Shown: piece after piece, positions 1 to 48,435 of the stretch
Layout of the letters: each line of letters starts with the position of its first letter
Numbering within the stretch: position 1 is the first letter of the stretch
DNA from: Escherichia phage EcoIv28_Lewi
Reading direction: 5' to 3' (one strand)
Length of the DNA stretch: 48,435 nt
Sequence record: OX461087
The notes under the pieces: model-generated
Database searches by the model: none
What the model was told of the DNA's origin: nothing
Seen by the model: the letters and a program-made list of their open reading frames with translations, nothing else
Translations under genes and position numbers: made by a program

Positions 1-300
1 GTGCACTTCAATTGTTGTTGGCAATTCAATCTCGATAGCTGAGCGCGATGCCTGCCACGCCATCCATACAAGGTTTGTTTGATGGCATTTGTACTGCTGG
101 CCATCCCATTCAGTCATTGGATATTCCGTGCGCCATAAATCAAATCCTGTTTCTTCCTTAATCCACTCTTCAAACTGCTCTCTACTCGTCATCTTCACTT
201 CCTCCACTATCCATCCCATCTTTCTACGGTTACTGGCAATAAACTCATCTGATGTTACAAACAGAGTTCTGCCAGATTTATGCTTAATAGCCCATCTCAT
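1..300 (-). CDS. hypothetical protein, C-terminus beyond window start (partial)
   Basis: Minus-strand ORF from ATG ~300 running to position 1 with no stop; GAGGA-like RBS upstream; protein-like composition (MRWAIKHKSGRTLFVTSDEF...). Confidence 0.4.
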   Translation of the reverse strand, partial: MRWAIKHKSGRTLFVTSDEFIASNRRKMGWIVEEVKMTSREQFEEWIKEETGFDLWRTEYPMTEWDGQQYKCHQTNLVWMAWQASRSAIEIELPTTIEVH

Positions 301-425
301 TTAGTACATCCTCAGCAAGTTTGCGGAACATGATTTGCACTCTTGCCACCTTGCGCCACTCAGCCTCGGTGAGAATTACATCTTCCTGCTGCGGCATTCC
401 AGACATTTCGCATGGTGGCAGCAGC

Positions 426-914
426 TCATACTCTTGCTTCTTGCGTTTTGCTTTCCCCATGCTGACCTCTTGCGCTGCGAAGAAGTGAATTAAACAGGTT
501 GCTCACATTTACTTCCTGCTCCTGCCATGAGTAACGCCACAGCTTCTTGTGGTGGTCATAGCTTCGCGTCACGTCACCGTTATGAAACATAATGCGGATG
601 CGGCTTTTCACGATTCGGTAATCAATGCCAGTGGATGCGCTGATTTCCTTCACCTCTGCGCCAGCGTTATCAATCAAGTGGCACTTAATAGCATCATCAA
701 TGCCCGCAGCATCATCAGAGATGAAATACTTGTACTGCCACTTATCACCGCGAATCACTGACTTCTCGCGGCGAATAAAGCCAAGCGCGAGCATCTCATG
801 CAGGCGATGCGTAGTTGTGCTTGAATGCTTCCCTCCGCAATGCTTCTCAATGTATGCACGCGTTGCGCCGGGATGCATCATAATCACGCGCATGATTTGC
901 GATTTATAGTCCAT
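426..914 (-). CDS. hypothetical protein (~162 aa)
   Basis: Track ORF 426..968; start moved to internal ATG (M19) that overlaps the stop of the upstream gene by a few nt. Confidence 0.5.
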   Translation of the reverse strand: MDYKSQIMRVIMMHPGATRAYIEKHCGGKHSSTTTHRLHEMLALGFIRREKSVIRGDKWQYKYFISDDAAGIDDAIKCHLIDNAGAEVKEISASTGIDYRIVKSRIRIMFHNGDVTRSYDHHKKLWRYSWQEQEVNVSNLFNSLLRSARGQHGESKTQEARV

Positions 915-1149
915 AATCACGCTCCTCTGCTGCCTGATTGAAGTCATTGGCGGTGTAGAGGTGTCCACCTCTTGTGTTCCATTGCGTAGCCGCTGCCAAC
1001 TTAGTTACATGAACATCACTTGAGCATCCGCACGCACACATGGCGAAATACATCCCATCATCGTTATATAATTTAACTTCGGTACTACCACAGAATGGGC
1101 ACTCAAGCAGCCCTTCTGTGTTCATCATCGGCATATGTGGCGCTGTCAT
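904..1149 (-). CDS. Lar-family-like zinc-ribbon protein (putative restriction alleviation)
   Basis: Track ORF 904..1158; motif LECPFCG...CACGC...WNTR resembles the Lar restriction-alleviation zinc ribbon; GGGGAG RBS before internal ATG. Confidence 0.5.
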   Translation of the reverse strand: MTAPHMPMMNTEGLLECPFCGSTEVKLYNDDGMYFAMCACGCSSDVHVTKLAAATQWNTRGGHLYTANDFNQAAEERDYGL

Positions 1150-1340
1150 TTTAACCACTCCCCTAGATTATTAAATTTAGGCGCATCACCAGACCAGTCG
1201 ATAACATCTTTCTGCTGACTGCGCTTGCGCTGCAGGCGGTTGCGCACTTCCCGCAGTTCGCATTCCAGCCATTCGCGAGTACGATCAACTTCATTAAGTC
1301 GCTGGATTAGCGAGTTTTCGTACAGTTCGTCATGCGCCAT
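1146..1340 (-). CDS. hypothetical protein (64 aa)
   Basis: Track ORF; ATGA overlap with downstream gene; charged coiled-coil-like sequence. Confidence 0.45.
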   Translation of the reverse strand: MAHDELYENSLIQRLNEVDRTREWLECELREVRNRLQRKRSQQKDVIDWSGDAPKFNNLGEWLK

Positions 1341-1400
1341 TTATAATTTCTCCCGTAGAATTTGATAACAACGTGCTCAACGCACAGATAACCTTCATCC

Positions 1401-1598
1401 TCAACCGTTACTGGTTGAACTATAAACCACCGCAGATATAAGTTCGTCAGCCTTTTCACGACCTGCAACCTCCGCTTCAAGCGCCAGTGAACACATGGCA
1501 GTTTCCACATACTTAATGGTATCTTCGCGAACGTTAAGGATTTCCATAACCTCGCGCACCTCTTTCTGATATCTCGCTGCTATTTCTTTGTATCGCAT
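1401..1598 (-). CDS. hypothetical protein (~65 aa)
   Basis: Track ORF 1401..1628 trimmed to internal ATG (M11) preceded by AAGGTG RBS. Confidence 0.4.
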   Translation of the reverse strand: MRYKEIAARYQKEVREVMEILNVREDTIKYVETAMCSLALEAEVAGREKADELISAVVYSSTSNG

Positions 1599-1625
1599 TT
1601 CCACATCACCTTTTTCGTTGTGGTA

Positions 1626-1664
1626 CAATCTACGTCAATAAGTATTGACTAAATGATGTAGATT
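1626..1664. promoter_or_regulatory. divergent promoter region (TTGACG/TAGATT motifs on both strands)
   Basis: Minus-strand TTGACGTAGATTG and plus-strand TTGACT...TGTAGATTGG sit between divergently oriented gene blocks. Confidence 0.4.
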
Positions 1665-1698
1665 GGTCAACAATAATTTTCTAAAAGGAGTAGTAAAT

Positions 1699-1905
1699 AT
1701 GCCAAGACCACGACGCGAGCCGATGGACATTATCACCAGCATTGTGGAGAAGCGGCAGCCGCTGACACTCCGTGATGTTCGCTACTTTGCCCGTTGCTAT
1801 GTGGCACTGGCTGATATGCCTAAAGATGATATGTATGATTTGATTCGGGCCAATTTTAATGTTGATGAAAATAATCGGGTGACGATGAAGGGGGATGAGA
1901 AATGA
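1699..1905 (+). CDS. hypothetical protein (68 aa)
   Basis: Track ORF 1663..1905 trimmed to ATG preceded by AAAGGAG RBS. Confidence 0.5.
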   Translation: MPRPRREPMDIITSIVEKRQPLTLRDVRYFARCYVALADMPKDDMYDLIRANFNVDENNRVTMKGDEK

Positions 1906-2414
1906 GGCATAGGAGAGATGAGCCGAGCAGGGAGTTTATATTGAGTTACCTTGACTACAATCCACTAACTGGGGAATTTAAATGGCTAAAGACAAGGAAT
2001 AGGATTGCAGAAAAAGGGAGTGTGGCTGGCTACTTAAAGCCAGATGGATATGTGCAAATAATTCTTTGCGGTAGGGCTTTTCTTGCTCACAGATTGGCAT
2101 GGATATGCATTCATGGTGCACCAGCAAGTGAAATGATTGACCACATCAATGGCATTCGCAATGACAACAGGGCATGCAATTTAAGGGAGGCCAGCAAATT
2201 TGAGAATAGCCATAACAAAGCAATGAACAAAAACAACACTAGCGGTATCAAGGGGGTTAACTGGAGTTCATCACACAACAAGTGGCATGCAAGAGTTGGA
2301 GTAAATGGCAAAAGATTCACAGTTGGTTACTTTTCCGACATAAGAGAAGCGGAAGCAAAAATAAAAGAATTCAGGAGAATGCATCACAATGAGTTCACAA
2401 ATCACGGGCGATAA
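1902..2414 (+). CDS. HNH homing endonuclease with C-terminal AP2 domain
   Basis: Motif DHINGIRNDNRACNLRE (HNH) followed by an AP2-like segment (GIKGVNW...WHARV...GYF...EAE); ATGA overlap with upstream gene. Confidence 0.8.
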   Translation: MRHRRDEPSREFILSYLDYNPLTGEFKWLKTRNRIAEKGSVAGYLKPDGYVQIILCGRAFLAHRLAWICIHGAPASEMIDHINGIRNDNRACNLREASKFENSHNKAMNKNNTSGIKGVNWSSSHNKWHARVGVNGKRFTVGYFSDIREAEAKIKEFRRMHHNEFTNHGR

Positions 2415-2691
2415 GAGCCATACTGACACAATAGAGCGGCTCATCACTGATCGCGGTAGCCGCTATGGCAAATTCAAAGATGGCGCTGAAATTATGCAGG
2501 AACTGAAAGATGTGATGCGCGAAGTGGATGGCTGGCACAACCTGACGCCAAGCCAGCGCGAGGCGCTCGACATGATTCAGCACAAGATTGGGCGCATCCT
2601 GAATGGCGACCCGACCTATGATGACAGTTGGAAAGATATTGCTGGCTATGCAACGCTAATTGTTAATGAACTGAATGGAGAGATTAAATAA
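2389..2691 (+). CDS. hypothetical protein (100 aa)
   Basis: Track ORF; overlaps end of HNH gene; ends with TAATG overlap into the next gene. Confidence 0.55.
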   Translation: MSSQITGDKSHTDTIERLITDRGSRYGKFKDGAEIMQELKDVMREVDGWHNLTPSQREALDMIQHKIGRILNGDPTYDDSWKDIAGYATLIVNELNGEIK

Positions 2692-2912
2692 TGTCAATTC
2701 TCAATAATGGGTGTGATGAAGACAAAGTTTGGCTCCACGTTGAAAGAGTCGATGATAAAATTCGCGTTGTTGATCAGGATGGTAGGATCGTTGGTGGTTG
2801 CGTCCGCTTGATTCTTGATGTAGACGCCGAAGAGATTACCAAGTTAACAATCACTGTTGAGTGTGCATCACGCGACGTGGATGGAAAAATCAAATTAAAC
2901 GTAAGAGGCTAA
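2691..2912 (+). CDS. hypothetical protein (73 aa)
   Basis: Track ORF, translationally coupled to neighbours. Confidence 0.5.
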   Translation: MSILNNGCDEDKVWLHVERVDDKIRVVDQDGRIVGGCVRLILDVDAEEITKLTITVECASRDVDGKIKLNVRG

Positions 2913-2913
2913 T

Positions 2914-3219
2914 ATGTTCACAGACATCACCATCGCGCAACGAAACGCGAACTATACCAACATTGCTGACACTTCAGCACAACTGGTATCACTAAACAGC
3001 GACGGCAGCGCAGTGCTGAAAATCGGCACCGAAACGGCGCAATTCATCGTGCAGAATCTGTCACAGGCGAACGCAAAGCAGGTGCTGATTAGCACGGGTA
3101 GCGTGCTGTTTCTGGCAGGTAATTACAATGCACCGAATCTTGAGTGTTCACTGGTGCGCATCGTTGAAGCTACGGTTGAGGAATCTGTTGATGAGCCAAC
3201 AACATTGCCAGCAGAGTGA
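2914..3219 (+). CDS. hypothetical protein (101 aa)
   Basis: Track ORF in the same operon. Confidence 0.5.
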   Translation: MFTDITIAQRNANYTNIADTSAQLVSLNSDGSAVLKIGTETAQFIVQNLSQANAKQVLISTGSVLFLAGNYNAPNLECSLVRIVEATVEESVDEPTTLPAE

Positions 3220-3351
3220 GTCATCAAAACCATCTGCATGGTGTGAGCAAATGGAGCGCAATGCGAAAGATGGTGATGAGGCGTATGCTTATTTTCAGCT
3301 GAAGCAGATGTGGAAGCAGCGAGAAAGTTCTGAGCAGGCCAGTTAAACATA

Positions 3352-3376
3352 AAGCCCCATTGCGGGGCTTTTTTCA
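3352..3376 (+). terminator. rho-independent terminator
   Basis: Hairpin AGCCCC-ATTG-CGGGGCT followed by TTTTTT at the convergence of the plus and minus blocks. Confidence 0.6.
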
Positions 3377-3715
3377 TCCCTTAAACTTTATCCAGCCGAA
3401 CATCCTGACACCAAGCCACATAACGCCAGCCCTCAGCGATGACACTCCGCTATCCTTCAGCGCCTGCCTGAAGCAATCATCAGCGAAATTCCTGTCCGAA
3501 TGGGTGGCGTACAGATAATCATGAACGGCTGCTGCTTTTTGCCCCACGTCACCAATAAAAGCGAACAGGTAAGGAAGTCGCGGGACACTGGCAAAATCAG
3601 TGCGAAATCCTGCTGGCACTTTTATTTCCTGATGCCGAAACTCATAGATTAGCGGGTCAACCAGCGTCCACGTTGAGTTTTTGTTCAGCTTGACGATAAG
3701 GTCGGATTTGAACAT
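3374..3715 (-). CDS. DUF1353-like protein
   Basis: Motif VPAGFRTDFASVPR typical of DUF1353; last gene of the lysis cassette. Confidence 0.55.
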   Translation of the reverse strand: MFKSDLIVKLNKNSTWTLVDPLIYEFRHQEIKVPAGFRTDFASVPRLPYLFAFIGDVGQKAAAVHDYLYATHSDRNFADDCFRQALKDSGVSSLRAGVMWLGVRMFGWIKFKG

Positions 3716-4204
3716 TTATTTTTGTCTCCTTGTCAGTGATTCGTATTGCTTCTGGCAGGTCAATCCTGCTTCTCTTGCCCTGTCAGCGTAATCTGCCAGC
3801 TGTCTATTTCTTTCGATAGACTTTGCGAGCACGTCCGCAAGCAAAACTCCGGTTTCTGCGGCTGGATTGCCAATGGACTCAGCGGTGGAATATCCGACGA
3901 GCTGCTTGCGGATATTTGCGAGCTGTTGCTGCAACCTGCCAGACTTAGCAGCAGCATTAATAGCATCATTGCGCGCAGCATCAATCCTTTGCTGTGCGTC
4001 GGCCTGAATCTTTTGTAGTTCCGCATTGCGTCGTTGCTCCTCTTGTTCGTCTGCGGCCTTCTGTTCTGCAATTGCTTGAGCTTTGCCTTCTGCGTATCGC
4101 TGGTCGCCGTAGCTGATGATTTCGCTGCGCGCCCACAGCGCGCCAGCAGCAACAATTATAATAATTGCCAGCGGTCGCCAGTGTTTAGCGAGAATCGACA
4201 TCAT
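3716..4204 (-). CDS. Rz: i-spanin (Rz-like)
   Basis: N-terminal transmembrane segment then a long charged coiled coil; directly downstream of holin and endolysin. Confidence 0.7.
   Translation of the reverse strand: MMSILAKHWRPLAIIIIVAAGALWARSEIISYGDQRYAEGKAQAIAEQKAADEQEEQRRNAELQKIQADAQQRIDAARNDAINAAAKSGRLQQQLANIRKQLVGYSTAESIGNPAAETGVLLADVLAKSIERNRQLADYADRAREAGLTCQKQYESLTRRQK
3760..3981 (-). CDS. Rz1: o-spanin (Rz1-like lipoprotein) embedded in Rz in another frame
   Basis: Embedded ORF with signal peptide and lipobox (LSLAGC) followed by a proline-rich tail (SDIPPLSPLAIQPQKPEF). Confidence 0.65.
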   Translation of the reverse strand: MLRAMMLLMLLLSLAGCSNSSQISASSSSDIPPLSPLAIQPQKPEFCLRTCSQSLSKEIDSWQITLTGQEKQD

Positions 4205-4424
4205 TGCGCAGCTTCCGGTTTTCCTTTCTCATACCGTGCATTTTGCCGAGAATGCCAACCAGCATGATTGAGTAGCTCACCCCTTTAACCACGATTGGTG
4301 GCAGCGCCGCTTTCAGGTCGTCCGGCATCATTACCCATACATGCATCATTGCATCAGGCCATAGCTGCAACAGCGAGCAGAATGAAATCCATGCCCCGAG
4401 CAGCCAGTTGCTTAGCTTTTTCAT
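4185..4424 (-). CDS. holin
   Basis: 79 aa, two hydrophobic segments, charged C-terminus, sits between endolysin and spanins. Confidence 0.6.
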   Translation of the reverse strand: MKKLSNWLLGAWISFCSLLQLWPDAMMHVWVMMPDDLKAALPPIVVKGVSYSIMLVGILGKMHGMRKENRKLRNDVDSR

Positions 4425-4861
4425 TGCCCCATATACATAGCGCGCTCTGCGTTACGCCTCCGTGTCAGGCCATTCATAACTTTACCAGCAGCGCGATTCC
4501 ATACGAGGAACTGGCTGGCGGCACAGGTGTAGCACTTCTCGTTATGCTTACGTAGCAGGGTTGATTTGCGGAAATTGCCAAGACCAATATTGTATGCCAG
4601 TGACACCATTGCATCGAATTGCGACTGAGTGGTTGGCGCGGTTAACAGCGCCGATACGCCATCCTCAAACTTCTTCACGTCACTATCCAGCCATGCGTTA
4701 GCCATTTCCTGTGTTACCGTCATTCCGGGCTTCACGTCTGCGCCAGTATGACCATAACCGGCGGTCCACGGTGCGCCACCTGTAGCTGGGTCAGGATAAG
4801 CGCGTAGCTCAAGCCCTTCAAACGACTTAATGAGTTCTTTGCCCCGTTGCGATAGTTTCAT
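4421..4861 (-). CDS. endolysin (phage lysozyme)
   Basis: Motif FEGLELRAYPDP...GYGHTG typical of phage lysozymes (GH24-like). Confidence 0.85.
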   Translation of the reverse strand: MKLSQRGKELIKSFEGLELRAYPDPATGGAPWTAGYGHTGADVKPGMTVTQEMANAWLDSDVKKFEDGVSALLTAPTTQSQFDAMVSLAYNIGLGNFRKSTLLRKHNEKCYTCAASQFLVWNRAAGKVMNGLTRRRNAERAMYMGQ

Positions 4862-4905
4862 TCTGCCTCCTGTTCAAATAATGATTAATTCTATCACAAC
4901 AGGTA

Positions 4906-4940
4906 TTGACGTAGATTGAGCGGTGGTGCATAGTATCTAC
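4906..4940. promoter_or_regulatory. divergent promoter/operator region
   Basis: TTGACGTAGATTGAG then TAGTAT; contains inverted repeat GTAGAT-N18-ATCTAC; lies between the lysis cassette (minus) and a plus-strand block. Confidence 0.4.
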
Positions 4941-4966
4941 ATCAAGTTATGAGTGAGGAAGAAAAC

Positions 4967-5110
4967 ATGGTAATGGTCAAATTCAAAGAAAACGGACGCT
5001 GCGGAGTGTTCAACCTTGAGCAAATCAAAATCCGTCCGTGCGGAAAGGTGGTTGCGCCATTTGGTCTGGTGCAGATGCGTGAATGCGAGATTGTGGAGTA
5101 TATCAAATGA
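4967..5110 (+). CDS. small hypothetical protein (47 aa)
   Basis: ATG with GAGTGAGG RBS; stop overlaps next ATG (ATGA); below track size cutoff. Confidence 0.35.
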   Translation: MVMVKFKENGRCGVFNLEQIKIRPCGKVVAPFGLVQMRECEIVEYIK

Positions 5111-5403
5111 CTGACAATAATAATCAGTATTCAGAGCGAGATATAGTGGAACTTGATGAATCTGGTGGCTTTTATTCCCAGCATGTTAGCGCCATGACTT
5201 CTGAATCACTGCATTCTAAATCATCTATTGCTGCTGAGTTAGCATATCGCGACATGCTTATTAACGAGTTAGTTATTGCCATACAACAAGTAATTGAATG
5301 CTACGATTCTGTGGATGGTAAAGTCTGGACAACATCAAGCAAGCGTCGCGCTCTGGATAATGCACGTGCGGCGGTTAATAAGGCGTTAGGGGAAACAAAA
5401 TGA
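5107..5403 (+). CDS. hypothetical protein (98 aa)
   Basis: Track ORF 5083..5403 trimmed to ATG coupled to the upstream small ORF. Confidence 0.5.
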   Translation: MTDNNNQYSERDIVELDESGGFYSQHVSAMTSESLHSKSSIAAELAYRDMLINELVIAIQQVIECYDSVDGKVWTTSSKRRALDNARAAVNKALGETK

Positions 5404-6002
5404 AACTTATCGACCTGTTAGTTCAAGAATTGCCTAAGCGTGGTGGTTGGCCTGATGGTGCGGAATACTGTCATCTAACACAATATGATCGCCACTGCTT
5501 AACTATTGTTTTTTCCCACAGACAAGTTGGCACAGGAAATAATTCAATAACATCAAAGGAAGAAATGGTTTTTTCTGGTATTGGTTTCCTTGGCGATACA
5601 TTGTATGGGTGCATAGTTACAGCTAAAGAATACGAATCAGCGTTATCGGCTTTGCAAAGGCCAGCATGGAACGGCGAAGGCCTACCGCCAGTTGGGTGTG
5701 AGTGTGAGTGCCATGTTGATGAGGGTGTAATTCATTGCATTGTTGTTGGTTATGATTTTGATGGAAAGGCCGTTGTAATGCGCAACGTTCCTGCCCGCAA
5801 ATACTTCTCCATTCAGGCTAACTCAGGGCGCATAAAGCCACTACGCACTGAAGCGGAAAGGAAGCGAGATGCTGCGGCTGAGGCTATTGATTGGTATATG
5901 CCTGAATTTATCCCTGACACACCAAATGATTATTATCACGCAAAGAAAATTTACGACGCCATCGCAGCAGGCAAGATTCCCGGCGTGAAACTGGAGGGTT
6001 AA
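5400..6002 (+). CDS. hypothetical protein (200 aa)
   Basis: Track ORF, ATGA overlap with upstream gene. Confidence 0.55.
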   Translation: MKLIDLLVQELPKRGGWPDGAEYCHLTQYDRHCLTIVFSHRQVGTGNNSITSKEEMVFSGIGFLGDTLYGCIVTAKEYESALSALQRPAWNGEGLPPVGCECECHVDEGVIHCIVVGYDFDGKAVVMRNVPARKYFSIQANSGRIKPLRTEAERKRDAAAEAIDWYMPEFIPDTPNDYYHAKKIYDAIAAGKIPGVKLEG

Positions 6003-6004
6003 TT

Positions 6005-6238
6005 ATGTTTCCTGAGAAAATAAATATTGCTATAACACACTGGAAAACCTCTGACGGCAATGTGTTTACTGACCAGTCTGCAGCAAAGATTCATCAAGCT
6101 GTTATTGATGGTGATGCGCGAATTTGCCCTAAATGTAATGGCACTGGAATGGTTGATCCATATGGTGATGGAAGGACTGAGTTTCCATGCCAAGAATGCA
6201 CAGGAGGATACCAATTTAAAAGTGAGACGTGGCGGTGA
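6005..6238 (+). CDS. small zinc-binding protein (two CxxC pairs)
   Basis: CPKCNG...CQEC motif. Confidence 0.5.
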   Translation: MFPEKINIAITHWKTSDGNVFTDQSAAKIHQAVIDGDARICPKCNGTGMVDPYGDGRTEFPCQECTGGYQFKSETWR

Positions 6239-6318
6239 TTAAAACAATATTCAGCGTCGTAGAGATATTGTGCTATGCGATAATAATATTTGTTCTGTGC
6301 ATGCTGATAAGATAAACC

Positions 6319-6346
6319 AAGCCCTCACTTAGAGGGCTTTTTGTTG
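6319..6346. terminator. bidirectional rho-independent terminator
   Basis: Hairpin AAGCCCTC-ACTT-AGAGGGCTT plus T-run; overlaps the stop of the head morphogenesis gene. Confidence 0.55.
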
Positions 6347-7290
6347 TGAGCTGAAAGCCACTTATCTCTTGCTGATATCATCCTTTCAAGAGAGGATTCA
6401 AGCATGATTACATTGCCATTTTCATCTAACATGCATGGTGTTTGCGCACAGTGGCAGCGATAGCGATTTCCGTCCTTTGAGTAAAACTCCTCTACTTCCT
6501 CTGGGCTAAAAGCGCGTGCGTGTCTGGCTGAGTGTGTGGCGCGGGTGGTTTTTAATAATGCCGAAACCCAAAAGAGCGCACTATTTAGCCCCAAAATAAT
6601 CTTTGATTCCTGAACTTCGTCAGACTGCGACTTGCGTAAAATTCCTGTAAGCTCGGTTTGGGCAATATTTTTTGCTCGTGATTCACTTACACCGACGCGC
6701 TTAATGATGTCTGACTCAATATCTCTCGGATTAGAACCAACGGCGATAGCATTCATGATCACTTGAGACAAATCATTTCTCGCCGCATCGCCAATGCCAA
6801 CCCAATCACTGTAAGTGGTGGCATTGGCAATAGATAGCCGCTGCAAATATGGCTCCGAGTAAATAATGTCTGCAATTGAACGGCGCTCAGCATATAGTGG
6901 AGACATGGCTGCCAGTTGTTGTTGCGCCTCGACCGTACCAGCTGAATAGGCGTCAGAGACATAAATTGACATCCAGAACTGACCTGCATTCATCGGCTGT
7001 GTGTCGTCAAGCAGGATTTCATCAATTAGCTGTTGTAATGCCTCATTGAATTGAGCTGCCCGAGCAGCTGAAAAATCATACCTGTAACCATAGGCATCAA
7101 TGGAGTTAATTGCGGCAAATGGGATTGACCTGAATAAGTCTATGACTGACGATTTAAGGCGCTTGTATCGCGCCTCAATCTGTTTGTTTGCCTTGCTTAG
7201 TCTCCTGTTAGCTCCAACAGGGTCTGTTTTGCTGGTTGGTATTTTCGGACCAACCAGTCTGGCACTAACCTTAAAGATTTTGATTTTCAT
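6325..7290 (-). CDS. head morphogenesis protein (SPP1 gp7 / Mu F-like minor capsid protein)
   Basis: Resemblance to the phage head morphogenesis family; directly downstream of portal; start trimmed to ATG overlapping the portal 3' end. Confidence 0.7.
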
Positions 7291-8674
7291 CGTCAGGATT
7301 ACCCTCAGTGACGATCTGAAGTTCTTCAATCGGCTCCATACCAACCATGCCTCTGGCTTCATCCACGGTCAGCAACGCAGATTGACCAGCATCAAAGAAC
7401 GACTTGTTCGCAGTGGCGAGCTTAGTCAGCAACTCGGCTTTATCCAGTTCAGATGGGGCAAGAAGGTCATCCCACTTAACCTTGTAGCCGTTTGCCGGGG
7501 CTTTATCGACAATGCCGAACTGAATCATGCGCTCAACAAACATTGAAATGACATAATCAACCCACGTCTCGCGGCGCTGTTTGGCAGTCATCGCCTCCTG
7601 CATCTTGTCTTCATCGCTCGCAAGGCGTCCAGTTTGCTGGCCAAAAATGACGGTGAACGGAAGTGCCATTGATGCAGCGAACTGATTGGCAGCCACTTCC
7701 CATGTTGGTTTCGGGTCAGCTGGCGTTACGGATAACACCTGAGTCTCTGCGCCCATGCTAAATAGTGCGGCGTCAATGCCAGAATTCAGCATCTCGATGT
7801 TATCGTTCATGATATCAATAAGTTCATCCTGAGATACACCCATCGACTGCGCAAGGCTTGCTGGTGTTACGTTGTCCTTCGTATAGTTAACGGCAAGTTG
7901 ACGGCTTGCGTTCTTCAGGAAGCCTTCCGCAGAACTACCGGAAACTTTAGCCATGTCGATAAGGCTGTTGTAGCCAGCGCGTAGCATCGGGATGCCACTG
8001 AACATACTGCCATCGAAGCTGCCCTCTGCCAGAATGATAATGCGGTCAGGATGAATCTGCACGGAACGCTCAGGTTTACCATCGCTGTCGAAGTCTTCCA
8101 CGGCGCTTTCCTGATATTCGTACATCTCAGGCATTCCGTAGTCTTCGCTGGTTTCGTCGTTATTCCACGCGCTAACGCGGAGCTGTTCTTCCCATACCGG
8201 AATGAAGCGAACGATGGATTTATCTTTAATGCGGCGGGTTTTGGTGACGTCTACAGGCTCACTCCACTGCTTACCATCGCGGATTTGCAGGATGACAGCA
8301 GAGTAACGGTTGATGGCGTTGCGCTTGTCAGCTTCCTTGATGAACGGGTATGCGCGCTTCATCATGTCATTGATGGACAATTCCCACGGCGTTGAGTTCT
8401 TGTCATCCTCTCCATCTTCGACAACTTCTGGGTATTTCTGCCAGCATTTATTAATAATGCGGTTAATGCCAGCGGCGGCGGCTGGGTGTCGCTCGTATGC
8501 ATAGCGGAACATCTCGGCGGTGATTTCCTGCGGGTAGCCCAGCTCCTTCCACATGAACTCACGTTTCTGGTCCAAGTTCTTCCCACCAGCACAAAGCCGT
8601 TGTTGCTGAAGCGCCCGGTTATTGTTCGCCACGCGGTCGCGTATGTAGGCGTTTAGTGCATCAATTTTTGACAT
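7271..8674 (-). CDS. portal protein
   Basis: 467 aa, acidic C-terminus, position upstream of head morphogenesis gene. Confidence 0.8.
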
Positions 8675-8679
8675 ATGTC

Positions 8680-8709
8680 ACCAATAAAAATCCCTCACGA
8701 TGGAGGGAT
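8680..8709 (-). terminator. rho-independent terminator-like hairpin just upstream of portal
   Basis: On minus strand ATCCCTCC-loop-GAGGGAT followed by TTTTATT. Confidence 0.45.
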
Positions 8710-8729
8710 TATAGCATGGGGATAGTGCC

Positions 8730-9107
8730 TTATTTTGATTTGCCTGATGACTTGGATATGAAATCCTCTAACTCTCCATCGCTAGTCTTCTGACGGTTAA
8801 GGAAAAATCTATCTGCTCCGAACTTACCCCGCTCCCTTTCATGTATCAGGTTACCGGTTTCGCGGATGGTTTCAGGCAATCCCTGCATGAATATGGCGGG
8901 AATGAACATGACCAAAATCAGAATTACTTTCCACCAGACTGAACAGAAATACTGAGCCTCGAGAATGTTTTTCTCTGGATGCCAGTAATATTCAATCTTT
9001 GCGCCAAATCTCTGCTTCCTCCTTGGTAGCATTTTGTTATGCTGCCTCCGCGTGACTGGTATTCTTATGAACCCATCATTACATGGATTTTTATATTTAT
9101 AAACCAT
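8730..9107 (-). CDS. hypothetical membrane-associated protein
   Basis: Track ORF 8730..9155 trimmed to ATG with GAGGTG RBS; hydrophobic segment. Confidence 0.45.
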   Translation of the reverse strand: MVYKYKNPCNDGFIRIPVTRRQHNKMLPRRKQRFGAKIEYYWHPEKNILEAQYFCSVWWKVILILVMFIPAIFMQGLPETIRETGNLIHERERGKFGADRFFLNRQKTSDGELEDFISKSSGKSK

Positions 9108-9281
9108 AATCACACCTCTATTTAAAACATTGATAAAGCAAGCATGGAACAACACCAGCTACCACAGCGAAAAATGAACCAACTATAAAGTGAATCCATC
9201 TTGGTTCATTCACTCCGGCAGCCATAGCCCACCAGAACATAAAGTTAAATGGAATCCAGAACGACCAGAATAGCGCCATCA

Positions 9282-9500
9282 CTACACCTCATCATCAACG
9301 AGCGATCTGAACCATGCGGGATATGACTTCGACCCGAGTTTATGGTCAATCTTCTGAATGTAACGCGCCGCGTCATCCAGTTTGTCGGAAATATAATAAA
9401 GCGACTTTCTTGCGCCAATAAGCATGACAGCGAATATCAGCATCACAATCAGGTGCGGGTTGATGATGCAGAACAGTATTGTTTTGACAGCTTTCATCAC
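9282..9500 (-). CDS. small membrane protein (72 aa)
   Basis: Track ORF; one hydrophobic helix. Confidence 0.4.
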   Translation of the reverse strand: MMKAVKTILFCIINPHLIVMLIFAVMLIGARKSLYYISDKLDDAARYIQKIDHKLGSKSYPAWFRSLVDDEV

Positions 9501-10010
9501 TCAACCTCCACTAATCATGTGTGATAGTCTCTCGCGTCCGGATATTGCAGCAATCTCCGCCTCTTCAATCGTCTTGTAGTAACCAAGTGAGTGTTGCTTC
9601 TTGTTAAAGAAAATTGTTGCGCGATACAGCCCTGACGGCCTATGTAGTGAGACTCCTTTAATTCCTGTGTGATTATTCTTGTATGGTCCTCGCGTTTTTG
9701 CATGATTAATTTTGCAATCAGTCATTTTCCTGCACCCGGCTGGCGTTATAGATAAATCACTCCATTTAGCACTAAATGGGTTTTGTGAAATAGAATAAAC
9801 ACTCTGTCCTTCAGGCGGAAATTCTCCAGTCATATAAAGCCACGCCAGTCGTCTTGCGGTGTATTGTTTTCCCAGGATTGTTATTAAGTAACAATACTTA
9901 GTTATGCTCCCAGCTAATTTCCCGACTCTGCCACCACGCAACCAGATGAAATCACCAGACTCAGGATAATACCTTAACCATGCCTTTAATTCTTTCTGGG
10001 TAAGCATCAC
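9501..10010 (-). CDS. degenerate HNH-AP2 homing-endonuclease paralog
   Basis: N-terminus and AP2-like C-terminus match the other HNH genes, but the DHING..DNR..NLR motif is absent. Confidence 0.6.
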   Translation of the reverse strand: MMLTQKELKAWLRYYPESGDFIWLRGGRVGKLAGSITKYCYLITILGKQYTARRLAWLYMTGEFPPEGQSVYSISQNPFSAKWSDLSITPAGCRKMTDCKINHAKTRGPYKNNHTGIKGVSLHRPSGLYRATIFFNKKQHSLGYYKTIEEAEIAAISGRERLSHMISGG

Positions 10011-10176
10011 TCAATCTCCTCACCATTAACCCAGCGTTGCAGGACTTCGATTAGTTGCGCGGCTTGTCGCTTGTCAAGCTGAACCCAGTCGTCACATTGC
10101 CTTAAATTTATTACTAGTTCTGTATTTATATACAGACTGTGGCATTCATTTGTTTTTTCAATAATCATCACTCACC

Positions 10177-10584
10177 TCAACAAAGTTCACCATCAGTTAT
10201 CATCAACAACCTCTGCCATTTAGCTACCGGCTTACACAGTTCAGATTTCAATCTGCTTAACGAGACTGTGATATCAGGCCACTCGGTAAACGGAACAAAT
10301 CGCACAAATCTATAATCAGCACCAGCCCAGTGCCAGCCAAGCGTATAGTCGATGTATGTGCCGTCTTGCTGCATATTGATGTAATGCGCCGTTGCGCCAT
10401 CATCATTAATCATAACCACCTCAACCACTGCGCACGAACTACCATCCCGTGCACGGTTCACTGCATTCAGGTGACAGGCATGATTGTACAGTCCAGTTCC
10501 GTCTATGAATGATATATCAATCTTTTTGCTGTATTTCTTATCAGCAGCATCGCGGATTATTTTCTTTAATTTATTCCTGAACAT
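10177..10584 (-). CDS. hypothetical protein (~135 aa)
   Basis: Track ORF 10177..10629 trimmed to ATG overlapping upstream gene stop. Confidence 0.45.
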   Translation of the reverse strand: MFRNKLKKIIRDAADKKYSKKIDISFIDGTGLYNHACHLNAVNRARDGSSCAVVEVVMINDDGATAHYINMQQDGTYIDYTLGWHWAGADYRFVRFVPFTEWPDITVSLSRLKSELCKPVAKWQRLLMITDGELC

Positions 10585-10780
10585 AATTAATCCACCATGC
10601 GGCAATTGCTGAGAAAATCCACAGGGCAATAAAAAGACGGAAAACCTGCCAATTTAGAATGTCATCAACACTTGGCGCTTCCCATCTAATCAACCAGATA
10701 AGTGGGAAAGCAAGCGCAAGCGCAATGGTGTACTTAATACCAATAAACAGAAAATCCCTTGCAAAACCTCTCATAATCAC
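10571..10780 (-). CDS. small membrane protein (69 aa)
   Basis: Track ORF, two hydrophobic segments. Confidence 0.4.
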   Translation of the reverse strand: MIMRGFARDFLFIGIKYTIALALAFPLIWLIRWEAPSVDDILNWQVFRLFIALWIFSAIAAWWINYVQE

Positions 10781-10983
10781 CCTCTCAAAAAATCATTCTT
10801 GCAGCAGATACCCTTGTAACCGCGCTTCTCTTGCAGGTTAACGAAAACATCATCAATTACGCGCAGCAGGAAATCCTCGTCGATATCATACCGACGGCAA
10901 ATCACATCATCAGGCACACCAGCCCGCGCCAGTGAATAAACCTGCTCTTTCTCCTCCTGTGTGAATCCTGCATAGCTGCGCAT
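10777..10983 (-). CDS. hypothetical protein (~68 aa)
   Basis: Track ORF 10777..11043 trimmed to ATG with GGAGAT RBS. Confidence 0.45.
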   Translation of the reverse strand: MRSYAGFTQEEKEQVYSLARAGVPDDVICRRYDIDEDFLLRVIDDVFVNLQEKRGYKGICCKNDFLRG

Positions 10984-11014
10984 AGTGATATCTCCGGTAA
11001 GCCTGATGTAGATT

Positions 11015-11110
11015 ATACTATGCGCTCGGTGTAGATTGGTCAAGTGTGGTGATGCAGGTTTATCAACATTAATAATAAATATTGACGTAGAAATGGTGGT
11101 GATGTAGATT
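11015..11110. promoter_or_regulatory. divergent promoters
   Basis: Minus: TTGACC-N17-TAGTAT (11043..11015); plus: TTGACG-N17-TAGATT (11082..11110); extra TGTAGATT copies nearby. Confidence 0.45.
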
Positions 11111-11145
11111 TAACTAAACCGGAAATTCTTATGTGAGGTGATGAG

Positions 11146-11321
11146 ATGTTTGAAGCATACAAATCAAAAATAACTGGCAGCACATACCTGTTTGCGCCAG
11201 CAAATGGTCTGGTTTTTGTTTGTCGTGGCAAAGACAACACCGATGAAACGAGAATGACAAAAGACGACATAGATATGTATGTCAGAAATGGAGTTATGGA
11301 AGAAGCGGAGTGTCCAGCATG
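11146..11321 (+). CDS. small hypothetical protein (58 aa)
   Basis: ATG after GAGGTGATGAG RBS; coupled by ATGA overlap to next gene. Confidence 0.4.
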
Positions 11322-11501
11322 AGCCATACAAGACCAAGAGTTAACAAAAAAGTAAGAGAAGAGGCAATAGAGCACTTTAAAAGCCACCATGGAAATCACT
11401 CACACGAGGTGATTGTTGGTATAGATGTAGAGAAGATGAAAGAAACCGCAAAACACTACAAAGGAAGGGTTAATCTTGCGGATTATGGAATAGCGGAATA
11501 A
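11319..11501 (+). CDS. small hypothetical protein (60 aa)
   Basis: Track ORF 11310..11501, ATG at 11319. Confidence 0.45.
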   Translation: MSHTRPRVNKKVREEAIEHFKSHHGNHSHEVIVGIDVEKMKETAKHYKGRVNLADYGIAE

Positions 11502-11505
11502 GCAT

Positions 11506-11536
11506 AAGCCCTCGAATGAGGGCTTTATTTTTATCT
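11506..11536. terminator. bidirectional rho-independent terminator
   Basis: Hairpin AAGCCCTC-GAAT-GAGGGCTT plus T-run between convergent genes. Confidence 0.6.
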
Positions 11537-12955
11537 CCTGCGACGGATTAGCATTCCGCTACCGCGTTGAACGATGTGGTCTCCAAGTCCATAGCGTAAA
11601 CTATCAATCGCGTGATTGTATTTATCAACTATGTCAGGGAGTATGTTGCCTGTTAACTTATCAACCTTATAGCTATACATTGTCATCTCTTCAATGACGT
11701 GTTTACATCTTGAGTGTACGTAAATCCTGTCGCACCCACGAAGCCACGTAATCCCGTCCTCAATGCTCCCAGGCCATTTTGCGCACGGATGAATATCGAA
11801 TCCAGATCGGCGTATATGGCTTATTGTTTCAGGCCTTGCGCAATCCCCATACCATCTGTACTTCTCTGAATTTGGGAATGCTGAGCGCATCGCTTCTGGC
11901 GTGTCAGTTATCTCAAGGCCAACCTTTGCAAAGTCACGATAGATATATAGATTTCTGCGCCCATCTCCCAAATCTTCTACATATGATTCTGTTGCTGCGG
12001 TTGCATCCTGAGAAAAACCAAAGTCAATGCCATAATATGGACCTCCCCATTCTGGAGATGGCTCGAAGTCCAGCGTTTGCCATTTTCCGCCAAGCACGGC
12101 CTCTTCGGAACGCTTGTTGAATAACCCTTCATACACCCACAGATAGCGATCATAATCCACCGCCTTCATCTGGTTCATGTGCTGTTTAAGTTCTTCCGTG
12201 AACCACGGGTTGTGGACGTAGTTAACATTAACAACAACGATGTCATCATCCTGATATATGCCATCAACCATCTTGTCGATGTAAGGCTCAACAAAGTTAG
12301 TCCACGTTGGGTCCGTCTCTTTATTAGGGTTAAAAACAATGATAATTTCAGAGCCAGCCGCACGGACTGTTGGGATAAGCGTATCCCATGACACCTGACT
12401 GATGTTTTCGGATTCTTCACAGAAGACATCCGTAAGGCCAGCCATGCCCTTGATTGCGGTTATGTTTCGCCAAAGGCCACGAAAAACAAACTTTGATCTC
12501 GTTGTGTGGTGTGTTATCTCGCCATCCACGCAACGATATTCCTGAGTGTGCCCCTTCCTGTTTATCTCATCGACCAGCTCGGCATAGCTTGATTCTTTGA
12601 TTGAGTTCTGTATCTCACGGAAGCATCCGACGCGGCTGTTGCGGAATCTTGCCTTTTCTATCAGGTAAGACACGACGTTAGCCGTCTTTCCGCTTCCCCT
12701 ACCACCATAGAACACTTTGAAGCGACGAGGGTAAAGCAATAGCTCCATCCGCTTTGGTATCAGAATTGTTGGCTCTTCGTTTGTTTCCGAGACACCTGTT
12801 GCTGTCATTTTCAGGCGCTTTATAACATTAGGCGTTCCATCAGCAAGAAGTTTATCAACAATGCCAAACACAGCAGACTCAGGCTTTGCAGTTGAGTTGC
12901 CAACTACCTGTTCAAGTTTTTCGATTGCCACACTTGAGAGTCTTTTTCTAGCCAT
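11531..12955 (-). CDS. terminase large subunit
   Basis: 474 aa; Walker A-like GGRGSGKT; ATPase plus nuclease architecture. Confidence 0.9.
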   Translation of the reverse strand: MARKRLSSVAIEKLEQVVGNSTAKPESAVFGIVDKLLADGTPNVIKRLKMTATGVSETNEEPTILIPKRMELLLYPRRFKVFYGGRGSGKTANVVSYLIEKARFRNSRVGCFREIQNSIKESSYAELVDEINRKGHTQEYRCVDGEITHHTTRSKFVFRGLWRNITAIKGMAGLTDVFCEESENISQVSWDTLIPTVRAAGSEIIIVFNPNKETDPTWTNFVEPYIDKMVDGIYQDDDIVVVNVNYVHNPWFTEELKQHMNQMKAVDYDRYLWVYEGLFNKRSEEAVLGGKWQTLDFEPSPEWGGPYYGIDFGFSQDATAATESYVEDLGDGRRNLYIYRDFAKVGLEITDTPEAMRSAFPNSEKYRWYGDCARPETISHIRRSGFDIHPCAKWPGSIEDGITWLRGCDRIYVHSRCKHVIEEMTMYSYKVDKLTGNILPDIVDKYNHAIDSLRYGLGDHIVQRGSGMLIRRRR

Positions 12956-13463
12956 GATTACAAAACTCCCCGTGATTTTTCTCTCTTTCTTCCATTATCT
13001 TTTTGACTGCATCTTCAATGTTGGCGAACCGGCCAAGGTTAACCATCCTGCCATTTATATTTAATCTTGCCATCCACTTGCATCTTGATTTATCCCAATA
13101 CACACCCTTAACCCCTGATGTGTTGTTTGCCTGTAGCTTTTTGTTGTAACCATTTTGCTGATGGTCAGCCTCTCGCAGATTAACAAAACGATTATCAAGC
13201 GTATTGTTGTTTATGTGGTCTATTTCTTTTTCAGGCCAACTACCAGTCATGTAAAGCCAAGCCAGCCTGTGCGATCTATACCACTTTCTTCCAAAATGAA
13301 TATAGTGATACGGTCGCTTGCTACCAACGGAGCCGCATAATTTTATTGTTCCTGCCGGCTTCCCGGGTTTAGCCCTTCCCTGCTTGTGTGGGTTTTTCCA
13401 TGTAAAAATTCCGGTTTCAGGATTGTAATCAAGGATGTGTTTTAATTCTGCTTGCGTAAGCAT
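12948..13463 (-). CDS. HNH-AP2 homing endonuclease between terS and terL
   Basis: Motif EIDHINNNTLDNRFVNLRE plus AP2-like C-terminus; stop overlaps terL start (ATGGCTAG). Confidence 0.8.
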   Translation of the reverse strand: MLTQAELKHILDYNPETGIFTWKNPHKQGRAKPGKPAGTIKLCGSVGSKRPYHYIHFGRKWYRSHRLAWLYMTGSWPEKEIDHINNNTLDNRFVNLREADHQQNGYNKKLQANNTSGVKGVYWDKSRCKWMARLNINGRMVNLGRFANIEDAVKKIMEEREKNHGEFCNHG

Positions 13464-13562
13464 ATATAGATTCCTCATCAGGGCATCATTGAAGTGAATG
13501 CGGCAGGCGGTGATGAGTCGCTTTTCGGGTGCCCCCTAGCCGCATTGATTATTATAAATCAG

Positions 13563-14006
13563 TTACTGTTGCTGCTCCAGTAATTTCTCCAGCCGCTCAA
13601 GTCTCGCGGCGAGTTCGGTTAACTCTTTCACGTCAAGACCAACCTTAATCATAGACACAACCTGAGACGCAACATCAATTGGTAGTTCTCCACTGGAGAC
13701 AGATTGAATGACGTCCTCTATCTGCTCAACTGGAGTGGCATCTTTGCGGTATTTAAAATTAACCGGAGGTGCCATGCTTTTTTGCACGGGGCTGATGCGC
13801 AGGAATATCTCCTTCAGCATCTGCACGCCTTGAGTCGGGTTTTCCTCAGTCATCCTGATTGACGTCCTGATGAATGCGTCAAGGAATTCCTCCTCTCCAA
13901 GCCCGCATCGCTTTAATGCTTCAATAAGCCTGTTTCTGTAGCTTAATCCTCTGCCAGCAGGCTGGTATTCAGAGGAAAATTTCATTACAGGGTTTGGATT
14001 AGCCAT
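13563..14006 (-). CDS. terminase small subunit (putative)
   Basis: 147 aa immediately upstream of terL, coiled-coil C-terminus. Confidence 0.55.
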   Translation of the reverse strand: MANPNPVMKFSSEYQPAGRGLSYRNRLIEALKRCGLGEEEFLDAFIRTSIRMTEENPTQGVQMLKEIFLRISPVQKSMAPPVNFKYRKDATPVEQIEDVIQSVSSGELPIDVASQVVSMIKVGLDVKELTELAARLERLEKLLEQQQ

Positions 14007-14051
14007 TCTGTTTTCGTCTTTTCGTATTTCGATATCGTTAGTTTAACACAG

Positions 14052-14079
14052 ATAAAAAAGAACCCGCACAAGGCGGGTT
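14052..14079 (-). terminator. rho-independent terminator
   Basis: On minus strand AACCCGCC-loop-GCGGGTT followed by CTTTTTTATC. Confidence 0.5.
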
Positions 14080-14123
14080 AAAGGTTTGGTGATGATATGA
14101 GTGAAGCAATGGTGGTTATGCGC

Positions 14124-14297
14124 TTATTGTACACCATCATTATCGCGCTTGCCAGCATAGCACCATGCATTTTCTGTTCGCGTCTGCACATGAACGATTT
14201 CAAGCGCATCAGGGAATGTCTTTGCAACCTTTGCGATGAAGTCATCCAGTTCGTGCTGTTTGGCAAGTTGCCAGACTTTCTGTTTAGTTGTTTGCAT
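14124..14297 (-). CDS. small hypothetical protein
   Basis: Track ORF 14124..14363 trimmed to internal ATG; start uncertain. Confidence 0.3.
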   Translation of the reverse strand: MQTTKQKVWQLAKQHELDDFIAKVAKTFPDALEIVHVQTRTENAWCYAGKRDNDGVQ

Positions 14298-14455
14298 TAG
14301 CGAAAGCTCTCGTAGAGCACATGCACTTAATGTCGTGCACACCATTATCAGGAACAACCTCAATGTAATTACCTATTTGTACCATCATGTAGTGACACGC
14401 CTTCATGCTGTTCCAGTGTCGTTCCCACATGTTTTGCATTTCGTCGCTTATATCG

Positions 14456-14776
14456 TTAAACATAATGCTGCCACTCCCTTTTAACCCATGCTACGCGATT
14501 CTTGTTGGTGTGAATTGCCCCGTCAATACATTCCAAATGGTATGAGTTATCTGCGTTATTAAGCGGGTAATCACGGCTTAGTCCGGCCTTAATGAATTGC
14601 GATTTCATTAACTGCAATGCCATATCCCTTACCGGGAATCTGCAACCTTTGCTTGCAAGGTATGAAAATAAAGAACCGCAAAGCCCGACGCGACGACTAA
14701 ATGGCTCACCTTCTGGTGCGCCAGCATCAATCCAGTCGGAATATGCTTCATAAAACTCAGCTAATTGATTAAACAT
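14456..14776 (-). CDS. hypothetical protein (~106 aa)
   Basis: Track ORF trimmed to ATG with AGGAG RBS. Confidence 0.45.
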   Translation of the reverse strand: MFNQLAEFYEAYSDWIDAGAPEGEPFSRRVGLCGSLFSYLASKGCRFPVRDMALQLMKSQFIKAGLSRDYPLNNADNSYHLECIDGAIHTNKNRVAWVKREWQHYV

Positions 14777-14938
14777 AATGCACAACTCCTGCAATGGCAG
14801 CAACCAGTGCCAGCATATAAACAGCAAGGAATATTTTAGCGCCAGTGGTGTATCGGCGTCGTTTGTGTTTGGTCATAATATGCCTCCACTAAAGCGTGCG
14901 CCACATATAGCGCACTGATAATTAATATGAACGGGTAG

Positions 14939-15220
14939 CTATTCACTTTTAGCCAGGCTTTCGAATTGCTGGTTGGCGGTGTCGTACTCATCAGGAATTA
15001 GTGCCTGCTTATCTCGCAAAGATTCTTCAAGCTCTGCAATTCGACACCCATAATCAAGGGCTTGGTCCTGCATGTTTTTGATTTCTTCAAGTAGCTCATC
15101 GCATTTAGCTTGAAGAACTGCGTAATCAGCATACTTAACATATGAGCCAGAGATGTCATCACCCTCTGTATTAAGCCACGCGTCGTTGCAGTTTACTGCG
15201 TATGTTTTAACTTTACTCAT
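14939..15220 (-). CDS. hypothetical protein (93 aa)
   Basis: Track ORF, GGGGG RBS; N-terminus MSKVKTY shared with neighbour. Confidence 0.45.
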   Translation of the reverse strand: MSKVKTYAVNCNDAWLNTEGDDISGSYVKYADYAVLQAKCDELLEEIKNMQDQALDYGCRIAELEESLRDKQALIPDEYDTANQQFESLAKSE

Positions 15221-15237
15221 ACCATAACCCCCATAAT

Positions 15238-15450
15238 TTATTCGTGATAACCATCTTCTTCAAACTCAATCTTTGCGATTTTCAGCGCATCATCATCGGT
15301 GATGTCAACCGCTTTGAATTTGCACTTTGCAAGCACCAGACACCCCGACAGCAAAAGCCACTTATTCCACCAGTGTGCTCGCTTGATTGTTCTGGATTCG
15401 TACATTTTGTTTTGTACAAACCAGAACTCGTATGTTTTCACTTTTGCCAT
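15238..15450 (-). CDS. hypothetical protein (70 aa), N-terminal paralog of 14939..15220
   Basis: Track ORF; N-terminus MAKVKTY. Confidence 0.45.
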   Translation of the reverse strand: MAKVKTYEFWFVQNKMYESRTIKRAHWWNKWLLLSGCLVLAKCKFKAVDITDDDALKIAKIEFEEDGYHE

Positions 15451-15848
15451 ATCATCACCATTAGAAATAAACCTGCTGAATCGATGTCAAAATACGATAA
15501 TCAGCTCATCCATTACTCTACGCTTACAATCACCATTAAACACACGCACAACGCGATTTACGCGTATAGATTCCATTGCGTTGCGTGCCTGCTTGCTCAT
15601 AAAGTTCTGCGCGCCAACGTGACCGAGTTCTTGTTCCAGATTTTCGCGGCGATAGATAGTTTTGCCATGTGTTAAACCTCACAAGAGTTAATGATTGCCT
15701 TAATGCGGCGACGATACCACTGCATGATGTGTTCGTTATGCCAGCTACTCATTTTGTTACTCCTTATACCCTGATTTAGAAACTGCCACTGCGATAATGA
15801 TGAACGCCACGACAACAAGACTGGCGATAAGTTCGAATGCTGCGCCTG

Positions 15849-16043
15849 TCATTTCTTCACCAACTCCCATTTAACGCCATGTGCGTCTTTTTCGTTGGAA
15901 ATCTTACCAATGACTTCGTACCCTCTATCTCCGGTTAAAAATACAATCCCTTGCTCAGGTAAGTAATCGTGGCAATCATATTCTTTACCAACCGTCACAT
16001 AACGGCATGACTCTTCTACCTCGATGGCTTTAACTCTTGTCAT
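15849..16043 (-). CDS. hypothetical protein (64 aa)
   Basis: Track ORF. Confidence 0.45.
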   Translation of the reverse strand: MTRVKAIEVEESCRYVTVGKEYDCHDYLPEQGIVFLTGDRGYEVIGKISNEKDAHGVKWELVKK

Positions 16044-16186
16044 TTGCTGAGTCCATACGCTGAGATTAAAGCCTGCATTGCTGCGTTCCAGAATGCTTCT
16101 GCAGGAATGCTGTTGTTTGTGCGGTCAACTGCAATGCGCGCCATAGCTTGTGCATCTTCCAATTCTTCACGGTCTTTGATTTTCAT
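16040..16186 (-). CDS. small hypothetical protein (~48 aa)
   Basis: ATG...TGA ORF with ATGA overlap to downstream gene; below track cutoff. Confidence 0.35.
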   Translation of the reverse strand: MKIKDREELEDAQAMARIAVDRTNNSIPAEAFWNAAMQALISAYGLSK

Positions 16187-16341
16187 TATGCGTACCTGTT
16201 ATATGAAAGTTTTTTACATGCGTAATATTGTTTTTCTGCATATGCAAAGGTCTTTCCAGTTTTCATCATCGCATCAATGAATTTGTGCGCGTCACCCTTT
16301 GCCTCGCAATACAGAGCTATTGCATATTTGGTAGGTTTCAT
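16186..16341 (-). CDS. small hypothetical protein (~51 aa), first gene of minus-strand small-gene operon
   Basis: ATG preceded by GAGGGTGAAGAG RBS, just downstream of a consensus promoter. Confidence 0.35.
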   Translation of the reverse strand: MKPTKYAIALYCEAKGDAHKFIDAMMKTGKTFAYAEKQYYACKKLSYNRYA

Positions 16342-16371
16342 CTCTTCACCCTCGGTTGTTCCGATGAACTC

Positions 16372-16400
16372 AATCTACATCAGTTGCGATTCTACGTCAA
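16372..16400 (-). promoter_or_regulatory. sigma70-like promoter TTGACG-N17-TAGATT
   Basis: Minus-strand -35 TTGACG (16400..16395) and -10 TAGATT (16377..16372), 17-nt spacer, ~30 nt upstream of first ORF. Confidence 0.5.
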
Positions 16401-16419
16401 CAGGAATGCGTTAAAAACG

Positions 16420-16740
16420 TGCTCGTGGGGTAAATTTTTGCCCGTGGGGCAGGTCGTGGGGCAGGTTGGTTGCCCCACGTTTTTCATCGTAAATCATTGA
16501 TTTGAATGTTTTTATTTTTCGTGGGTAAAAAGGGGCAGATTTCATACCCATCCCCTTATAAATATATTCAAATAATCCATTTGTTAATATTATGTTAATT
16601 ACTATCTATAATATGAATAATAATATTACCCATTAACCCAAATAATAATAATTTTATTATATTACATATACTTAGATGAAGTTTTCGTGGGGCAGGTTGG
16701 TTGCCCCACGTTAACCCAATTTACCCCTTTTGCAGATTTT
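16420..16740. repeat. iteron-like repeats, paired 25-bp palindromes and AT-rich spacer (putative replication origin)
   Basis: CGTGGGG(C/T)A repeated at least 5 times; identical CGTGGGGCAGGTTGGTTGCCCCACG at 16455..16479 and 16686..16710; ~180 bp of very AT-rich DNA between. Confidence 0.4.
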
Positions 16741-16747
16741 AGTTGTG

Positions 16748-16776
16748 TTGCAATGCTGGGGAGTAGGTGGTAGTAT
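16748..16776 (+). promoter_or_regulatory. sigma70-like promoter TTGCAA-N17-TAGTAT
   Basis: Read directly from sequence upstream of the plus-strand replication block. Confidence 0.45.
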
Positions 16777-16806
16777 TTTGGGGAAATACTTGATTGAGGA
16801 GCGGAA

Positions 16807-17079
16807 ATGAGCAATCACGGTGTATTATTAAAGCGCAAATTAAACAAACATGGTCGTGGTGCTGGGTGGGTTGCATCATCAAAGTCAACCACTGGGTACT
16901 ACGGTGTTGATTACCACAAGGCATCAAAAAAATTCAGAGCGAGAGTGATGGTACTCAAGAAGAGATATGAGCTTGGCATGTTTGAAACGGCAGAGGAAGC
17001 AAACGCTGCAGTTTTGAGAGCCAAGGAATGGTTATCAGAAAATCCTCATGAGAAATTTGAAACAGAGTACGAGGTTTAA
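16807..17079 (+). CDS. stand-alone AP2-domain DNA-binding protein
   Basis: GYYGV...FRARV...LGMFETAEEANAA pattern like the AP2 tail of the HNH genes, with no nuclease part. Confidence 0.6.
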   Translation: MSNHGVLLKRKLNKHGRGAGWVASSKSTTGYYGVDYHKASKKFRARVMVLKKRYELGMFETAEEANAAVLRAKEWLSENPHEKFETEYEV

Positions 17080-18633
17080 ATGATTACAGCTCAAGATATA
17101 TTCAACGAAGCAAGGGAGTTAAAAGTATCTCCGGCTCGCGTTGCCTTCCATCATGGCATGATACCAAGCTCAAATATGTGGCTTGACATCAAGGAAGGCA
17201 AGGAGCGTGATGTAACGTACTCAGAAACAGAACTCACCAGTGAGCACCGGACTGATTTGCTGTCTCGTTATGCAATCGCTGCAGCTCGTGCCGTTCAGTT
17301 CCCAATAAATACATCGTTCATGCATTTACTTGGGTGCGTTGCCAGCGCAATGACGAGAAACTTTAGCGTTGAGTATTACCATTCAGAACTTCCAGTTTCT
17401 CTTTACGTGGTTACTTCTCAGCCTCCATCAGCAGGGAAAACCGCCATCAACTCAATGCACATGAATCCGGTGAAGATTGAATATGACAACCTTTCCAAAA
17501 AGATGGAAAAGCAGATCATAAAAATAAATCTTCGCATTGAAGAGTTGATGAAGGCATACAAAGAGGCAAGCAACCAAAATGCAAAGGCACTAATCGGCGA
17601 TGATATTGCTCGCGAAAAAGAGAAGTTGGAGGAGCTTTATACAATTACATATCCACTGACGGACGCAACGCCGGAGGCTGTTCAGCATCAAGCCATTCAT
17701 GAAGGTGGATTTTTTAATCTGATAAGTGACGAGGCAAGCGTTCTTAACACATGTCTTGGCCTCTCTTACGGAAAGGAAGGTGGAAAGGCAAACGCAGAAG
17801 TCATCCTGAAGGGATGGGATGGAGGATTCATTGGTTCTGCTCGTGTTGGTCGTGGCGTTTCATCTGGTTACGTGCTTGGAAATATAAGTGTGATTGCTCA
17901 GGATGAAAGTATTGATGCCATTCTTGCCGCTGGCGACAGGGGTAACGGTCTTTCTGAACGTTTCCTGATGTTGCGAGAGCAATCAATGCTTGGCTATCGC
18001 GAACACTGGGACATGGTTAATGACTGCCCTGTAAGCAAGCCAATGCCAGACAGCTTGAGGTCGGAATATGCAAGATTTATACATAATGTTGTGTCAGCAG
18101 AAAAAACAAAACTGACGCTTCACAATGACTCAGCAAGAATGATCGGCCTGTTACGAAATCAGTGGGAGAAAAACTTCCTTCCCGGTGGTAAGTGGGACCA
18201 CGTTCTTCTTCGTGGCGCGATGGGTAAAGCTGATAAGCAAATAATCCGTCTGGCAGCAATATTTCACGCTGCTGAAAACTGGTGCGATGGAGGAAGGCGT
18301 TCAAAGATTATCGGTGAAAATGAAATTAGTCGCGCCATCAGTGTTTATGATGCACTGACAAAAACGTTCACTGATGCTGTTGAATCAAATGGATATGCTG
18401 GTGAGCGTTCTGAATTTGATGTTGTTGCAGAAAAGCTACGCTCTGCCGCTCAGAAAGGGAAAAATAGCGTAACGGTGAAGTGGCTTTATGATTCACTTAA
18501 AAACGTACGACCATTCAAAGGGATACCTAAAATTTACGACCGACTCAGGTCAAGTGTATTACCATCTCTGGAGGAGGATGGTTACTGCGTATTTATCGGA
18601 AATACTGTTCACATAAATCCGAGGTTGAAATGA
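17080..18633 (+). CDS. P-loop NTPase, putative replication protein
   Basis: 517 aa, Walker A-like PPSAGKT; first large gene of the replication block. Confidence 0.5.
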   Translation: MITAQDIFNEARELKVSPARVAFHHGMIPSSNMWLDIKEGKERDVTYSETELTSEHRTDLLSRYAIAAARAVQFPINTSFMHLLGCVASAMTRNFSVEYYHSELPVSLYVVTSQPPSAGKTAINSMHMNPVKIEYDNLSKKMEKQIIKINLRIEELMKAYKEASNQNAKALIGDDIAREKEKLEELYTITYPLTDATPEAVQHQAIHEGGFFNLISDEASVLNTCLGLSYGKEGGKANAEVILKGWDGGFIGSARVGRGVSSGYVLGNISVIAQDESIDAILAAGDRGNGLSERFLMLREQSMLGYREHWDMVNDCPVSKPMPDSLRSEYARFIHNVVSAEKTKLTLHNDSARMIGLLRNQWEKNFLPGGKWDHVLLRGAMGKADKQIIRLAAIFHAAENWCDGGRRSKIIGENEISRAISVYDALTKTFTDAVESNGYAGERSEFDVVAEKLRSAAQKGKNSVTVKWLYDSLKNVRPFKGIPKIYDRLRSSVLPSLEEDGYCVFIGNTVHINPRLK

Positions 18634-18827
18634 GTCCAGAAGATAATTGGTATGATGTTGAATGGTTTGATTGCTATCTGTGGCGTCCGCAGATAGGAAG
18701 AAATGTTATGGCATTAACTGTTGATGGTGAAAGAATTCACGCAATTTATGATGGTAATAAATTTTTATCATCAAATGATTTGGTTGAAATAATTCGCGTT
18801 GCATATTGGTGTTATGATGAGGATTGA
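18630..18827 (+). CDS. hypothetical protein (65 aa)
   Basis: Track ORF, ATGA overlap. Confidence 0.4.
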   Translation: MSPEDNWYDVEWFDCYLWRPQIGRNVMALTVDGERIHAIYDGNKFLSSNDLVEIIRVAYWCYDED

Positions 18828-18828
18828 A

Positions 18829-19245
18829 ATGAGCAAAACACACGAACTTAAAATTTTACCTGAGCACTTCTGGCCTGTCGTTACCGGGCACAAGAAATCA
18901 GAGTTAAGAAAGAATGACCGTGATTTTAAGGTTGGAGACACGATTATTCTTTATGAGTGGAATGTAGACTACACAGGAGAGAGAACAGAGAGAACCATAG
19001 TTCACATTGCTGATGTTGGCGCTTATCTTCCCGGTTATGTGCTTCTTTCCCTTAATGAGATTGCTAACTGGAAAGATGCGCGTCTTTTCGACCCTAAAGA
19101 TGGACAGGAGGTTGTTATTATTGATGCTGATCGCGTTAAGGTTACTGCGAAGTATGACGACTCAGGAATATACTGGTGCAATCACACTGGTAAGTCGCTG
19201 CGAAATGTAGCCTTCTGGACTGAGGCGCCAGAGTTCAATGAATGA
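18829..19245 (+). CDS. DUF3850 (ASCH/PUA-like) domain protein
   Basis: Motif HELKILPEHF...GHKKSELRKNDRDFKVGDTIILYEW; start trimmed to ATG after GAGGA RBS. Confidence 0.55.
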   Translation: MSKTHELKILPEHFWPVVTGHKKSELRKNDRDFKVGDTIILYEWNVDYTGERTERTIVHIADVGAYLPGYVLLSLNEIANWKDARLFDPKDGQEVVIIDADRVKVTAKYDDSGIYWCNHTGKSLRNVAFWTEAPEFNE

Positions 19246-19246
19246 C

Positions 19247-19278
19247 AAAAACCCTCCAGATGGAGGGTTTCTTTTATC
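19247..19278. terminator. bidirectional rho-independent terminator
   Basis: Hairpin AAACCCTCC-AGAT-GGAGGGTTT plus T-run. Confidence 0.6.
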
Positions 19279-20227
19279 TGCTAACTGACATTTTCTCTAT
19301 CAACTCGCCAGCATCATAAATCTTTCTTCTGATTCTCTTCGCCATCCTGATTGTGTCCGCATCATCAGGCAGCATCACCGTAAGCCCTGCGTTTTCCGCA
19401 GCGCAAAGTTCGTCAAATTTATAATTAACTATGCAGCGTAACCGTGCTTTCGTCTCATCACTAACAGAACGCACCACTTCCCACATGTTTTCCGGCGACC
19501 AGCAGCACCAGACATGTGCGCCAGTGAAGTAATGGCATTTCCACGCATCGGCATAATCGGACACCAGATAAATGAACTTCCCGTTATCTTCTCCGATTGG
19601 GCTTATCGCGCCACGAGTGAGTTTTCCGTTGATGGCTGAGTCCTTGTTGTATCCTGCGCGGAAAAAAGTTCTGAATGAATCATCATCCATGCCAATGAAT
19701 GCCACGTTGCACGGCTTCATTGTGTCAGCGCGCATCATCTCAACCGCAATAAGCTCTCCAGATTTCCCTCTGACGACGTTAACGTCGCAACCAATACCAT
19801 TTATCAATGTCCACTCATTCATCGCGACACGCGTCGTTTTATCCATGATTGCGGCGACTTCCTGCTCGGTGATGAAGTCGTCGTTATAATTTATCTTCGG
19901 TAACTCCTTCCTGATTGCCTCCAGCTTTTCGCGTGGATGCATATTCAGGAATCCTCCCAGAGCCTCCAGTGCTTCTGGAAAGCTCATGCCAGAGAGTTTC
20001 ATCAGCCAGTTCATGCCGCTACCGGAACCGCACTGATTGCAGATTGCACCGCCATCGCCTTTTGTTTCGAAGTTGTCATCAAAGCGATACCTGTCTTTTC
20101 CTGAGCATGATGGGCATGGCTGGTGCTTGCCATTGAAAACTCTGCTATCCACATTGACGATGGACATGATGGCAGCCTGCCAGTTTCTGAGCATTTTTTG
20201 CTCGATTTCCTTCCAGTCGTATCTCAT
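19274..20227 (-). CDS. DNA primase (zinc-ribbon plus TOPRIM-like)
   Basis: Motif HQPCPSCSGKDRYRF...CNQCG typical of the primase zinc ribbon; start trimmed to ATG with AGGAAG RBS. Confidence 0.7.
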   Translation of the reverse strand: MRYDWKEIEQKMLRNWQAAIMSIVNVDSRVFNGKHQPCPSCSGKDRYRFDDNFETKGDGGAICNQCGSGSGMNWLMKLSGMSFPEALEALGGFLNMHPREKLEAIRKELPKINYNDDFITEQEVAAIMDKTTRVAMNEWTLINGIGCDVNVVRGKSGELIAVEMMRADTMKPCNVAFIGMDDDSFRTFFRAGYNKDSAINGKLTRGAISPIGEDNGKFIYLVSDYADAWKCHYFTGAHVWCCWSPENMWEVVRSVSDETKARLRCIVNYKFDELCAAENAGLTVMLPDDADTIRMAKRIRRKIYDAGELIEKMSVSR

Positions 20228-20239
20228 AAAATCTTCCTG

Positions 20240-20287
20240 TTGACGATGGTGTAGATTCATTGTAATTTACTCGCATGAAACAATCAA
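20240..20287. promoter_or_regulatory. divergent promoters (primase, minus; HNH/helicase block, plus)
   Basis: Plus: TTGACG...TGTAGATT...TAATTT; minus: TTGATT-N17-TACAAT. Confidence 0.45.
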
Positions 20288-20299
20288 TCGTTACTCGCA

Positions 20300-20947
20300 A
20301 TGAAACAATTAATCGTTACAATAGAGGGTAAGAAATGGCTATCACCATCAAGAAGTGCGAGGTTTGCGGAAATGAGTTTATCGGAACTGCAAAAGCAAAA
20401 TGTTGCTCAGGAAAGTGCAGGGTTAAAAAATGCAGGAACCAAAAGAAAGTCACACATTTCACAGGAGAGGTTAAGGGAGGTTCTTGATTACAACCCTGAT
20501 ACTGGTTATTTCACTTGGATTGTCAGGCTTGGAGCAAGGACTCAGATAGGTGGAAAGCCAGGTACTGTTGATGCTGGTGGTTACCTTAAAATAGCGGTTG
20601 ACGGAAAGGCTTTTATGGCGCATCGCCTTGCTTGGATTTACTTTTATGGAGGAGATATATCAAATTCAGAAATTGACCATATTAACGGCAACAGGATGGA
20701 TAACAGGATATCTAACCTTAGGTTAGCTAACAGAAGTGAAAACAATTGGAACCAAAAGATAAAAAATAGCAACAACTCAGGGGTCAAGGGTGTTAGTTGG
20801 GATAAGGGAGCCAAAAAATGGAGAGCTCAATGTATGGTTAATGGAGTGAAGTATTTCATTGGGAGATTCAATAATATTTCAGATGCAGAGCAGGCTGTGG
20901 TTTCTTTTTGTAGAAAATTCCATGGTAAATTCGTAAACAACGGGTGA
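20300..20947 (+). CDS. HNH-AP2 homing endonuclease (start uncertain; possible frameshift with upstream zinc ribbon)
   Basis: Motif EIDHINGNRMDNRISNLR plus AP2-like C-terminus; conserved LDYNPDTG begins ~57 codons into the track ORF. Confidence 0.65.
   Translation: MKQLIVTIEGKKWLSPSRSARFAEMSLSELQKQNVAQESAGLKNAGTKRKSHISQERLREVLDYNPDTGYFTWIVRLGARTQIGGKPGTVDAGGYLKIAVDGKAFMAHRLAWIYFYGGDISNSEIDHINGNRMDNRISNLRLANRSENNWNQKIKNSNNSGVKGVSWDKGAKKWRAQCMVNGVKYFIGRFNNISDAEQAVVSFCRKFHGKFVNNG
20335..20487 (+). CDS. small zinc-ribbon ORF (~50 aa) out of frame with the downstream HNH domain
   Basis: ATG after GAGGG RBS; CEVCGN...CCSGKC pattern; ends where the conserved HNH N-terminus begins in another frame. 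Confidence 0.35.
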   Translation: MAITIKKCEVCGNEFIGTAKAKCCSGKCRVKKCRNQKKVTHFTGEVKGGS

Positions 20948-20951
20948 TGAA

Positions 20952-22886
20952 ATGCACAAAATAGACAAAATGATTTCAGAGATTGACATTGAGAAGTTAA
21001 AGAAATCAATAAAATTAGGTTCAATAGAGCCATATGATTACCAATGGCTTGTTTACGCAAAGTGCGCTGAGGTTATTCGTAATTTTGGCAAGAAACCTGA
21101 ACCAAGCTATGTTACAGCGTCGGTTTCATCAGGGAAGACGGTGATGATTTCAATGCTTTGCAGTAGATTTCAGGATATGGGGTGGGATGGTCTTGTGATT
21201 TCAAGGCAGGGGGAAATAGCCGAGCAGAATGCTGAAATGATGTGGGAGTGCGGTGTAAAAAACTCTCTTTATAGTGCATCTCTTGGCAGGAAAAGCACAG
21301 CATATCCTATTATATGCGGCACTGAAGGAACAATCGTGAACGCACTTTTTGATAAAAAAGATGAATCAAATGGTGACGTTAAGAAAGGTGGGTTGAGTGA
21401 TTTTACCCCAAGATTTTGCCTTTGCGATGAAGGGCACCAAGTACCGTGGCAGGACATTGTCGGTGGTGAACCAACAACACAGTATGGCGTTATACTTACC
21501 GAGTTAAATCGGCGCTGTAAGGCAAAGTATGGACATGACATGATAACTATCGGATTCACTGGAAGCCCTTTCCGTGGCACCGAGTCAATGAAAGGTGCGT
21601 ATTGGAAGAATGAAATAATAAACATTGACACAAAGTACATGGTAGATCGCGGATTTGTTGTTCCAACAATCTTTGGACTTCATGATGTTGATGATTTGCA
21701 ATACGACCTTTCATCATTTCATGGCTCTGATATTGACGGGACGCAGGATTTCACTGCTGAACAACTTAAGCAGATGCAGGAAGAAATACTTGAACAAGGC
21801 ACTCTCACACAGAAAATCATGCTTAAAGTGATGGAGCTTACAAAAGATAGAAATGGAGTGTTAATTACCTGTGCAGGCAAGAAGCATTGTTTAGAAGCTG
21901 CTAAATATCTGCCAGAAGGAAGCTACGCCATTGTCACTGAAGATATGGGGCAAAAAGCAAGACGTAAGGCACTAAAGGATGCATACACTGGAAAAATAAA
22001 ATACACATTCCAGATCGCCGCGCTTACGACAGGAGTCAACATTCCGCTTTGGGATACAAGCGTGATATTACGAAAAATAATGTCGCTCACCCTTCTTGTT
22101 CAGTTGCTTGGTCGCGGTATGCGACTGCTGAAGAAAGAGCAAATTGATGCCGGGTATCATAAAGAAGACCATCTGGTTCTTGATTTCTCAGGCACGATGT
22201 TTGAGCTTGGTCAGTTGTATGAAGACCCAATTCTGGAAGAGGCCGAAGCGCAACGCTCAAAACGCAGTGGAGAACAGGTTCCGTGCCCGAAATGCGGAAC
22301 GATGAACAGCCCATATGCGCGTCGCTGCATTGGCAAAGATGCGCTATCGCCAGATGGTCGTTGCGAAGAGTTTTTCAGTTATATCCGCTGTGGATTTGAT
22401 AAGCACGGTATCCGCATTTTTGATGATGGTTGCGGAACTAAAAACGACCCTACGGCGCGCTATTGCCGACATTGCGATCATGTTTTGCGCGACCCTAATG
22501 CGGCTCTTAATGAACGTGCCTATACGGATAACGAATGGGCTGATGTTATGGATTTCAAGGTTCAGTTAACGAAGGACGGAGAAGGTATTTTGTATCGCTA
22601 CTGGATTAATCGTTGTGATGGCAAAGAGGGCTGGGCTAACGAGGTTTTCTACCCTTACGGCGGAGCAACCCACATGAAAAACATGTTCAAGGCAAAGGCC
22701 ATCTTCCCTCACCTTGATGATAAATCAATAGCTGGGAAAATCCTGAAATGCCAGAACGCCAAGCAGTTCATGATGTATGCGGGGTTGATTAAAGCGCCAA
22801 AACGCATCACACATCGTATTAACGATAAAGGCCGTGACATAATACACAGAAAAGATTTTGCAGGTGAGCAAAGTGAAGCAGCTTGA
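20952..22886 (+). CDS. SF2 (DEAH-type) helicase with C-terminal zinc ribbon
   Basis: Walker A SSGKT, motif II DEGHQ, C-terminal CPKCG...CRHCDH. Confidence 0.85.
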   Translation: MHKIDKMISEIDIEKLKKSIKLGSIEPYDYQWLVYAKCAEVIRNFGKKPEPSYVTASVSSGKTVMISMLCSRFQDMGWDGLVISRQGEIAEQNAEMMWECGVKNSLYSASLGRKSTAYPIICGTEGTIVNALFDKKDESNGDVKKGGLSDFTPRFCLCDEGHQVPWQDIVGGEPTTQYGVILTELNRRCKAKYGHDMITIGFTGSPFRGTESMKGAYWKNEIINIDTKYMVDRGFVVPTIFGLHDVDDLQYDLSSFHGSDIDGTQDFTAEQLKQMQEEILEQGTLTQKIMLKVMELTKDRNGVLITCAGKKHCLEAAKYLPEGSYAIVTEDMGQKARRKALKDAYTGKIKYTFQIAALTTGVNIPLWDTSVILRKIMSLTLLVQLLGRGMRLLKKEQIDAGYHKEDHLVLDFSGTMFELGQLYEDPILEEAEAQRSKRSGEQVPCPKCGTMNSPYARRCIGKDALSPDGRCEEFFSYIRCGFDKHGIRIFDDGCGTKNDPTARYCRHCDHVLRDPNAALNERAYTDNEWADVMDFKVQLTKDGEGILYRYWINRCDGKEGWANEVFYPYGGATHMKNMFKAKAIFPHLDDKSIAGKILKCQNAKQFMMYAGLIKAPKRITHRINDKGRDIIHRKDFAGEQSEAA

Positions 22887-23298
22887 TAGCGGTATATGGG
22901 TATTTGATAGCGGATATCGCGGAGAATGCCCGAAAGAGGAGACTGACCAGATGGGTTACGGCACATGGATGCAATACCGCTTCCCTGATGTTCTGTGGTT
23001 TCATGTACCCAATGAAACTGGTACATCAAGTAGGGTGCAGTTTGTGCTTAAGCGCCAGAAGATGGGGGTTAAGACTGGAATAGGCGACAATGTGATAATG
23101 ACGCCGGGAGTGAAGCACAGCTGCGGAATGATTGAGGCAAAGCGCCGTGATAAAAGCAAAAGCAGAGTGAGCAAAGAGCAATTGTCTGTTTTAACTGAGA
23201 TGTGCAGGCTCGGTCATTATGCCGCCATCGCTTACGGTCTTGATGAACTAAAAAAAGCCACGCTTTTCTATTTTGGCTTGCCTTTTGATTTGGGTTGA
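22858..23298 (+). CDS. VRR-NUC domain nuclease (start uncertain)
   Basis: Small nuclease-like protein after the helicase; track start is TTG, a GTG or ATG further in is possible. Confidence 0.55.
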   Translation: MQVSKVKQLDSGIWVFDSGYRGECPKEETDQMGYGTWMQYRFPDVLWFHVPNETGTSSRVQFVLKRQKMGVKTGIGDNVIMTPGVKHSCGMIEAKRRDKSKSRVSKEQLSVLTEMCRLGHYAAIAYGLDELKKATLFYFGLPFDLG

Positions 23299-23335
23299 TG
23301 TAGATTCATTTACGTGATGATGAGTGAGGTTAACA

Positions 23336-24274
23336 ATGAAAGTCTATTTCAATAATGAATTAAGCAATCAGGATTATCATGCTGACACAGAGCACATTAA
23401 TGGTTCTGGATTATGGAATATACTTGACAGATGCCCAGCAGCATGGCGCTACAAAGATGAAGAAGATGAGCAGTCAAAAGCACTTATCTTCGGAACAGGA
23501 AGCCACACAGCACTGCTTGAACCTGAGCGTTTCGATGCAGAATATGCACGGATGCCGACAAAAGAAGATTTTGGTGATGACCTGCTTGTTACTGTAAGTG
23601 ACATGAACTCATGGGCGAAAGAGCGCGGGATTAAAGGACTTTCAGGAAAGTCGAAAGCTGATGTGATCAAAATAATTCGTGCAACTGGCGAGCCAGTGAA
23701 GATTTACGATGTTATCCGTGAAGAAGCTGAAAAAGCCGCAGCGGGAAAGCAAATGCTGGAAGGTGGTGATTATGATGCCATTCAGCAAATGCGTGCTGTA
23801 ATCCACGCAAACAGCTATTACAGCAGCCTTCTTTCTGGTGCTTATGCTGAAGTATCAATCCTCGGTGAGCTTAACGGAGAAAAAGCAAAGGTTCGTTTTG
23901 ACTGTCTTACAAAAGGTGGAGACATCATTGACTACAAGACAGCAGTAAGCGCCAAGCCTGAAGAGTTTTTCCGTCATGCTGCGAGACTTGGGTACTTTAT
24001 GAAAATGGCGATGCAGCACGACATGTTTGTTGCGGCATACGGTAATGCACCGCGTTCGGTAAACCTTTTAGTTCAGGAAAAGAAAGCGCCGTTTATTCCT
24101 GCGTTAATTCGCTTGACTGAAGAGCAATTACGAATCGGTCGCATTCAGTTGCATGGTGCAATGGAAATTTACAAGGCGTGCAAAAAAGCCAATTCGTGGC
24201 CGGGTTATTCAATGGGCAATCCTGTTATCGAAATGGAAACGCCTGAATGGTTCAAGAAGCAATTTAATTTATAA
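23336..24274 (+). CDS. PD-(D/E)XK-family recombination exonuclease
   Basis: Motif FDCLTKGGDIIDYKT; immediately upstream of erf and ssb. Confidence 0.6.
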   Translation: MKVYFNNELSNQDYHADTEHINGSGLWNILDRCPAAWRYKDEEDEQSKALIFGTGSHTALLEPERFDAEYARMPTKEDFGDDLLVTVSDMNSWAKERGIKGLSGKSKADVIKIIRATGEPVKIYDVIREEAEKAAAGKQMLEGGDYDAIQQMRAVIHANSYYSSLLSGAYAEVSILGELNGEKAKVRFDCLTKGGDIIDYKTAVSAKPEEFFRHAARLGYFMKMAMQHDMFVAAYGNAPRSVNLLVQEKKAPFIPALIRLTEEQLRIGRIQLHGAMEIYKACKKANSWPGYSMGNPVIEMETPEWFKKQFNL

Positions 24275-24285
24275 TTAGTGAGGTG

Positions 24286-24951
24286 ATGAAAATGATTTTC
24301 TCGGAACAGAAAGCAAATCTGATTAAGGCTCTGGTTGAGGCTCGCAAGGTGATGAGCAGCGGCGCAAAGAAAAACGCCAATAACCCACACCTGAAAAGCA
24401 ATTACGCAAACCTTGAGTCATTTCTTGACGCGATACGTCCAGCTCTTGAGGCAAACGGCCTCATAATCATCCAGAATGCCATTGATGGCGATTCAATGGA
24501 TGTGCTTAAACTTGAAACCACCATCATGCATGAATCTGGCGAGTACATGTCATCCGTTATGCCAATGCCAGTTGCTAAGAAGGATGCGCAGGGTTACGGC
24601 TCTGCAATGACGTATGCGCGCAGATATTCAATCGCTGCAATGTTTGGTATTGCTCAGGCTGATGATGACGGTAATGCTGCTCGCAAATCGCCAAAGGATG
24701 CTGTTGCATTAATTCGAAATGCAGCCAGCATGGAAGAGTTAGCCTCAATCTATGGAGAGGAATACAAGGCGTTTCGTGGCGATGATGCGGCAACTCGCGT
24801 GATTGTTGGCGCTTATCAGGAGATGAAGGCAAAATTCATGGTATCAGGAGAATCATTCAACCCTGCGAAACTGGCTAAACCGCAACCACAACAACCAGAA
24901 CCGCAGGAAGAAAAAACCGAACACAAACCAACTCCAATTGAAGGATTTTAA
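24286..24951 (+). CDS. erf: Erf-family single-strand annealing protein
   Basis: Motif GSAMTYARRYSIAAMFGIAQADDDGN closely resembles the P22 Erf core. Confidence 0.7.
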   Translation: MKMIFSEQKANLIKALVEARKVMSSGAKKNANNPHLKSNYANLESFLDAIRPALEANGLIIIQNAIDGDSMDVLKLETTIMHESGEYMSSVMPMPVAKKDAQGYGSAMTYARRYSIAAMFGIAQADDDGNAARKSPKDAVALIRNAASMEELASIYGEEYKAFRGDDAATRVIVGAYQEMKAKFMVSGESFNPAKLAKPQPQQPEPQEEKTEHKPTPIEGF

Positions 24952-24954
24952 TAA

Positions 24955-25461
24955 ATGGCTCGAGGCGTAAATAAAGTAATTATTGTCGGCACTCTCGGAA
25001 ATGACCCTGAAGTAAAATATTCAGCATCAGGCTCTGCAATTGCCAACCTTTCTGTTGCAACATCTGAGCAGTGGAAAGATAAGCAGACAGGAGAAAAGAA
25101 AGAGCAGACTGAATGGCATCGTGTAGTCATCTTCGGGAAACTTGCTGAAGTTGCAGGAGAATACCTTCGTAAAGGTTCGCAGGTTTATATCGAAGGCCAG
25201 CTGCGCACTCGTAAATGGTCTGACAGCAACGGCGTGGATAAATACACCACTGAGATTGTCATTCCACAGATGGGCGGCGTTATGCAAATGCTTGGTGGTA
25301 AGCGTGATGATTCTTGTCAGCAACAACCACGACAGCAATCAGGCCAACAACCTCAAAGCGGATGGGGAACAAATAAGCAACAGCAGCAGCAATCAAAACA
25401 ACAAAGCCCACAAGGAGGCAATGAGCCCCCTATGGACTTCGACGATTCAATACCCTTCTGA
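24955..25461 (+). CDS. ssb: single-stranded DNA-binding protein
   Basis: Near-identical to the E. coli SSB OB-fold ([35 protein letters not shown]) with acidic C-terminal DDSIPF tail. Confidence 0.9.
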
Positions 25462-25479
25462 TACCATCAACCACTTCTA

Positions 25480-25512
25480 AAAACTAACCCCGCAGAAGCG
25501 GGGTTAGTTTTA
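25480..25512. terminator. bidirectional rho-independent terminator
   Basis: Hairpin CTAACCCCGC-AGAA-GCGGGGTTAG plus T-run between convergent blocks. Confidence 0.6.
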
Positions 25513-26289
25513 CGAGTAAGCACTCTCGAACTTACAAAACCAGGTTGCTCCTCCATCAGTTGTTGATAGCCTAAAAACTTGCGTTCCAGATGATGTCAAA
25601 GATGGAGTATTGCTTGCTAACTTAACATTTGCACCAAATGTTATTGTTTTAGATACTAATGAGTAAATAGATAAAATAACCTCAACATAACCAATTAGTA
25701 TGTTTGTTAATAGCGCAGGGGTTATTGTTACATTTCCTGTAACTGTAGCTGAGATGTAAGACGCGTCTGAAAAGTTAGGTGCATAACTTGCTGTTGGCGT
25801 TTCAAACTTTGAAGCTCTTACTAATACAGGAACACCAACATTTTTCCTGAAAATTGTACTATTGCAAATAGTATCATACTCTATGCCGACAAAGTTCTTA
25901 GCTGCAAGTATATTGGTAAATGACTGATCTATAGAGTAAATATGATTTATCAATCTTGCTACCCATGCTGGTGAGTCTGAGTTTTCACACTCAATGAATG
26001 AACAGTTGATACTACCAACAGCGAATGGCATTAATGATGCCGTATATGAAGATAGCCCTGCGTCATTGAATGCATTCATATTCACAAAAGTCTGGCATTG
26101 AGAGAACGTATTACCTGTGGCTCCACCATCAATAAAAAAGCCAATCCCACCGTTGATATAACCATCTACAGCATCTAAATTTGCTTTCGTATAATCCCAT
26201 TTTGACGGTGAATCAGCAAAGCACTGATTGAAGGAATTGTTTATTGAGTTCTGTACAACAAAGTTGAGAAAAAGTTCATATAATAACAA
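25510..26289 (-). CDS. putative tail fibre / receptor-binding accessory protein
   Basis: 259 aa, Gly/Ser/Thr/Asn-rich; last gene of tail block; no in-frame ATG near the 5' end, so start is unclear. Confidence 0.4.
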   Translation of the reverse strand: MLLYELFLNFVVQNSINNSFNQCFADSPSKWDYTKANLDAVDGYINGGIGFFIDGGATGNTFSQCQTFVNMNAFNDAGLSSYTASLMPFAVGSINCSFIECENSDSPAWVARLINHIYSIDQSFTNILAAKNFVGIEYDTICNSTIFRKNVGVPVLVRASKFETPTASYAPNFSDASYISATVTGNVTITPALLTNILIGYVEVILSIYSLVSKTITFGANVKLASNTPSLTSSGTQVFRLSTTDGGATWFCKFESAYS

Positions 26290-26311
26290 GGCCCATTATC
26301 GGGCCTTATGT

Positions 26312-28162
26312 TTATAGCTGGCAAGTAAAGCTCAAGTCTATTGTTGCATTACCTGTTATCAGATCTGTTATCTGAACATCAACAGGTGAGCCTGACCTAT
26401 AGATTCTGCGGAAGAAAATTTTACCTCCCGTAATGTAACCATTTACCTCCAATAAATTAGTGTCAGTCCTTATTGCACTACTTAATATTGTAAGTATAGA
26501 ACCCATGCAATCACCCTTGAATGAGCTTAGGTAATGGGGAAGAGATATTGAAAACGCACCGGATCCAACGTTGCTTGTTATGTTGCATTCAATAGTTAAC
26601 CTTCCTGATACGCTGCGCTGAGTCAATTCATGTCTGTATATTTGTGAAGTATATGTGCAAGGTGCGTTTATGGTTGGGTTGAATCCAGTGGACTGAGGGA
26701 AAACGTAGAAGCTTTGTAAGTTACCACCAGATACATTATTATTGATTGGCGTTGCTGACCCTGTGAAAACATAAACACCATTATTCTCAATACCTGATGA
26801 GTCAGAAGTTATAGGTTCCTTTATGCTGTTTTCAGTTCCGCTTATTAAAAATGCTTTACCATATTCAGGCCCATCATTTGAGTGGAAAAGAATTCTTGGG
26901 CCTATCAGGTTATTATTGTAGCCAGATATAATATAACCGACACCACCATTTTCTAAACTTGCAGGCTGAGTTTCGTCAAGCTTATGTGGAGTATCAGAAT
27001 AGAAATTAATTATGTTGTTTAAACTTCCGCTAAGCTTTAATCCAATTAACATTACACGAGTGCTTCTATCTCCATCCAACCCCCATACATGCGTGTTGAC
27101 TATGTCGTTCGCTCCGCCTGTAATTTCCATTCCTACAGGATAACCAACTACAGTTGTGTTAGAGTACATACTATCAGAAGTTCGGTGTAGTATACCGCTG
27201 ATAGCAGAAGTCCCTAGTTGATCCTCTGGGGCTACGACTGATAAATTATTGAATTTCCATTCATATCCTTTCTCTATGTTAACACCACCGTTTAACATAT
27301 TGAAAATTCTTGCATTATTTATTACAGTTCCAACTCCATCAGTACCATAAATTCCAACAGCAGATATTGATGATTCAGGCTCAATATAAAGATTGTCAAT
27401 AAGAACTCTATTTCCTGTTTGTATAGCTGTTATACCATCATTATAAGGAGATCTCCATTTATCATCCTTAACTTCTATAACAACAGTATCAGTAAAGTCC
27501 TTTGGCACGATAGAACCGATATTATGCATTCTTGCCCCACTGTTTAAAACAAGACGTGATGTTATGCATGTTTTACCAATAAACAATACGGTTCTTTCAT
27601 TTGTTGCTGACCAATCTAAAGCTTGCTGATTAGGAATGGTATCATCATCAATACCATTACATTTAGCGCCAAATGATCGATTTGTAATGCAATCAGTCAA
27701 TACATCTTCAACAATTCTGGTTGAAAAACCTGTTGGCCCAAATCCTATCAATCCTGCCCCTGTAGGCTCAGCAAGATTTGCTCTTAATGATGCATCCCCG
27801 ACACTAACCCACGCACCAATACCAACCCCACCAGTTGTTGCTGGAGTTGAACCGGCAGATACGGTTTTAGGTAATTCACCATCCCAGCGGTAGTATTCTC
27901 CTGTTGCTTCGTAACGTAGCACCTGATTTGGTAGCGTCAATGTCGCGCCATCTTCAAAGCTATCCATTGTGATATATCCATAAGCACGAATGGCCTCTTC
28001 CGCAGTGTACTGGAATCCCGCAATTGTCCAGCGGCGAACTCCGAATCGGTCGGTGTAGTAATGTGCGTCAGATGTCACCACCTCGTCGATCTTACCGGCA
28101 TTAAATTTCAGGTCGCGCGGATCTTCTGACGGAATTGGTTTATTAGTTGGTGTGGTAGCCAT
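26312..28162 (-). CDS. tail fibre / tailspike protein
   Basis: 616 aa, repetitive Gly/Asn/Ser/Thr-rich beta-type body after a conserved-looking N-terminal anchor. Confidence 0.6.
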   Translation of the reverse strand: MATTPTNKPIPSEDPRDLKFNAGKIDEVVTSDAHYYTDRFGVRRWTIAGFQYTAEEAIRAYGYITMDSFEDGATLTLPNQVLRYEATGEYYRWDGELPKTVSAGSTPATTGGVGIGAWVSVGDASLRANLAEPTGAGLIGFGPTGFSTRIVEDVLTDCITNRSFGAKCNGIDDDTIPNQQALDWSATNERTVLFIGKTCITSRLVLNSGARMHNIGSIVPKDFTDTVVIEVKDDKWRSPYNDGITAIQTGNRVLIDNLYIEPESSISAVGIYGTDGVGTVINNARIFNMLNGGVNIEKGYEWKFNNLSVVAPEDQLGTSAISGILHRTSDSMYSNTTVVGYPVGMEITGGANDIVNTHVWGLDGDRSTRVMLIGLKLSGSLNNIINFYSDTPHKLDETQPASLENGGVGYIISGYNNNLIGPRILFHSNDGPEYGKAFLISGTENSIKEPITSDSSGIENNGVYVFTGSATPINNNVSGGNLQSFYVFPQSTGFNPTINAPCTYTSQIYRHELTQRSVSGRLTIECNITSNVGSGAFSISLPHYLSSFKGDCMGSILTILSSAIRTDTNLLEVNGYITGGKIFFRRIYRSGSPVDVQITDLITGNATIDLSFTCQL

Positions 28163-28201
28163 TATAATAAATGCTCCTTTGTGAATTTGATGTATATTGT
28201 A

Positions 28202-31539
<3,338 letters not shown>

Positions 31540-31545
31540 TTACTG

Positions 31546-32925
31546 TCAGACGTTGAATTTTATTGTTGTGATGTATTTGCTGCCCCACGCAGAATCTGCT
31601 TGGGGGATGGTGGCGTAATCTCCAACCGCCTGAACGTTTACCACGGATCCGTCTGAATAGGTAATGTCGATGCTTGTTGCGCCATTCATTGCTACTTTTG
31701 CGGATGCTGATGGTCGTGTAGTTAAATTTTCTTCTGTTTTAATATAAGATGATGAATTGGTAGACTTCTCCATTTGAGCGCCAAAAACTGATATGGAACT
31801 AACGCCGTCACCAGTAAATGAAGTGTTACCATTTTCATCTGTTAACCAAACTGACCCGTTTATAGTTGATACAGAACTTCTGGTGGTTATTCTTGACCAC
31901 ACCCTGTACCATCCATTGCCAATTGACATTATTCCGCATCTTGAATAGTCATTAGCGGATGTTATTTTTCCACTGGAAAGGTCTACATAAACAGGATTGC
32001 TTGCCACCTGACTAGCAAATACTCCGACCTGAACAAGAGCATTATTGTATCCGTTTGCTTTCACAAAAACAGAATATGTATAAGTGGCAGACACATCAGG
32101 ATTCAGGAGTTGCAGAACGTGATGCGAGCCATCTGTAATCGTCGGGATAATATCAGATGATGAAAGCTCTCCTGTGGGGGATATTGCATCCCCGTAATTG
32201 ACTGTAATTCTCGTCTTACTCCATGATTGATCGGTTAAGTTCTCAGACATTTTTAGCAAATTCAAACTTGCAATCTCAGGAGGCTCGCGCCCAACAGCAC
32301 TACCATCAATAAACGTGAGAGGCCATTCATTGATAGCGGACTGCACAAGATTACCATTGCGGTTGATGTAATAAATCTGTGGTCCATCATAAACAATGCG
32401 ACTATCAAGCGTAGATGACAGCATGTTAATCGGCATGTGCAATATCGGCGTCATATAGACTTGCGGTAGTTCACGGTTAACAACTTCATCCAGCCAGCTA
32501 TACCATCTGTAATCCAGCTCGACCAGAACATCGTCGAACTCATCCATCGTGTTATTGAGTTTTTTGGCGATGATGTTTCCAGTCCACGTCACCACGCCAC
32601 CATCAATGCTTGTCTGCACCGGGTAATCGGTGAAATGCAGGGTCTGCTCCTGCAATCCACTGCCGCCGAGGTCAATCATCATGGTGAACCAGTTGTTTGC
32701 TTTGTTGAGGTAACTCGGACTACGCAACCACTGGATAAATGCGCGCTCCTCTGCCAGCGTAAACTTCCATGTCAGGCTCCATGTCGATGCAATGTCAGTT
32801 GTCAGTTTCTGGAAAATCGGCACCCCGACCGCAGGCTGGTCACTGCGGAACGGGGTTTGCTGTGTCATGTTTTTACTGGCGCGTTGTGCGAGTGGAAGCC
32901 AGTCAGGGTATTTGATGATAGCCAT
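31546..32925 (-). CDS. minor / distal tail protein
   Basis: 459 aa directly after tape measure (ATGA overlap). Confidence 0.5.
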   Translation of the reverse strand: MAIIKYPDWLPLAQRASKNMTQQTPFRSDQPAVGVPIFQKLTTDIASTWSLTWKFTLAEERAFIQWLRSPSYLNKANNWFTMMIDLGGSGLQEQTLHFTDYPVQTSIDGGVVTWTGNIIAKKLNNTMDEFDDVLVELDYRWYSWLDEVVNRELPQVYMTPILHMPINMLSSTLDSRIVYDGPQIYYINRNGNLVQSAINEWPLTFIDGSAVGREPPEIASLNLLKMSENLTDQSWSKTRITVNYGDAISPTGELSSSDIIPTITDGSHHVLQLLNPDVSATYTYSVFVKANGYNNALVQVGVFASQVASNPVYVDLSSGKITSANDYSRCGIMSIGNGWYRVWSRITTRSSVSTINGSVWLTDENGNTSFTGDGVSSISVFGAQMEKSTNSSSYIKTEENLTTRPSASAKVAMNGATSIDITYSDGSVVNVQAVGDYATIPQADSAWGSKYITTIKFNV

Positions 32926-35267
32926 TATTCTGTTGCTCTCCGGTTTGTTGAGTAATTTCTTGAAATAGCCTGCCCTATCGCGCCATTGTTCTCAATATCA
33001 CTAACGATAGTCTCAATTGTTACGCTGCCATCACCGTTATCTCTGGCGCTGCTGCTAACCTGCGCTGAGCTGTTATTGATGACGTTATTATAAACCACAA
33101 CGCCACTACCACCTCCGGTAATGTCTTTGTTGCTGATAACACGACCACTATCGCCCGGTATCATGTACTGATGACCGTTTGATGCCTGGAATATCTCAGG
33201 GAGGTTATTCTCTCCGACTCGGTACATTGAGCCTTCCTGCGCTGGCCCACCATTTTTCAGCGCGCCAGCAATAGACATTGTCTTTGCGAGGCCAACCGTT
33301 GCCCCAATTCCTGCCATAGCAGGGGCTGAGTTTGCGCCAGCGGTTGCAAGAGATGTCATTGCTGCTGCTGGAGCCATCGCCGCTGATATTGCCGCAGCCT
33401 GAGCTATCGTCGCAGCAGAAGCTGCGCTCATTCCTGCTGTACCCATGATAGCTGATTTGGCCCAATCTATACCCATTTGCACAAACGCATTGATAACACT
33501 GGACAGAATATTTGAACCAATTGAGCGTAGAGCCTCTGATACAGACATTGAACCAGTAAGGATGCCAGTAAGCGCATTTCCAGCAGTCTGCCCAAAAGCA
33601 TCAAACGCAGCAGCCGCCGCTTGTGTGGCTGCGCTTTGCTGACTCCATTCCTGCCACATTGCTTCAATTCTTTGCTGTCTGTACTGCTCTTCAATTGTAG
33701 CTCTGGTTTGCTGTATCTCTGCCATCTTTTGCGGGTACGCTTTGGCATAAGCATCCAAATCAGCCATATCCTTCTGATAGGATGTTTCTACAGCAAACAT
33801 TGGTGAGGTTTGCGATTTTAGTGCGCTGTATCCTTTTACGGCATCTATTCTTTTCTTCTCCGCAGTCGCCTGTTCCTTCAGTGCATTCTTCTGGTCCCAA
33901 ATCTTCGCAGCGTACTGGCCAGCCAGTTTTATTTGCTCCTGAGTTGCGTCCTTGCCAAGCGATTGCTGCGCGTTGAGAATGGCTTGCTCGCGGGATAGTT
34001 CGCTGGTTGATGTGGCGTTAAGCATGGTTTGCTGGCGTAACTTCTCCAGCTTTTCAGCAACTGACTCAGCTTGCCGTTCTTCGGCGCTTTTGCCTGTTGC
34101 TTTTTTCTTTTTCTCTTTTTCTGCTGCCTTTGGTACTGTCAAATGAGCCTGCGCCTTTGCCGCCTCTCCTGTCGATTTGGTGACAGCATCCATATCTGCG
34201 ACCAATGTGGCAGCCTGATTTGCTACCGCCGCTATAGCCTGATTCTGCGCAGCCCAACCATCAATACCAATCCATGACCATGTTCTTGCTCTGCGACTGA
34301 ACATTTCTGCTGTTGATGTCAAATCAGAAATAACCTCTGCCGCACCTATAGTCTGACCAGTTAGTCTGTTGATTGCTGAGGTAATAGAGTCAATAACAGA
34401 AACAAAAGTGGAACTGGCTCCTGTTGCTTCGTTTATGCTTGCTATCATTTTTGCAAATGATGTTTCAAGACTGCCAGTAGCCTGAGATATAGAGCGCGGT
34501 AGTTTTGCGAACTCAGCATTGACGACGCTAGTCCTGTCCTGAATGGCGTTCAGGGCATCTTCCGCCGTCAGTTTACCGTCGAGCATTCTGGCACGAAGCT
34601 CACCCATTGAAATGCCAAGACCCGCCGCTATCTGACGCGCAAGTTCAGGCATCTGCTCAAGGATAGAGTTAAATTCTTCGGCGCGGATTGTGCCAGATGC
34701 GATTGACTGACCGAACTGACGTAATGCGTTCGCCATTTCTTCAGTTGATGACCCACCGATTCTACCTATTTTTTGCAGGGTATCTGTGAGGTTAAGAACC
34801 TGCGCATTTGTCGCTCCAGCCTCTTTCAGTGATGATGTTAATGTCTCCCACAACTTCGTGGTGTCACTGAGGCTTGCGCCAGTGGTAGAGGCGATATTTG
34901 TCAGCGAATTGAAGGTTTCCTTCGCGGTCTCAGCATCTCCTGTTAACCTTTTTATCCTTGCCTGTAGCTGTGTCATGTTGTCAGCTATCTCAAGGAAAGC
35001 CTTACCCCATCCAATGATTAACGACACTGAGATTGCACCAGCCAGCATCGACATGCTGGTCTTGAGTCCTGAAGCTGCGCCGCCAGCATTCTTCATTCCG
35101 CTGCCAGCATTTCTGGCGTTTTTATCCAACTTGCCAAGCGCATTTGTGGTTTTGTTGGTTGATGATTCAAGGTCATCTAAAGTCTTATTGGCTGTTGTCG
35201 CGCCAGCTTTCAGGCCTTTAACATCCATCCCGACTTCATATACAATTCCGCCGACTTCTTCAGCCAT
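32925..35267 (-). CDS. tail tape measure protein
   Basis: 780 aa, Ala/Gly/Ser-rich with long coiled coils and hydrophobic stretch. Confidence 0.85.
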   Translation of the reverse strand: MAEEVGGIVYEVGMDVKGLKAGATTANKTLDDLESSTNKTTNALGKLDKNARNAGSGMKNAGGAASGLKTSMSMLAGAISVSLIIGWGKAFLEIADNMTQLQARIKRLTGDAETAKETFNSLTNIASTTGASLSDTTKLWETLTSSLKEAGATNAQVLNLTDTLQKIGRIGGSSTEEMANALRQFGQSIASGTIRAEEFNSILEQMPELARQIAAGLGISMGELRARMLDGKLTAEDALNAIQDRTSVVNAEFAKLPRSISQATGSLETSFAKMIASINEATGASSTFVSVIDSITSAINRLTGQTIGAAEVISDLTSTAEMFSRRARTWSWIGIDGWAAQNQAIAAVANQAATLVADMDAVTKSTGEAAKAQAHLTVPKAAEKEKKKKATGKSAEERQAESVAEKLEKLRQQTMLNATSTSELSREQAILNAQQSLGKDATQEQIKLAGQYAAKIWDQKNALKEQATAEKKRIDAVKGYSALKSQTSPMFAVETSYQKDMADLDAYAKAYPQKMAEIQQTRATIEEQYRQQRIEAMWQEWSQQSAATQAAAAAFDAFGQTAGNALTGILTGSMSVSEALRSIGSNILSSVINAFVQMGIDWAKSAIMGTAGMSAASAATIAQAAAISAAMAPAAAMTSLATAGANSAPAMAGIGATVGLAKTMSIAGALKNGGPAQEGSMYRVGENNLPEIFQASNGHQYMIPGDSGRVISNKDITGGGSGVVVYNNVINNSSAQVSSSARDNGDGSVTIETIVSDIENNGAIGQAISRNYSTNRRATE

Positions 35268-35974
35268 TATGTATTCCTCGCTTTTTTCGCTTTGCGTTCA
35301 GCCAGTGCCTTCATGCGCTCGCGGTCTGCTTTAGCCTGATCGTACTCTGCCGCGCGCTCTTCTTTCGTTAACCCTTTCGGCTCTGGATATTTATTCTTAA
35401 TCATCATCTGAAACTCTGTCATGGACAGGTTTTCGGCCTCATCACGAGTCATATCGAAGTGCGTGCGTGCTGAGATGATGTATTGCGACGCATGAAACTC
35501 GTTTGTGGTTTTCTTGCCCTGCTCTTCCAGACGTTCGGGCACTTTGAGTGGCGACTTGCCAATGATGCCATGCTGCATCAGGTTGCGCGCAATAATAATA
35601 ATGTCGCTCACTGGTATGATGCCGGGAACGTATCGCACGCCGCGCGGCGTTGGCTTCCATCCGCCAATCAGCACAGAAATATCATCTTCACAGCATGACT
35701 GCATTACGATATAGGCCGCACTCAGCACATGACGACCATACACAGGCTTGCTGATGGTCTTCATAACCTGCATCTGAGCGCCAAATGGCAGGTATTCGAC
35801 GTGCTGCAAGGGCGCGACATAATCAATGCCATTGAGTTTAGCGTACACCTCGACGATTTCTTTTGGTGTGCCAATTTCATTCATGGCGCGGAATGATGGC
35901 TTGAAGAAAAAACTCCTGTCGGAAAGCGAGATGCGCATCTCCCCGATTTCTGTTAGTGGCGTGCGATTTTTCAT
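35267..35974 (-). CDS. tail assembly chaperone (putative)
   Basis: 235 aa immediately upstream of the tape measure with ATGA overlap; charged C-terminus. Confidence 0.5.
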   Translation of the reverse strand: MKNRTPLTEIGEMRISLSDRSFFFKPSFRAMNEIGTPKEIVEVYAKLNGIDYVAPLQHVEYLPFGAQMQVMKTISKPVYGRHVLSAAYIVMQSCCEDDISVLIGGWKPTPRGVRYVPGIIPVSDIIIIARNLMQHGIIGKSPLKVPERLEEQGKKTTNEFHASQYIISARTHFDMTRDEAENLSMTEFQMMIKNKYPEPKGLTKEERAAEYDQAKADRERMKALAERKAKKARNT

Positions 35975-36003
35975 TGCGTAACCCTGTCTGTGTAATGGTG
36001 TGA

Positions 36004-36042
36004 TTATACCATTTGACAGGTTGCGCAGACTTGGTGTAGATT
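36004..36042. promoter_or_regulatory. divergent promoters
   Basis: Minus: extended -10 TGGTATAAT; plus: TTGACA-N18-TAGATT (36013..36042). Confidence 0.45.
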
Positions 36043-36074
36043 TAAGTCATGTTGATGTAGATTGAGGTTCGAGT

Positions 36075-36350
36075 ATGAAAATGGAGAGTAAAAACTGGAA
36101 TGTCGTAGGTAGCTTCAAAACGGGATGTAGAGTAGAAAATCCGTGGGATGTGGTAACTGAAGATGATGGCACTGGATGGAGATTTGATGGTGATCTGCCG
36201 CATGAAGCTAATGTGAATAGCTTTTTAACTGATGGTTTTGGCGCAGGTGGATGGATTCATTGTTTCGGAGACACTCCTACTAAAACAGCGTCATTCCCAT
36301 ATTTAATTGTGGCTATTTTCTTGCTGCTGCTTATTTTAAAGATTATTTGA
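36075..36350 (+). CDS. tail-anchored membrane protein (moron)
   Basis: 91 aa, soluble N-terminus and C-terminal transmembrane helix, antisense to the tail operon. Confidence 0.5.
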   Translation: MKMESKNWNVVGSFKTGCRVENPWDVVTEDDGTGWRFDGDLPHEANVNSFLTDGFGAGGWIHCFGDTPTKTASFPYLIVAIFLLLLILKII

Positions 36351-36455
36351 GATAACAACCATTAACGAGACAATGCGATGAAACGACGCAACATAACCAA
36401 TGCCATTGATCTTAGCGCACGCCTTGACGTTTTCTTTTGGCGTGCGATTGCTCAT
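36336..36455 (-). pseudogene. duplicated 5' fragment of the tail assembly chaperone gene
   Basis: Minus-strand ORF MSNRTPKENVKACAKINGIGYVAS matches the chaperone N-terminus MKNRTP...AKLNGIDYVAP; shared AATCGCACGCCA and GCTAA.ATCAATGGCATTG. Confidence 0.35.
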
Positions 36456-36504
36456 GTTTTGCATCCTGAATTTGACTGATGTTGATTATATCATCTCAGT
36501 GGTG

Positions 36505-36533
36505 TTGACACCTGCGAGGTGGTGATGTAGATT
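36505..36533 (+). promoter_or_regulatory. sigma70-like promoter TTGACA-N17-TAGATT
   Basis: Consensus -35, 17-nt spacer, -10 TAGATT. Confidence 0.55.
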
Positions 36534-36572
36534 CAATTCATCGAAACGAGTGATGAATAAATGAGGTGAGTT

Positions 36573-36866
36573 ATGAAAATTAAAATGTTGGTTGCATCTG
36601 TGCTGTTAGCTTCCTCTTTCTCTGCTATCGCAACATCAGAGGTGTGCAAGAATATTGGCGATATTGCATTAAACACGGCCGATGCTCGCGATAACGGTAT
36701 CAGCAAGAATCTTGCCGAGGTGGTAGTTAAGGGTTCCACAAAAAACAACGAATCAGCAGAAATAATTGGTATTGCTATCGTAGAAATGGTTTATGCACGC
36801 AAGGATATGACTAAAGAGCAATTGCGTGATGTATCTGTTGCTTTGTGCGAAAAGAATGGCATGTAA
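36573..36866 (+). CDS. secreted/periplasmic small protein
   Basis: N-terminal signal peptide MKIKMLVASVLLASSFSAIA. Confidence 0.5.
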   Translation: MKIKMLVASVLLASSFSAIATSEVCKNIGDIALNTADARDNGISKNLAEVVVKGSTKNNESAEIIGIAIVEMVYARKDMTKEQLRDVSVALCEKNGM

Positions 36867-36898
36867 TATAAACAAGTTATTAACAGTTGAGGTTAGCT

Positions 36899-37093
36899 AT
36901 GGACGTTGTTATTTTGTTGTTTTTCGTTGGTTTGGTGGTATTTGCCTATCTTCTCCCGTCATTTGTGGCATTGCAAAGAAAGCATACAAATACTACCGCA
37001 ATCTGTGTGCTGAATATTCTTGTAGGGTGGAGTTTTATTGGGTGGGTTGCGGCACTTGTTTGGGCATTAGTTAACAGTGGCGACAAGAAATGA
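36899..37093 (+). CDS. superinfection-immunity-like small membrane protein
   Basis: Two transmembrane helices; motif YLLPSFVA..RKH.N...GWSFIGWVAALVWAL. Confidence 0.45.
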   Translation: MDVVILLFFVGLVVFAYLLPSFVALQRKHTNTTAICVLNILVGWSFIGWVAALVWALVNSGDKK

Positions 37094-37233
37094 ACGAGCA
37101 AACAAAAGCTGACCTGATTTTCTACACTGAACTGTATGTTGATGCGGGTTACGATTACGAAGAAGCTGAACGCATGGCGAAAGACTTGCTTCGTGTGATT
37201 GGTGTGATTTTTGATGAGGATAAGGTGATATGA
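37090..37233 (+). CDS. small hypothetical protein (47 aa)
   Basis: ATGA-coupled ORF between the two neighbouring genes. Confidence 0.35.
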   Translation: MNEQTKADLIFYTELYVDAGYDYEEAERMAKDLLRVIGVIFDEDKVI

Positions 37234-37430
37234 GCCGGTGGATTAGGTGTAGTGAGCGGATGCCTGAAGGTGACGAGATGGTTCTTACAGCATTTCGTGG
37301 TGTCGTTAGAACTGCGATATGTAAAGTTGTCGACAACATTGGCAGCAAGATATTTGTTAGTGAATTAGACCGCTGTCACGGAATTCCAGCCACCCATTGG
37401 TCTAAATCACCACAACCACCACAACAATAA
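37230..37430 (+). CDS. DUF551-like protein
   Basis: W.RCSERMPE ... THWSKSPQPP pattern. Confidence 0.5.
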   Translation: MSRWIRCSERMPEGDEMVLTAFRGVVRTAICKVVDNIGSKIFVSELDRCHGIPATHWSKSPQPPQQ

Positions 37431-37432
37431 AA

Positions 37433-37459
37433 CAAAGCCCCTTTCGGGGCTTTTTCTTT
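37433..37459. terminator. bidirectional rho-independent terminator
   Basis: Hairpin AAAGCCCC-TTTC-GGGGCTTT plus T-run. Confidence 0.6.
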
Positions 37460-37460
37460 A

Positions 37461-38177
37461 TCACGATACAGTGCAAGCTGTACTGATGATAATTTCCGGG
37501 TCAGTAGACGAGTCAGTCACCGTTACGGTGTATACGCCAGCGGTCGGGCTTGCTAGTGAAGCGCCAGATTCGCCACCAACAACTACACCATCTTTGCGCC
37601 ACACGTAGGTGTAAGGAGCAACACCACCTTCAACAGCAACAGTTAACGGGCTGCCAGTCGTGCCAGTTGATTGCAGGTCGGTAGTGAATGCCAGAGGCTC
37701 AAGGCTTTCGACGGTAACGCTGTCAGAATCGTAAACCTTGAACTCAAGGCTGCCAGTCACAATGTCGTTTGTGCCGCCTTCGTAGCTGATGCTGGTGATG
37801 TTGCAGTATGCGGTAACGATAGTTGCACCAGTTACCTGACGCACCCACAAAGAAGGCTGGCGACGCGCTTTCAGTTCAGTAGCGTAAATCTCAACCAGAC
37901 GATGGAAGCCAAACTCATCGCTCGGGTCATTCTTGCGGATTTCCACCTCTGCACTGATGGTCATATCAGAGCTGGTAACGAGAGTGGAAACAAAACCGCC
38001 AGCGGTATCCGCTTCAGACGTAGTGGTCTGCGGCGAGTAGTCAACACCTTTACTGGTGGTTGATCCTAAATATTTCCAGTCTTCTGCATCCGGAACTGCG
38101 TCACCGCACCCTTCAGCAAGGAACAGTCGTGTCATGCGACCGACCAGAACGCCTTTATCATTTGCACAAATAGCCAT
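37461..38177 (-). CDS. major tail protein with C-terminal Ig-like domain
   Basis: 238 aa; C-terminus (GVAPYTYVWRKDGVVVGG...YTVTVTD) looks like a bacterial Ig-like domain; own extended -10 TGATATAAT upstream. Confidence 0.7.
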   Translation of the reverse strand: MAICANDKGVLVGRMTRLFLAEGCGDAVPDAEDWKYLGSTTSKGVDYSPQTTTSEADTAGGFVSTLVTSSDMTISAEVEIRKNDPSDEFGFHRLVEIYATELKARRQPSLWVRQVTGATIVTAYCNITSISYEGGTNDIVTGSLEFKVYDSDSVTVESLEPLAFTTDLQSTGTTGSPLTVAVEGGVAPYTYVWRKDGVVVGGESGASLASPTAGVYTVTVTDSSTDPEIIISTACTVS

Positions 38178-38228
38178 TTCGATCTCCGAATTGTGTTAGC
38201 TGCTAACGTGGTGATTATATCACAGGTG

Positions 38229-38257
38229 TTGACAGTGATTATTTTGTGGTGTAGATT
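38229..38257 (+). promoter_or_regulatory. sigma70-like promoter TTGACA-N17-TAGATT driving the non-coding region and tRNA
   Basis: Consensus hexamers with 17-nt spacer. Confidence 0.55.
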
Positions 38258-38261
38258 GTAT

Positions 38262-38686
38262 TTCAGATAGTTTTCGTGAGCGACTTTGCGGACTTTTTAG
38301 AAACTGACCACAAAGATAAATGCAAACGATGATGTTGTTCTGATGGCGGCGTAATAGCCTAAAATTAGCGGGGTATTCCAGTTCCCTGTAACAGAATCTG
38401 GCGCAGTGGCCCGCTGTGATTAATAATGGGCACACAACAGGTAAGAGTACTGAGTCGGTAATCGTGAAGAGTCGGCGTGCCTGGTTAGCCAGTGCTCTTA
38501 CCGTTGTGGTAATGCCATCTTGATTATTTGGATAGGTTTGCATCCATTATTATGCCAGTTTCAGTTAATCGCGAAACGCCACAACACTTAATATCCAGCA
38601 TTATCGCAATCATATGTAGGGGTATGTATGGGTTACGGGGCTGGATATTAAGAAAGCACGCTGGCAATGCTTAAACCAGCACTTAT
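38262..38686 (+). ncRNA. candidate structured non-coding RNA / tRNA leader
   Basis: ~425 nt with no credible ORF; 13-bp perfect inverted repeat (38587..38599 with 38640..38652) and a second long-range stem. Confidence 0.3.
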
Positions 38687-38763
38687 GGACGCGTAGCTTA
38701 ATTGGTTAAAGCAACCGACTCATAATCGGCTGATTGAAGGTTCAAATCCGTCCGTGTCCACCA
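38687..38763 (+). tRNA. tRNA, anticodon CAT (Met, or Ile if lysidine-modified)
   Basis: Hand-folded cloverleaf: acceptor GGACGCG/CGTGTCC, anticodon loop CTCATAA, T-loop TTCAAAT, encoded 3' CCA. Confidence 0.8.
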
Positions 38764-38767
38764 AATT

Positions 38768-38797
38768 AAAAGCCGCTTCACGCGGCTTTATTTATTT
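38768..38797. terminator. bidirectional rho-independent terminator
   Basis: Hairpin AAAGCCGC-TTCA-CGCGGCTTT plus T-run. Confidence 0.6.
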
Positions 38798-39166
38798 CAC
38801 GACCCGCAAAAGCAACTCATGAACAGGCCGTTTTTCTTCCGTTAACATCGGCCTTCCGAGTGGCGCTTGCAACTGGATGTAGTTAACGCATGAATCAATC
38901 GGATGCGTCTTGATGTATTCGATAATCTCATTGGCTTTCGCATCAACATCCGCAACGTTGTACTGTCCTTGTTTCCCAACAACATACAACGAGAAATAGA
39001 AATCCCCACCTAGACCATCCATAACCTGCGTGCCACCATTGGATTGCAGAACAATAAATTGCTCGTTGCCGTCTTCGGTGTCATTCCAGAACTGCAACTG
39101 CGAATTCCAGCCATCATATAATCCGGCATCCTGAAGATATGCATCAACCAGTTCAAGCATGTTCAC
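38792..39166 (-). CDS. tail terminator / neck protein (putative)
   Basis: 124 aa; position between connector genes and major tail. Confidence 0.4.
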   Translation of the reverse strand: MNMLELVDAYLQDAGLYDGWNSQLQFWNDTEDGNEQFIVLQSNGGTQVMDGLGGDFYFSLYVVGKQGQYNVADVDAKANEIIEYIKTHPIDSCVNYIQLQAPLGRPMLTEEKRPVHELLLRVVK

Positions 39167-39561
39167 AGTTTCATCTCCTTCTTAATCACGCTATCTACAA
39201 GGTCTTTTGTGCGTTGCGCTGCTTTGGTCAGGAATTGCGGCTCACCACCCGGACTCCAGTATGTGCCGTTACCATTGCTGCGTGGTTTACCTGCAAGTTT
39301 ACCGCTGGCATTGTGGACGTACAGCGCATATTTCGCAGAGTAGCCAACCTTGCCAGTGATTCGCGTCCCGCTAACTTCCACAGTATCAAACTGGCTGTTA
39401 ATCAGCGTTGATGTGTCAATAGGCGTCAAAGTGGCTGATTCAGTGCGGATGATGTATGTCGCTGACTTGATTGCCCTCACCGCTTTTTCTGCCGTGATAG
39501 TGCCGACTATCTGCTCAGTTTTCCGAATCGCCTCCTGAATGCCTCTTAATTTCGCTGGCAT
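39163..39561 (-). CDS. tail completion protein (HK97 gp10-like, putative)
   Basis: 132 aa; pattern ...YSAKYALYVHN...; positional. Confidence 0.45.
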   Translation of the reverse strand: MPAKLRGIQEAIRKTEQIVGTITAEKAVRAIKSATYIIRTESATLTPIDTSTLINSQFDTVEVSGTRITGKVGYSAKYALYVHNASGKLAGKPRSNGNGTYWSPGGEPQFLTKAAQRTKDLVDSVIKKEMKL

Positions 39562-39908
39562 TATGTCACCAGTGCGAAATCAGGTGGCTCAGCTCGATTG
39601 AACGTATTGCCATAATTAATCACATTCAGAACCTGATTTGCGCCAGCCACCAGCGGGTCAGCTTCTGTCACCGTTCCAATCATGATGTAATCACCCACCT
39701 TAGCGCCAGTGTATTCTGTCCAGAAAGTATTCTTCTGCACAATCTCATTGCCTTTCGCGTCAGTCGATACATCATCGTTAAAGCCATAATCGCACATGAT
39801 GCTCACTGGCGCATCAAAAGTCGGCTTGCCGTACTTGTCAGTTCCGCTTTTGTGCCAGATTGTGCATGGTTGCGTATAGCTCCAGTTAGCCAGCGAAGTC
39901 ATTTGCAC
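39561..39908 (-). CDS. head closure / head-tail joining protein (putative)
   Basis: 115 aa; positional. Confidence 0.45.
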   Translation of the reverse strand: MQMTSLANWSYTQPCTIWHKSGTDKYGKPTFDAPVSIMCDYGFNDDVSTDAKGNEIVQKNTFWTEYTGAKVGDYIMIGTVTEADPLVAGANQVLNVINYGNTFNRAEPPDFALVT

Positions 39909-40291
39909 TTACTCCCACGCACAACCGCAAACCACGGCTTGCCGCTTCCGTCAGGGTCTTCCACCAAATCGCCAGTGCATCCGGCTGTATCCAGTAGTTT
40001 CATCTGATTGTACAGCGCCACCCACGGCTTGCTGCCATAGGCGAATGATTGTGATGCGCCAGACGGTGCGCTCTGACTGGTAACGTAGCGACCAGCAGTA
40101 TTTGCGCTAATCAGGATGGAAGCCCACAGCATGATCGCATTTTGTCGGCATTCATCATTTGGGTAGTTCAGTTCAAGGCATTCACTGATTGACGCCACAA
40201 GACACAGAATGCCAGACGCATCCGTTGTGGTGATGGTCATCCCGCGCGACGCCATCTGACTGACCAGTTCTTCAGGTGTTGGTGCTGTCAT
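39899..40291 (-). CDS. head-tail connector (adaptor) protein (putative)
   Basis: Track ORF 39899..40327 trimmed to ATG; positional. Confidence 0.45.
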   Translation of the reverse strand: MTAPTPEELVSQMASRGMTITTTDASGILCLVASISECLELNYPNDECRQNAIMLWASILISANTAGRYVTSQSAPSGASQSFAYGSKPWVALYNQMKLLDTAGCTGDLVEDPDGSGKPWFAVVRGSKCK

Positions 40292-40556
40292 TTCTCTTTG
40301 ACTCCCGTACTTTCCACCACATCTCAAACAGGTTCTTTATTACCAGTGACAGCGCGCCAAGTATTGATGCTACTGCCGCCCACTCTGTCAGGCTGTGTGG
40401 AATCATAGCCTCAAAATAAGATTGCGTGACAGGTGTTTGTTCTGCAACTTTTAAGCCGATACCAGTTCCAATAGAGGCATACCCGGCCTTATCAATCACC
40501 TGCCCCGTCGTCCCGCTTATAACTTGCTCTGCGACCTGTCTTAGTGTTTCGTTCAT
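40272..40556 (-). CDS. hypothetical protein with C-terminal transmembrane helix
   Basis: Track ORF. Confidence 0.4.
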   Translation of the reverse strand: MNETLRQVAEQVISGTTGQVIDKAGYASIGTGIGLKVAEQTPVTQSYFEAMIPHSLTEWAAVASILGALSLVIKNLFEMWWKVRESKRNDSTNT

Positions 40557-40588
40557 TGCGAGTCTCGCTGATGATATGTTTCCAGCAC

Positions 40589-41029
40589 TTATAGATTTGA
40601 ATCAGCGAAAAAACGATGGCAACCACGCCAAGAATAATGTCCAATTTCGCCGCCCCATTTAAAAGTGATGGAAAGGATGAACAGATGGATGCCGATAATA
40701 ATAAATGCGTACTGCGCATGAAGCGGCGTTTCTACAGGCGTGATAAATTCCCATACGAATGACTCTATCGCTACCAGCCATTCATAAAGGCTCATCGTCA
40801 GCACGCAGAGCGCCATCTTTGTACTTTTGCGCAGCGCAATAGCCGAAAACAACCAGACCATAGACTGCGCAAGGTAATACAGATATTCGGCGGGAAATGA
40901 ATCAACAAGCACCCATCCAAGATACACAGACATCACCATTGCCGGAATGAACACCAGAAACGCGACCATGCCCGTACAGGCAAAACCCAGCACATACATG
41001 ATCATGATGGCAATATCTGCGCCGAACAT
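40589..41029 (-). CDS. multi-pass membrane protein
   Basis: 146 aa with ~4 hydrophobic helices; preceded by a 39-aa basic Ser/Thr/Gly-rich ORF (~41026..41147) with AGGAGA RBS. Confidence 0.45.
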   Translation of the reverse strand: MFGADIAIMIMYVLGFACTGMVAFLVFIPAMVMSVYLGWVLVDSFPAEYLYYLAQSMVWLFSAIALRKSTKMALCVLTMSLYEWLVAIESFVWEFITPVETPLHAQYAFIIIGIHLFILSITFKWGGEIGHYSWRGCHRFFADSNL

Positions 41030-41195
41030 TATTTTTTACCGCGCGATGGTGAACGAGTGGAACCGTTTGGCTTCACTGCGCCAGTTTTGCCGCCAGTTTT
41101 GGTGTTGCCAGTAGCGCGTGAACGAGACGGCGAATTGGTGGACCCCATGTTTAAATCTCCTGTTGTTTGATTAGCATGATTTTAGCATATTCCTG

Positions 41196-41224
41196 TTGAC
41201 GTAGATTGATGGCGTGTTTATAGT
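41196..41224 (+). promoter_or_regulatory. sigma70-like promoter TTGACG-N17-TATAGT for the accessory island
   Basis: Consensus hexamers; TAGATT motif inside the spacer. Confidence 0.5.
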
Positions 41225-41264
41225 AATGACGTAGAAACAACAATAAATGTTAGAGGTGAGTGAT

Positions 41265-41603
41265 ATGAAAGATGAGTTCAAAGGTACAAAAGGTCCGTGG
41301 CAGGTTTTACCAGAAGAGGTTGATAAGCCATACATCCGAATCAGAGGCACAATTCCTGGTCACAGATACAAGGTGGCAAACGTATTAACTCCTGTTTATG
41401 AAAATGTTCATGCCAGAGAGGCTAATGAAACACGCGCAAACGCAAAGTTAATAGTTGCAGCGCCAGAATTACTCGAAGCACTTCGCCAGCTTCGCGATTA
41501 CGTTGAGGATGTTTGCGCAGTATCGCCTGATGATTGCCATGAAGACCATCCATTAAATCTGGCAAACAAAGCAATCAAGAAAGCATTAGGGAAGAAACAA
41601 TGA
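41265..41603 (+). CDS. hypothetical protein (112 aa), first gene of accessory island
   Basis: Track ORF 41247..41603 trimmed to ATG after GAGGTGAG RBS. Confidence 0.5.
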   Translation: MKDEFKGTKGPWQVLPEEVDKPYIRIRGTIPGHRYKVANVLTPVYENVHAREANETRANAKLIVAAPELLEALRQLRDYVEDVCAVSPDDCHEDHPLNLANKAIKKALGKKQ

Positions 41604-42409
41604 AAACACTAAGCAAAATCTATTCAGACAAAGAAACGCGAAACGGCATCGCTGTTAACAAAACCTATCTCGTGCCAGTGGAGCAAATCTATCTGGAGCC
41701 GGGCTACAACATCCGCGAAGCCGATGAGCAACACGTTGAATATTTCGCGCAGTGCTGGGAATCAGGGCAGCCGTTACCAGCATTAACAGTTATTCCAGAC
41801 GAGAAGGGAATCCGCATTCTTGATGGTCAGCATCGCTACCTCGGCGCACTGCGTGCCATTGAGCGTGGCGCACCAATCGTTCGTATTGAGTGCAAGGACT
41901 TTACTGGAGATGAGGCGGATAAAATCGCCTTCATGGTGTCATCCAGTCAGGGTAAGCAGCTCGACCCATTTGAACGAGCAAAGGCTTATACGCGACTGAA
42001 AGGCTTTGGCTGGACGAATGAAGAAATCGCCAAGAAGGTAGGTCGCTCAGTATCTGACGTGCAAATGCACCTGTCGCTGGGTGATGTGCCAGTGGAAGTA
42101 AAAGCGCGCATCAGTGCGGGACAAATAAGCTATGCAAATGCCGTAGCAGTAACGCGTGAGCATGGTGACGATGCGGTTAAAGTTATCGACGAGGCCGTGG
42201 AAGAGGCGAAGGTGCGAGGCAAGGATAAAGTTACAGCGAAGGTACTAAAGTCGAAAAAGATTAAGCCAGTAGACCGTCTGATTGAGTTATTGAAGCCAGC
42301 AGACCACGTGATTCTTCCTGCCGGTCATGTGGTGGCAGAAGATGAGGAATTTATTCAGATTCCTGTTACTGATATTCACGAGGTTATGGCAATTCTGGAG
42401 AAGATGTGA
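41600..42409 (+). CDS. ParB-like protein (ParB/Srx N-terminal domain plus HTH)
   Basis: Motifs YNIRE and ILDGQHRYLGALRA; HTH-like WTNEEIAKKVGRSVSDV. Confidence 0.75.
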   Translation: MKTLSKIYSDKETRNGIAVNKTYLVPVEQIYLEPGYNIREADEQHVEYFAQCWESGQPLPALTVIPDEKGIRILDGQHRYLGALRAIERGAPIVRIECKDFTGDEADKIAFMVSSSQGKQLDPFERAKAYTRLKGFGWTNEEIAKKVGRSVSDVQMHLSLGDVPVEVKARISAGQISYANAVAVTREHGDDAVKVIDEAVEEAKVRGKDKVTAKVLKSKKIKPVDRLIELLKPADHVILPAGHVVAEDEEFIQIPVTDIHEVMAILEKM

Positions 42410-42600
42410 TGAGTAAGTATGAAGAGTTGGACTTGAAGATATTGCACATGCTTTCCGTTAAACCAACTCTTGTTTTTGATATATGGCTTAAGTTTCGTGA
42501 TGATGTTAGAAACATTACGGTTATTGACAGGAGGATGCAGGCACTGAAAAAGAAAGGTTTTGTTTATAACGTTCGCGGATGTGGTTGGGTTAAGCTATGA
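42406..42600 (+). CDS. hypothetical protein (64 aa)
   Basis: Track ORF, ATGA-coupled. Confidence 0.4.
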   Translation: MMSKYEELDLKILHMLSVKPTLVFDIWLKFRDDVRNITVIDRRMQALKKKGFVYNVRGCGWVKL

Positions 42601-42770
42601 CACCAGAACAATTCATCGAAAAACAACTTCGCATCAAGCTGCCTGACATCGACCAGATGGCAATTGATGCGGCTATTCAGTATTACAAGCGCAATCAGAG
42701 CGCAAAGAAGGGTGGCATTTTTGAAGAATGCCTGAAGGTTGCAAAACAACATATGATTAAGGTGAAGTGA
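42597..42770 (+). CDS. small hypothetical protein (57 aa)
   Basis: ATG..TGA ORF filling the gap, coupled at both ends. Confidence 0.35.
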   Translation: MTPEQFIEKQLRIKLPDIDQMAIDAAIQYYKRNQSAKKGGIFEECLKVAKQHMIKVK

Positions 42771-43306
42771 TGAAACTAAAAATAAGCAAACTATTACTTG
42801 AATCAGCATTAATCTTTCAGGCGCGCAATGATGTGCGTTACTACCTGAACGGCATCTGCTTCATGGCTGATGGTCGCGTAGCATCAACTGACGGGCATCG
42901 CGCATTTATTGGTGGCAGCCATGATAATAAGCTGACAGAAAATGTGATCATCAAGATTAGCAAGTCGCCAACAAAACGCTATGAGTACGCCATCATTGAT
43001 ACCAAGTCGAAAATTGCAACGTATCATGATGAAGCTGGCGCGATGGTTGGTGCTGGTATCTGCGAAGAGATTGATGGTCGATTCCCTGATATTGATCGCG
43101 TGATACCAAAGGAGACGAAAGCAGCAGAGGAAATTGGTTTCAATGCTGGCTATCTGGTTGATATTGAGAAAGTGGCGAAGCTGTTTAATCCTAAATTCTG
43201 TGGTGTTAAATTTGAGCTGAATGGAAATACAAATGCCGCAGTTTGCTGCCTTAGTGCGCCAACAGGCGAGACTGCGAAGATTGTTGTTATGCCTATGCGT
43301 CTGTAG
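42770..43306 (+). CDS. truncated DnaN-like protein (mini beta sliding clamp)
   Basis: Segments NDVRYYLNG, TDGHR, DGRFPD..RVIPK, EIGFN..Y and C-terminal VVMPMRL match E. coli DnaN domain II/III elements as recalled; only 178 aa versus 366. Confidence 0.6.
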   Translation: MKLKISKLLLESALIFQARNDVRYYLNGICFMADGRVASTDGHRAFIGGSHDNKLTENVIIKISKSPTKRYEYAIIDTKSKIATYHDEAGAMVGAGICEEIDGRFPDIDRVIPKETKAAEEIGFNAGYLVDIEKVAKLFNPKFCGVKFELNGNTNAAVCCLSAPTGETAKIVVMPMRL

Positions 43307-43348
43307 CAATCAAAAGACCCTGACTAGGTGTCTTGTTTATAATAAATG

Positions 43349-43377
43349 TTGAAGTAGATACCTAATGACCGCAATAT
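43349..43377 (+). promoter_or_regulatory. candidate internal promoter TTGAAG-N17-CAATAT
   Basis: Read from sequence ~35 nt upstream of the PP-loop gene. Confidence 0.3.
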
Positions 43378-43410
43378 GAGTGATGAAGATATAAGAAAGG
43401 AGCGACGGAC

Positions 43411-44223
43411 ATGAATCAAGTTATTAGCTTTTCAGGCGGTAGAACTTCAGCGTTTATGACGCTGGAGGTACTAAAGATACACCCAGAAGCCGAAATTATC
43501 TTTATGGATACTGGAGCTGAGCACCCAAAAACGTATGAGTTTGTTCGCAACTTCGCAAAGCACTTCAATATCGCTATAACATGTATTCGCGTGGTTCCAA
43601 ATATGCAAATGCGTAAGGCAAGTACGTATGAGCAGCTAACCGTCGATGAGATTGGTCCAGACCTTGAGCCGTGGCGGAGAATGTTGCGTAAGTATGGTCA
43701 TCCATACGTTGGTGGAGCATTCTGCACCGACAGAATGAAGACCGTGCCATTCACTAAATACTGTAATGAAAAATACGGGAAAGGAAACTACGAAAGATGG
43801 CTTGGCATCAGGTCCGATGAACCAAACCGGTTGAAGAACCGAGGTGACGGTTTTCATTACCTTGCAGACATTAGCGACTTTGAAAAGCAGGATATCCTTG
43901 ACTGGTGGTCAATGCAACCATTCGACCTTGGTATTCAGGAGCATCTTGGTAATTGCGTTTTCTGCATCAAGAAGAGCCTGCAGAAAGTTGCACTTGCTGC
44001 AAAGGATGAGCCGGAACTTGCTGCTGAGTTTTGGAAGATGATTCAGGATGAAGATAAAAAATCAGACAAGATAATGTATCGCTCAAACAGAAGTCTTGGC
44101 GACGTTATAGTTTTATTTAACGATGTAAGCAGGGATGAACTGGCATCACGAATGACGTCAATGCGCCAGTACGATACTGGTTCATGCAGCGAGAGTTGCG
44201 AAGCATTTTCTAATGAGAATTAA
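43411..44223 (+). CDS. PAPS-reductase-like PP-loop ATP pyrophosphatase
   Basis: PP-loop SFSGGRTS, CTDRMKTVPF motif, C-terminal Cys cluster. Confidence 0.75.
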   Translation: MNQVISFSGGRTSAFMTLEVLKIHPEAEIIFMDTGAEHPKTYEFVRNFAKHFNIAITCIRVVPNMQMRKASTYEQLTVDEIGPDLEPWRRMLRKYGHPYVGGAFCTDRMKTVPFTKYCNEKYGKGNYERWLGIRSDEPNRLKNRGDGFHYLADISDFEKQDILDWWSMQPFDLGIQEHLGNCVFCIKKSLQKVALAAKDEPELAAEFWKMIQDEDKKSDKIMYRSNRSLGDVIVLFNDVSRDELASRMTSMRQYDTGSCSESCEAFSNEN

Positions 44224-44226
44224 TGA

Positions 44227-44256
44227 CAAGCCCTCAATCGAGGGCTTTATTTATTC
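44227..44256. terminator. bidirectional rho-independent terminator
   Basis: Hairpin AAGCCCTC-AATC-GAGGGCTT plus T-run. Confidence 0.6.
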
Positions 44257-44472
44257 ATCTTCGCTACCTGCGTGACGACGGCGTTTTTGTTTGCTGTCAC
44301 CTTCTTTTGTATGCGTGGCAACCTCAAACGTCTTTGGCAGGTCAGGCATAATGCGCAGCTTTGGTAGCAGATGCTCGTCTGGTTCGGTAATCACCTCGCC
44401 AAGCTGCAATTCACGAATCTTGCCTTTCTCTTTAACAAAGATTCCGCGAGCGATGACTTCGTATTTAGCCAT
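44251..44472 (-). CDS. hypothetical protein (73 aa)
   Basis: Track ORF downstream of major capsid gene. Confidence 0.45.
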   Translation of the reverse strand: MAKYEVIARGIFVKEKGKIRELQLGEVITEPDEHLLPKLRIMPDLPKTFEVATHTKEGDSKQKRRRHAGSEDE

Positions 44473-44514
44473 TATTCACCTCAAATTCACAAAGGGGCTT
44501 TCGCCCCTTTTCTA

Positions 44515-45588
44515 TTACACCGGAGTTTGCGTGCCGTAGCCGTTGAATACTCTGGACTTGCCAGTGGCATCCTTGCGAATTTGCAGACCAAAAGCAGACC
44601 ACACGAGGAAATTGAAGTTATCGTGCGGGTTTGCGCGGGCTGCGGCGTAGGTGGAAACAGGTTGAGCAACGCGCGGACGGATGTACATGTCGTTGCGAAC
44701 GTAACCAACGAAATGGTTGCCGGTCAGCAGGAAGTTGGTGCCAATCTTGCCGATGCGACCATTGCCGAACTGCGTGATGTACTGCTCAACTGTGCCGCCT
44801 TTGAAGCCTGCCGCATCAGAATACGGGCGCATGAAGCTACGACGCACTGCCGGGGAAACCCACAGAGTCACCTGCTCAAATACGTTCTGCGCATCAAGAA
44901 TAGCCTGGAAATCCTGATTGAAGAATTTCACGATTTGGTCAGGCGTTGCGGTTTGCAGGTCGATATTCAGGCCGCCACCGGAAACGTTCAGGTTAACCTG
45001 AATAGTGTTCGGGTGGTTGGTGATACCGTAACCAGTGTAAACGCCGTTTACGTTAAGAGTCTGGTCGCCAGTCAGCAGGTACTGCGCCATATCGGAACGC
45101 AGGTTAAAGGTGACGTTAGCCTGATCGTCCAGCAGTGGGTCGAAGCCTTCAGACTGCATACCCAGCAGTTCGCGCCATTCGCGGCTGTAGCCAGTCTTGA
45201 AGATTGGAATCACATCGCCAGTGTAATCGTAGCGAGTTTTATCCAGATCTTCCGGCTCCTGACCAGACAGGGTGCGGACAACCTTGCCAGCATCGGAAGC
45301 AATGCGACTGATTGCCACAGTCTTACCGATATTGATGTTTGCCGCGATACCCATCAGGTCGGCCATCATGTCCTGACCAGCTTCGTTACGGAAAACGCGG
45401 GTGGTCACGTTATCCACGTCACGCCAGTAATCTTTCGTTACCAGTGCGGTGGCGTTAACACCATAGGTTTTCGCCAGTTCAGCTTCGGCATTGCAGAACA
45501 CCTTGCGGTCGATGGTGAGATGTTTCCACTGGTCAGCCACTACTGCGGAGTTGGCTACCAAGTCTTTGGTAAAAATAATCTTTTCCAT
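44515..45588 (-). CDS. major capsid protein (putative)
   Basis: 357 aa with GGAGC RBS; positional (after scaffold-like and decoration-like genes); the 407-aa plus-strand ORF is antisense. Confidence 0.65.
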   Translation of the reverse strand: MEKIIFTKDLVANSAVVADQWKHLTIDRKVFCNAEAELAKTYGVNATALVTKDYWRDVDNVTTRVFRNEAGQDMMADLMGIAANINIGKTVAISRIASDAGKVVRTLSGQEPEDLDKTRYDYTGDVIPIFKTGYSREWRELLGMQSEGFDPLLDDQANVTFNLRSDMAQYLLTGDQTLNVNGVYTGYGITNHPNTIQVNLNVSGGGLNIDLQTATPDQIVKFFNQDFQAILDAQNVFEQVTLWVSPAVRRSFMRPYSDAAGFKGGTVEQYITQFGNGRIGKIGTNFLLTGNHFVGYVRNDMYIRPRVAQPVSTYAAARANPHDNFNFLVWSAFGLQIRKDATGKSRVFNGYGTQTPV

Positions 45589-45590
45589 TA

Positions 45591-47470
<1,880 letters not shown>

Positions 47471-47807
47471 GGTTAACTCTCCACGGTTAGTTTGTGGTCG
47501 AATTATAACACAGGGAGATATAGCACCATGAGGCGGTAGCCAGTGCAAATAATGGCGAGTCAGTGAGTGCGTAGAGCGTGAGAAAGTAAGTAATAGGGAT
47601 TATGTTCATGGGCCACCTCCTGATTAAAGGATAGCAGCCCATGATGAACAAAAGATATACGGTGTTAGTCTGAAATCACATCATCCATGAATGCAAGCGC
47701 AGCACCTGACAGGCAGAACAGAGCGCTATAGCAAATCATTTGGTACAGAGTGTCAGCCTCAAATACCCGAGCGAATGCGTATGCTGATAATATCCAAAGC
47801 AATGGAA

Positions 47808-47996
47808 TCATAATCTACCTCTGTTTTCTTTGTAGAGTGCATCGCAGATTTTTTGGTACTCCCTCTGAAACCAGTCTATGTTCCTGTTGTAATCACTACC
47901 TATTGCCTCAATCTTCTTTGTCGCCATTGCACTTGCTGCATTAATCAATGCAACCTGAACCTCAACAGGCAGCTCTGGAAATTTTGGCTCACTCAT
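47808..47996 (-). CDS. hypothetical protein (62 aa)
   Basis: Track ORF, ATGA-coupled. Confidence 0.4.
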   Translation of the reverse strand: MSEPKFPELPVEVQVALINAASAMATKKIEAIGSDYNRNIDWFQREYQKICDALYKENRGRL

Positions 47997-48319
47997 AACC
48001 CAGCCTCCTGTTTTGCCCGATGCACGTATGTCATAAACTTACCAATCGGCATTTCCTTGCGTATTTGCGCCAGTATCGCGCCATGCAACATCCTTTCCTC
48101 ACCAAAATACAGCTTATCAAGACGAGTTTTAATAAGTGCTCGCGTGCGCTTCATGTGGTCACGCGCCTTAAGTGCTTTCTCATGCCAGACGCGGTCGTTC
48201 TTTTTATCTGCATATTGCAGTTGACGCTCAACGGTTTCGATTTCAAATGCCAGTTGCATGTCATAATCTTCAAGCTGAATGATGTCTGCCTTCATAATAT
48301 CGTTTAATGGGATAATCAT
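47993..48319 (-). CDS. hypothetical protein (108 aa)
   Basis: Track ORF with AAAGGAGAAAAA RBS. Confidence 0.45.
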   Translation of the reverse strand: MIIPLNDIMKADIIQLEDYDMQLAFEIETVERQLQYADKKNDRVWHEKALKARDHMKRTRALIKTRLDKLYFGEERMLHGAILAQIRKEMPIGKFMTYVHRAKQEAGL

Positions 48320-48329
48320 TTTTTCTCCT

Positions 48330-48435
48330 TTAGCTTTTAACTTTCAGACCTGCGGCGAGGATGGACTTTGCGCATTCTGCGACGGTGTTTTTATGCAGCT
48401 CACAAAACATTTTTGCTGCGCTCGGGCCGAATGGG
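48330..48435 (-). CDS. hypothetical protein, N-terminus beyond window end (partial)
   Basis: Minus-strand frame open from the window edge to a TAA at ~48330. Confidence 0.35.
   Translation of the reverse strand, partial: PFGPSAAKMFCELHKNTVAECAKSILAAGLKVKS

Follow-up and report, generated by a model that had tools for sequence, protein, structure and literature searches.

Lar, a 64-residue protein of the Rac prophage of E. coli K-12, reportedly alleviates restriction by EcoKI and enhances modification, as described by King and Murray in 1995. The same protein (b1348), under the name RalR, is reported to cleave DNA non-specifically as an endonuclease and to act as the toxin in a toxin-antitoxin pair of type I (PMC4041452), and the RefSeq name of b1348 follows the RalR toxin reading. 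Lambda Ral, a small early protein, turns M.EcoKI into a de novo methylase (PMC3874165), and pushes type IA enzymes to de novo methylation with partial alleviation of restriction (PMC3874165; PMC12707154). A further Lar homolog, encoded by gene 32 of phage Bas63, scored lower for essentiality in DH10B than in three further strains, of which S17-1 and BW25113 are without intact type I systems; the authors suggested a role outside type I restriction and proposed type IV systems instead (PMC11482910). The basis of the label Lar-like is thin: experiments cover a single, distant member, to which a second activity, that of a DNase, has been ascribed in print, and type I systems still restrict phages with the gene. 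Here we set these systems against a Lar-like gene of a virulent siphophage, whose central part proves to exist as discrete alleles that are exchanged between related phages.

Gene Organization of the Lar-Like Locus

The window, i.e., the whole 48,435-nucleotide stretch of DNA that was analyzed, is a replicon approximately 90% identical, in mosaic blocks, to Skatevirus-like virulent siphophages of Escherichia, Shigella, and Salmonella, with DS8, ST1UNAM, Sa179lw, and BASEL Bas77-81 among its relatives. The Lar-like gene and the features that surround it are as follows:

426-914, minus strand: winged-helix protein, 162 aa (PHROG 1687 'MarR family', full length)
904-1149, minus strand: Lar-family gene for a predicted zinc ribbon, 81 aa (open reading frame; Pfam PF14354; PHROG 599)
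1146-1340, minus strand: ORF of 64 aa (phrog_15697), 89-97% identical in Escherichia/Salmonella relatives
1401-1598, minus strand: first ORF of the operon, 65 aa (phrog_37091), in only about 60% of close relatives
1599-1698, no strand assigned: putative divergent regulatory region (promoter-like hexamers, palindrome, conservation)

The reading frame runs from an ATG at 1149 to a TAA at 904-906 and encodes the 81-residue product MTAPHMPMMNTEGLLECPFCGSTEVKLYNDDGMYFAMCACGCSSDVHVTKLAAATQWNTRGGHLYTANDFNQAAEERDYGL, with CPFCG at residues 17-21 and WNTR at residues 57-60. An earlier note on this DNA had placed a gene at 904-1149 and described its product by the pattern CPFCG...C..C...WN.R. The ORF, CPFCG, and WNTR were all found at these coordinates, whereas the literal C..C is absent: the second knuckle reads C38-A-C40-G-C42 (CxCxC), its CxC being one residue shorter than the CxxC of nearly all relatives. 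When all six frames of the whole window were searched with the expression C..C...C.{1,3}C...W[NDS].[RK], this ORF was the sole match. The ATG at 1149 is favored over a GTG at 1158, since the equivalent Met is the start in 63 of 63 aligned homologs, GGAG lies 8 nt upstream, and it shares an ATGA with the stop codon of the 64-aa ORF before it. At the other end, the last 11 nt of the Lar-like gene are also the first 11 nt of the gene for the 162-aa winged-helix protein. The order of genes around 904-1149 is conserved in 62 viral contigs, and the conserved ends of the gene are under purifying selection (pN/pS 0.17-0.21). Together with the matches to Pfam (E 4e-9) and PHROG (E 3e-13), these data establish that 904-1149 is a genuine gene and not a chance reading frame.

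A leftward operon, made up of small ORFs that overlap, begins at a 100-bp intergenic region and has the Lar-like gene in third place (in order, 1598-1401, 1340-1146, 1149-904, 914-426, 460-284, then further). The winged-helix gene adjoins it in 60 of 62 loci, those of the Klebsiella lineage included. Pfam MarR_2 matches the winged-helix protein below threshold only, and residues 63-135, in its C-terminal half, show a weak likeness to the Ren-like exclusion protein (phrog_142, E 2e-6). Many relatives (e.g., Bas77, Bas79, Bas80, and ASO78B) contain an additional ORF of 222 nt, absent from the window, that separates the 64-aa ORF from the Lar-like gene.

The intergenic region at 1599-1698 separates this operon from a rightward one that includes a 68-aa ORF, an HNH endonuclease gene, and a gene for a DUF6378 protein. 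It contains an extended -10 element TGTGGTACAAT and TTGACT-18-AACAAT on the plus strand, TTGACC-18-AATACT on the minus strand, and a nested palindrome, AATCTAC-GTCAATA-AG-TATTGAC...GTAGATT. The number of matches to the promoter consensus within 1599-1698 was not above that in shuffled sequence; the region is supported by its conservation and not by the consensus scan. It is 76-99% conserved over 62 loci, including those of the Klebsiella lineage, where the flanking DNA is essentially unalignable and the flanking proteins are only 36-49% identical. A promoter is annotated at the equivalent spot in phage ASO78B. On this comparative evidence, 1599-1698 looks like an operator/promoter switch. The earlier note had spoken of a block of small early-looking genes next to a divergent promoter; the operon and the conserved region bear out that context, and early expression is what we infer from it.

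Several features elsewhere in the window were also recorded. Three HNH endonuclease genes are present, all of phrog_99, at 1902-2414 (plus strand), 9501-10010 (minus strand), and 12948-13478 (minus strand); the first also has an AP2-like domain, and many relatives show alignment gaps across the HNH-bearing part of the window. An Rfam scan of the window matched only one tRNA and the int-alpA RNA, neither of them near 904-1149. The tRNA gene is a single tRNA-Met (CAT) at 38687-38763 (plus strand); Bas80 and Bas81 have one tRNA each and Bas77-79 none (PMC11990801 S1 Table). The int-alpA motif at 13483-13546 (minus strand) scores 42.6 bits, above its gathering score of 35.8. It is flanked on one side by an ORF at 13563-14006 and on the other by the HNH gene at 12948-13478, which in turn overlaps the beginning of the large terminase gene; this is an unusual setting for a motif that takes its name from integrase and alpA genes.

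Family Membership and Predicted Structure

Membership of the Lar family, which the earlier note had proposed from the motif and had suggested checking by a profile search, was confirmed. Pfam PF14354 (Lar_restr_allev) matched at 36.9 bits, above its gathering score of 28.6 (E 4.2e-9), with residues 13-60 aligned to profile positions 2-57 of 58, and PHROG 599 'Lar-like restriction alleviation protein' matched residues 6-79 (E 2.9e-13, 51.6 bits). In a BLASTP comparison with Rac Lar/RalR (b1348, from MG1655), 33% of residues are identical across an alignment of 54 aa (pairwise E 2e-7), and the Cys pairs and WNxR of the two proteins fall in register. Six residues, i.e., C17, C20, C40, W57, N58, and R60, are invariant across 47 homologs, and C38 occupies the third Cys column of the family. 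The sequence features of the family, two Cys pairs followed by WNxR, are present, with CxC and an extra C42 in place of CxxC.

The cut-offs of NCBIfam are more stringent. NCBIfam TIGR03655 (anti_R_Lar) matched at 39.3 bits, 0.3 bit short of its curated cut-off of 39.6 (E 6e-10); Rac Lar scores 55.3 bits against the same model. The RalR equivalog model NF007260 gave 18.9 bits, well below its cut-off of 113, compared with 166 bits for Rac RalR itself. No Ral family was among the matches in a Pfam scan at E <= 0.1. Judged from these profiles and alignments, the protein belongs to the Lar domain family without being an ortholog of Rac Lar.

Among 1.84 billion representatives, a profile search recovered 9,815 Lar relatives at E <= 1e-3, few of which match over the full length, terminal segments included. 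Many of the distant members are proteins of 105-490 aa with two to five tandem Lar domains, unlike the characterized Rac Lar. The exact protein is already present in public collections, within a 90%-identity cluster of 438 members, some of them named 'Lar family restriction alleviation protein', and proteins 90-93% identical from Skatevirus-like siphophages (e.g., BASEL Bas80) are already annotated as Lar-like; a single record names a homolog 'zinc-binding domain of primase-helicase'. The Lar-like call is hence correct but has already been made by public annotation, and as annotation it adds little, because pipelines already give the gene this name.

An AF2 model of the 81-residue protein has a mean pLDDT of 85, with a predicted beta-hairpin at residues 25-38 and a helix at 50-57; a C-terminal helix at 67-79 is predicted at low pLDDT. 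We know of no solved Lar structure with which to compare it. Foldseek searches with the model returned nothing at E < 0.4 from the PDB, and a PDB sequence search gave only chance-level matches to zinc ribbons (e.g., eL24 and aIF2-beta). Against BFVD, the best named neighbors were entries for 'restriction alleviation protein', with a probability of 1.0 and weak E-values. The Cys pairs are putative zinc ligands.

A Hypervariable Central Cassette

We compared the gene and its neighbors across 31 relatives of the Escherichia/Salmonella lineage. Proteins encoded next to the gene share 89-100% identity with their counterparts in the window, but for the Lar-like protein identity drops to 52-64% in 25 of the 31. 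This divergence is confined to the middle of the gene:

1087-1149, minus strand: N-terminal segment, codons 1-21, with the first Cys knuckle; nucleotide identity 0.80, pN 0.12, pN/pS 0.21
982-1086, minus strand: hypervariable cassette, codons 22-56, with the beta-hairpin, the C38/C40/C42 knuckle, and the helix into WNTR; nucleotide identity 0.48, pN 0.47, pS 0.73 (saturated)
907-981, minus strand: C-terminal segment, codons 57-81, WNTRxGHLYTAxDFNQAAEERDYGL; nucleotide identity 0.86, pN 0.07, pN/pS 0.17
Upstream 64-aa gene, for comparison: nucleotide identity 0.87, pN 0.04
Downstream winged-helix gene, for comparison: nucleotide identity 0.89, pN 0.05

In an identity profile anchored on the window across 150-1750, the sole interval with a drop, to 40-58%, was 951-1100; the background is 84-93%. 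Codons 1-21 have the consensus M-T/S-A-P-H-M-P-M-M-N-D/E-x-G-L-L-E-C-P-F-C-G, and the tail past WNTR varies with phage lineage (DFNQ, DYKQ, or DYED). Within the variable stretch, the Cys columns and a few other positions (T/S44, D45, and A53) persist.

Clustering of 109 sequences resolved approximately 31 discrete core types. Within types A, B, and E, pN/pS is 0.07-0.15 and synonymous divergence resembles that of the flanks; type H, in which there is little divergence, has a pN/pS of 0.44. Given this purifying selection within types and the flank-like synonymous divergence, the core types are old, stable, functional alleles and not the products of recent hypermutation. At least seven core types were found with differing lineage-specific C-terminal tails or backbones. 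For instance, one locus on an Escherichia/Salmonella backbone (L020) and one on a Klebsiella-type backbone (L045) share 87-100% of nucleotides inside the gene and 30-55% outside it. The pattern indicates that cassettes are exchanged horizontally between phage lineages. Only this cassette architecture and the exchange between lineages add to what is already annotated.

Among the 11 members of the window's own type, 'NEVKLYNDDGMYFAMC[AE]CGCSSDVHVTKLAAATQ', every one sits on the Escherichia/Salmonella backbone, and no other type has the shortened CxC knuckle. Within this type, the window protein alone lacks an acidic residue at three positions (D/E11 to T, E39 to A, and D/E68 to N).

Other origins of the variability were considered and rejected. 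A diversity-generating retroelement (DGR) would use a template repeat and a reverse transcriptase, and blastn-short of the gene against the window revealed no second copy longer than 18 nt; moreover, the variation includes indels and is not limited to particular bases. Point mutation under recent positive selection does not account for a between-type pS that is saturated at 0.73 or for within-type pN/pS ratios that are mostly low. Nor can overlap constraint explain the conserved ends, as the overlaps amount to 4 and 11 nt and pS at the ends is as high as in the neighbors. The cassette pattern fits a host-interface, anti-defense protein with an unspecified or variable target, and discrete exchangeable core alleles mark the Lar-like gene as a likely point of contact between phage and host.

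Restriction of Phages Carrying the Gene

Published plating data are available for five relatives of the window. Bas77-81, termed 'markedly sensitive to RM systems' (PMC11990801), carry the Lar-like gene with three different cores, i.e., one in Bas77 and Bas79, one in Bas80, and one in Bas81. In these assays, which used gene-carrying phages without a knockout control, Bas77-80, with one EcoKI site each, plated on EcoKI with an efficiency (EOP) of about 0.02-0.2 (PMC11990801 S1 Data, S1 Table), and Bas81, with two sites, with an EOP of about 0.6-1.8e-3 (PMC11990801). On EcoCFT_I, for which the five phages have two or three sites, EOP was about 1.5e-2 to 1.4e-4 (PMC11990801). For Bas80, whose protein is 93% identical to that of the window and which has one EcoKI site, the values were 0.04-0.2 on EcoKI and 2e-4 to 1.3e-3 on EcoCFT_I (PMC11990801).

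Restriction of Bas77-81 by EcoKI increases with site number, and no effect of the cassette was visible among the three cores on either EcoKI or EcoCFT_I. A strong cis-acting anti-type-I activity is unlikely, because these phages are restricted by both systems irrespective of the cassette that they carry; a modest, Ral-like effect on type I restriction may exist. The window itself contains three EcoKI sites compared to 7.3 ± 2.5 expected, a depletion that is not significant (three or more sites in 96 of 100 shuffles). With three alleles on near-isogenic backbones, Bas77/79, Bas80, and Bas81, which grow on E. coli K-12, provide ready material for experiments.

Candidate Function and Alternatives

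The reading that we favor, tentatively and as a combined statement that falls a little short of probable, is of an early, host-interface zinc ribbon with a variable target-binding face, for which a type I restriction-modification enzyme is the leading, though weakly supported, candidate target. On this reading, the gene is translationally coupled within an early-looking leftward operon of a Skatevirus-like virulent siphophage, and its Lar-family product would serve as a small, host-protein-binding factor in anti-defense or host takeover. A conserved scaffold, made up of the Cys ligands, WNTR, and the N- and C-terminal segments, would present a variable surface (residues 22-56) to the host target. 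If that target were a type I enzyme, the protein might favor de novo methylation over cleavage in the manner of Lar and Ral, and such action would give only partial, family-specific alleviation. The modulation of host type I restriction that the earlier note had put forward is a candidate function carried over from a distant homolog.

Contact with the host is suggested by three observations: the cassette is the sole strongly divergent stretch in the uniformly aligned sequence of 150-1750, its alleles are discrete and each under purifying selection, and identical or near-identical cassettes occur on distant backbones, those of Klebsiella phages included. A role in anti-defense is suggested by the Ren-like (anti-exclusion) match of the adjoining gene (E 2e-6). 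Several results count against the favored reading, namely the TIGR03655 score (39.3 against 39.6), the RalR score (18.9 against 113), the CxC knuckle, and the restriction of Bas77-81. Function may also not transfer across the family, given that the Lar superfamily has 9,815 representatives and a single tested member, Rac Lar.

A more far-reaching reading is that the Lar-like gene of Skatevirus-like phages and related Klebsiella siphophages is a modular specificity locus, in which a conserved scaffold holds one of 31 or so, or more, anciently diverged cores that pass horizontally between phage lineages, and each core would neutralize or evade a different variant of host defense. We regard this as possible, though doubtful. 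If true, Lar-like would denote a broad, polymorphic anti-defense family and not a single anti-EcoKI function.

The strongest competitor, which we consider unlikely though well worth weighing, is that the protein acts in anti-defense or host takeover on a target other than type I enzymes (e.g., type IV restriction or an abortive-infection sensor), or that the diversity of the cassettes reflects escape from host sensors of the protein itself. The essentiality pattern of Bas63 gene 32, for which its authors proposed type IV systems (PMC11482910), points in this direction, as does the finding that EcoKI and EcoCFT_I restrict Skatevirus phages whichever of three cassettes they carry, with the EcoKI effect tracking site number. 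The approximately 31 exchanged alleles also seem to be more than the few type I families would need. Conversely, the sole experimentally characterized member of the family acts on EcoKI, and BASEL assays without a knockout are compatible with a modest type I effect.

It is less probable still that the protein is a nucleic-acid-binding or regulatory zinc ribbon that partners the winged-helix protein, for example in the control of early transcription or replication. Such a partnership would be in keeping with the overlapping pairing with the MarR-like gene, which is maintained in both the Escherichia/Salmonella and Klebsiella lineages, and with the C-terminal tail, which follows the lineage of the backbone, as would suit a partner within the phage. 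The weak PDB fold neighbors, zinc ribbons of the translation and transcription machinery, and the homolog recorded as a 'zinc-binding domain of primase-helicase' are likewise compatible with it. However, Pfam detected no primase or transcription-factor zinc-finger family at threshold, and saturated replacement of the core would be unexpected in a housekeeping regulator when the operator-like region and the partner gene are 84-96% identical.

A non-specific, RalR-like DNase toxin that degrades DNA during infection is very improbable. The case for it comes from the report of such activity for Rac Lar/RalR (PMC4041452) and from the RefSeq naming of b1348, against which stand the score of 18.9 bits, compared with a cut-off of 113, from the RalR equivalog model, and a hypervariable core that suits a conserved catalytic site poorly, in a fold with no known nuclease motif. 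In addition, neither a RalA-like RNA nor any other Rfam match was found near 904-1149, the presence of a RalA model in Rfam being unconfirmed. Finally, although the ORF is short and lies among many short ORFs, a chance reading frame or non-functional remnant is effectively refuted by the selection and conservation data, i.e., the significant profile matches, synteny in 62 contigs, pN/pS of 0.07-0.24 within the window's cassette type, and the 438-member cluster.

Comparison With Known Systems

The window protein shares with Rac Lar/RalR the CPFCG knuckle, a second pair of Cys residues, and WNxR (33% identity over 54 aa); both proteins are small, and the gene for each lies in a region of early or recombination type in a phage genome. 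It differs from the 64-residue Rac protein in having a conserved N-terminal leader of 15 additional residues, an additional C-terminal tail of 21 residues (GHLYTADDFNQAAEERDYGL), and a CxCxC knuckle, and in falling outside the RalR equivalog (18.9 against 113 bits). Furthermore, no RalA-like antitoxin RNA was found near the gene in the Rfam scan (with the above proviso on the RalA model), and the gene comes from a virulent siphophage, in contrast to the lambdoid prophage that encodes Rac Lar.

To our knowledge, lambda Ral is not a Cys4 zinc ribbon. No sequence relationship between it and the window protein was detected in the Pfam scan at E <= 0.1; Ral is a functional analog in the proposed mode of action (PMC3874165; PMC12707154).

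The nearest relatives are the Lar-like proteins of Skatevirus-like phages (Bas80_0028, XPK40551.1; NC_054648; DS8; Sa179lw), which are 85-93% identical and of the same cassette type. Their genes occupy the same slot, between the 64-aa ORF, or the extra 222-nt ORF, and the winged-helix gene. The window protein differs from these relatives in having T11, A39, and N68 where they have D or E, and the window differs from Bas77, Bas79, and Bas80 in having no extra small ORF upstream of the Lar-like gene.

Conceptually, the locus has an analog in polymorphic modules at the phage-host interface, in which a conserved frame surrounds discrete, anciently diverged central alleles that are swapped horizontally. 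The module of the window is not DGR-made; it differs from such modules in consisting of a predicted zinc-ribbon core of about 35 residues within a putative early gene.

Follow-up and report, generated by a model that had tools for sequence, protein, structure and literature searches.

A recurring intergenic 11-mer in probable sigma-70-type promoters of non-structural genes in Escherichia phage EcoIv28_Lewi and its relatives

Proteins of the ParB, KorB and MarR families normally bind palindromes as dimers, and T4-type phages carry promoter-stem-loop repeats. The element described here is an asymmetric 11-mer, TGRYGTAGAWW, that recurs between the genes of Escherichia phage EcoIv28_Lewi (OX461087; the window is the whole stretch of 48,435 nucleotides), a virulent enterobacterial siphovirus. 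In the best explanation, to which we assign a probability of roughly 0.65, the 11-mer is a cis-element in the core of sigma-70-type promoters of the host RNA polymerase that head non-structural units throughout the clade (Deseoctovirus, Macdonaldcampvirus, Skatevirus and Roufvirus-like phages).

The earlier note had listed ten sites sharing TTGACR-N17-TAGATT, allowing TAGTAT or TATAGT as the −10. All ten are present where it placed them and the recurring motif is real, but the strict pattern is found at only five, the others (4906, 41196, 23278, 20240 and 1626) being variants, and it proved to be one arrangement of the conserved unit, the 11-mer, which lies at the −10 or in the −35/spacer. TGRYGTAGAWW occurs 17 times in the window compared with 0.40 expected from shuffles, none of 100 shuffled sequences held three or more copies, and all 17 copies are intergenic, as judged from a rough in-house gene call for which the annotations of relatives were the sole check. 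The 7-mer GTAGATT also occurs 17 times (4.5 expected) and ranks first among 7-mers for intergenic enrichment, with 14 of the 17 in non-coding DNA, which makes up 8.8% of the sequence (binomial p ∼1e-12). Strict TTGACR-N15-19-TAGATT gave five matches (11082+, 16372−, 36013+, 36505+ and 38229+; 0.07 expected from shuffles). Because a generic sigma-70 consensus scan showed no enrichment over shuffles, the signal is specific to the 11-mer. Chance or compositional recurrence, vanishingly improbable given these counts, the intergenic location of every copy and the conservation of sites at syntenic positions across genera, is already refuted.

GTAGATT likewise ranked first among intergenic 7-mers in DS8, KpV2811, K1M and pYD38-A, the last three of which have portal proteins 60–69% identical to that of the window. 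In Vi II-E1, five of six copies are intergenic, although there the 7-mer ranks under terminator-stem k-mers and GTAGAAT is commoner. Six genomes together hold 78 copies; 74 lie between genes, 70 of them facing the next gene. A logo built from 60 non-redundant sites in five genomes shows T (57), G (56), A (44) and Y (59 of 60) upstream of GTAGAT and T after it (51/60), with less than 0.35 bit at each flanking position. Sites also occur at syntenic positions in distant relatives.

Within sigma-70-type promoters the 11-mer takes one of two positions. In the −10-type arrangement, TAGATT of the 11-mer supplies the −10 hexamer and in most cases a TTGACA-like −35 stands 17–18 bp upstream; T−12, A−11 and T−7 are retained, TGRYG spans −17 to −13, the −35 elements at this distance score 4–6 of 6, and the start codon is 32–46 nt away. 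In the −35-type arrangement, TTGACGTAGATT, TTGACG serves as the −35; exactly 17 bp downstream is a distinct −10, which may be TATAGT, CATAGT or a second TAGATT, and the start codon is 50–65 nt away. These differing distances give a similar leader length in both types. From the partner hexamers and leader lengths, together with placement in divergent regions, a tRNA/terminator unit and syntenic conservation (below), the 11-mer sites are very probably promoters, as had been proposed.

No recognisable partner hexamer was found for copies 1654+, 1627−, 4934−, 36053+ and 41227+, and the simple −35/−10 reading misses some copies, since the pooled logo is nearly uninformative at the −35. An autonomous, −35-independent element, read either by host polymerase in a modified form or by a sigma-like phage factor that escaped recognition, would account for this lack of fixed −35 information; each copy would then have its own start site, and TTGACGTAGATT followed by TATAGT would count as two promoters in tandem. 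Copies 1654+, 36053+, 41227+ and 1627− sit 18–41 nt from a start codon, and the 5 nt preceding TAGATT are kept as in an extended −10. We nevertheless consider this unlikely: the partner hexamers, exactly 17 bp away, are conserved as well, which argues for ordinary −35/−10 use, and TGRYG does not align with the known extended −10, having its TG at −17/−16, sometimes −14/−13, and not at −15/−14. Nor was a sigma-like or polymerase-binding protein recognised in the scanned proteins or the relatives' annotations, save that the K1M homologue of a 68-aa protein is labelled 'sigma-70 region 4', an annotation that neither Pfam nor a fold search supported. Because of the TG mismatch, sigma-70 alone does not explain the conservation of TGRYG.

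The motif occupies eight of the nine divergent intergenic regions and none of the eight convergent ones; it is also found in two of the 23 tandem regions, both times in the orientation of the genes (Fisher p = 5e-6). The proposed orientation toward downstream genes holds; an apparent exception, 38229, faces a tRNA gene. The claim that the motif heads most transcription units did not stand, because it heads non-structural units only, which are presumably early or middle. Structural and lysis operons appear to be served by a second, motif-free class of near-consensus extended −10 promoters, TGnTAnAAT, without a −35. TGNTANAAT is found immediately ahead of the lysis, portal, tail-fibre, tail, major-tail and connector operons, an arrangement conserved in relatives; of its 12 copies, 8 fall between genes and 10 are on the late-gene strand. 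Since it is not enriched genome-wide (12 copies, 9.7 expected), the case for a late class is one of placement and conservation. The position equivalent to 4888(−) has TGATAAAAT in KpV2811 and pYD38-A, the 36003(−) element is conserved in KpV2811, K1M and pYD38-A, GTGATTATATCAC at 38214(−) is identical in 37 of 37 relatives even where the sequence beyond is replaced, and at 41179(−) ATTTTAnCAT is invariant in five genomes. Five strand-switch regions pair an extended −10 back-to-back with a promoter of the 11-mer class, the distance to the −35 being 9 bp at 4906 and 1 bp at 36013. Polymerase on one promoter of such a pair should hinder the other, because the predicted start sites are 53–62 bp apart.

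Table 1. Coordinates of 11-mer sites, extended −10 elements and candidate reader genes in the window
Feature	Position	Strand	Context
MarR-like winged-helix protein	426..914	−	Operon driven from 1627(−)
11-mer TGACGTAGATT within TTGACGTAGATT	1627..1638	−	Faces Lar-like/MarR-like operon (1598 leftward)
TGATGTAGATT	1654..1664	+	41 nt upstream of gene 1699-1905
Extended −10 TGATAGAAT	4888..4896	−	Predicted late promoter, lysis cassette (4861 leftward)
Promoter TTGACG-N17-CATAGT	4906..4934	+	11-mer fused to −35 (4907-4917); heads genes 4967-6238
TGATGTAGATA, 'inverted copy' of the earlier note	4934..4944	−	−10-type element facing lysis cassette
Extended −10 TGCTATAAT	8708..8716	−	Upstream of portal gene
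68-aa three-helix protein	10777..10983	−	Promoter bracketed by reverse-oriented 11-mers
TGATGTAGATT (11004-11014) and CGGTGTAGATT (11027-11037)	11004..11037	+	Two copies
Double-motif promoter TTGACGTAGAAA-N6-TGATGTAGATT	11082..11110	+	Heads genes 11146-11501
Double-motif promoter TTGACGTAGAAT-N6-TGATGTAGATT	16372..16400	−	Heads small-gene run, 16341 to ∼14124
TTGACG-N17-TAATTT, 11-mer TGGTGTAGATT (20247-20257) in spacer	20240..20268	+	Heads helicase unit
TTGCCT-N17-TAGATT with TTGATGTAGATT	23278..23306	+	Internal promoter before exonuclease VIII/Erf/SSB genes
Extended −10 TGATACAAT	28196..28204	−	Upstream of tail fibre gene
Extended −10 TGGTATAAT	36003..36011	−	Predicted late promoter, tail operon (35974 leftward)
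TTGACA-N18-TAGATT (11-mer 36032-36042)	36013..36063	+	Heads gene 36075-36350
Extended −10 TGATATAAT	36485..36493	−	Back-to-back with 36505 promoter
TTGACA-N17-TAGATT with TGATGTAGATT	36505..36533	+	Heads genes 36573-37430
Extended −10 TGATATAAT	38214..38222	−	Predicted promoter, major tail protein gene (38177 leftward)
TTGACA-N17-TAGATT with TGGTGTAGATT	38229..38257	+	Heads non-coding unit
Extended −10 TGCTAAAAT	41179..41187	−	Predicted late promoter, head-tail connector operon (41148 leftward)
ParB-operon promoter, TTGACG-N17-TATAGT	41196..41237	+	
ParB/Spo0J/KorB-family DNA-binding protein	41600..42409	+	Candidate 11-mer reader

Extra and inverted copies had been taken to suggest that the motif may also be an operator. 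Paired copies are spaced 17, 21, 23 or 30 bp in direct and 27 or 29–30 bp in inverted orientation, lack dyad symmetry and fixed spacing, and would mainly belong to tandem or divergent promoters as their −10 elements. The inverted pair at ∼4912 exists (GTAGAT 4911–4916, ATCTAC 4936–4941), with a gap of 19 nt, not 18. The 4906 promoter is kept in DS8, C1 and K1M, as is TTGATGTAGATACT at the 4934(−) element, 79 nt from the lysis cassette start codon. The 1626 site is a pair of opposite copies, neither of which is well matched by a partner hexamer 17 bp away: 1627(−), 35 nt from its start codon, has syntenic copies in C1, DS8, KpV2811, K1M and pYD38-A, and 1654(+), with no −35 at 16–18 bp, adjoins TTGACC (reverse complement, 1666–1671), the −35 of a minus-strand TTGACC-N18-AATACT promoter. 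The 11004 and 11027 copies bracket the −10 of minus-strand TTGACC-N17-TAGTAT (11043–11015), the promoter of the 68-aa gene; this pair and the 16372 promoter are conserved in DS8, C1, Vi II-E1 and K1M. At 11082 the −35 TTGACG and −10 TAGATT are separated by 17 nt. At 20240, conserved in Vi II-E1 and pYD38-A, TTGACG is only 6 nt from TAGATT, and the correctly spaced (17 nt) −10 would be TAATTT (20263–20268); on the minus strand the primase gene is predicted to use TTGATT-N17-TACAAT (20287–20259), which puts the 11-mer at about −6 to +2. In a five-genus alignment, no invariant block is longer than TTGATGTAGATT of the exonuclease VIII promoter. The 36013 promoter has a second copy, TGATGTAGATT, at 36053–36063, and by synteny with DS8 genes 36573–37430 are probably a superinfection-immunity region. 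The ParB-operon promoter reads TTGACGTAGATT, an 11-nt spacer, TATAGT, 2 nt and a second copy, TGACGTAGAAA, at about +1; in five genomes TGTTGACGTAGATT, TATAG and the leader are invariant, and the spacer is the sole variable block, differing even between close relatives.

Since the 11-mer is invariant at positions that sigma-70 does not read, it is plausibly also read by a putative phage factor for coordinate control of the early class. A stronger version of this idea, in which the 11-mer serves above all to bind a phage regulator and overlaps the −10, −35/spacer or +1 of early promoters, extends the promoter explanation rather than excluding promoter use; on binding, the regulator would shut off the early class, and the late extended −10 promoters next to it could be freed or activated. 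The full 11-mer stays constant regardless of the core element that it covers, the invariant positions unread by sigma-70 being −17 to −13, −10 to −8 and the first 6 spacer nt in TTGACGTAGATT. Operator-like copies lie at ∼+1 of the ParB-operon promoter (41227) and over the start of the predicted primase promoter, two reverse-oriented copies bracket the 68-aa gene's −10, and the late class lacks the motif. All three candidate readers were found in each motif-bearing genome examined. The ParB-like protein (Pfam HTH_ParB 3e-11, KorB 9e-5; PDB 1vz0 7e-13) is unusually conserved, at 79–86% identity in distant relatives, and no parS-like repeated palindrome was found in the genome as an alternative target; this protein may read the 11-mer. 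The MarR-like protein (phrog_1687 3e-57; Pfam MarR_2 below its cutoff), which is restricted to the clade, may be a regulator, but has diverged to 37–49% identity in distant relatives while the motif stayed fixed. The 68-aa helical protein is a weak candidate, its best fold match being not significant (E = 0.31). The asymmetric 11-mer, with copy pairs variable in spacing and orientation, is unlike the palindromes that such dimers read, and the promoter reading suffices for its placement, because nearly all copies show promoter polarity and promoter-like gene distances. One conserved TTGACA-N12-TGRTGTAGATT promoter in an unrelated ∼73-kb phage group, a single case selected by the search pattern itself, hints that host polymerase may favour the sequence. 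We therefore hold regulator binding as the primary role to be a tentative possibility.

The unit headed by 38229 is antisense to the flanking tail genes and contains an unannotated tmRNA-like tag template, a hairpin and, on the promoter's strand, tRNA-Met (38687–38763) followed by an intrinsic terminator (38769–38789). Homology to 14 relatives breaks off precisely where GTAGATT ends, at 38257, and the promoter is followed by any of at least four unrelated modules. The 35975–36455 module, which duplicates the back-to-back promoter pair, was found only in K1M among the fetched relatives. Such sites, likened to the T4-type repeats, could serve to shuffle gene modules, either as recombination junctions or as mobile promoter cassettes, with the motif kept for that purpose. 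However, only 16 of 833 HSP ends fall within 12 bp of an 11-mer, 14 of them at 38257; 3 of 52 intergenic breakpoints are near the motif (11.6% expected); and homologous exchange needs more than 11 bp. As a general property of the 11-mers this is largely refuted, and we consider it very improbable. Compared with known systems, the 11-mer promoters would be a previously undescribed, coordinated early promoter class rather than a new kind of system.

All ten sites at which the earlier note had placed a recurring promoter pattern, TTGACR-N17-TAGATT, were found in the window where they had been reported, five of them matching the pattern exactly and the other five being variants of the kinds listed in the table. 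The strict form, TTGACR-N15-19-TAGATT, gave 5 matches against 0.07 expected, and GTAGATT alone gave 17 against 4.5. When all k-mers were ranked by intergenic enrichment on a rough in-house gene map, blind to the proposed pattern, GTAGATT ranked first, with 14 of its 17 copies in the non-coding 8.8% of the genome (p ~1e-12). Alignment of the copies showed that conservation reaches four bases further upstream of GTAGAT, and the 11-mer that includes these bases, TGRYGTAGAWW (the motif), was found 17 times against 0.40 expected, with every copy intergenic.

The window is the ~48-kb genome of an enterobacterial siphovirus; among annotated phages, Shigella phage DS8 and Escherichia phage C1 (Deseoctovirus) are nearest to it. 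Positions 1-24000 are ~90% identical to DS8 and C1 over only 52-58% of the sequence, and for positions 20000-32000 the best relatives reach 85-90% identity at a coverage of 68-73%. Salmonella phage Vi II-E1 (Macdonaldcampvirus) and the Skatevirus phages are also related, and the same gene order is found in the remoter Klebsiella phage KpV2811, Vibrio phage pYD38-A (Roufvirus) and Citrobacter phage K1M, whose portal proteins are 60-69% identical to that of the window. Published accounts describe these relatives as lytic phages, and no integrase or repressor is annotated in their records; the clade (Deseoctovirus, Macdonaldcampvirus, Skatevirus and Roufvirus-like phages) has been widely isolated for biocontrol of Salmonella, E. 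coli, Shigella and Klebsiella. The literature searched contained nothing on the promoters or transcription programme of these genera or on the motif, and no transcript data for the clade.

The same k-mer test also placed GTAGATT first in DS8, KpV2811, K1M and pYD38-A; in Vi II-E1 it was enriched (5 of 6 copies intergenic) but ranked below terminator-stem k-mers, and the variant GTAGAAT was commoner there. In a logo built from 60 non-redundant intergenic GTAGAT sites pooled from five genomes, the positions that had not been selected were T in 57, G in 56, A in 44 and Y in 59 of the 60 sites upstream, and T in 51 of 60 downstream; the flanks stayed below 0.35 bit at every position, including the -35 window, where only a weak T enrichment was seen. 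In six genomes taken together the 11-mer had 78 copies, 74 of them intergenic. Five-genome alignment of the ParB-operon promoter showed ATTTTAnCAT, TGTTGACGTAGATT, TATAG and TGACGTAGAAACAACAATAAATGTTAGAGGTGA to be invariant around an 11-nt spacer that differs, as it does among close relatives too, and in the corresponding alignment of the exonuclease VIII promoter the longest invariant block was TTGATGTAGATT. Because orthologous sites are conserved across genomes, the sites are under purifying selection and are not recent copies of one another. We take the pattern to be genuine: it is conserved and strongly departs from chance. The leader at the 5′ end of the ParB operon, which is the last of these invariant blocks and is shared by genomes of different genera, is more conserved than most coding sequence, and this suggests an extra regulatory role for the leader.

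A search of IMG/VR for the composite promoter yielded two matches per contig only in 44-49 kb members of the clade, and single matches outside the clade were at chance level, with the exception of one promoter in a ~73-kb phage group. This promoter, TTGACA-N12-TGRTGTAGATT, is kept in two contigs of the unrelated group (L080, ~73 kb, at 378-406; L086, 9.5 kb, at 2059-2087), ~32 nt 5′ of an RBS and ATG, with TGATG changed to TGGTG and a different spacer between the two. Since it was picked by the search pattern itself, it argues only weakly against a clade-specific reader of the motif.

The proposal that the sites are promoters facing genes was supported, with corrections, by their placement and orientation. 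The motif was present in 8 of 9 divergent, none of 8 convergent and 2 of 23 tandem intergenic regions (Fisher p = 5e-6), was co-oriented with the genes in both tandem cases, and faced the next gene in 70 of the 74 intergenic copies from the six genomes. The promoter at 38229, which seems to run against its neighbors and is the apparent exception to the claim that each site is oriented toward a downstream gene, has tRNA-Met (38687-38763) and then an intrinsic terminator (38769-38789) downstream on the same strand, and the claim stands.

The copies fall into two geometries. In the -10 group, TAGATT is the -10 and a hexamer with 4-6 of 6 matches to TTGACA lies 17-18 bp upstream. In the -35 group, the 11-mer follows TT to form TTGACGTAGATT, and a -10 (TATAGT, CATAGT, GATGAT or a second TAGATT) begins exactly 17 bp after TTGACG, with the start codon 50-65 nt away. 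The ~20-nt difference in this distance between the groups (see table) is the prediction of a shift from -10 to -35 if leader length is constant. TGACGTAGATT was also found at the -10 position behind TTGACA (KpV2811 18208, pYD38-A 44043 and Vi II-E1 19793), indicating that the C and T variants are interchangeable and that the TGAC within the 11-mer need not be a -35. The hexamer conforms to TAnnnT, being TAGATT in 13 of the 17 copies, and second copies carry the variants TAGAAA, TAGAAT and TAGATA. A TTGACA-like -35 at 16-18 bp was present at 11082, 16372, 23278, 36013, 36505, 38229, 4906, 41196 and 20240, and absent for the copies at 1654 (+), 1627 (-), 4934 (-), 36053 (+) and 41227 (+). Generic sigma-70 promoter-like matches were not enriched over shuffles, and generic promoter and terminator scans were therefore used only to confirm spacing at named sites.

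We also considered whether TGRYG is a canonical extended -10. Its TG lies at -17/-16 (and, where Y is T, also at -14/-13, abutting the hexamer), out of register with a TGn at -15/-14, and the motif promoters are thus not extended -10 promoters. The best explanation of the motif is that it forms the class-specific core of early promoters of the sigma-70 type, whose activity is predicted here from sequence. It joins the phage-specific promoter consensus sequences and is unusual in that the same 11-mer occurs at either core position.

The earlier note had further placed the pattern at the head of most transcription units. This held for the non-structural units, which synteny with annotated relatives identifies as the operon of the Lar-like and MarR-like genes, several stretches of small genes, the helicase unit, the genes for exonuclease VIII, Erf and SSB, the region of superinfection immunity, the ParB-RusA operon and the tRNA unit. 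It did not hold for the minus-strand structural and lysis operons, each of which has a near-consensus extended -10, free of the motif, immediately upstream. These elements, conserved in relatives, carry the TGn of extended -10 promoters, and no -35 was seen by inspection of the example at the major tail gene. TGNTANAAT was not enriched genome-wide (12 copies against 9.7 expected); 8 of the 12 copies were intergenic and 10 of the 12 lay on the late-gene strand. From the functions of the genes that they precede, we infer that the two classes are early and late. In five strand-switch regions the classes stand back-to-back, with the late -10 1-11 bp from the early -35 and inferred start sites 53-62 bp apart, so that the polymerase footprints should overlap. 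The sole divergent region that lacks the 11-mer, 16546-16806, has a near-consensus TTAATA-N17-TATAAT ahead of the replicative helicase.

Features of the window discussed in the text (blank cells, nothing reported)
Feature	Position	Strand	Remarks
Variant early site	1626		Divergent pair without clear partner hexamers
Variant early site	4906		Motif fused to -35; -10 is CATAGT
Variant early site	20240		Motif within spacer
Variant early site	23278		-35 is TTGCCT
Variant early site	41196		Motif fused to -35; -10 is TATAGT
-10 group sites	11100, 16372, 23296, 36032, 36523, 38247		32-46 nt from start codon
Paired copies	1627/1654		Each copy faces one of two divergent operons
Palindrome	1634-1649		GTCAATAAGTATTGAC, 16 bp, exactly between the divergent 11-mers at 1627 and 1654; apparently poorly conserved in distant relatives (contexts compared)
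Inverted copy	4934-4944	-	TTGATGTAGATACT, facing lysis cassette; arrangement kept in DS8, C1 and K1M
Paired copies	11004-11037	+	Bracket the -10 of a minus-strand TTGACC-N17-TAGTAT promoter
Near-copy of motif	30981-30996	-	TTGACGCTGTAGATTG, inside tail gene on coding strand; 2 extra bases, fails 11-mer pattern; could be chance or an internal promoter
ParB-operon leader	41227-41260	+	TGACGTAGAAACAACAATAAATGTTAGAGGTGA
Late extended -10	4888	-	TGATAGAAT, lysis cassette
Late extended -10	8708	-	TGCTATAAT, portal
Late extended -10	28196	-	TGATACAAT, tail fibre
Late extended -10	36003	-	TGGTATAAT, tail operon
Late extended -10	36485	-	TGATATAAT, second occurrence
Late extended -10	38214	-	TGATATAAT, major tail protein
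Late extended -10	41179	-	TGCTAAAAT, connector genes
Hairpin region	16455-16806		Strong hairpin CGTGGGGCAGGTTGGTTGCCCCACG (annotated repeat in Vi II-E1) and AT-rich sequence; may be an origin or control region
Promoter module	35975-36455		Extended -10, double-motif promoter, 91-aa gene and 39-aa ORF; duplicates back-to-back promoter layout of adjacent 36456-36572; among fetched relatives only in K1M
int-alpA sRNA match (Rfam)	13483-13546	-	42.6 bits, gathering score 35.8; in gap upstream of terminase small-subunit region
Tag template	38264-38360	+	In conserved non-coding segment opening the unit of the 38229 promoter
Tag frame	38322-38357		ANDDVVLMAA and two stops
Long hairpin	38428-38516	+	CACAACAGGTAAGAG ... 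CTCTTACCGTTGTG, between tag template and tRNA
tRNA-Met (CAT)	38687-38789	+	Encoded CCA, then intrinsic terminator; antisense to flanking tail/connector genes
ParB/KorB-like protein	41600-42409	+	
MarR-like protein	426-914	-	phrog_1687
68-aa protein	10777-10983	-	

The extra and inverted copies had been taken in the earlier note as a sign that the motif may also be an operator. Copies overlap the -10, the -35 or spacer, or +1 at every site, as those of an operator would; the copies at about +1 are 41227, at the promoter of the ParB operon, and 20251, with respect to the inferred primase promoter. Read as a palindromic operator, the suggestion failed: the 11-mer is asymmetric, and the copies, unlike classical operator halves, show neither dyad symmetry nor a fixed half-site spacing. 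Pairs occur in direct or inverted orientation, at spacings of 17, 21, 23, 27, 29-30 and 30 bp; the inverted pairs at ~4912 and 1627/1658 differ in both spacing and polarity, and each of their arms reads as a -10-type element facing a gene. At the equivalents of the 11004-11037 pair, KpV2811 and pYD38-A have a TTGACGTAGATT-N10-GTAGATT promoter for a plus-strand gene.

Sigma-70 accounts for T-12, A-11 and T-7 of TAGATT and for the TTGAC at sites of the -35 type, but leaves unexplained the invariant TGRYG at -17 to -13, the invariant central G-A-T of the hexamer and, in TTGACGTAGATT, the invariant TAGATT at spacer positions one to six. These positions and the copies at about +1 are the substance of the operator suggestion, and a phage factor may read the motif. 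Another explanation is that a clade-specific global regulator, for which the ParB/KorB-family protein is the best candidate, uses the asymmetric 11-mer as its operator, and that a KorB-like regulon serves as the early-to-late switch; we regard this as unlikely. Such a regulator would bind all early promoters and silence the early set, and this silencing would relieve occlusion of the back-to-back late extended -10 promoters, which would provide the early-to-late switch of a virulent phage without its own polymerase. The candidate is a full-length member of the ParB/Spo0J/Noc/KorB family in a lytic phage (Pfam HTH_ParB, 3e-11; Spo0J structure 1vz0, 7e-13), its own promoter carries two copies of the 11-mer, and its 79-86% identity in distant relatives is far above that of the portal. 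Its match to the KorB structure 8qa8 (E = 0.0015) is weak beside that to Spo0J, its arginine-rich GERRxRA box is replaced by GQHRYLGA in the alignment to 1vz0, and no dedicated parS-like palindrome is repeated in the genome, where the intergenic palindromes are terminators.

Two further DNA-binding candidates, like the ParB-like protein, occur in all motif-bearing genomes examined. The MarR-like protein is 37-49% identical in distant relatives and is restricted to exactly the clade that has the motif, which made phylogenetic profiling of the one against the other uninformative. The 68-aa protein (53-66% identical in distant relatives) is modeled by AlphaFold as a three-helix bundle (pLDDT 81). 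A label on its homologue in the K1M record prompted the idea that it is a sigma region 4 mimic, which we rejected: the family is shallow, there was no Pfam match, and the best PDB match was to a NarL/GerE-type HTH at a non-significant E = 0.31.

One early promoter coincides with a recombination junction. Position 38257 is the last T of GTAGATT in the 38229 promoter; homology stops exactly there in 14 relatives, and at least four unrelated sequences come after the same promoter, which is identical up to 38257 in 30 of the related loci examined. This suggested that the promoter repeats might be general mosaic junctions, which a genome-wide breakpoint test ruled against. Homology between the window and 36 related loci ended at 833 points, of which 16 lay no more than 12 bp from an 11-mer, 14 of them at 38257; the other 16 copies had 0-1 breakpoints nearby. 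The junction belongs to that cargo slot and not to the motif. Vi II-E1-type phages carry a roi-like antirepressor gene in the slot, behind a different TTGATGTAGATAAT element.

In the window, the conserved non-coding segment that opens this unit contains AUAAAU and, after it, GCA AAC GAU GAU GUU GUU CUG AUG GCG GCG UAA UAG, the sequence ahead of GCA reading ...AGAUAAAU. The SsrA tag is ANDENYALAA, and from this resemblance the frame is a putative tmRNA-like tag template. Rfam tmRNA models gave sub-threshold matches, with almost all of the match in the tag region; ARAGORN reported a tmRNA-like element only at 70% thresholds, and no tRNA-like domain of the element was detected at normal thresholds. 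Conservation of the template extends to 21 distinct relatives; KpV2811, pYD38-A and one close relative have a second allele, ANEEMYLAVA and a stop, and the element is present without a tRNA in DS8 and KpV2811. It is unannotated in the RefSeq records of the relatives examined and may be more novel than the promoter motif. pYD38-A has tRNA-Arg and tRNA-Met in the place of the tRNA-Met of the window. The stem of the long hairpin between template and tRNA is kept across relatives and its loop consists of unrelated inserts of very different length; its fold z-score is only -2.3.

The resulting map assigns about a dozen early-class promoters to one 11-bp element and sets beside them a separate extended -10 late class, and the five back-to-back early/late pairs could form a simple competition switch. 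It offers exact sites for 5′-end mapping, for promoter engineering and for the choice of cargo insertion, the slot after 38257 being one whose cargo relatives exchange naturally. A phage protein that reads the 11-mer, if there is one, would be a compact global regulator of a lytic cycle; should host polymerase be the only reader, the conserved TGRYG would be a -10-proximal determinant worth characterizing.

The motif promoters resemble sigma-70 promoters of E. coli and its phages in their TTGACA or TTGACG -35, 17-18 bp spacer, retained T-12, A-11 and T-7, position upstream of the genes that they face, and divergent pairs that share a control region. TAGATT is also the -10 hexamer of lambda PRM. 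They differ in that the -10 is fixed as TAGATT, without drift around TATAAT, that TGRYG is conserved out of the extended -10 register, and that the 11-mer is also found fused to the -35. The early and middle promoters of T4 have class-specific consensus sequences read with host polymerase, the middle ones through a MotA box and AsiA. There, as here, a phage-wide consensus marks one temporal class by an extra element beside or within the core promoter, and the -35-type 11-mer at about -34 to -24 overlaps the region of the MotA box center. However, the MotA box near -30 replaces the -35, whereas the 11-mer coexists with a TTGACG that matches the -35 at 5 of 6 positions and occurs at the -10 as well; the annotations of the relatives name neither MotA nor AsiA, and on these grounds the sites do not fit the T4 middle-promoter type.

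Thermus phage P23-45 has -35/-10 promoters as against extended -10 middle and late promoters, and two polymerase-binding proteins, gp39 and gp76, switch between them. The division seen here is similar, non-structural genes having -35 promoters and structural and lysis genes extended -10 promoters without a -35, and could likewise be exploited by an anti-sigma-region-4 factor; no gp39- or AsiA-like factor was recognized here, the back-to-back pairing is specific to this clade, and the timing of the classes here is taken from gene function only. KorB of the IncP plasmid RK2 is a ParB-family global repressor with 12 operators, 13-bp palindromes, at or near promoters. A ParB/KorB-family gene beside a two-copy promoter and a motif at about a dozen promoters recall that regulon, in contrast to which the candidate 11-mer operator is asymmetric and the similarity to KorB itself is weak (E = 0.0015). 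Finally, the PeSL (promoter-early stem-loop) repeats of T4-type phages lie at the borders of shuffled genes; here, repeats have no associated stem-loop and no general breakpoint enrichment, but at one site, 38257, a repeated early promoter likewise forms the exact border of alternative cargo modules.

Follow-up and report, generated by a model that had tools for sequence, protein, structure and literature searches.

Morons are extra genes with a sigma-70-type promoter of their own in front and a factor-independent terminator behind; close relatives differ in whether they have such genes and in what the genes are. They are reportedly known from lambdoid phages of the HK97/HK022 type through the work of Juhala et al. 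and Hendrix et al. in 2000. The locus that we analyse here, the interval between terL and the portal gene of Escherichia phage EcoIv28_Lewi (record OX461087; our window is the whole stretch of 48,435 nucleotides), resembles morons in that extra genes of variable content, with a predicted promoter and terminator of their own, lie between two conserved morphogenesis genes. Unlike a moron, which is a single prophage-expressed gene, the insert here is a multi-gene cassette, and its first gene, ORF H, is present in every locus examined. The late transcript of lambdoid phages passes moron terminators by Q antitermination. Here, in contrast, the terminator appears to harbour a separate promoter from which transcription starts anew. 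Skatevirus-type phages are reported to be lytic.

The putative restart signal is of the extended -10 class, to which the TGn-type sigma-70 promoter galP1 of E. coli belongs and whose members work without a -35 element. As in galP1, a TG (at -15/-14) stands one base before a consensus TATAAT, there is no recognisable -35 element, and a purine follows 7 nt on; unlike in galP1, the first stretch to be transcribed is predicted to belong to the terminator of the preceding unit, namely to its 5' arm and loop. Class II terminators of phage T7 double as extended-TGn promoters for E. coli RNA polymerase (Bao and Forster, bioRxiv 10.64898/2026.02.12.705533), and the element here is likewise predicted to combine a terminator and an extended -10 promoter in one short stretch. 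The T7 elements, however, are hairpin-independent, act on T7 RNA polymerase and were studied in engineered contexts, whereas the present one has a hairpin (class I), would serve the host polymerase and lies where two genes meet naturally, at a junction that is conserved between genera.

What is new here is an invariant extended -10 element that overlaps the portal-side terminator; the terminator itself is already annotated, at the same position and in the same direction, in Salmonella phage Skate (MH321493). The Skate annotation does not include the overlapping TGCTATAAT, and the literature that we searched contained no publication on it and no transcript data for Skatevirus.

Layout and variability of the terL-portal interval

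The earlier note on this sequence described terL and portal as separated by about 2.8 kb, and every element that it named was found where it had been placed, with small corrections only. The separation measures 2856 nt, from the terL stop at 11531 to the portal ATG at 8674, and most of it is filled by a minus-strand run of eight compact genes, ORFs H to A:

11531..12955, minus strand: terL, terminase large subunit, conserved flank on the upstream side (PHROG families, E 3e-53)
11310..11501, plus strand: ORF J, 63 aa from GTG 11310 (phrog_12120, E 2e-25)
11146..11322, plus strand: ORF I, 58 aa, with Shine-Dalgarno sequence GAGGTGA
10777..10983, minus strand: ORF H, 68 aa (phrog_13301, E 1e-47)
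10571..10780, minus strand: ORF G, 69 aa, two hydrophobic segments by hydropathy; in 5 of 33 loci
10177..10584, minus strand: ORF F, 135 aa, soluble (phrog_6596, E 4e-44)
10007..10171, minus strand: ORF E, 54 aa (phrog_13627, E 7e-15); in 18 of 33 loci
9501..10010, minus strand: ORF D, 169 aa, relative of HNH/AP2 homing endonucleases without the HNH motif
9282..9497, minus strand: ORF C, 71 aa, hydrophobic segment at the N-terminus by hydropathy (phrog_5603, E 1e-4)
9118..9279, minus strand: ORF B, 53 aa, hydropathy threshold exceeded in one segment; in 11 of 33 loci
8730..9107, minus strand: ORF A, 125 aa, one hydrophobic segment by hydropathy, last cassette gene (phrog_15458, E 4.5e-13)
7271..8674, minus strand: portal gene, the downstream conserved flank (phrog_146, E 1e-106)

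The 2.9 kb terL-portal block of this Skatevirus-type phage is a swappable accessory-gene block. Among the 33 portal-centred loci in which both terL and portal were found, the gap is as short as 535 nt and as long as 2856 nt; the same layout recurs in annotated records of Swiduovirus and Roufvirus-type phages. Relatives with terL and portal adjacent, a comparison that the earlier note had proposed, do exist among distant phages (portal 41-43% identical); in Mannheimia phage 535AP2 and Hafnia phage Pocitis76 the two genes overlap or lie end to end. The word accessory suits ORFs A to G, which vary among the relatives, and agrees with the viable deletions in phage seszw, whose mutants without the HNH gene and gene 64 are viable (PMC9825161), but it does not suit ORF H, the sole interval gene present throughout (33 of 33 loci). 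ORF H is also kept in all three seszw mutant loci read, and coverage of the query never falls below 60% among the seszw records listed. The best PDB fold matches of its AF2 model (pLDDT 79) are all helix-turn-helix DNA-binding domains, at E 0.33 or worse, and we tentatively regard the modelled product as a small helix-turn-helix protein.

ORF D had been called a degenerate HNH gene. The motif has indeed been lost: in a pairwise alignment with the intact HNH-AP2 paralog at 12948-13478 (32% identity) the DH...N...H region is replaced, and Pfam gives no HNH_3 match in ORF D, as against 55 bits for the paralog, which carries HNH_3 and AP2, and 82 bits for the seszw gene. The gene is not decaying, however, since it is under strong purifying selection, with a dN/dS of 0.084 at a dS of 0.94 against the copy in locus L029. 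With the phage HNH-AP2 homing endonucleases (HNH_3 + AP2; phrog_99) it has in common the N-terminal region and an AP2-like C-terminal domain, the AP2 match of 27.6 bits (E 3.7e-6) lying under the Pfam gathering score of 33.3 bits; unlike them, it has lost the catalytic HNH motif while purifying selection has been kept, and is probably a DNA-binding derivative, not a nuclease. An intact HNH gene occupies the ORF D slot in seszw, L037 and VLCpiS13f.

The small membrane proteins reported in the block correspond to ORFs A, B, C and G, which have hydrophobic segments as judged by hydropathy only (Kyte-Doolittle mean of at least 1.5 over 19 residues); the N-terminus of ORF B is, by eye, an aromatic-rich hydrophobic stretch. 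ORF A has no DNA match in any of the 48 compared loci, and its homologs come from 9 phage records only (best 74% at the amino acid level). In ORF F, Cys, His and Asp positions are invariant, and its AF2 model (pLDDT 86) has no fold match in the PDB and matches Gp040 of Erwinia phage S6 in BFVD (E 5e-13). The two plus-strand small genes are ORFs I and J, convergent with terL at a bidirectional hairpin. ORF I found no match in family and profile databases; homologs of both occur in loci L007 and L037, those of ORF J at the same location. For ORF J, a start at ATG 11319 (60 aa) is more likely than one at GTG 11310 (63 aa).

Predicted divergent promoters and the terL-side hairpin

The two gene sets are flanked by the following predicted signals:

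11043-11015, minus strand: predicted sigma-70 promoter of the ORF H operon, TTGACC-17-TAGTAT, from a consensus scan (11004..11043 with its boxes)
11082..11110, plus strand: predicted sigma-70 promoter of ORFs I and J, TTGACG-17-TAGATT, from a consensus scan
11506..11525, both strands: bidirectional terminator-like hairpin AAGCCCTC-GAAT-GAGGGCTT, with a good T-run on the plus strand but a weaker one on the minus strand

ATCTACAYCA boxes lie at 11036-11027, in the spacer of the minus-strand promoter, and at 11013-11004, just past its -10; the plus-strand promoter is overlapped by an ATCTACRYCA box at 11100-11109, and a degenerate copy lies at 11083-11092. The divergent promoter pair noticed earlier was recovered and its module is conserved, although bare consensus matches are no better than chance (14 in the sigma-70 scan against 16 expected). 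The whole module, of about 130 nt, is kept in relatives beside unrelated flanking genes, with the plus-strand promoter conserved next to unrelated reverse-strand genes. The ORF H promoter sequence is near-identical across all relatives and comes directly after the terL stop in 10 of 33 loci; its module is also found in Swiduovirus CF-SP1 and Roufvirus. The hairpin at 11506-11525 also follows terL in 23 of the 33 relatives, those with reverse-strand genes there.

The hairpin and the extended -10 element upstream of portal

At the other end of the cassette, four elements precede the portal start:

8716..8708, minus strand: extended -10 element TGCTATAAT, a perfect match to TGnTATAAT, overlapping the 5' arm of the hairpin
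8710..8689, minus strand: predicted intrinsic-terminator hairpin AATCCCTC-CATCGT-GAGGGATT at the end of the ORF H-A operon (fold, conservation)
8688..8683, minus strand: T-tract TTTATT, which makes a run of five T together with the last two stem bases
8682..8678, minus strand: portal Shine-Dalgarno sequence GGTGA, read from the sequence and conserved among relatives

The hairpin is predicted to be a modest, conserved intrinsic terminator. To call it strong, as the earlier note did, overstates a stem of 8 bp with 4 G-C pairs and a 6-nt loop, at about -10.9 kcal/mol (z = -1.7 against shuffles, 11 of 200 being equally stable); hairpin and T-run are present as described, but not 6 nt from portal, the stem ending 14 nt and the T-tract 8 nt before the ATG. 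Its significance comes from being conserved and covarying, not from the single-sequence fold. There are at least seven stem/loop variants in the relatives, with stems CCCTC/GAGGG, CCCATC/GATGGG, CCCC/GGGG and ACCCTTAC/GTGAGGGT and loops CATCGT, CAACGT, CAATGT, CATGC, CATAC, ACTACC, TTAATT and AGAAAT. The main stem variants and the window hairpin fold at about -11 to -12.5 kcal/mol, variant V4 at -15.5, and a mismatched V3b copy (L032) much more weakly, at -4.8. Across the relatives 98.9% of cells are paired and three pairs have changed on both sides, the compensatory changes deriving from few independent events; these pairing values were matched by none of 500 shuffles, and slid registers pair 38-60%. 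G-U pairs and an inserted A-T pair favour an RNA structure. Every copy is followed by a T-tract of 5-7 T, 6-7 in the relatives and shortest in the window. Because the single-sequence fold is unremarkable and the window's T-tract short, termination may be leaky.

The suggestion of an unseen promoter for the head genes now has a conserved candidate in TGCTATAAT, predicted rather than mapped, upstream of which no match to a -35 hexamer was found. Transcription is predicted to start at A8701, in the hairpin loop and 7 nt past the hexamer, and the leader from there to portal is 27 nt long and contains the Shine-Dalgarno sequence; a purine lies 7-8 nt downstream of TATAAT in every variant. TGnTATAAT is found 5' of portal in all 37 portal-centred loci with a readable region, and also in CF-SP1, VLCpiS13f, pIS4-A, ZC2 and further IMG/VR contigs, with n being C, T or A and the hairpin sequence varying too; identity falls to background 10 nt further upstream.

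The same nonamer recurs elsewhere. The window has five such sites, all on the minus strand, intergenic and 25-35 nt ahead of start codons: four precede sizeable structural-region genes (portal, the major tail protein, the gene before the tape-measure gene and the phrog_760 gene) and one precedes a short ORF. Ahead of the major tail protein it is kept in 34 of 34 relatives, in two of them with replaced upstream sequence. Over 413 kb of related loci we count 46 sites on the portal strand against 4 on the opposite one, where about 9 are expected per strand.

Discussion

What is observed is the anatomy of this junction, its conservation and covariation, how much the cassette varies, and that a relative can do without some cassette genes. 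We lean, with moderate confidence, towards a joint reading, in which the terL-portal interval is a hypervariable accessory locus of Skatevirus-type siphophages, made of self-contained transcription units between two essential genes for packaging and head, and the portal module of about 45 bp is a combined stop and restart signal that would insulate the head genes from the cassette upstream. Such modules occur in Skatevirus, Swiduovirus and Roufvirus-type phages of Salmonella, Escherichia, Klebsiella and Aeromonas.

How might such a junction work? The divergent sigma-70 module at 11004-11110 would fire both ways: leftward into the eight-gene operon, with the always-present ORF H first and the swappable small genes after it, and rightward into ORFs I and J, ending with terL at the bidirectional terminator. 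The leftward operon would stop at the intrinsic terminator at 8710-8689 and its T-tract, 14 nt ahead of the portal start. Because the extended -10 class needs no -35 element, the portal promoter element would be independent of the gene upstream, and initiation about 7 nt past TGCTATAAT, at A8701 in the loop, would give an mRNA for portal and head morphogenesis. This mRNA would not contain the 5' arm of the hairpin and would therefore be unable to terminate on it; the same DNA would end one transcript and launch the next, the new transcript being blind to the terminator. The module would in this way halt cassette transcription and restart the head genes at a fixed level, shielding essential genes from cassette exchange and marking the right-hand edge of that exchange. 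Promoter activity, start site, termination efficiency and expression timing are all things that we infer. Promoter occlusion would not be prevented by the module, because the upstream polymerase crosses the promoter before terminating.

The best-surviving alternative is that the hairpin does no more than attenuate or leakily terminate, that portal and the head-morphogenesis gene are expressed by polymerases reading through from the ORF H promoter or from terS-terL, and that TATAAT is retained as an A/T stem base or by descent; taken as a whole, we consider this unlikely. Read-through, which the earlier note had offered as one option for the head genes, gains from seszw_190L (MZ375331), an engineered mutant and viable large-plaque isolate without TGATATAAT, the hairpin or even the Shine-Dalgarno sequence; upstream transcripts are thus able to supply portal, and under laboratory conditions the phage can do without the module. 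The modest hairpin and the short T-tract of the window point the same way, and part of the TATAAT conservation could be structural, its last three bases, AAT, being also stem bases in the main variants (V1-V3 and V5-V7). Yet TG and TAT lie outside the stem and are invariant while n varies, V4 retains TGATATAAT even though its stem begins 1-2 nt later and leaves the whole of TATAAT unpaired, and the nonamer stands before other structural genes too, with a strong strand bias.

Recombination offers another reading, in which the module is mainly a homology patch with no dedicated transcriptional role, kept identical by repeated gene conversion. Breakpoints do fall exactly at the module's upstream edge: homology with PSH-1, the closest relative, stops exactly at 8719, and cassette genes end 3-13 nt ahead of the module. 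By sliding identity, 83-100% is kept across the module and for ~100 nt into portal, where the rest of portal drops to about 50%, and terL alleles (96-100% or about 61% identical across relatives) reassort with those of portal. Some of the identity may even come from recent spread rather than selection, because Skatevirus-type phages recombine freely. We nevertheless judge this reading improbable, since compensatory stem changes, free loops, a kept T-tract and an invariant nonamer with variable n are not expected of a pure patch; the two roles are not exclusive, and a homology patch would be compatible with a transcriptional function.

A palindrome over the predicted start, a typical repressor position, in a genome with another repeated regulatory motif, ATCTACAYCA, could also be a DNA operator, instead of an RNA structure, through which a regulator of phage or host origin controls the overlapping portal promoter. 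This we think very improbable: half-site and spacing vary (cores of 4, 5 or 6 bp in stems of 7-9 bp overall, with 5-6 nt in the loop), G-U pairs, mismatched at the DNA level, persist at two positions, the T-tract always follows, and no ATCTACAYCA occurs at the portal hairpin. Just as hard to credit is that the hairpin stabilises the 5'-UTR, or serves RNase processing, in a portal mRNA begun further upstream, for although the hairpin lies near the Shine-Dalgarno sequence, which the 3' arm of V4 includes (GAGGG) and could gate, no conserved promoter lies further 5', where the sequence is unrelated among relatives, and the hairpin has complete intrinsic-terminator anatomy and no match in an Rfam search.

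Beyond the combined stop and restart signal, we entertain more tentatively, as possible if not quite probable, that the whole CCATGnTATAAT-hairpin-T-tract of about 45 bp is under selection as a "plug-and-play" insulator, with a -35-independent promoter nested in a terminator, and that it is also a fixed recombination joint at which accessory cassettes can be swapped beside an essential gene. If the dual function is false, what is left is an ordinary variable accessory block with a terminator already annotated in a relative, Skate. If it is true, the module would provide a compact natural part for uncoupling essential structural-gene expression from upstream insertions, it would account for a hypervariable locus being tolerated inside the packaging and head module, and it would suggest that the structural-gene units of Skatevirus-type phages start from -35-independent TGnTATAAT promoters. 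It would also offer a defined safe site and boundary for engineered payloads in Skatevirus-type phages. Phages of this type are used in Salmonella biocontrol, and members are held in the BASEL collection.

Results

Our analysis of the stretch between terL and portal, which measures 2856 nt and had been put at about 2.8 kb, shows that the observation of the earlier note as a whole is correct, the elements it listed being present, and that the accessory block by itself is ordinary among phage genomes. The new element here is an invariant extended -10 sequence, a predicted promoter, nested in the terminator directly before portal.

The window covers all, or nearly all, of the genome of a Skatevirus-type siphophage. 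Within the parts they share with it, its nearest records reach about 90-94% identity: Salmonella phage PSH-1, Escherichia phages Bas77/78 and Salmonella phage IME207; membership in the Guernseyvirinae was dropped, the related records being placed in the genus Skatevirus. On the minus strand the genes run in the following order, with the interval under study between terL and portal:

13563-14006, minus strand, phrog_9747 gene
12948-13478, minus strand, intact HNH_3+AP2 endonuclease gene
11531-12955, minus strand, terL
7271-8674, minus strand, portal
6325-7362, minus strand, head-morphogenesis gene, SPP1 gp7-like

The interval holds eight minus-strand ORFs, packed tightly or overlapping, with a clear Shine-Dalgarno sequence for seven of the eight and a weaker one for ORF F:

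10983-10777, minus strand, ORF H
10780-10571, minus strand, ORF G
10584-10177, minus strand, ORF F
10171-10007, minus strand, ORF E
10010-9501, minus strand, ORF D
9497-9282, minus strand, ORF C
9279-9118, minus strand, ORF B
9107-8730, minus strand, ORF A

By hydropathy alone, ORFs A, B, C and G each contain one or two hydrophobic stretches long enough to span a membrane, in agreement with the small membrane proteins described earlier. The two convergent plus-strand small genes are ORFs I and J, which meet terL at a hairpin (11506-11525) with a T-run on the plus strand, and a consensus scan places the divergent promoter pair, as predicted promoters, at 11043-11015 (minus) and 11082-11110 (plus).

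Directly before portal stand two overlapping elements:

8716-8708, minus strand, extended -10 element TGCTATAAT, read from the sequence, predicted promoter
8710-8689, minus strand, hairpin AATCCCTC-CATCGT-GAGGGATT, followed by TTTATT, GGTGA, CAT and ATG

The terminator-like hairpin and its T-run (TTTATT, 8688-8683) are there as the earlier note had it, but the hairpin is modest rather than strong (about -10.9 kcal/mol, z = -1.7), and 14 nt, not 6 nt, separate the end of its stem from the start codon of portal. A hairpin occupies the same position in every relative examined and is followed by 5-7 T. The stems differ by compensatory changes (CCCTC/GAGGG; CCCATC/GATGGG, with one base pair inserted; CCCC/GGGG; and ACCCTTAC/GTGAGGGT, with G-U pairs), and the loops are free to vary (CATCGT, CAACGT, CAATGT, CATGC, CATAC, ACTACC, TTAATT, AGAAAT). 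When the 12 distinct variants are aligned, 98.9% of the cells are paired and three pairs are changed on both sides; none of 500 shuffles matched the pairing values of the hairpin, and shifted registers gave 38-60% pairing. Three features favour an RNA terminator over a protein-binding palindrome: G-U pairs occur, the arms change in length and the T-tract is constant. Since the opposite strand has no T-tract, the terminator should be unidirectional. We conclude that the hairpin before portal is a real and conserved terminator, as predicted from these comparisons and as known from the annotation of one relative, phage Skate, where a terminator is already marked at this spot. No Rfam match was found in 8400-11700, and a pattern scan of IMG/VR, whose matches were mostly due to chance and unrelated, was filtered. 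Three further terminator-like hairpins (6319-6339, 11506-11525 and 44228-44247) have a common stem, AAGCCCTC/GAGGGCTT, and different loops; the first two lie at convergent gene junctions, and the core CCCTC/GAGGG of the portal hairpin is related to this stem. The likeness among the terminators may come from duplication or gene conversion.

The nonamer TGCTATAAT lies directly 5' of the portal hairpin, and its end forms the first three bases of the stem. It is a perfect extended -10 with no -35 match. TG and TATAAT are invariant across every relative examined, n being C, T or A; identity is at background 10 nt upstream of the element, and unrelated genes end 3-13 nt away. In the hairpin variant shared by the Skatevirus relative seszw, locus L037 and VLCpiS13f, the hairpin begins one base later with a different sequence, and TGATATAAT is retained. 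The unseen promoter that had been named, beside read-through regulation, as an option for the head genes thus has a conserved extended -10 candidate, the activity of which is a prediction. In the window TGnTATAAT is found five times, with 1.9 expected, always on the minus strand, in intergenic DNA and 25-35 nt before a start codon:

8708-8716, minus strand, TGnTATAAT site
36003-36011, minus strand, TGnTATAAT site
36485-36493, minus strand, TGnTATAAT site
38214-38222, minus strand, TGnTATAAT site
47502-47510, minus strand, TGnTATAAT site

Four of these sites stand before sizeable genes in the structural region, namely portal, the major tail protein gene, the gene ahead of the tape-measure gene and a phrog_760 gene; the fifth stands before a short ORF. 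Across 413 kb of related loci there are 46 occurrences on the portal strand and 4 on the other, where about 9 per strand are expected, and the site before the major tail protein is kept in 34 of 34 relatives, two of which have replaced upstream sequence. This pattern suggests a class of predicted -35-independent promoters for structural-gene units. The mini-ORF ATG-nTA-TAA within ATGnTATAAT was set aside as an automatic consequence of the nonamer. The short ORF (around 36454, minus strand), downstream of TGATATAAT at 36485, begins MSNRTP, resembling MKNRTP at the start of a 235-aa gene (35267-35974, minus strand) located behind the next TGnTATAAT; a promoter and a gene 5' end may have been partly duplicated here.

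Comparison with relatives indicates that the interval is a clade-wide variable locus. Both genes were found in 33 of 37 portal-centred related loci, with terL-portal distances of 535-2856 nt, the window having the longest. ORF clustering identifies ORF H (phrog_13301) as the sole gene of the interval present in 33 of 33 loci, the remaining slots being filled, in varying order, from about 20 families of small genes. One variable slot, bounded by terL and the promoter module before ORF H, takes reverse-strand genes, and the other, bounded by ORF H and portal, takes forward genes. Among loci L004-L037, terL falls into allele classes of about 96-100% and about 61% amino acid identity to the window, and portal into classes of about 92-95% and about 68%; all four combinations are seen, that is, free reassortment across the locus. 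Portal is itself a mosaic in which segments of 50% and 90% nucleotide identity alternate. A homolog of portal is present in 341 phage records. The same layout is found outside Skatevirus, in Swiduovirus CF-SP1 (portal 60% identical), Roufvirus pIS4-A and the Klebsiella phages ZC2 and VLCpiS13f. Relatives with terL and portal side by side, with which a comparison had been proposed, exist as well: in Mannheimia phage 535AP2 and Hafnia phage Pocitis76 (portal 41-43% identical) the two genes are adjacent or overlapping. The portal CDS of CF-SP1 (OM912979, 2879-2938 of its locus) is annotated 20 codons too long; the extension crosses the conserved TGCTATAAT-hairpin module, and alignment with the portal of the window begins at residue 21.

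The predicted promoter before ORF H, TTGACC-17-TAGTAT, is near-identical across all relatives. In 10 of 33 loci it comes immediately after the terL stop codon, and in the others reverse-strand genes and a bidirectional hairpin lie between the two. Together with the plus-strand promoter, likewise predicted, it makes up a conserved module of about 130 nt, in which ATCTACRYCA recurs, overlapping the -35 and -10 regions of each divergent promoter, an arrangement also found in Swiduovirus and Roufvirus. Genome-wide, ATCTACAYCA has 29 matches when one mismatch is allowed, where 6.1 +/- 2.4 are expected. The matches are concentrated in promoter regions between genes, in some cases as inverted pairs, and those before the tail-gene TGnTATAAT sites lie at about -45:

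1628-1663, 4907-4944, 11004-11109, 16373, 20247, 23296, 36032-36062, 36523 and 38247, ATCTACAYCA sites

The motif is probably the operator of a phage regulator. ORF H, tentatively a helix-turn-helix protein, is encoded beside one of the clusters. Its model is small and helical (pLDDT 79), and each of its top fold matches is to a helix-turn-helix DNA-binding domain, none of them significant (E 0.33 or worse); a profile search against PDB sequences gave no match.

For the accessory ORFs, searches of Pfam, PHROGs, NCBIfam and PADLOC returned families without assigned function or sub-threshold noise only, and no match to a defence system. ORF F (phrog_6596, 10177-10584) has a confident model (pLDDT 86), which gave no match in a structure search of the PDB and, in BFVD, matches to uncharacterised phage proteins only. 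It has clear structural homologs in the unrelated phages Erwinia phage vB_EamP-S6 (Gp040) and Vibrio phage JA-1, and appears to be a widespread accessory protein. Its invariant positions (Cys37, His67, Asp79, Asp90) raised the idea of a papain-like thiol hydrolase, which was dropped as the structure gave no support. None of the 48 compared loci matches ORF A at the DNA level, and protein homologs of ORF A are limited to nine phage records (top identity 74%).

ORF D, previously described as a degenerate HNH, has indeed had the region of the DH...N...H motif replaced, as its alignment to the intact HNH-AP2 paralog (32% identity) shows, but the gene is not decaying. We base this on a dN/dS of 0.084 at a dS of 0.94 relative to its sole other copy (locus L029, gap 450-956) and on the replaced region (YSISQNPFS.KWSDLSITPAGC), which is itself conserved between both copies; synonymous sites are nearly saturated between the two (window 9501-10010 and L029). 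In Pfam only AP2 matches, below threshold. More likely, ORF D descends from a homing endonuclease and binds DNA without being catalytic, which suggests a new function for the former enzyme.

Discussion

How could portal be transcribed from just behind a terminator? Sigma-70 start sites lie about 7 nt past the -10 hexamer, a spacing that would put the start of transcription at A8701, the second base of the loop. The transcript would then have a 27-nt leader with the 3' arm alone, so the terminator could not form in it. In the module of about 45 bp, a signal that stops the cassette operon would be fused to one that restarts transcription into portal and the head-morphogenesis gene, and the restarted unit would end at the hairpin 6339-6319. 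We lean, by a modest degree, towards this model of a dual-function terminator with a nested promoter. An extended -10 promoter fits within about 15 bp, and because it is so contained it should be the sole sigma-70 type indifferent to the swapping of upstream DNA. Judged from the alignments, the module also marks an edge of exchange: homology with PSH-1 ends exactly at 8719, and identity stays at 83-100% across the module and roughly the first 100 nt of portal, even between portal alleles that later fall to about 50% nucleotide identity. The literature searched yielded no study of promoters or transcripts in Skatevirus. We rejected a lambda pR'-type sigma-dependent pause or Q-loading site, as a conserved promoter within reach upstream is absent. 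A repeated element was also rejected, since no other terminator-like hairpin in the window overlaps an extended -10.

The cassette resembles a moron in that extra genes with their own predicted promoter and terminator lie between conserved morphogenesis genes. Unlike a moron, it has several genes, one of which is always present, and it occurs in phages reported as lytic. Lambdoid late transcripts pass moron terminators via antitermination, in place of which the cassette appears to use a nested promoter. In T7, class II terminators are reported in a recent preprint to serve also as extended-TGn promoters for E. coli polymerase (bioRxiv 10.64898/2026.02.12.705533), and the module would be a natural hairpin-terminator counterpart of these terminator-promoters.

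Mutant genomes bear on the model. CRISPR-based genome reduction of seszw has led to the deposition of many of them (PMC9825161), and the seszw records listed each cover at least 60% of the query. Many lack the HNH gene preceding portal and some also gene 64; the designed deletions retain the TGATATAAT-hairpin module. In the large-plaque isolate seszw_190L (MZ375331) the HNH gene, nonamer, hairpin and Shine-Dalgarno sequence are all gone, and ...GTGCGTTAG is joined directly to TTTTTTATG of portal (around 1229/1230 of its locus). This loss implies that the module is not essential when upstream transcription can run into portal. Because both halves were lost together, the isolate fits an insulator model; it fits simple read-through equally well. 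An extended -10-like site, TGCTAAAAT, lies in the intergenic DNA before the HNH gene of seszw (1150-1280 of its locus) and could supply portal transcription in the module-less mutant. The ORF H homolog and its promoter module are kept in the three seszw mutant loci read.

Follow-up and report, generated by a model that had tools for sequence, protein, structure and literature searches.

We describe a gene in Escherichia phage EcoIv28_Lewi (sequence record OX461087) that is probably the catalytically inactive descendant of a free-standing homing endonuclease of the I-HmuI type, HNH(HNN)-AP2, kept by selection as a working protein. It lies on the minus strand at positions 9501–10010 of the 48,435-nucleotide stretch of DNA analysed here, which we refer to as the window. 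The gene is under purifying selection, and its slowest-evolving part, measured as dN between subclades, is the former catalytic site.

The Gene and Its Domains

The listing of ORFs in the window gives 169 codons for the minus-strand ORF 9501–10010, from a GTG at 10010 to a TGA stop at 9501–9503. The GTG marks the maximal ORF only. The probable start is the ATG at 10007, which yields a protein of 168 amino acids and is favoured because homologues begin at the equivalent codon (ML/MI-TQ); residue numbers refer to the 168-aa version throughout. A GAGGAG Shine-Dalgarno sequence is found 5–8 nt 5' of the gene start.

The N-terminal I-HmuI-like domain (residues 1–60; 9828–10007, minus strand) contains LxYxPxSGxFxW strands and an ARRLAWLYMT helix; in I-HmuI, this scaffold contacts DNA. 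The former HNH core, referred to here as the ex-HNH segment, comprises residues 61–93 (GEFPPEGQSVYSISQNPFSAKWSDLSITPAGCR; 9729–9827, minus strand), as placed by alignments and by mapping of I-HmuI residues. A variable linker follows (residues 94–112; 9672–9728, minus strand), which holds an insertion of ~9 residues and is recognised by low pLDDT, high dN, and the profile alignment. The remainder is a C-terminal AP2-type DNA-binding domain (residues 113–168; 9504–9671, minus strand).

Kinship with Intact HNH-AP2 Genes

The protein aligns over its full length with the products of three intact HNH-AP2 genes of the window, at 1902–2414 (plus strand), 12948–13478 (minus strand), and 20300–20947 (plus strand). 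The initial annotation had called it a fourth homologue of these, and several comparisons agree: BLASTP against the 12948–13478 gene gives E = 3e-18 at 32% identity, PHROG 99 (phrog_99, "HNH endonuclease") matches at E = 1.2e-33 in two stretches that flank an unmatched core, and hhalign of the profile of the nuclease-dead clade described below against a profile of intact relatives gives a probability of 100% (E = 2.6e-42). In this last alignment the HNH core is paired column by column. The same annotation had the catalytic motif replaced by unrelated sequence, which is not what we find; position for position, the segment can be aligned with the HNH core, allowing for insertions. Descent and the overall fold of the N-terminal and core scaffold are shared with I-HmuI-type HNH(HNN) endonucleases.

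Pfam HNH_3 matches the three intact window genes at E = 7e-11 to 3e-15 (42–56 bits), whereas it has no match in the 9501–10010 protein even at E ≤ 1. The match of this protein to Pfam AP2 (PF00847; E = 3.7e-6, 27.6 bits) is under the gathering cut-off of 33.3, as are those of the intact paralogues (20–27 bits). The PADLOC and NCBIfam libraries gave no matches to it.

Identity to the three intact window genes is 25%–33%, and the closest intact relatives, at 36%–40%, occur in other, unrelated phages (P0018, P0019). The word "paralog" used in the initial annotation is therefore too loose: the family homology it implies is sound, but judged by these identities the gene is a family member and not a recent in-genome duplicate. 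An origin from an intact HNH gene of the same island was also considered. L088 carries the nuclease-dead gene (3001–3504) together with an intact HNH_3 gene (3699–4181), two ORFs downstream and just before the portal gene, and the two are only 21% identical, so this origin was rejected. Candidate sources in Skate and LPSTLL were set aside as well; their intact genes are 36% identical but are sited in the tail-gene region. Membership in the "IPA-HNH" group of ICP1, atypical HNH-AP2 proteins that are likewise without a Pfam HNH_3 match, found no support from hhalign against ICP1 gp59 (probability 0.2%).

The three intact HNH_3-AP2 genes are wedged among conserved genes. That at 12948–13478 is found between ORF 13563–14006, presumed by position only to encode the small terminase, and the large terminase gene, with which it has an 8-nt overlap; that at 20300–20947 is flanked by ORFs matching primase- and helicase-annotated genes of related phages. 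The intact genes are 25%–43% identical among themselves and with the nuclease-dead gene, and since mutual identity is only this high, they were probably acquired separately. A scan of all window ORFs with the family HMM also picked out ORF 16807–17079 (plus strand; E = 3e-12, AP2 part only), whose 90 aa hold little beyond an AP2 domain and which lies directly 5' of a 517-aa gene (17080–18633). Shigella phage DS8 has an identical copy (100%), 23 GenBank phage records cover 80% or more of the ORF, and the counterpart in Salmonella phage Vi II-E1 carries a pseudogene annotation. The ORF represents a fifth family fragment and a second nuclease-less AP2 protein in the genome.

Loss and Rewriting of the Catalytic Site

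The profile of intact relatives matches the I-HmuI structure 1u3e at E = 3e-7, and in the printed alignment D74-H75, N87 (the Asn of "NLR"), and N96 of I-HmuI equal D87-H88, N100, and N109 of the 12948 paralogue. In I-HmuI, H75 acts as general base, the metal is bound by D74 and N96, and N87 braces the hairpin. Carried over to the 9501–10010 protein by profile alignment, the metal ligand D74 corresponds to Y71, the general base H75 to S72, and the hairpin brace N87 to D84. These substitutes are themselves conserved in the clade, S72 and D84 being invariant and Y71 nearly so. The metal ligand N96 corresponds to H102 in one subclade only; the clade alignment places this residue within a variable stretch of ~19 residues and has E, K, or N there in other subclades. 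Among the core positions kept relative to intact HNH proteins are N76-P77 and L85, the L of NLR. Two residues are inserted ahead of the core and ~9 past it, and the linker with the latter insertion stands where the beta-beta-alpha-Me motif has its metal-binding helix.

The catalytic residues of an active site-specific endonuclease are thus absent by alignment, and the missing motif reported in the initial annotation is confirmed both by these substitutions (D74/H75/N87 to Y71/S72/D84) and by the HNH_3 result. Because D74, H75, and N87 are substituted and the N96 position is variable, we infer that the beta-beta-alpha-Me nuclease mechanism is unavailable to this protein. Nor are the residues merely shifted: a scan of all six frames of 9451–10060 for D/E/N/H-H...N...N/H patterns revealed no conserved shifted or hidden HNH motif. 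The sole in-frame HNH-like pattern, N101-H102...H122, is not conserved in the clade and is located in the variable linker.

We also rejected a frameshifted pseudogene, as the alternative-frame ORF at 9515–9703 is not HNH-like and accounts only for the frameshifted variant P0015. This frame (minus strand, shifted by one base) is open for 62 codons across the AP2-coding part. P0015, which is metagenomic, has one A missing from the GCAAAAACG run (~9693–9701) and reads into it; this could reflect a sequencing error in the homopolymer or a genuine truncation that removes the AP2 domain.

Predicted Structure

AlphaFold2 models built from an alignment including intact relatives (pLDDT 80) and from clade members only (pLDDT 76) have the same topology: an N-terminal sheet and helix, a two-strand hairpin in the ex-HNH segment, a low-confidence region at ~95–112, and a three-strand sheet with a long helix. 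The predicted hairpin strands are residues 71–73 and 86–88 in one model and 69–72 and 85–88 in the other. The linker, where the metal-binding helix would be expected, has a pLDDT of ~50. Foldseek matched only the AP2 part of the model, a predicted three-stranded sheet packed on the C-terminal helix that can be superposed on solved AP2 domains.

A Nuclease-Dead Clade and Its Outgroup

A search of 5.8 billion proteins yielded 17 clusters with 55%–98% identity to the 9501–10010 protein and no HNH_3 annotation. Past these there is a gap in identity, and the relatives at 40% or less all carry HNH_3; precomputed PF13392 assignments are absent in P0001–P0017 and present in all of P0018–P0022. Neither the D-H dyad nor a Pfam HNH_3 match is found in any clade member. 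By tblastn against GenBank phages, the closest relatives are six records from four Klebsiella phages (BUCT610, ZCKp20p, RCIP0103, and RCIP0071) at 58%–59% identity, with nothing closer.

Every clade member has the rewritten core G[ED]FPPxGQNVYSISQNPFSxKWSDLSI[ST]P[AS]GCR, the densest run of invariant positions in the clade alignment. Its invariant polar residues are S72, S74, Q75, D84, S86, C92, and R93. An outgroup, P0023, came from a profile search covering 1.84 billion cluster representatives; this protein is 40%–45% identical to the clade members tested and 43% identical to the window protein. It has the 2-residue insertion and "QNPF..KW" and is without D-H, yet it keeps the Asn of "NLR," and looks like an earlier branch of the nuclease-dead lineage. 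The AP2 domain, on the other hand, is to judge by its residues not degenerate, because P0018–P0020, the nearest active relatives, have the same AP2 subtype (GV.LHK..G.YRA..).

The D-H dyad has been lost independently elsewhere in the family, in P0142 and in the first modules of the tandem proteins P0040 and P0097, whose second modules are intact. P0142 is another stand-alone AP2 protein. P0035 has a degenerate HNH_3-like module without D-H joined to a C-terminal region that, judged by eye, resembles Endonuclease VII-type HNH, and P0026 has degenerate HNH_3-like modules in repeat. Dead HNH_3 modules would seem to have been reused repeatedly within the family.

Three clade copies are disrupted: in ZCKp20p a stop codon replaces the Cys of GCR, in P0015 an A5 run is one base short, and P0016 is a truncated copy. 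Sequencing error may lie behind some of these. In ZCKp20p (L002, 2004–2516), the in-frame stop splits the gene into two annotated "hypothetical proteins." RefSeq labels gp09 of BUCT610 (L001, 2004–2516) "HNH endonuclease" despite the missing catalytic residues, and such labels on clade proteins are probably wrong with regard to activity.

Selection on the Gene

Selection was estimated from a codon alignment of 14 coding sequences by the method of Nei and Gojobori, that is, from pairwise counts and not tree-based codon models. Pairwise omega is 0.07–0.18 for all pairs with unsaturated dS, to be read with the caveat for pairwise selection estimates that recombination is frequent at this locus. 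A pseudogene is expected to drift to a pN/pS ratio of 1. Pooled over five phylogenetically independent pairs, and with p referring to a test of pN/pS below 1, the ratio is 0.165 for the whole gene (p = 2e-68), 0.215 for the N-terminal domain (p = 2e-22), 0.105 for the ex-HNH segment (p = 1e-15), 0.30 for the linker (p = 4e-5), and 0.098 for the AP2 domain (p = 7e-33). Between the two main subclades, dN is lowest in the ex-HNH segment (~0.1) and amounts to 0.25–0.47 in the N-terminal domain and the AP2 domain; in the linker it exceeds 1. The comparison of dN/dS among homologues that the initial annotation had proposed thus indicates a constrained gene. It is one that has lost its catalytic residues and is under purifying selection across 55%–98% identity, with an outgroup at 43% at the same locus.

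These values bear directly on the possibility, also raised in the initial annotation, of a decaying homing endonuclease. Degenerate, truncated HNN-AP2 genes in the Xanthomonas oryzae phages Xp10, OP1, and Xop411 have been read as stages of decay (PMC2248197), and a functionless remnant of this kind would account for the lost catalytic residues, for the three disrupted copies, and for the lack of the gene in close relatives; a degeneration series is, moreover, on record for the family (PMC2248197). The likeness extends to intact copies that persist in the same genome, and to a loss of endonuclease function, predicted here from the residues. But pN/pS is far below 1 overall and in the ex-HNH segment, and the reading frame has its full length. 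Members as little as 55% identical have the same substituted motif, and an HNH-less relative at 43% identity occupies the same locus. The Xanthomonas remnants, unlike this gene, are truncated fragments and not full-length proteins conserved across a diverged clade under strong purifying selection. We reject decay because of the pN/pS values and the conservation of the substituted motif across a diverged clade, and regard it as hardly credible.

Locus, Distribution, and Cassette Exchange

The window belongs to a group of ~45–48-kb enterobacterial siphophages around Shigella phage DS8 (Deseoctovirus), Skatevirus, and Shuimuvirus; DS8 is 90.7% identical over 60% of the window's first 25 kb. The nuclease-dead gene sits in a run of tightly packed small minus-strand ORFs, with the large terminase gene (11531–12955) and the portal gene (7271–8674) on either side. 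Pattern matches point to terminator-like hairpins at 11525–11506, just after the large terminase gene, and at 8710–8689, just before the portal gene, and these bracket a mosaic island of small ORFs (8730–11043). At the upstream end of the island there is a promoter-like site (11015–11043, minus strand), likewise a pattern match only.

All clade members with sequence context, including the outgroup P0023, have the gene between the large terminase and portal genes. Their phages are DS8-, Skate-, and swi2-like enterobacterial siphophages and related Klebsiella phages, with two types of terminase (Terminase_3 and Terminase_6N). The nearest active relatives, in contrast, are scattered over other positions and phage types; active HNH-AP2 genes occur at many positions in many types of phage, whereas the nuclease-dead gene occupies only a single locus within a single group of phages.

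Within this group its presence is patchy: of the 212 GenBank phage records matching the window's first 25 kb, only 6 carry a clade member. Its flanks (9301–9510 and 10005–10077) match 44 phage records at 80%–99% identity in which the gene is absent, and HC6 has an unrelated 61-aa ORF between the same junctions. From this sporadic distribution, and because another small ORF replaces it in close relatives such as HC6, the gene is dispensable. Similarity to gene-bearing phages begins and ends at the ORF ends (breaks at 10010 or 10077, and at 9494), and similarity to the gene-less HC6 resumes at 9507. Sporadic presence among close relatives and boundaries at gene ends are what is seen of mobile homing endonuclease genes. 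In L006, a contig from IMG sample 3300045988, TerS-TerL is 99.5% identical and the nuclease-dead gene 83%. Vertical co-divergence with the adjacent portal gene was rejected: identities of the two genes are only weakly correlated (r = 0.31), and the nuclease-dead gene has therefore been exchanged as a cassette.

Both edges of the cassette carry the 8-mer GAGTGATG. At the left edge (10005–10012, minus strand), the stop codon of an upstream 54-aa ORF (10007–10171) overlaps the start of the gene (…GAG TGA TG…), which suggests translational coupling; at the right edge (9495–9502, minus strand), the stop of the gene abuts the start of ORF 9282–9500. A further copy at 10166–10173 (minus strand) makes three consecutive junctions with this 8-mer. 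It consists of a TGA stop overlapping a GTG or ATG start, with GGAG ahead, and has 6 copies in the window against 1.8 expected. As a speculation, such junctions could provide micro-homology for the exchange of small-gene cassettes.

This behaviour raises the question of whether the gene is still a selfish mobile element, either with a non-canonical active site in the replacement motif or as a targeting subunit for an HNH nickase in trans. In that case, the purifying selection would be upheld by homing or marker exclusion. The sporadic distribution, the cassette edges at ORF ends, and the discordance of identity with the flanks (L006; portal) would all fit, as would the status of the ex-HNH motif as the most conserved segment, rich in invariant polar residues. 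In the tandem proteins P0040 and P0097, a degenerate HNH_3 module is followed by one that is intact, and the window itself has three intact HNH-AP2 genes. Yet no His/Asn general base and no conserved metal ligand is left in the protein, and a variable, low-confidence insertion replaces the beta-beta-alpha-Me helix. Nor is there a consistent intact HNH partner, L087 and L091 having none nearby, and ordinary phage mosaicism, perhaps aided by the GAGTGATG repeats, explains the cassette behaviour without homing. On balance we consider a selfish element rather unlikely.

The constant position between TerL and portal would also be expected of an accessory factor of DNA packaging or head assembly that acts without catalysis, through contacts with terminase or portal. 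HNH proteins encoded beside terminase genes take part in packaging in HK97-like phages, and roles of terminase-adjacent HNH proteins in packaging have been discussed (PMC3592412, PMC10448857); the hyper-conserved ex-HNH surface is of the sort that an interaction surface would present. Against this, the gene occurs with both Terminase_3 and Terminase_6N, its similarity is discordant with that of the portal gene, and sister phages manage without it. The packaging HNH proteins are of a different HNH subfamily and require nuclease activity, and the terminator-like hairpins bracket the island, which may be a separate accessory unit. Such a packaging role appears very unlikely.

Discussion

Of the explanations weighed, we favour an inactivated HNH-AP2 homing endonuclease that has been retained for its binding to DNA. 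Its N-terminal I-HmuI-like scaffold and C-terminal AP2 domain are both kept. Ser has taken the place of the general-base His, Tyr that of the neighbouring metal-binding Asp, and Asp that of the structural Asn; the region of the metal-binding helix is now a variable insertion, and the replacement motif QNVYSISQNPFSxKWSDLSIxPxGCR evolves more slowly than any other part of the protein. Equipped with two DNA-binding modules, the protein is predicted to bind a specific extended DNA site without cleavage. It seems fairly likely that it binds such a site without cutting and acts by occupancy, for instance by regulating phage transcription or by blocking another nuclease or protein, and the retooled ex-HNH surface might brace the structure or offer a new site for interactions. 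The suggestion in the initial annotation of an endonuclease retooled as a DNA-binding protein fits in so far as purifying selection acts on both DNA-binding modules, the residues for catalysis have gone, and the models retain the I-HmuI-like and AP2 folds; DNA binding itself is a prediction from the sequence and the models.

Several observations count against this explanation, namely the sporadic presence of the gene, the three disrupted copies, the Pfam AP2 score under the gathering cut-off, the discordance with portal, and the sharp boundaries, the last two being the pattern expected of an element that is still mobile. The ex-HNH motif, moreover, is so extremely conserved that a purely structural role would not predict it. 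One might suppose instead that the replacement motif is a newly evolved functional site on the old nuclease scaffold, either a non-canonical catalytic centre or a docking surface. In the docking variant, the nuclease-dead shell would occupy a specific DNA site or hand it over, examples being protein-based immunity against related active homing endonucleases or the recruitment of a nickase in trans. A new functional site in the motif would explain how a "dead" selfish gene can be both mobile-looking and strongly constrained, though we think it distinctly unlikely.

On the strength of its residues, the gene descends from the HNH_3 family but does not belong to its functional members: three defining features were tested for and not found. 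Compared with I-HmuI-type HNH-AP2 proteins (HNH_3 + AP2, PHROG 99), it is without the Asp-His dyad, the structural Asn, and the metal-ligand Asn, has no HNH_3 match, and has core insertions of 2 and ~9 residues.

In WhiA, a bacterial regulator derived from a LAGLIDADG endonuclease, and in the LAGLIDADG intron maturases, the endonuclease fold has been kept, catalysis lost, and nucleic-acid binding selected. The evolutionary route is the same as that proposed here, while their fold and ancestry are different and their roles are cellular or in intron splicing. Another case is CapR, encoded by the Vibrio cholerae satellite PLE, a repressor made from the DNA-binding part of T5orf172 homing endonucleases (PMC8096241). 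Like CapR, the nuclease-dead gene would encode a homing-endonuclease-derived protein without nuclease activity in a phage-related genome, with a DNA-binding role that is here inferred. CapR, however, belongs to the GIY-YIG/T5orf172 superfamily, consists of the DNA-binding domain only, and has had its binding and repression demonstrated experimentally. The nuclease-dead protein keeps the whole scaffold with a rewritten catalytic site, and its function is a predicted one.

Domesticated or inactivated homing endonucleases are thus known from other nuclease families, and the HNH_3-AP2 case is newly described here; we found no description of a conserved nuclease-dead HNH_3-AP2 lineage in the literature searched. 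Free-standing homing endonuclease genes are usually expected either to keep cutting or to rot. This gene would represent a third outcome, in which the catalytic site of an HNH-AP2 protein has been rewritten to a more conserved motif that is held at one locus in diverged phages. Plant AP2 factors have been suggested to derive from the HNH-AP2 family (Magnani et al. 2004, as cited in PMC10448857). If the protein does bind DNA, it would be a phage-internal parallel to the proposed HNH-AP2 origin of the AP2 transcription factors of plants and apicomplexans, and would offer a tractable system for the domestication of selfish nucleases.

Follow-up and report, generated by a model that had tools for sequence, protein, structure and literature searches.

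A probable HNH-AP2 homing endonuclease gene inserted at the start codon of the large terminase gene in Escherichia phage EcoIv28_Lewi

We report a gene of Escherichia phage EcoIv28_Lewi that, judging from its sequence and its distribution among relatives, is most probably a free-standing homing endonuclease gene (HEG). It would belong to the HNH_3 (HNN) plus AP2 class and occupies a polymorphic slot between a putative small terminase gene and the large terminase gene terL. Positions refer to the window, i.e. the whole stretch of 48,435 nucleotides of record OX461087 that was analysed (Table 1). As a HEG the gene brings little that is new in principle: selfish, mobile genes of this sort are ordinary parasites of phages, and HNH-AP2 endonuclease genes are already well described as neighbours of essential phage genes. 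The slot itself offers a clean natural experiment: in one place, some relatives carry one of several competing HEG alleles, others a small unrelated ORF and others nothing, and the insertion can be placed to the exact base, at the start codon of terL itself.

Table 1. Features in and around the terL slot and paralogues elsewhere in the window
Feature	Position	Strand	Basis or remark
HNH-AP2 paralogue	1902..2414	plus	
HNH-AP2 paralogue	9501..10010	minus	HNH_3 not detected by Pfam
terL, large terminase, 474 aa	11531..12955	minus	Terminase_3 124.9 bits and Terminase_3C 49.3 bits
HEG-linked tract, first 25 nt of terL; candidate immune target version or co-conversion tract	12931..12955	minus	Linkage
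Overlap ATGGCTAG of terL start codon and nuclease stop codon	12948..12955	minus	Sequence
Probable HNH-AP2 homing-type endonuclease gene, free-standing, allele 1	12948..13463	minus	171 aa plus stop
GGGGAG, Shine-Dalgarno-like for terL, in the nuclease 3' end, 10 nt before the terL ATG	12966..12971	minus	Sequence
AP2 DNA-binding domain	12978..13118 (aa 116-162)	minus	
HNH_3 catalytic domain, HNN type without CxxC zinc pairs	13149..13277 (aa 63-105)	minus	Pfam
Spacer / HEG 5' leader, 99 nt, including Shine-Dalgarno GAGGA 13472..13476	13464..13562	minus	Sequence
Rfam RF02996 (int-alpA RNA) match, outer stem and two hairpins	13483..13546	minus	cmscan
147-aa gene, putative small terminase by position only	13563..14006	minus	No family, structure or annotation support
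HNH-AP2 paralogue, four bases upstream of helicase gene	about 20438..20947	plus	

Every gene in the region around terL is on the minus strand. The ATG at 13463..13461 is, from the DNA, almost certainly the true start of the nuclease gene, because GAGGA stands 8 nt upstream of it, because the GenBank record of IME207 has the same start and the same 171-aa product (already annotated as "homing endonuclease"), and because KpV2811 and pIS4-A have 100% identical DNA through this ATG, where translation of terL begins in those phages. The longest ORF, a 176-aa reading from an upstream ATG at 13478, has no Shine-Dalgarno (SD) sequence and was dropped in favour of the better supported 13463.

The Pfam match to HNH_3 reaches 55.1 bits against a cut-off of 24.8 (E 5.7e-15; residues 68-110 in the 176-aa reading). 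The AP2 score of 26.8 bits stays below the gathering threshold of 33.3, though with an E of 6.5e-6; a precomputed PF00847 match is present in many homologues, and the predicted AP2 region shows a three-stranded sheet packed on a helix that can be superposed on solved AP2 domains. The structure model was built from 59 homologues (mean pLDDT 94), and its predicted fold resembles that of a solved HNH_3 / I-HmuI-like member. D82-H83, N95 and N104 are nearly invariant columns in the 59-sequence alignment of homologues and, by analogy, may be the catalytic His/Asn of the beta-beta-alpha-metal motif. The boxes HRLAWL, WP, DNR and NLRE match the HNN-AP2 class of PMC2248197. Direct reading of the protein gives three Cys in total, none of them in a CxxC pair, and the Pfam search yielded no match to PF01844. 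Copies of the window's allele have a dN/dS of 0.12-0.24 and keep every nearly invariant family residue; because of this purifying selection and the intact invariant residues, the protein is in use.

The window belongs to a group of siphophages of approximately 45-48 kb that infect Salmonella, Klebsiella, Escherichia and Shigella, including IME207 (98% identical over this region), Sf11, Skate, SB28 and Vi II-E1. We compared 27 close loci from GenBank and IMG/VR, some of them duplicates between both databases, in which the terL protein is 82-100% identical. An HNH-AP2 gene is present in the slot in 16 of these 27, as several alleles that are pairwise only 45-68% identical. Allele 1, at 97-100% identity to the window copy, occurs in IME207, Sf11 and two IMG/VR contigs, and within GenBank it is found in only four named phages. 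Other slot alleles are 68% identical to the window copy in one locus and 45-49% in the rest (INT55, PSH-1 and others). In HEG-less loci of the Seszw_1 type the upstream gene overlaps terL directly, SB28, KE08 and Vi II-E1 carry a 45-aa hydrophobic ORF instead, and further loci hold other small unrelated ORFs. The states with and without a HEG are interleaved on a neighbour-joining tree of terL nt 31-1425, and allele 1 is found beside all three alleles of the upstream gene.

An earlier note on this DNA had proposed a comparison with relatives in which the upstream gene lies next to terL. Such HEG-less phages were indeed found, some with a terL that is 91-98% identical, and the HNH gene is not conserved at this position in all relatives: 11 of the 27 loci are without it. 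The same note had read the AP2-containing HNH protein as the homing type while leaving a role in either homing or packaging open. The first part is supported by population-genetic signatures, paralogy, fold and purifying selection; the openness can no longer be kept. From these comparisons a packaging requirement for the nuclease is effectively excluded, because a gene that is missing from phages with 91-98% identical terL cannot be needed by that terminase. It is likewise exceedingly improbable that the protein is a packaging accessory that cuts concatemers together with the terminase, like HK97 gp74, the HNH of staphylococcal cos-phages or Skunavirus HrdP. In addition to its absence from these phages, the terL genes of both states are interleaved on the tree, paralogues of the nuclease lie at unrelated loci, and the cassette that carries it is much younger than terL (see below). 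What speaks for a packaging role is that the nuclease adjoins and overlaps terL, that gp74 and HrdP are also encoded in packaging clusters, and that, according to Barth et al., homing and packaging roles need not exclude each other (PMC10448857). Moreover, HNH proteins encoded beside terminase genes can be indispensable for packaging (PMC3592412, PMC12967558): HrdP is needed for the production of infective virions, and gp74 acts together with the terminase in cos cleavage in vitro. Such terminase-associated HNH proteins, however, are a conserved feature of their phage groups and have a [CxxC]2 zinc site, which in PMC3592412 defines the class, whereas the HNH_3/HNN domain in the window is without this site and the gene is missing from many near-identical relatives. 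For annotation this calls for some caution: an HNH gene beside a terminase gene need not encode a packaging factor.

Another observation concerns the age of the cassette. Carriers of allele 1 differ by 0.2-2.6% over the spacer, the HEG and terL nt 1-30, whereas the more diverged pairs among them differ by approximately 23% over terL nt 31-300, by 6-15% over the remaining terL and by up to 60% (nucleotide) in the upstream gene. The second main allele (PSH-1 type) shows the same pattern of a young cassette in a diverged background. Judged by these divergences the cassette is younger than its flanks, and recent transfers are indicated because near-identical copies occur in divergent backgrounds. 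These transfers, together with an ORF that is intact at every nearly invariant residue and the low dN/dS given above, make it very unlikely that the gene is a fixed, decaying remnant, i.e. an inactive former HEG retained only because its 3' end provides the terL translation start. Such a remnant would fit the dependence of terL expression on sequence in the last 30 nt of the HEG, which constrains deletion, and one paralogue in the window (9501..10010) is indeed without a detectable HNH_3 match.

When different alleles are compared, identity inside the cassette is mostly 35-65%, but its ends are conserved. The last 30 nt or so of the HEG are identical at 27-30 of 30 positions to the two main alternative alleles (22-24 of 30 in L019 and L026), and the first 25 nt or so of the spacer together with the end of the upstream gene at 27-28 of 30 to the two main alternative alleles. 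The flanks are near-identical across relatives: on one side the DNA for the C-terminus of the upstream gene, even across its divergent alleles, and on the other terL from about nt 28. The alignments show that the mobile unit is a cassette reaching from the final codons of the upstream gene, through a structured leader of approximately 100-130 nt and the HEG, into the first 25 nt or so of terL.

We called a position linked if it separates HEG-bearing from HEG-less loci at 80% or more in both groups, and across the 1425 nt of terL the linked positions are nt 7, 9, 13, 22, 23 and 25, plus one at 318. Over terL nt 1-30 the divergence between groups is 0.316, against 0.085 and 0.118 within groups, and from nt 31 onwards divergence between groups is about the same as within them. 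The HEG-bearing tract reads ATGGCTAGAAAAAGACTCTCAAGTGTGGCA and the HEG-less tract ATGGCTCGTAAACGCCTnTCnGCnCTGGCA, the latter with the higher GC content; a preference of AP2 domains for GC-rich sites is reported (PMC10448857). From this linkage we infer that the HEG-less tract would hold the recognition or cleavage site, and the HEG-bearing tract would be a resistant version travelling with the gene. In a mixed infection the enzyme would bind HEG-less DNA through its N-terminal beta-sheet region and its AP2 domain, and nick or cut this DNA at the 5' end of terL or close to it; repair from the HEG-bearing genome would then copy the cassette together with the resistant terL tract. The candidate target/immunity tract of 25 nt is directly testable with cultured phages such as IME207, Sf11, SB28 and Seszw_1.

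The same linkage bears on the idea that the cassette is swapped by ordinary homologous recombination and that the nuclease is kept for another use, for example to degrade or exclude co-infecting relatives or to attack host or satellite DNA. We consider this unlikely, given that any HEG allele is tightly linked to the 25-nt terL tract with no association beyond it: target-site immunity predicts such a linkage, and simple flank recombination does not require it. Also, I-HmuI, to which the family is related by fold, is a genuine homing enzyme. The near-identical flanks that bracket the divergent alleles would nonetheless permit exchange on their own, the upstream-gene alleles and the small slot ORFs are shuffled as well and encode no nuclease, and purifying selection tells no more than that the protein is in use. 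Competitor exclusion and homing are, however, two faces of one activity, and this alternative overlaps the homing explanation.

The linkage between HEG and terL tract could instead reflect co-adaptation or RNA structure with the 3' end of the HEG. A hairpin of 12 bp can indeed be drawn in which GGGAGUUUU plus CAC at the HEG 3' end pairs with AAGACUCUC plus GUG in the tract, enclosing the terL AUG. Its energy is no better than that of shuffles (z -1.2), however, and the one compensatory pair among 7 distinct sequences is not different from column shuffles.

Returning to the homing explanation, an insertion at this point would have to keep terL expressed because terL is essential. The earlier note had pointed to an overlap of the nuclease stop with the terL start, and this is confirmed: the stop TAG (12948..12950) lies 5 nt inside terL, which starts with the ATG at 12953..12955, giving an overlap of 8 nt. 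The overlap is identical in the three main nuclease alleles; in the relative L026 codon 3 of terL is CGT, and the nuclease ends at a TAA three nt further on. Most of the HEG-less relatives examined likewise have a terL that overlaps the stop of the preceding ORF. Given the 8-nt overlap and the same kind of overlap in those relatives, translational coupling between nuclease and terL is plausible, and coupling to an upstream frame seems to be usual for the slot and retained by the HEG, rather than a novelty of this genome. Expression of terL would be maintained through termination-reinitiation at ATGGCTAG and/or through the internal SD-like sequence.

A comparison with KpV2811, pIS4-A and pYD38-A locates the junction exactly. 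In these phages the spacer is 100% identical through the ATG and stands directly before terL, which in the KpV2811 type starts with GAGGAATCTATATATG GCA CGC AAA AGA (MARKR). Compared to this type the window has exactly 508 extra nt (12953..13460), placed after terL's own SD and ATG. The HEG starts at what is elsewhere the SD and start codon of terL, and it brings GGGGAG and a new ATG for terL. The difference of 508 nt may have arisen in either direction, by insertion or by loss or replacement. The joint divergence of spacer and HEG alleles suggests that the spacer is part of the cassette, with the KpV2811 state possibly the derived one.

On the upstream side the result for the gene context is mixed. 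The earlier note had the endonuclease wedged between terS and terL: the HNH-AP2 identity and the place before terL are borne out, and the label terS is not, as it goes by position and size. The 147-aa gene has no match in Pfam or NCBIfam, falls in a PHROG of unknown function and has no PDB relative by sequence or profile search. Its model is all-helical (pLDDT 78) and gave no informative fold match, and none to known small terminases. Homologues are named "hypothetical protein" in every sampled GenBank entry. Three alleles of the gene are 44-51% identical and have a conserved C-terminal ELAARLERLEKLLEQQ in common. The gene is likely a small terminase, given how short it is and that it overlaps terL directly in some HEG-less relatives, Seszw_1 among them. 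In the window the gene and the nuclease are neither adjacent nor coupled, with the structured spacer of 99 nt between them.

The spacer matches the int-alpA RNA family over its full length (1-71) with 42.6 bits, against a gathering threshold of 35.8 (cmscan). Its second hairpin has the loop ACUCAUCAC (13510..13518), to which two segments downstream are complementary, UGAUG (13484..13488) and UGAUGAG (13474..13480), of which the second overlaps GAGGA, the SD of the HEG. In the locus with the 68% allele (A1b, L019) the spacer scores 31.5 bits for int-alpA, and here the loop and both downstream segments have changed in concert (UUGUCAU with AUGACA and UGACAA). Spacers of the second main allele (INT55, PSH-1 type) show the same outer stem and two hairpins, with one outer-stem pair that covaries as GC/AU/GU, and stay below every Rfam threshold. 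By plain minimum free energy folding the spacer does not stand out from shuffles (z -0.9), though the covariance model matches, and a scan of the spacer for promoters and terminators found nothing, with counts equal to those of shuffles.

A motif pattern scan of IMG/VR phage contigs gave at least 120 int-alpA-like stretches. Among the matches listed there are 58 distinct hairpin-2 loops, for which the exact complement of the loop downstream of the closing stem has a mean length of 6.2 nt against 3.3 nt when permuted; not one of 300 loop/tail permutations exceeded a mean of 4.4 nt. Two complementary segments are present for 41 of these 58 loops, and for 39 one segment lies 4-16 nt before a start codon. 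The downstream genes are diverse: in 50 non-redundant representatives among the matches listed we counted HNH (5), HNH_5 (2), HNH_2 (2), HNH_3-AP2 (1) and T5orf172 (2), besides DUF1376, Dam, Rha and others, where some of the HNH-family matches may fall on one protein. The idea that int-alpA is specific to HNH-AP2 genes was rejected, as such a gene is nearby in only a few of the approximately 90 non-redundant phage instances among the matches listed.

We found no usable account of int-alpA in the literature, and the main text of the discovery paper does not mention it. A tentative and somewhat doubtful reading of the pairing pattern is that the spacer is a working member of this family that acts as a translational leader, in which the hairpin-2 loop would serve as an anti-SD, able to pair with the true SD downstream or, alternatively, with a decoy copy of it; leaders of this kind may travel between phages as modules for expression in front of diverse genes, among them free-standing nuclease genes of several families. 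The gene downstream of the leader is the HEG here and terL itself in phages of the KpV2811 type. If true, RF02996 would gain a functional context for the first time, and one controlled start site could serve both a selfish nuclease and an essential packaging gene. The leader could matter more than the HEG, because it represents an RNA family without known function.

The free-standing HEGs of phage T4, Seg and Mob, home without an intron and co-convert their flanks; they sit between conserved genes and show presence/absence polymorphism and linkage of flanking markers. Seg enzymes are of the GIY-YIG type and Mob enzymes are HNH proteins without AP2, and for both homing has been demonstrated experimentally. 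The window gene shares the slot between conserved genes, the polymorphism and the flank linkage, whereas its homing is deduced from sequence comparison. I-HmuI, the HNH homing nickase of Bacillus phage SPO1, is the product of an ORF within a group I intron and has a C-terminal helix-turn-helix domain. Its fold (PDB 1U3E) is like that predicted for the window nuclease, but the latter is free-standing and ends in an AP2 domain; at the sequence level the window nuclease has no match to any PDB chain.

More similar in architecture are the HNN-AP2 proteins of Xanthomonas phages Xp10, OP1 and Xop411 and of T5, T1 and Rtp, with the same boxes, the terminal N and no CxxC pairs (PMC2248197). These are multi-copy, free-standing phage endonucleases and, as in the window, several copies occur per genome, some of them degenerate (PMC2248197). 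The copies in Xanthomonas phages had no conserved flanks, and their transfer was taken to be independent of sequence (PMC2248197); in the window, by contrast, slot, flanks and candidate target tract are sharply defined. The IPA-HNH genes of ICP1 and other phages (Barth et al. 2023, PMC10448857) are HNH plus AP2 HEGs at recombination break points. HNH-AP2 HEGs adjoin essential genes, including terminase (14%), and mark recombination boundaries (PMC10448857); the window slot similarly separates shuffled alleles of the upstream gene and terL. The Pfam HNH_3 profile fails to recognise IPA-HNH domains because of their divergence (PMC10448857), whereas the window nuclease is a canonical HNH_3 protein at 55 bits.

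The window contains three further HNH-AP2 paralogues, which are 32-44% identical. This multi-copy pattern next to essential genes is as published for HNN-AP2 and IPA-HNH genes (PMC2248197, PMC10448857). In relatives the junction between primase and helicase is a second variable slot, again with alleles named "homing endonuclease".

In the window and loci L001-L028 (fetched relatives), the putative small terminase gene occurs as three alleles with a mutual protein identity of only 44-51%, and a near-identical C-terminal ELAARLERLEKLLEQQ is common to all of them. These alleles, with their common C-terminus, show shuffling with respect to terL, which makes the slot before terL, judged from this comparison, a recombination hot spot even when the free-standing HNH-AP2 homing-type endonuclease gene (HEG) is left aside. 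Relatives lacking the HEG frequently carry small ORFs here of about 45-50 aa, which are partly hydrophobic, have no assigned function and usually overlap the stop and start codons of the flanking genes. The packaging transcription unit may begin at a terminator-like hairpin that lies shortly before the putative small terminase gene.

Features of the window and of related loci (L-numbers; GenBank and IMG/VR)
Feature	Location	Strand	Remark
Putative small terminase gene	13563..14006	(-)	compared over L001-L028
Terminator-like hairpin and T run	14061..14079	(-)	just upstream of putative small terminase gene
Small slot ORFs, HEG-less relatives	L001 2926..3063; L004 2926..3063; also L009, L018, L020, L021		just upstream of terL
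int-alpA (RF02996) match	13483..13546	(-)	Rfam; spacer upstream of HEG
Further loci with the int-alpA motif	L005 2523..2586; L019 2410..2474; IMG/VR loci L050 onward		motif scan for L050 onward
839-aa terL with intein-like insert	L005 1..2503 (KpV2811); L007 (pIS4-A); also L133, L158
HNH-AP2 paralogue 1	1902..2414	(+)
HNH-AP2 paralogue 2	9501..10010	(-)	HNH_3 match no longer detectable
HNH-AP2 paralogue 3	20300/20438..20947	(+)	4 nt upstream of helicase gene (20952..22886)
tRNA gene	38687..38760	(+)	Rfam tRNA, 63.4 bits

The int-alpA family, to which the spacer before the HEG gives a match, is an orphan family of Rfam. When phage contigs are compared, hairpin 2 of this motif has a loop that covaries with one segment or two segments further downstream, the second of which usually overlaps the Shine-Dalgarno sequence of the next ORF, and this covariation suggests that the spacer acts as a translational leader. 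In KpV2811 and pIS4-A (also in L133 and L158) the int-alpA leader known from the window stands directly before terL, which here has 839 aa and is interrupted inside the Walker A motif by about 365 aa of intein-like sequence (GGRG|CLAIGT...VTHN|SGKT).

SB28, a relative without a HEG at terL, carries a different HNH-AP2 gene at another genome position with a homologous int-alpA-like leader upstream (L120 667..705); hairpin-2 sequence and the pre-start TGATGAGGAATC are in common with the leader of the window. The leader of the second main HEG allele (INT55 and PSH-1 type) ends in the 16 nt TAACCGAGGATTCAAT. An unrelated IMG/VR contig (L169, about 2000..2080) has this sequence too, there in front of a different ORF that is not HNH-AP2, which hints at an exchange of leader modules between gene cassettes.

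Three more HNH-AP2 paralogues in the window show 32-44% identity to the HEG before terL; the second may be degenerate. The primase/helicase junction (window 19700..21700 and relatives) forms a second polymorphic slot with differing HNH alleles across relatives, and at high identity the allele of the window was found there in no GenBank phage. Elsewhere, the tRNA gene probably has the anticodon CAU, since its anticodon loop reads CUCAUAA.

Follow-up and report, generated by a model that had tools for sequence, protein, structure and literature searches.

Results

Organisation of the small-gene array

Between positions 14124 and 16341 of the window, by which we mean the whole 48,435-nucleotide stretch of DNA that was analysed, lies a run of small ORFs, all on the minus strand, bracketed by a conserved promoter and an intrinsic terminator and situated directly upstream of the packaging genes on the same strand (Table 1). 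The phage is a Skatevirus-like small siphovirus, and the array was compared with those of 27 related Skatevirus-like siphoviruses. The original prediction had claimed about ten tiny, translationally coupled genes at this locus. The minus-strand run was found, with the ten tested ORFs under frame-specific purifying selection, and the gene count came to twelve, with ORFs of 23 and 37 aa forming a single frameshifted DUF7540 gene.

Table 1 Features of the small-gene array, in order of reading on the minus strand; occurrence is given as the fraction of related arrays
Feature	Position	Strand	Length	Occurrence	pN/pS	Description
Promoter of array	16372..16400	-				TTGACG, 17-nt spacer, TAGATT; conserved 11-mer TGATGTAGATT
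g1	16186..16341	-	51 aa	2/27		Optional cassette; ATGAAA repeats on both sides
g2	16040..16186	-	48 aa	25/27	0.18	Backbone; phrog_2180
g3	15849..16043	-	64 aa	3/27	0.27	Optional cassette
g4	15757..15852	-	31 aa	27/27	0.23	Backbone; hydrophobic run FELIASLVVVAFIIIAVAV
g5	15672..15752	-	26 aa	20/27	0.15	Stp-family peptide (MSSWHNEHIMQWYRRRIKAIINSCEV); optional cassette; strong RBS TAAGGAG
DUF7540 gene	15487..15668	-	60 aa in relatives			Backbone; split here through loss of 1 nt from the A-run 15660-15663
g8	15238..15450	-	70 aa	27/27	0.25	Backbone; phrog_10786
g9	14939..15220	-	93 aa			Coiled-coil; allele in highly polymorphic slot; phrog_23941
Near-invariant intergenic element	14884..14926	-				ATTAATTATCAGTGCGCTATATGTGGCGCACGCTTTAGTGGAG; 8-bp hairpin (14896-14915) and GGAG RBS of g10
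g10	14769..14876	-	35 aa	27/27	0.41	Backbone; phrog_9340
g11	14456..14776	-	106 aa	9/27		Optional cassette
g12	14284..14463	-	59 aa	27/27	0.19	Backbone; phrog_5407
g13	14124..14297	-	57 aa	27/27	0.11	Backbone; DUF7334 (PF24022)
Intrinsic terminator	14052..14079	-				AACCCGCCTTGTGCGGGTT then CTTTTTTATC

Eight of the eleven junctions overlap or leave a gap of at most 4 nt. TAATG joins g1 to g2 and ATGA joins g2 to g3 and g3 to g4, overlaps of 8 nt occur at g10/g11 and g11/g12 and of 14 nt at g12/g13, and gaps of 3-4 nt separate g4 from g5 and g5 from the DUF7540 gene; the three longer intergenic gaps measure 17, 36 and 62 nt. The claim of coupled genes was therefore sound for the ATGA and TAATG junctions but not for 15597-15668 and 15487-15600, which had been read as two coupled genes and are halves of the DUF7540 gene. 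One promoter, one terminator, a common strand and overlapping or abutting cistrons, the marks of a single operon, are all present, and on these sequence features the array is a single-promoter operon of twelve very small genes.

The tested array ORFs are genuine genes. Across up to 27 related arrays, the pooled pN/pS of ten ORFs (g2, g3, g4, g5, g7, g8, g10, g11, g12 and g13) lay at 0.08-0.41 when read as called, the two alternative frames giving values near 1 or above, and this frame-specific purifying selection extended even to the ORFs of 26, 31 and 35 aa. Several other frames were rejected as genes. Stop codons interrupt the two longest plus-strand antisense ORFs in relatives, in all 21 near-full-length matches to one and in 23 of the 27 to the other, and a 51-aa ORF at 14836-14991 was likewise broken by stop codons in relatives. 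Of the two remaining antisense ORFs that were examined, one had stops in 5 of 23 such matches and the other gave few long matches. The 46-aa ORF at 16411-16551, which is a CDS in the annotations of DS8 and Bas79, is probably non-coding because it contains stop codons in five related loci (L003, L011, L007/L026, L030). Comparison with Rfam detected no RNA family inside the array.

Promoter, terminator and intergenic element

What had been described as one consensus promoter is conserved but short of consensus, matching at 9 of 12 hexamer positions. Promoter-like hits in the region numbered 12 compared to 9.9 in shuffles, which is no excess; the array promoter is nevertheless credible because its -35-side 11-mer, TTGACGTAGAA, was found at 35 of the 37 related loci and because the whole promoter and the leader downstream of it, ending in CGAGGGTGAAGAG-ATG, were kept in eight aligned sequences (conservation was seen in 7 GenBank relatives), including those in which the DNA further upstream had diverged. 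The 11-mer TGATGTAGATT occurs 17 times genome-wide against 1.2 expected, several copies having TTGAC[A/G] with a spacing of 17 nt, and each copy that was traced lies just 5′ of small-gene and replication/recombination ORFs on the matching strand. A near-identical twin of the array promoter lies at 11082-11110. By this recurrence of its motif, the array promoter is a member of a genome-wide promoter family.

The terminator predicted at about 14052 was confirmed as a stem-loop and T-run at 14061-14079 with a tail reaching about 14052, and a terminator-like pattern was matched in 32 of 37 related loci. It stands between the array and the TerS-like gene (13563-14006) and TerL. Within the array, the intergenic element ATTAATTATCAGTGCGCTATATGTGGCGCACGCTTTAGTGGAG was found in all 28 arrays when up to 8 errors were allowed, mostly with 0-3 substitutions, and extra cassettes in relatives are inserted immediately 3′ of it; its hairpin is predicted with a z-score of only -0.44. 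A possible further promoter between g9 and g10 was considered and discarded, as the -10-like TATATG reads TCTATG in most relatives.

An Stp homologue in the array

The 26-residue product of g5 matched the Pfam family Stp (PF08133) with 31.0 bits (cut-off 25, E = 2.3e-7) and phrog_6763 with E = 7e-13, and it has the length of T4 Stp. Among the first 18 residues, 11 are identical to T4 Stp and 7 differ, with 4 more positions conservative (manual count), and residues 4-14, WHNEHIMQWYR, include 8 identities and 3 conservative positions by the same manual count. In T4 Stp, loss-of-function mutations fall mostly within residues 4-14, and the functional segment is the N-proximal 18 residues, the C-terminal 8 being largely dispensable (PMC3014915). 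The pattern HNEH-M-YR-K is invariant across T4 Stp and the 26-residue variants of the phage group, so that HNEH, M10, Y13-R14 and K18 are conserved in g5, whereas its C-terminal 8 residues are unrelated to those of T4. By these matches g5 is a member of the T4 Stp family. With a minimum coverage of 80%, the g5 peptide matched only 186 records, most of the listed matches having no annotated feature beneath them.

g5 is the sole array gene to which a function can be assigned, by analogy with T4 Stp. Stp activity has been demonstrated for T4 Stp only, and the corresponding activity of g5 would consist of binding type IC restriction complexes of the EcoprrI/EcoR124I type and blocking DNA cleavage; in hosts carrying prrC, g5 would also release the tRNA-Lys anticodon nuclease. 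A search for tRNA-repair genes (Pnk, RNA ligase) found none in the window, a weak test by tblastn with a T4 Pnk query, and none appears in the annotation of the relative Bas79; the only P-loop ORF in the window is TerL. On hosts with prrC, carrying Stp would therefore come at a cost. The company of tRNA repair enzymes (Pnk, Rnl1), seen in T4 and Stevie, is a contextual rather than a defining feature of Stp.

The setting resembles that of T4, a cluster of very small genes with membrane peptides among their products. The differences are that g5 occurs in a siphovirus of 48 kb and not in a T-even myovirus, that it is optional in its phage group, and that neither Pnk nor RNA ligase was detected here against PrrC damage. 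Stp homologues outside the T-even phages have been described in the T1-like siphophages TLS and Citrobacter phage Stevie, the latter also encoding a polynucleotide kinase said to offset PrrC (PMC4319613). The present case is similar to these in that a small enterobacterial siphovirus carries the homologue, but it differs from Stevie in that no polynucleotide kinase was found, and from both in that the phage lineage and the locus are separate.

The other genes of the array

In the window, the DUF7540 gene is represented by a 23-aa ORF (15597-15668), which is the DUF7540 start codon followed by out-of-frame reading, and by the 37-aa g7 (15487-15600), the in-frame C-terminal part starting from the conserved internal Met24. 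The A-run has four A residues here and reads A5 or AAAGA in relatives. The 1-nt deletion occurs in the window alone among 28 arrays, the gene being intact in all 27 relatives, and the ORF was also intact in 7 GenBank relatives. An intact relative matched DUF7540 (PF24386) over positions 1-57 of 61 with 111 bits, whereas g7 matched positions 24-57 only, still above the curated cut-off, because of the frameshift. The window copy is a member of the family by descent, and it may be a pseudogene or reflect a sequencing error.

Two backbone products are probably single-pass membrane peptides: g10, because a basic N-terminus (KHKRRR) is followed by a hydrophobic helix, and g4, on account of its hydrophobic run. 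The true start of g4 is the ATGA-overlapping ATG at 15852 rather than 15870, and in the longer ORF the match to phrog_35977 runs from residue 7 to residue 37. In most relatives g8 has 77-78 aa and an ATGA overlap with the following gene, and it is shortened here by 7 residues through a GAA to TAA change, the TAA lying at 15238-15240. The g12 homologue in one relative is labelled "holin", a label rejected for g12, which contains no hydrophobic segment; the label "DUF5681" for g13 in one relative was also rejected, as g13 matched DUF7334 with 132 bits (cut-off 27). An AlphaFold2 model of g13 was of low confidence (pLDDT 63.8, pTM 0.36).

For g1, only a weak match to phrog_10840 was obtained. Structure prediction and fold search, suggested originally as a check, yielded for g11 a fair AlphaFold2 model with a mean pLDDT of 78.7 and a predicted five-helix fold, but no matching fold in the PDB (best E = 3.5); in BFVD the model reached TM-scores of 0.7-0.76 with uncharacterised phage proteins only. 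The predicted fold is that of a family of phage proteins still uncharacterised. Homology searches with g11 and g13 returned only close relatives of the same group, at 58-100% identity and with uninformative names.

The g9 slot is filled elsewhere by mosaic alleles of 88-200 aa, with a few C-terminal types and a common N-terminus, MS[EKD]VK[RT]Y. The window allele had no Pfam match. Assignment to Lar (PF14354) was rejected in the absence of a Pfam match and of CxxC pairs and with a weak match to phrog_3592 (E = 1.2e-3), and assignment to the Ead/Ea22-like family (PF13935) was rejected because g9 did not match the family profile. Its residues 43-90 share 83% identity with the C-terminal portion of one PF13935-matching allele in a relative; g9 is therefore a mosaic in which the coiled-coil tail alone is shared. 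A PADLOC scan of ten array proteins gave nothing above noise, its sole row being a marginal match of g9 to DndE (E = 0.0097, with no single stretch passing), an NCBIfam scan gave nothing meaningful, and PDB sequence searches with a g11 profile and with g9 gave nothing significant. A literature search turned up neither a transcriptome nor a proteome of the phage group.

Cassettes and slots in related arrays

The backbone, always or nearly always present, consists of seven genes (g2, g4, DUF7540, g8, g10, g12 and g13), between which the window carries four optional genes (g1, g3, g5 and g11) and the g9 allele. The 28 arrays comprise 39 protein clusters and range in length from 1.7 to 4.6 kb, with constant flanks, the helicase on one side and TerS-like/TerL on the other, and differing gene sets between them. 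Slots of relatives hold Lar (PF14354; true Lar genes in IME207 and L027), an N6 DNA methylase (PF02384) and some Ead/Ea22-like alleles (PF13935). With its constant flanks and variable gene content, the locus is by sequence comparison a phage accessory region.

All four optional cassettes of the window are flanked by direct repeats of 6-12 nt that span the stop/start junction. The repeat at g1 is the 6-nt ATGAAA; g3 is a 191-nt unit between 8-nt repeats, AAATGACA, that contain the ATGA stop/start overlap; the junction repeat of the Stp slot is TAAC(A)AAATG-like; and g11 is a 313-nt unit between exact 12-nt repeats, CATTATGTTTAA (14769-14780 and 14456-14467). Two copies of CATTATGTTTAA 313 nt apart were found in 6 g11-carrying arrays, while 12 arrays without g11 have just one copy, with g12 immediately after it. 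ATGA-type overlaps in general account in part for the 6-nt and 8-nt repeats, and only the 12-nt repeat clearly exceeds chance. Because the junction repeats span stop and start codons, neighbouring genes open with the same residues (MK, MT, MFN).

Discussion

We interpret the locus, with a probability of roughly 0.7, as the main accessory-gene operon of a Skatevirus-like siphovirus, made up of a fixed backbone, cassette slots and a Stp homologue. Host RNA polymerase would start at the conserved sigma-70-type promoter and produce a single polycistronic mRNA of about 2.3 kb ending at the terminator, on which the overlapping and near-abutting stop/start junctions would couple the translation of the twelve tiny genes. 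The slots between the backbone genes, which include those for the two probable membrane peptides, would take up optional cassettes, gained and lost by recombination at the short repeats across the stop/start junction; the likeliest route would be ordinary or microhomology-mediated exchange among relatives infecting the same cell. Early expression of the array is plausible, and the genes other than g5 may have anti-defence or host-takeover roles. The expectation of an anti-defence-type array was borne out by a small-gene operon with Stp, by the conserved flanks and by Lar and N6 DNA methylase in relatives, but the accompanying statement that no gene is recognisable was contradicted, as Stp (PF08133), DUF7540 and DUF7334 all exceed Pfam curated cut-offs.

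The position immediately 5′ of the TerS-like gene and TerL on the same strand would also suit late functions tied to packaging or lysis, such as lysis-timing membrane peptides or small packaging accessories, and the two products resembling membrane peptides and the "holin" label in one relative point the same way. We consider this unlikely given the strong conserved terminator between the array and the packaging genes, the location of the Bas79 lysis cassette elsewhere, the lack of a hydrophobic segment in g12, and a promoter type that is also found upstream of small-gene and replication/recombination genes; moreover, Stp here and Lar and DNA methylase in relatives would be useful only if made before restriction acts. 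That many of the ORFs are chance frames in a non-coding or regulatory leader 5′ of the packaging genes could be argued from the several ORFs below 40 aa and the two spurious ORFs of 46 and 51 aa in or beside the array, but this is hardly credible with frame-specific purifying selection in ten ORFs, the shortest included, with PHROG and Pfam family matches and with ORFs intact across 27 relatives.

Growth of the array by tandem duplication, with g8 and g9 as diverged paralogs, would agree with the N-terminus M[S/A]KVKTY common to both and taken originally as a sign of N-terminal paralogy. The shared start is real: a gene pair with 5 identities among the six residues 2-7 turned up in only 0.03% of shuffles, and the match is also kept in relatives (MAKVKTY versus MSEVK[TR]Y). 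The paralogy is not borne out, as BLASTP aligned residues 1-7 of g8 and g9 and nothing beyond, and the two belong to different PHROG families. Shared starts also occur in plain insertion-product pairs (MFN in g11/g12, MT in g3/g4, MK in g1/g2), and at each of these pairs there are one or two copies of a junction repeat, between which the optional cassette (g11, g3 or g1) is found or missing. Tandem duplication is thus very improbable, and the g8/g9 similarity is better read, from these sequence relations, as the footprint of a cassette junction, neighbours sharing their first residues because cassettes presumably recombine at stop/start repeats. A bolder reading, which we regard as possible but doubtful, would make the array a plug-in expression platform, in which the invariant promoter, leader, tiny-protein backbone and internal hairpin element keep a translationally coupled frame into which anti-defence cassettes are swapped at the junction repeats. 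On that reading g1, g3, g11 and the g9 allele would be new anti-defence or defence-triggering factors, and the patchy distribution of Stp would be a mark of balancing selection that PrrC-type guards impose on a phage without tRNA repair.

As an accessory-gene operon, the array is an ordinary example of the known phage "accessory region" type, of which the early region of T7, home of ocr, and the ea/nin regions of lambdoid phages are further examples. It resembles the lambdoid early regions in the Ead/Ea22-like proteins of relatives' slots. Constant flanks around highly variable small genes, and anti-restriction genes (Stp, Lar, methylase) beside unknowns, are shared with the accessory regions of Silas et al. 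(bioRxiv 10.1101/2023.04.06.535777), but more than half of the present array is a fixed tiny-gene backbone rather than freely variable, and its variability is limited to a few slots bounded by stop/start junctions. In layout only, it is similar to an integron cassette array, with one promoter and promoterless cassettes gained and lost singly at defined junctions, but it has neither an integrase nor attC-like sites, and its repeats, just 6-12 nt long, fall inside overlaps of coding starts and stops.

The practical value of these results is modest. In a widespread group of siphoviruses of Salmonella, E. coli and Shigella, most genomes contain, without annotation, a gene for a 26-aa peptide of an anti-restriction family, and g1, g3, g11, the g9 alleles and the tiny backbone genes make up a short, delimited list of candidates for anti-defence or host-takeover activity. 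The array is also a clean case from nature of cassettes gained and lost at stop/start junctions, and such junction cassettes explain how shared first codons can arise in neighbouring phage genes without paralogy.

Relatives and setting of the array

When the array, a run of small minus-strand genes numbered g1 to g13 in reading order, and the first 25 kb of the window were searched by megablast, 170–212 phage records were matched at ~90% identity and partial coverage (best 60–69%), among them Shigella phage DS8, Salmonella phages IME207, Vi II-E1, Akira and STGO-35-1, and Escherichia phages C1, swi2 and Bas79. Such small siphoviruses of 46–48 kb are classed as "Skatevirus and relatives" in the BASEL completion paper, which reports them to be markedly sensitive to restriction-modification systems. 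Thirty IMG/VR loci and seven from GenBank made up a comparison set of 37 related loci, yielding 27 distinct related arrays with the same two boundary motifs, promoter and terminator. The HNH-AP2 gene that lies between the TerS-like gene and TerL is of the homing-endonuclease type (HNH_3 plus AP2), and HNH genes are optional cassettes at the array 3′ end in some relatives. An int-alpA RNA match (Rfam RF02996, 42.6 bits; gathering threshold 35.8) occupies the spacer between the TerS-like and endonuclease genes, directly downstream of the array.

Features of the array and its surroundings
Feature	Position	Strand	Length (aa)	pN/pS
g1	16186-16341	minus	51	
g2	16040-16186	minus	48	0.18
g3	15849-16043	minus	64	0.27
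g4	15757-15852	minus	31	0.23
g5	15672-15752	minus	26	0.15
23-aa ORF	15597-15668	minus	23	
g7 (37-aa ORF)	15487-15600	minus	37	0.08
g8	15238-15450	minus	70	0.25
g9	14939-15220	minus	93	
g10	14769-14876	minus	35	0.41
g11	14456-14776	minus	106	0.37
g12	14284-14463	minus	59	0.19
g13	14124-14297	minus	57	0.11
Array terminator	14079-14052			
Intergenic element	14884-14926			
Rejected ORF	14836-14991		51	
Probable non-gene ORF	16411-16551	minus	46	
TerS-like gene, left of array	13563-14006	minus		
int-alpA RNA match	13483-13546	minus		
HNH-AP2 endonuclease, left of array	12948-13478	minus		
TerL, left of array	11531-12955	minus		
Divergent control region, right of array	16411-16720			
Palindromes	16454-16481; 16685-16712			
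Promoter between palindromes	16584-16612	plus		
AP2-like gene, right of array	16807-17079	plus	90	
DUF3987 helicase, right of array	17080-18633	plus		
Promoter twin	11082-11110	plus		
Mini-operon genes	11146-11322; 11310-11501	plus	58; 63	
Mini-operon end (hairpin, T-run)	~11503-11530	plus		
Probably spurious ORF	11040-11399	minus	119	
TGATGTAGATT sites (ten of 17)	1654, 4907, 11004, 11100, 23296, 36053, 36523, 38247, 41197	plus		
	16372-16382	minus		
tRNA-Met (CAT), the one tRNA gene noted	38687-38763	plus		
Misannotations in relatives (Stp, g8 start, g12 label)	L003 3292-3471; L004 2297-2419; L002 1232-1432; L004 856-1035			

Coding evidence, promoter and terminator

Pooled Nei-Gojobori pN/pS, computed over up to 27 related arrays, was low in the called frame compared with 0.68–2.7 or higher in the two alternative frames of the tested ORFs, indicating that the ORFs of 26, 31 and 35 aa evolve as proteins and that the predicted run of tiny genes is real. 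The coupled junctions of the original prediction were found again on rereading the minus strand (TAATG once, ATGA twice, an 8-nt overlap twice, a 14-nt overlap once and a 3–4-nt gap twice), and there are only three longer gaps, of 17, 36 and 62 nt. The 51-aa ORF and the two longest plus-strand ORFs antisense to the array were rejected as genes, having stop codons in relatives. The 46-aa ORF of the control region, which spans CCCCACG repeats and is an annotated CDS in DS8 and Bas79 (L001 4230-4364; L006 2205-2345), is probably not a gene, being interrupted by stop codons in five of the related loci.

The array ends, as predicted, at a clear terminator (AACCCGCCTTGTGCGGGTT and a T-run), while "consensus" proved too strong a word for its promoter, TTGACG-17-TAGATT, because only 9 of 12 hexamer positions match and promoter-like sequences in the region show no excess (12 against 9.9 in shuffles). 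Judged by its conservation, the promoter is real: the 11-mer TTGACGTAGAA on its −35 side was found in 35 of the 37 related loci, seven GenBank relatives aligned to the window keep both the promoter, with its TGATGTAGATT, and the leader CGAGGGTGAAGAG-ATG, and in INT55 this holds despite unrelated upstream DNA. It appears to belong to a phage-wide class, because a twin matches it at 22 of 23 specified bases and because TGATGTAGATT, allowing at most one mismatch, occurs at 17 sites in the window against 1.2 expected; in at least five copies TTGAC[A/G] precedes TAGATT at a spacing of exactly 17 nt. The copies traced lie just 5′ of small-gene and replication/recombination ORFs on the matching strand. 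The sites have the look of a promoter class specific to the phage, its −10 region invariant and non-consensus; the class, array promoter included, would be read by the host RNA polymerase. The annotation of the relative Bas79 contains no phage RNA polymerase. Early timing of array expression can only be inferred. The promoter twin appears to head a plus-strand two-gene mini-operon within 11082-11530, convergent with TerL; a 119-aa ORF overlapping it on the minus strand is probably spurious.

The divergent control region contains two identical 28-nt palindromes, TCGTGGGGCAGGTTGGTTGCCCCACGTT, and additional CGTGGGG half-sites; of the 7 copies of CGTGGGGCA in the window (0.23 expected), this region has 5. 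The palindromes, which look like operator sites for a regulator, stand on either side of an AT-rich stretch holding a good plus-strand promoter, TTAATA-17-TATAAT; in Vi II-E1 they are annotated only as "repeat". The rightward replication operon opens with a gene for a 90-aa product that has a sub-threshold match to the AP2 DNA-binding domain (PF00847, 20.4 bits, E = 7e-4) and similarity to the AP2 part of this phage group's HNH endonucleases. This product is a candidate binder of the palindromes; the gene's Vi II-E1 counterpart is annotated as a pseudogene.

A Stp-family peptide in the array

None of the array genes had been thought recognisable, but the g5 product (MSSWHNEHIMQWYRRRIKAIINSCEV) scores 31.0 bits (curated cut-off 25) with the Pfam profile PF08133, "anticodon nuclease activator", and hits PHROG 6763 at E = 7e-13. 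T4 Stp has the same length in the T4 record, and over its first 18 residues 11 are identical in g5 and 4 more conservative by our count. In T4 Stp, function resides in the N-proximal 18 residues, with most loss-of-function mutations in residues 4–14 and only moderately lower activity after loss of the last 8 codons; Stp blocks the type IC enzymes EcoprrI and EcoR124I, not type IA, and through this inhibition the latent tRNA-Lys anticodon nuclease PrrC becomes active (PMC3014915). Of the 16 peptide variants seen in related arrays, those of 26 residues all have HNEHIM, YR and IK. By tblastn, 186 phage records match at least 80% of the peptide, and most have no feature annotated at that place; RefSeq names it Stp in STGO-35-1, where the annotation starts it from an upstream TTG. 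Among the relatives it is unannotated in most genomes and fused to a frameshifted g4 in ST1UNAM. TLS and Stevie, both T1-like siphophages, were already known to have Stp-like peptides, accompanied by polynucleotide kinase (PMC4319613); no Pnk-like ORF was found in the window in a weak test (P-loop scan, and tblastn with a T4 Pnk query), nor is Pnk annotated in Bas79.

A broken DUF7540 gene and a shortened g8

The 23-aa and 37-aa ORFs, originally read as coupled genes, are instead one broken DUF7540 gene (15487-15668) that is intact in seven GenBank relatives. In all seven it is a single ORF of 60 aa (66 aa in IME207) starting MAKTIYRREKLE, ending ELI[IV]V[FL] in six, and matching the whole profile at 111 bits; g7 covers only positions 24–57 of the 61. 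The window reads ATGGCAAAACTATC against ATGGCAAA[G/A]AC[T/C/A]AT in all 27 other arrays, one base being missing from the A-run at 15660-15663, so that the 23-aa "gene" is a start codon followed by out-of-frame sequence. What is left in frame, from the conserved Met24, is the 37-aa ORF. The missing base may reflect a real mutation or a sequencing error in the homopolymer. Compared with relatives, g8 has TAA in place of GAA and so lacks its 7 C-terminal residues as well as the ATGA overlap with g9. The g8 start of IME207 is annotated at an internal GTG despite an available ATG (MEKVKTY).

Cassettes and junction repeats

The array combines a backbone present in 25–27 of 27 relatives (g2, g4, DUF7540, g8, g10, g12 and g13) with optional genes (g1 in 2, g3 in 3, g5 in 20 and g11 in 9) and a g9 slot with many mosaic alleles of 88–200 aa. 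Every optional cassette in the window has a short direct repeat on both sides with the stop/start junction inside it. The g11 cassette is a 313-nt unit with an exact CATTATGTTTAA copy on each side, single in arrays without g11, and therefore g10 and g11 both end in HYV-stop and g11 and g12 both start MFN. By the same logic, the AAATGACA copies bordering the 191-nt g3 unit give g3 and g4 their common MT, and the two ATGAAA around g1 give g1 and g2 their common MK. Between g4 and DUF7540, the slot holds nothing, Stp, an unrelated 52-aa gene (also starting MSN), both, or a 971-nt insert, always bordered by TAAC(A)AAATG-like sequence. Only the 12-nt g11 repeat clearly exceeds what ATGA-type overlaps alone would lead one to expect.

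The common start M[S/A]KVKTY of g8 and g9 had been taken as paralogy. The match itself is beyond chance, but BLASTP aligns those 7 residues only. At the nucleotide level the start regions share 32 of 55 positions, with a solid core AAAGT.AAAACATACG, a similarity that fits the pattern of the cassette junction repeats, so a backbone with optional cassettes and repeats at their junctions would explain the shared N-terminus. The repeats may be the traces, or the substrates, of recombination by which cassettes are exchanged and translational coupling is preserved.

In relatives, cassettes encode Lar restriction alleviation (PF14354; IME207 and L027), an N6 DNA methylase (PF02384; L017), DUF7446, HNH endonucleases and a small zinc-finger protein annotated as gyrase inhibitor, and Ead/Ea22-like proteins (PF13935) occupy the g9 slot. 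The theme is anti-restriction and lambdoid-early-region-type genes, in keeping with the "accessory region" concept (bioRxiv 10.1101/2023.04.06.535777).

Other array products

In structure prediction and fold search, as originally proposed, g11 gave a fair five-helix model (pLDDT 78.7) with no PDB match and TM-scores of 0.7–0.76 to uncharacterised proteins of many phages. The model of g13 (DUF7334) was of low confidence. For g9 there was no Pfam or PDB match; its residues 43–90 share 83% identity with the tail region of one relative's Ead/Ea22-like allele. With one hydrophobic helix each, and a basic N-terminus in g10, g4 and g10 are probably membrane peptides. PADLOC and NCBIfam scans of the array proteins returned nothing useful. 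The label "holin" on a g12 homologue in a relative was rejected, as the protein is without any hydrophobic segment. A 43-nt intergenic element, comprising a hairpin and the RBS of the following gene, is near-invariant in 28 of 28 arrays and marks one site of extra cassettes in relatives.

The original observation holds in essence, the genes being real. Its interpretation was right in spirit, with recognisability, the coupled pair and paralogy as the three specifics that did not hold. As a phage accessory operon the locus is typical: it combines a known anti-restriction peptide with a fixed backbone of tiny proteins and with cassette slots. Its main value lies in a defined candidate list for anti-defence screens and in showing how cassette junctions can mimic N-terminal paralogy.
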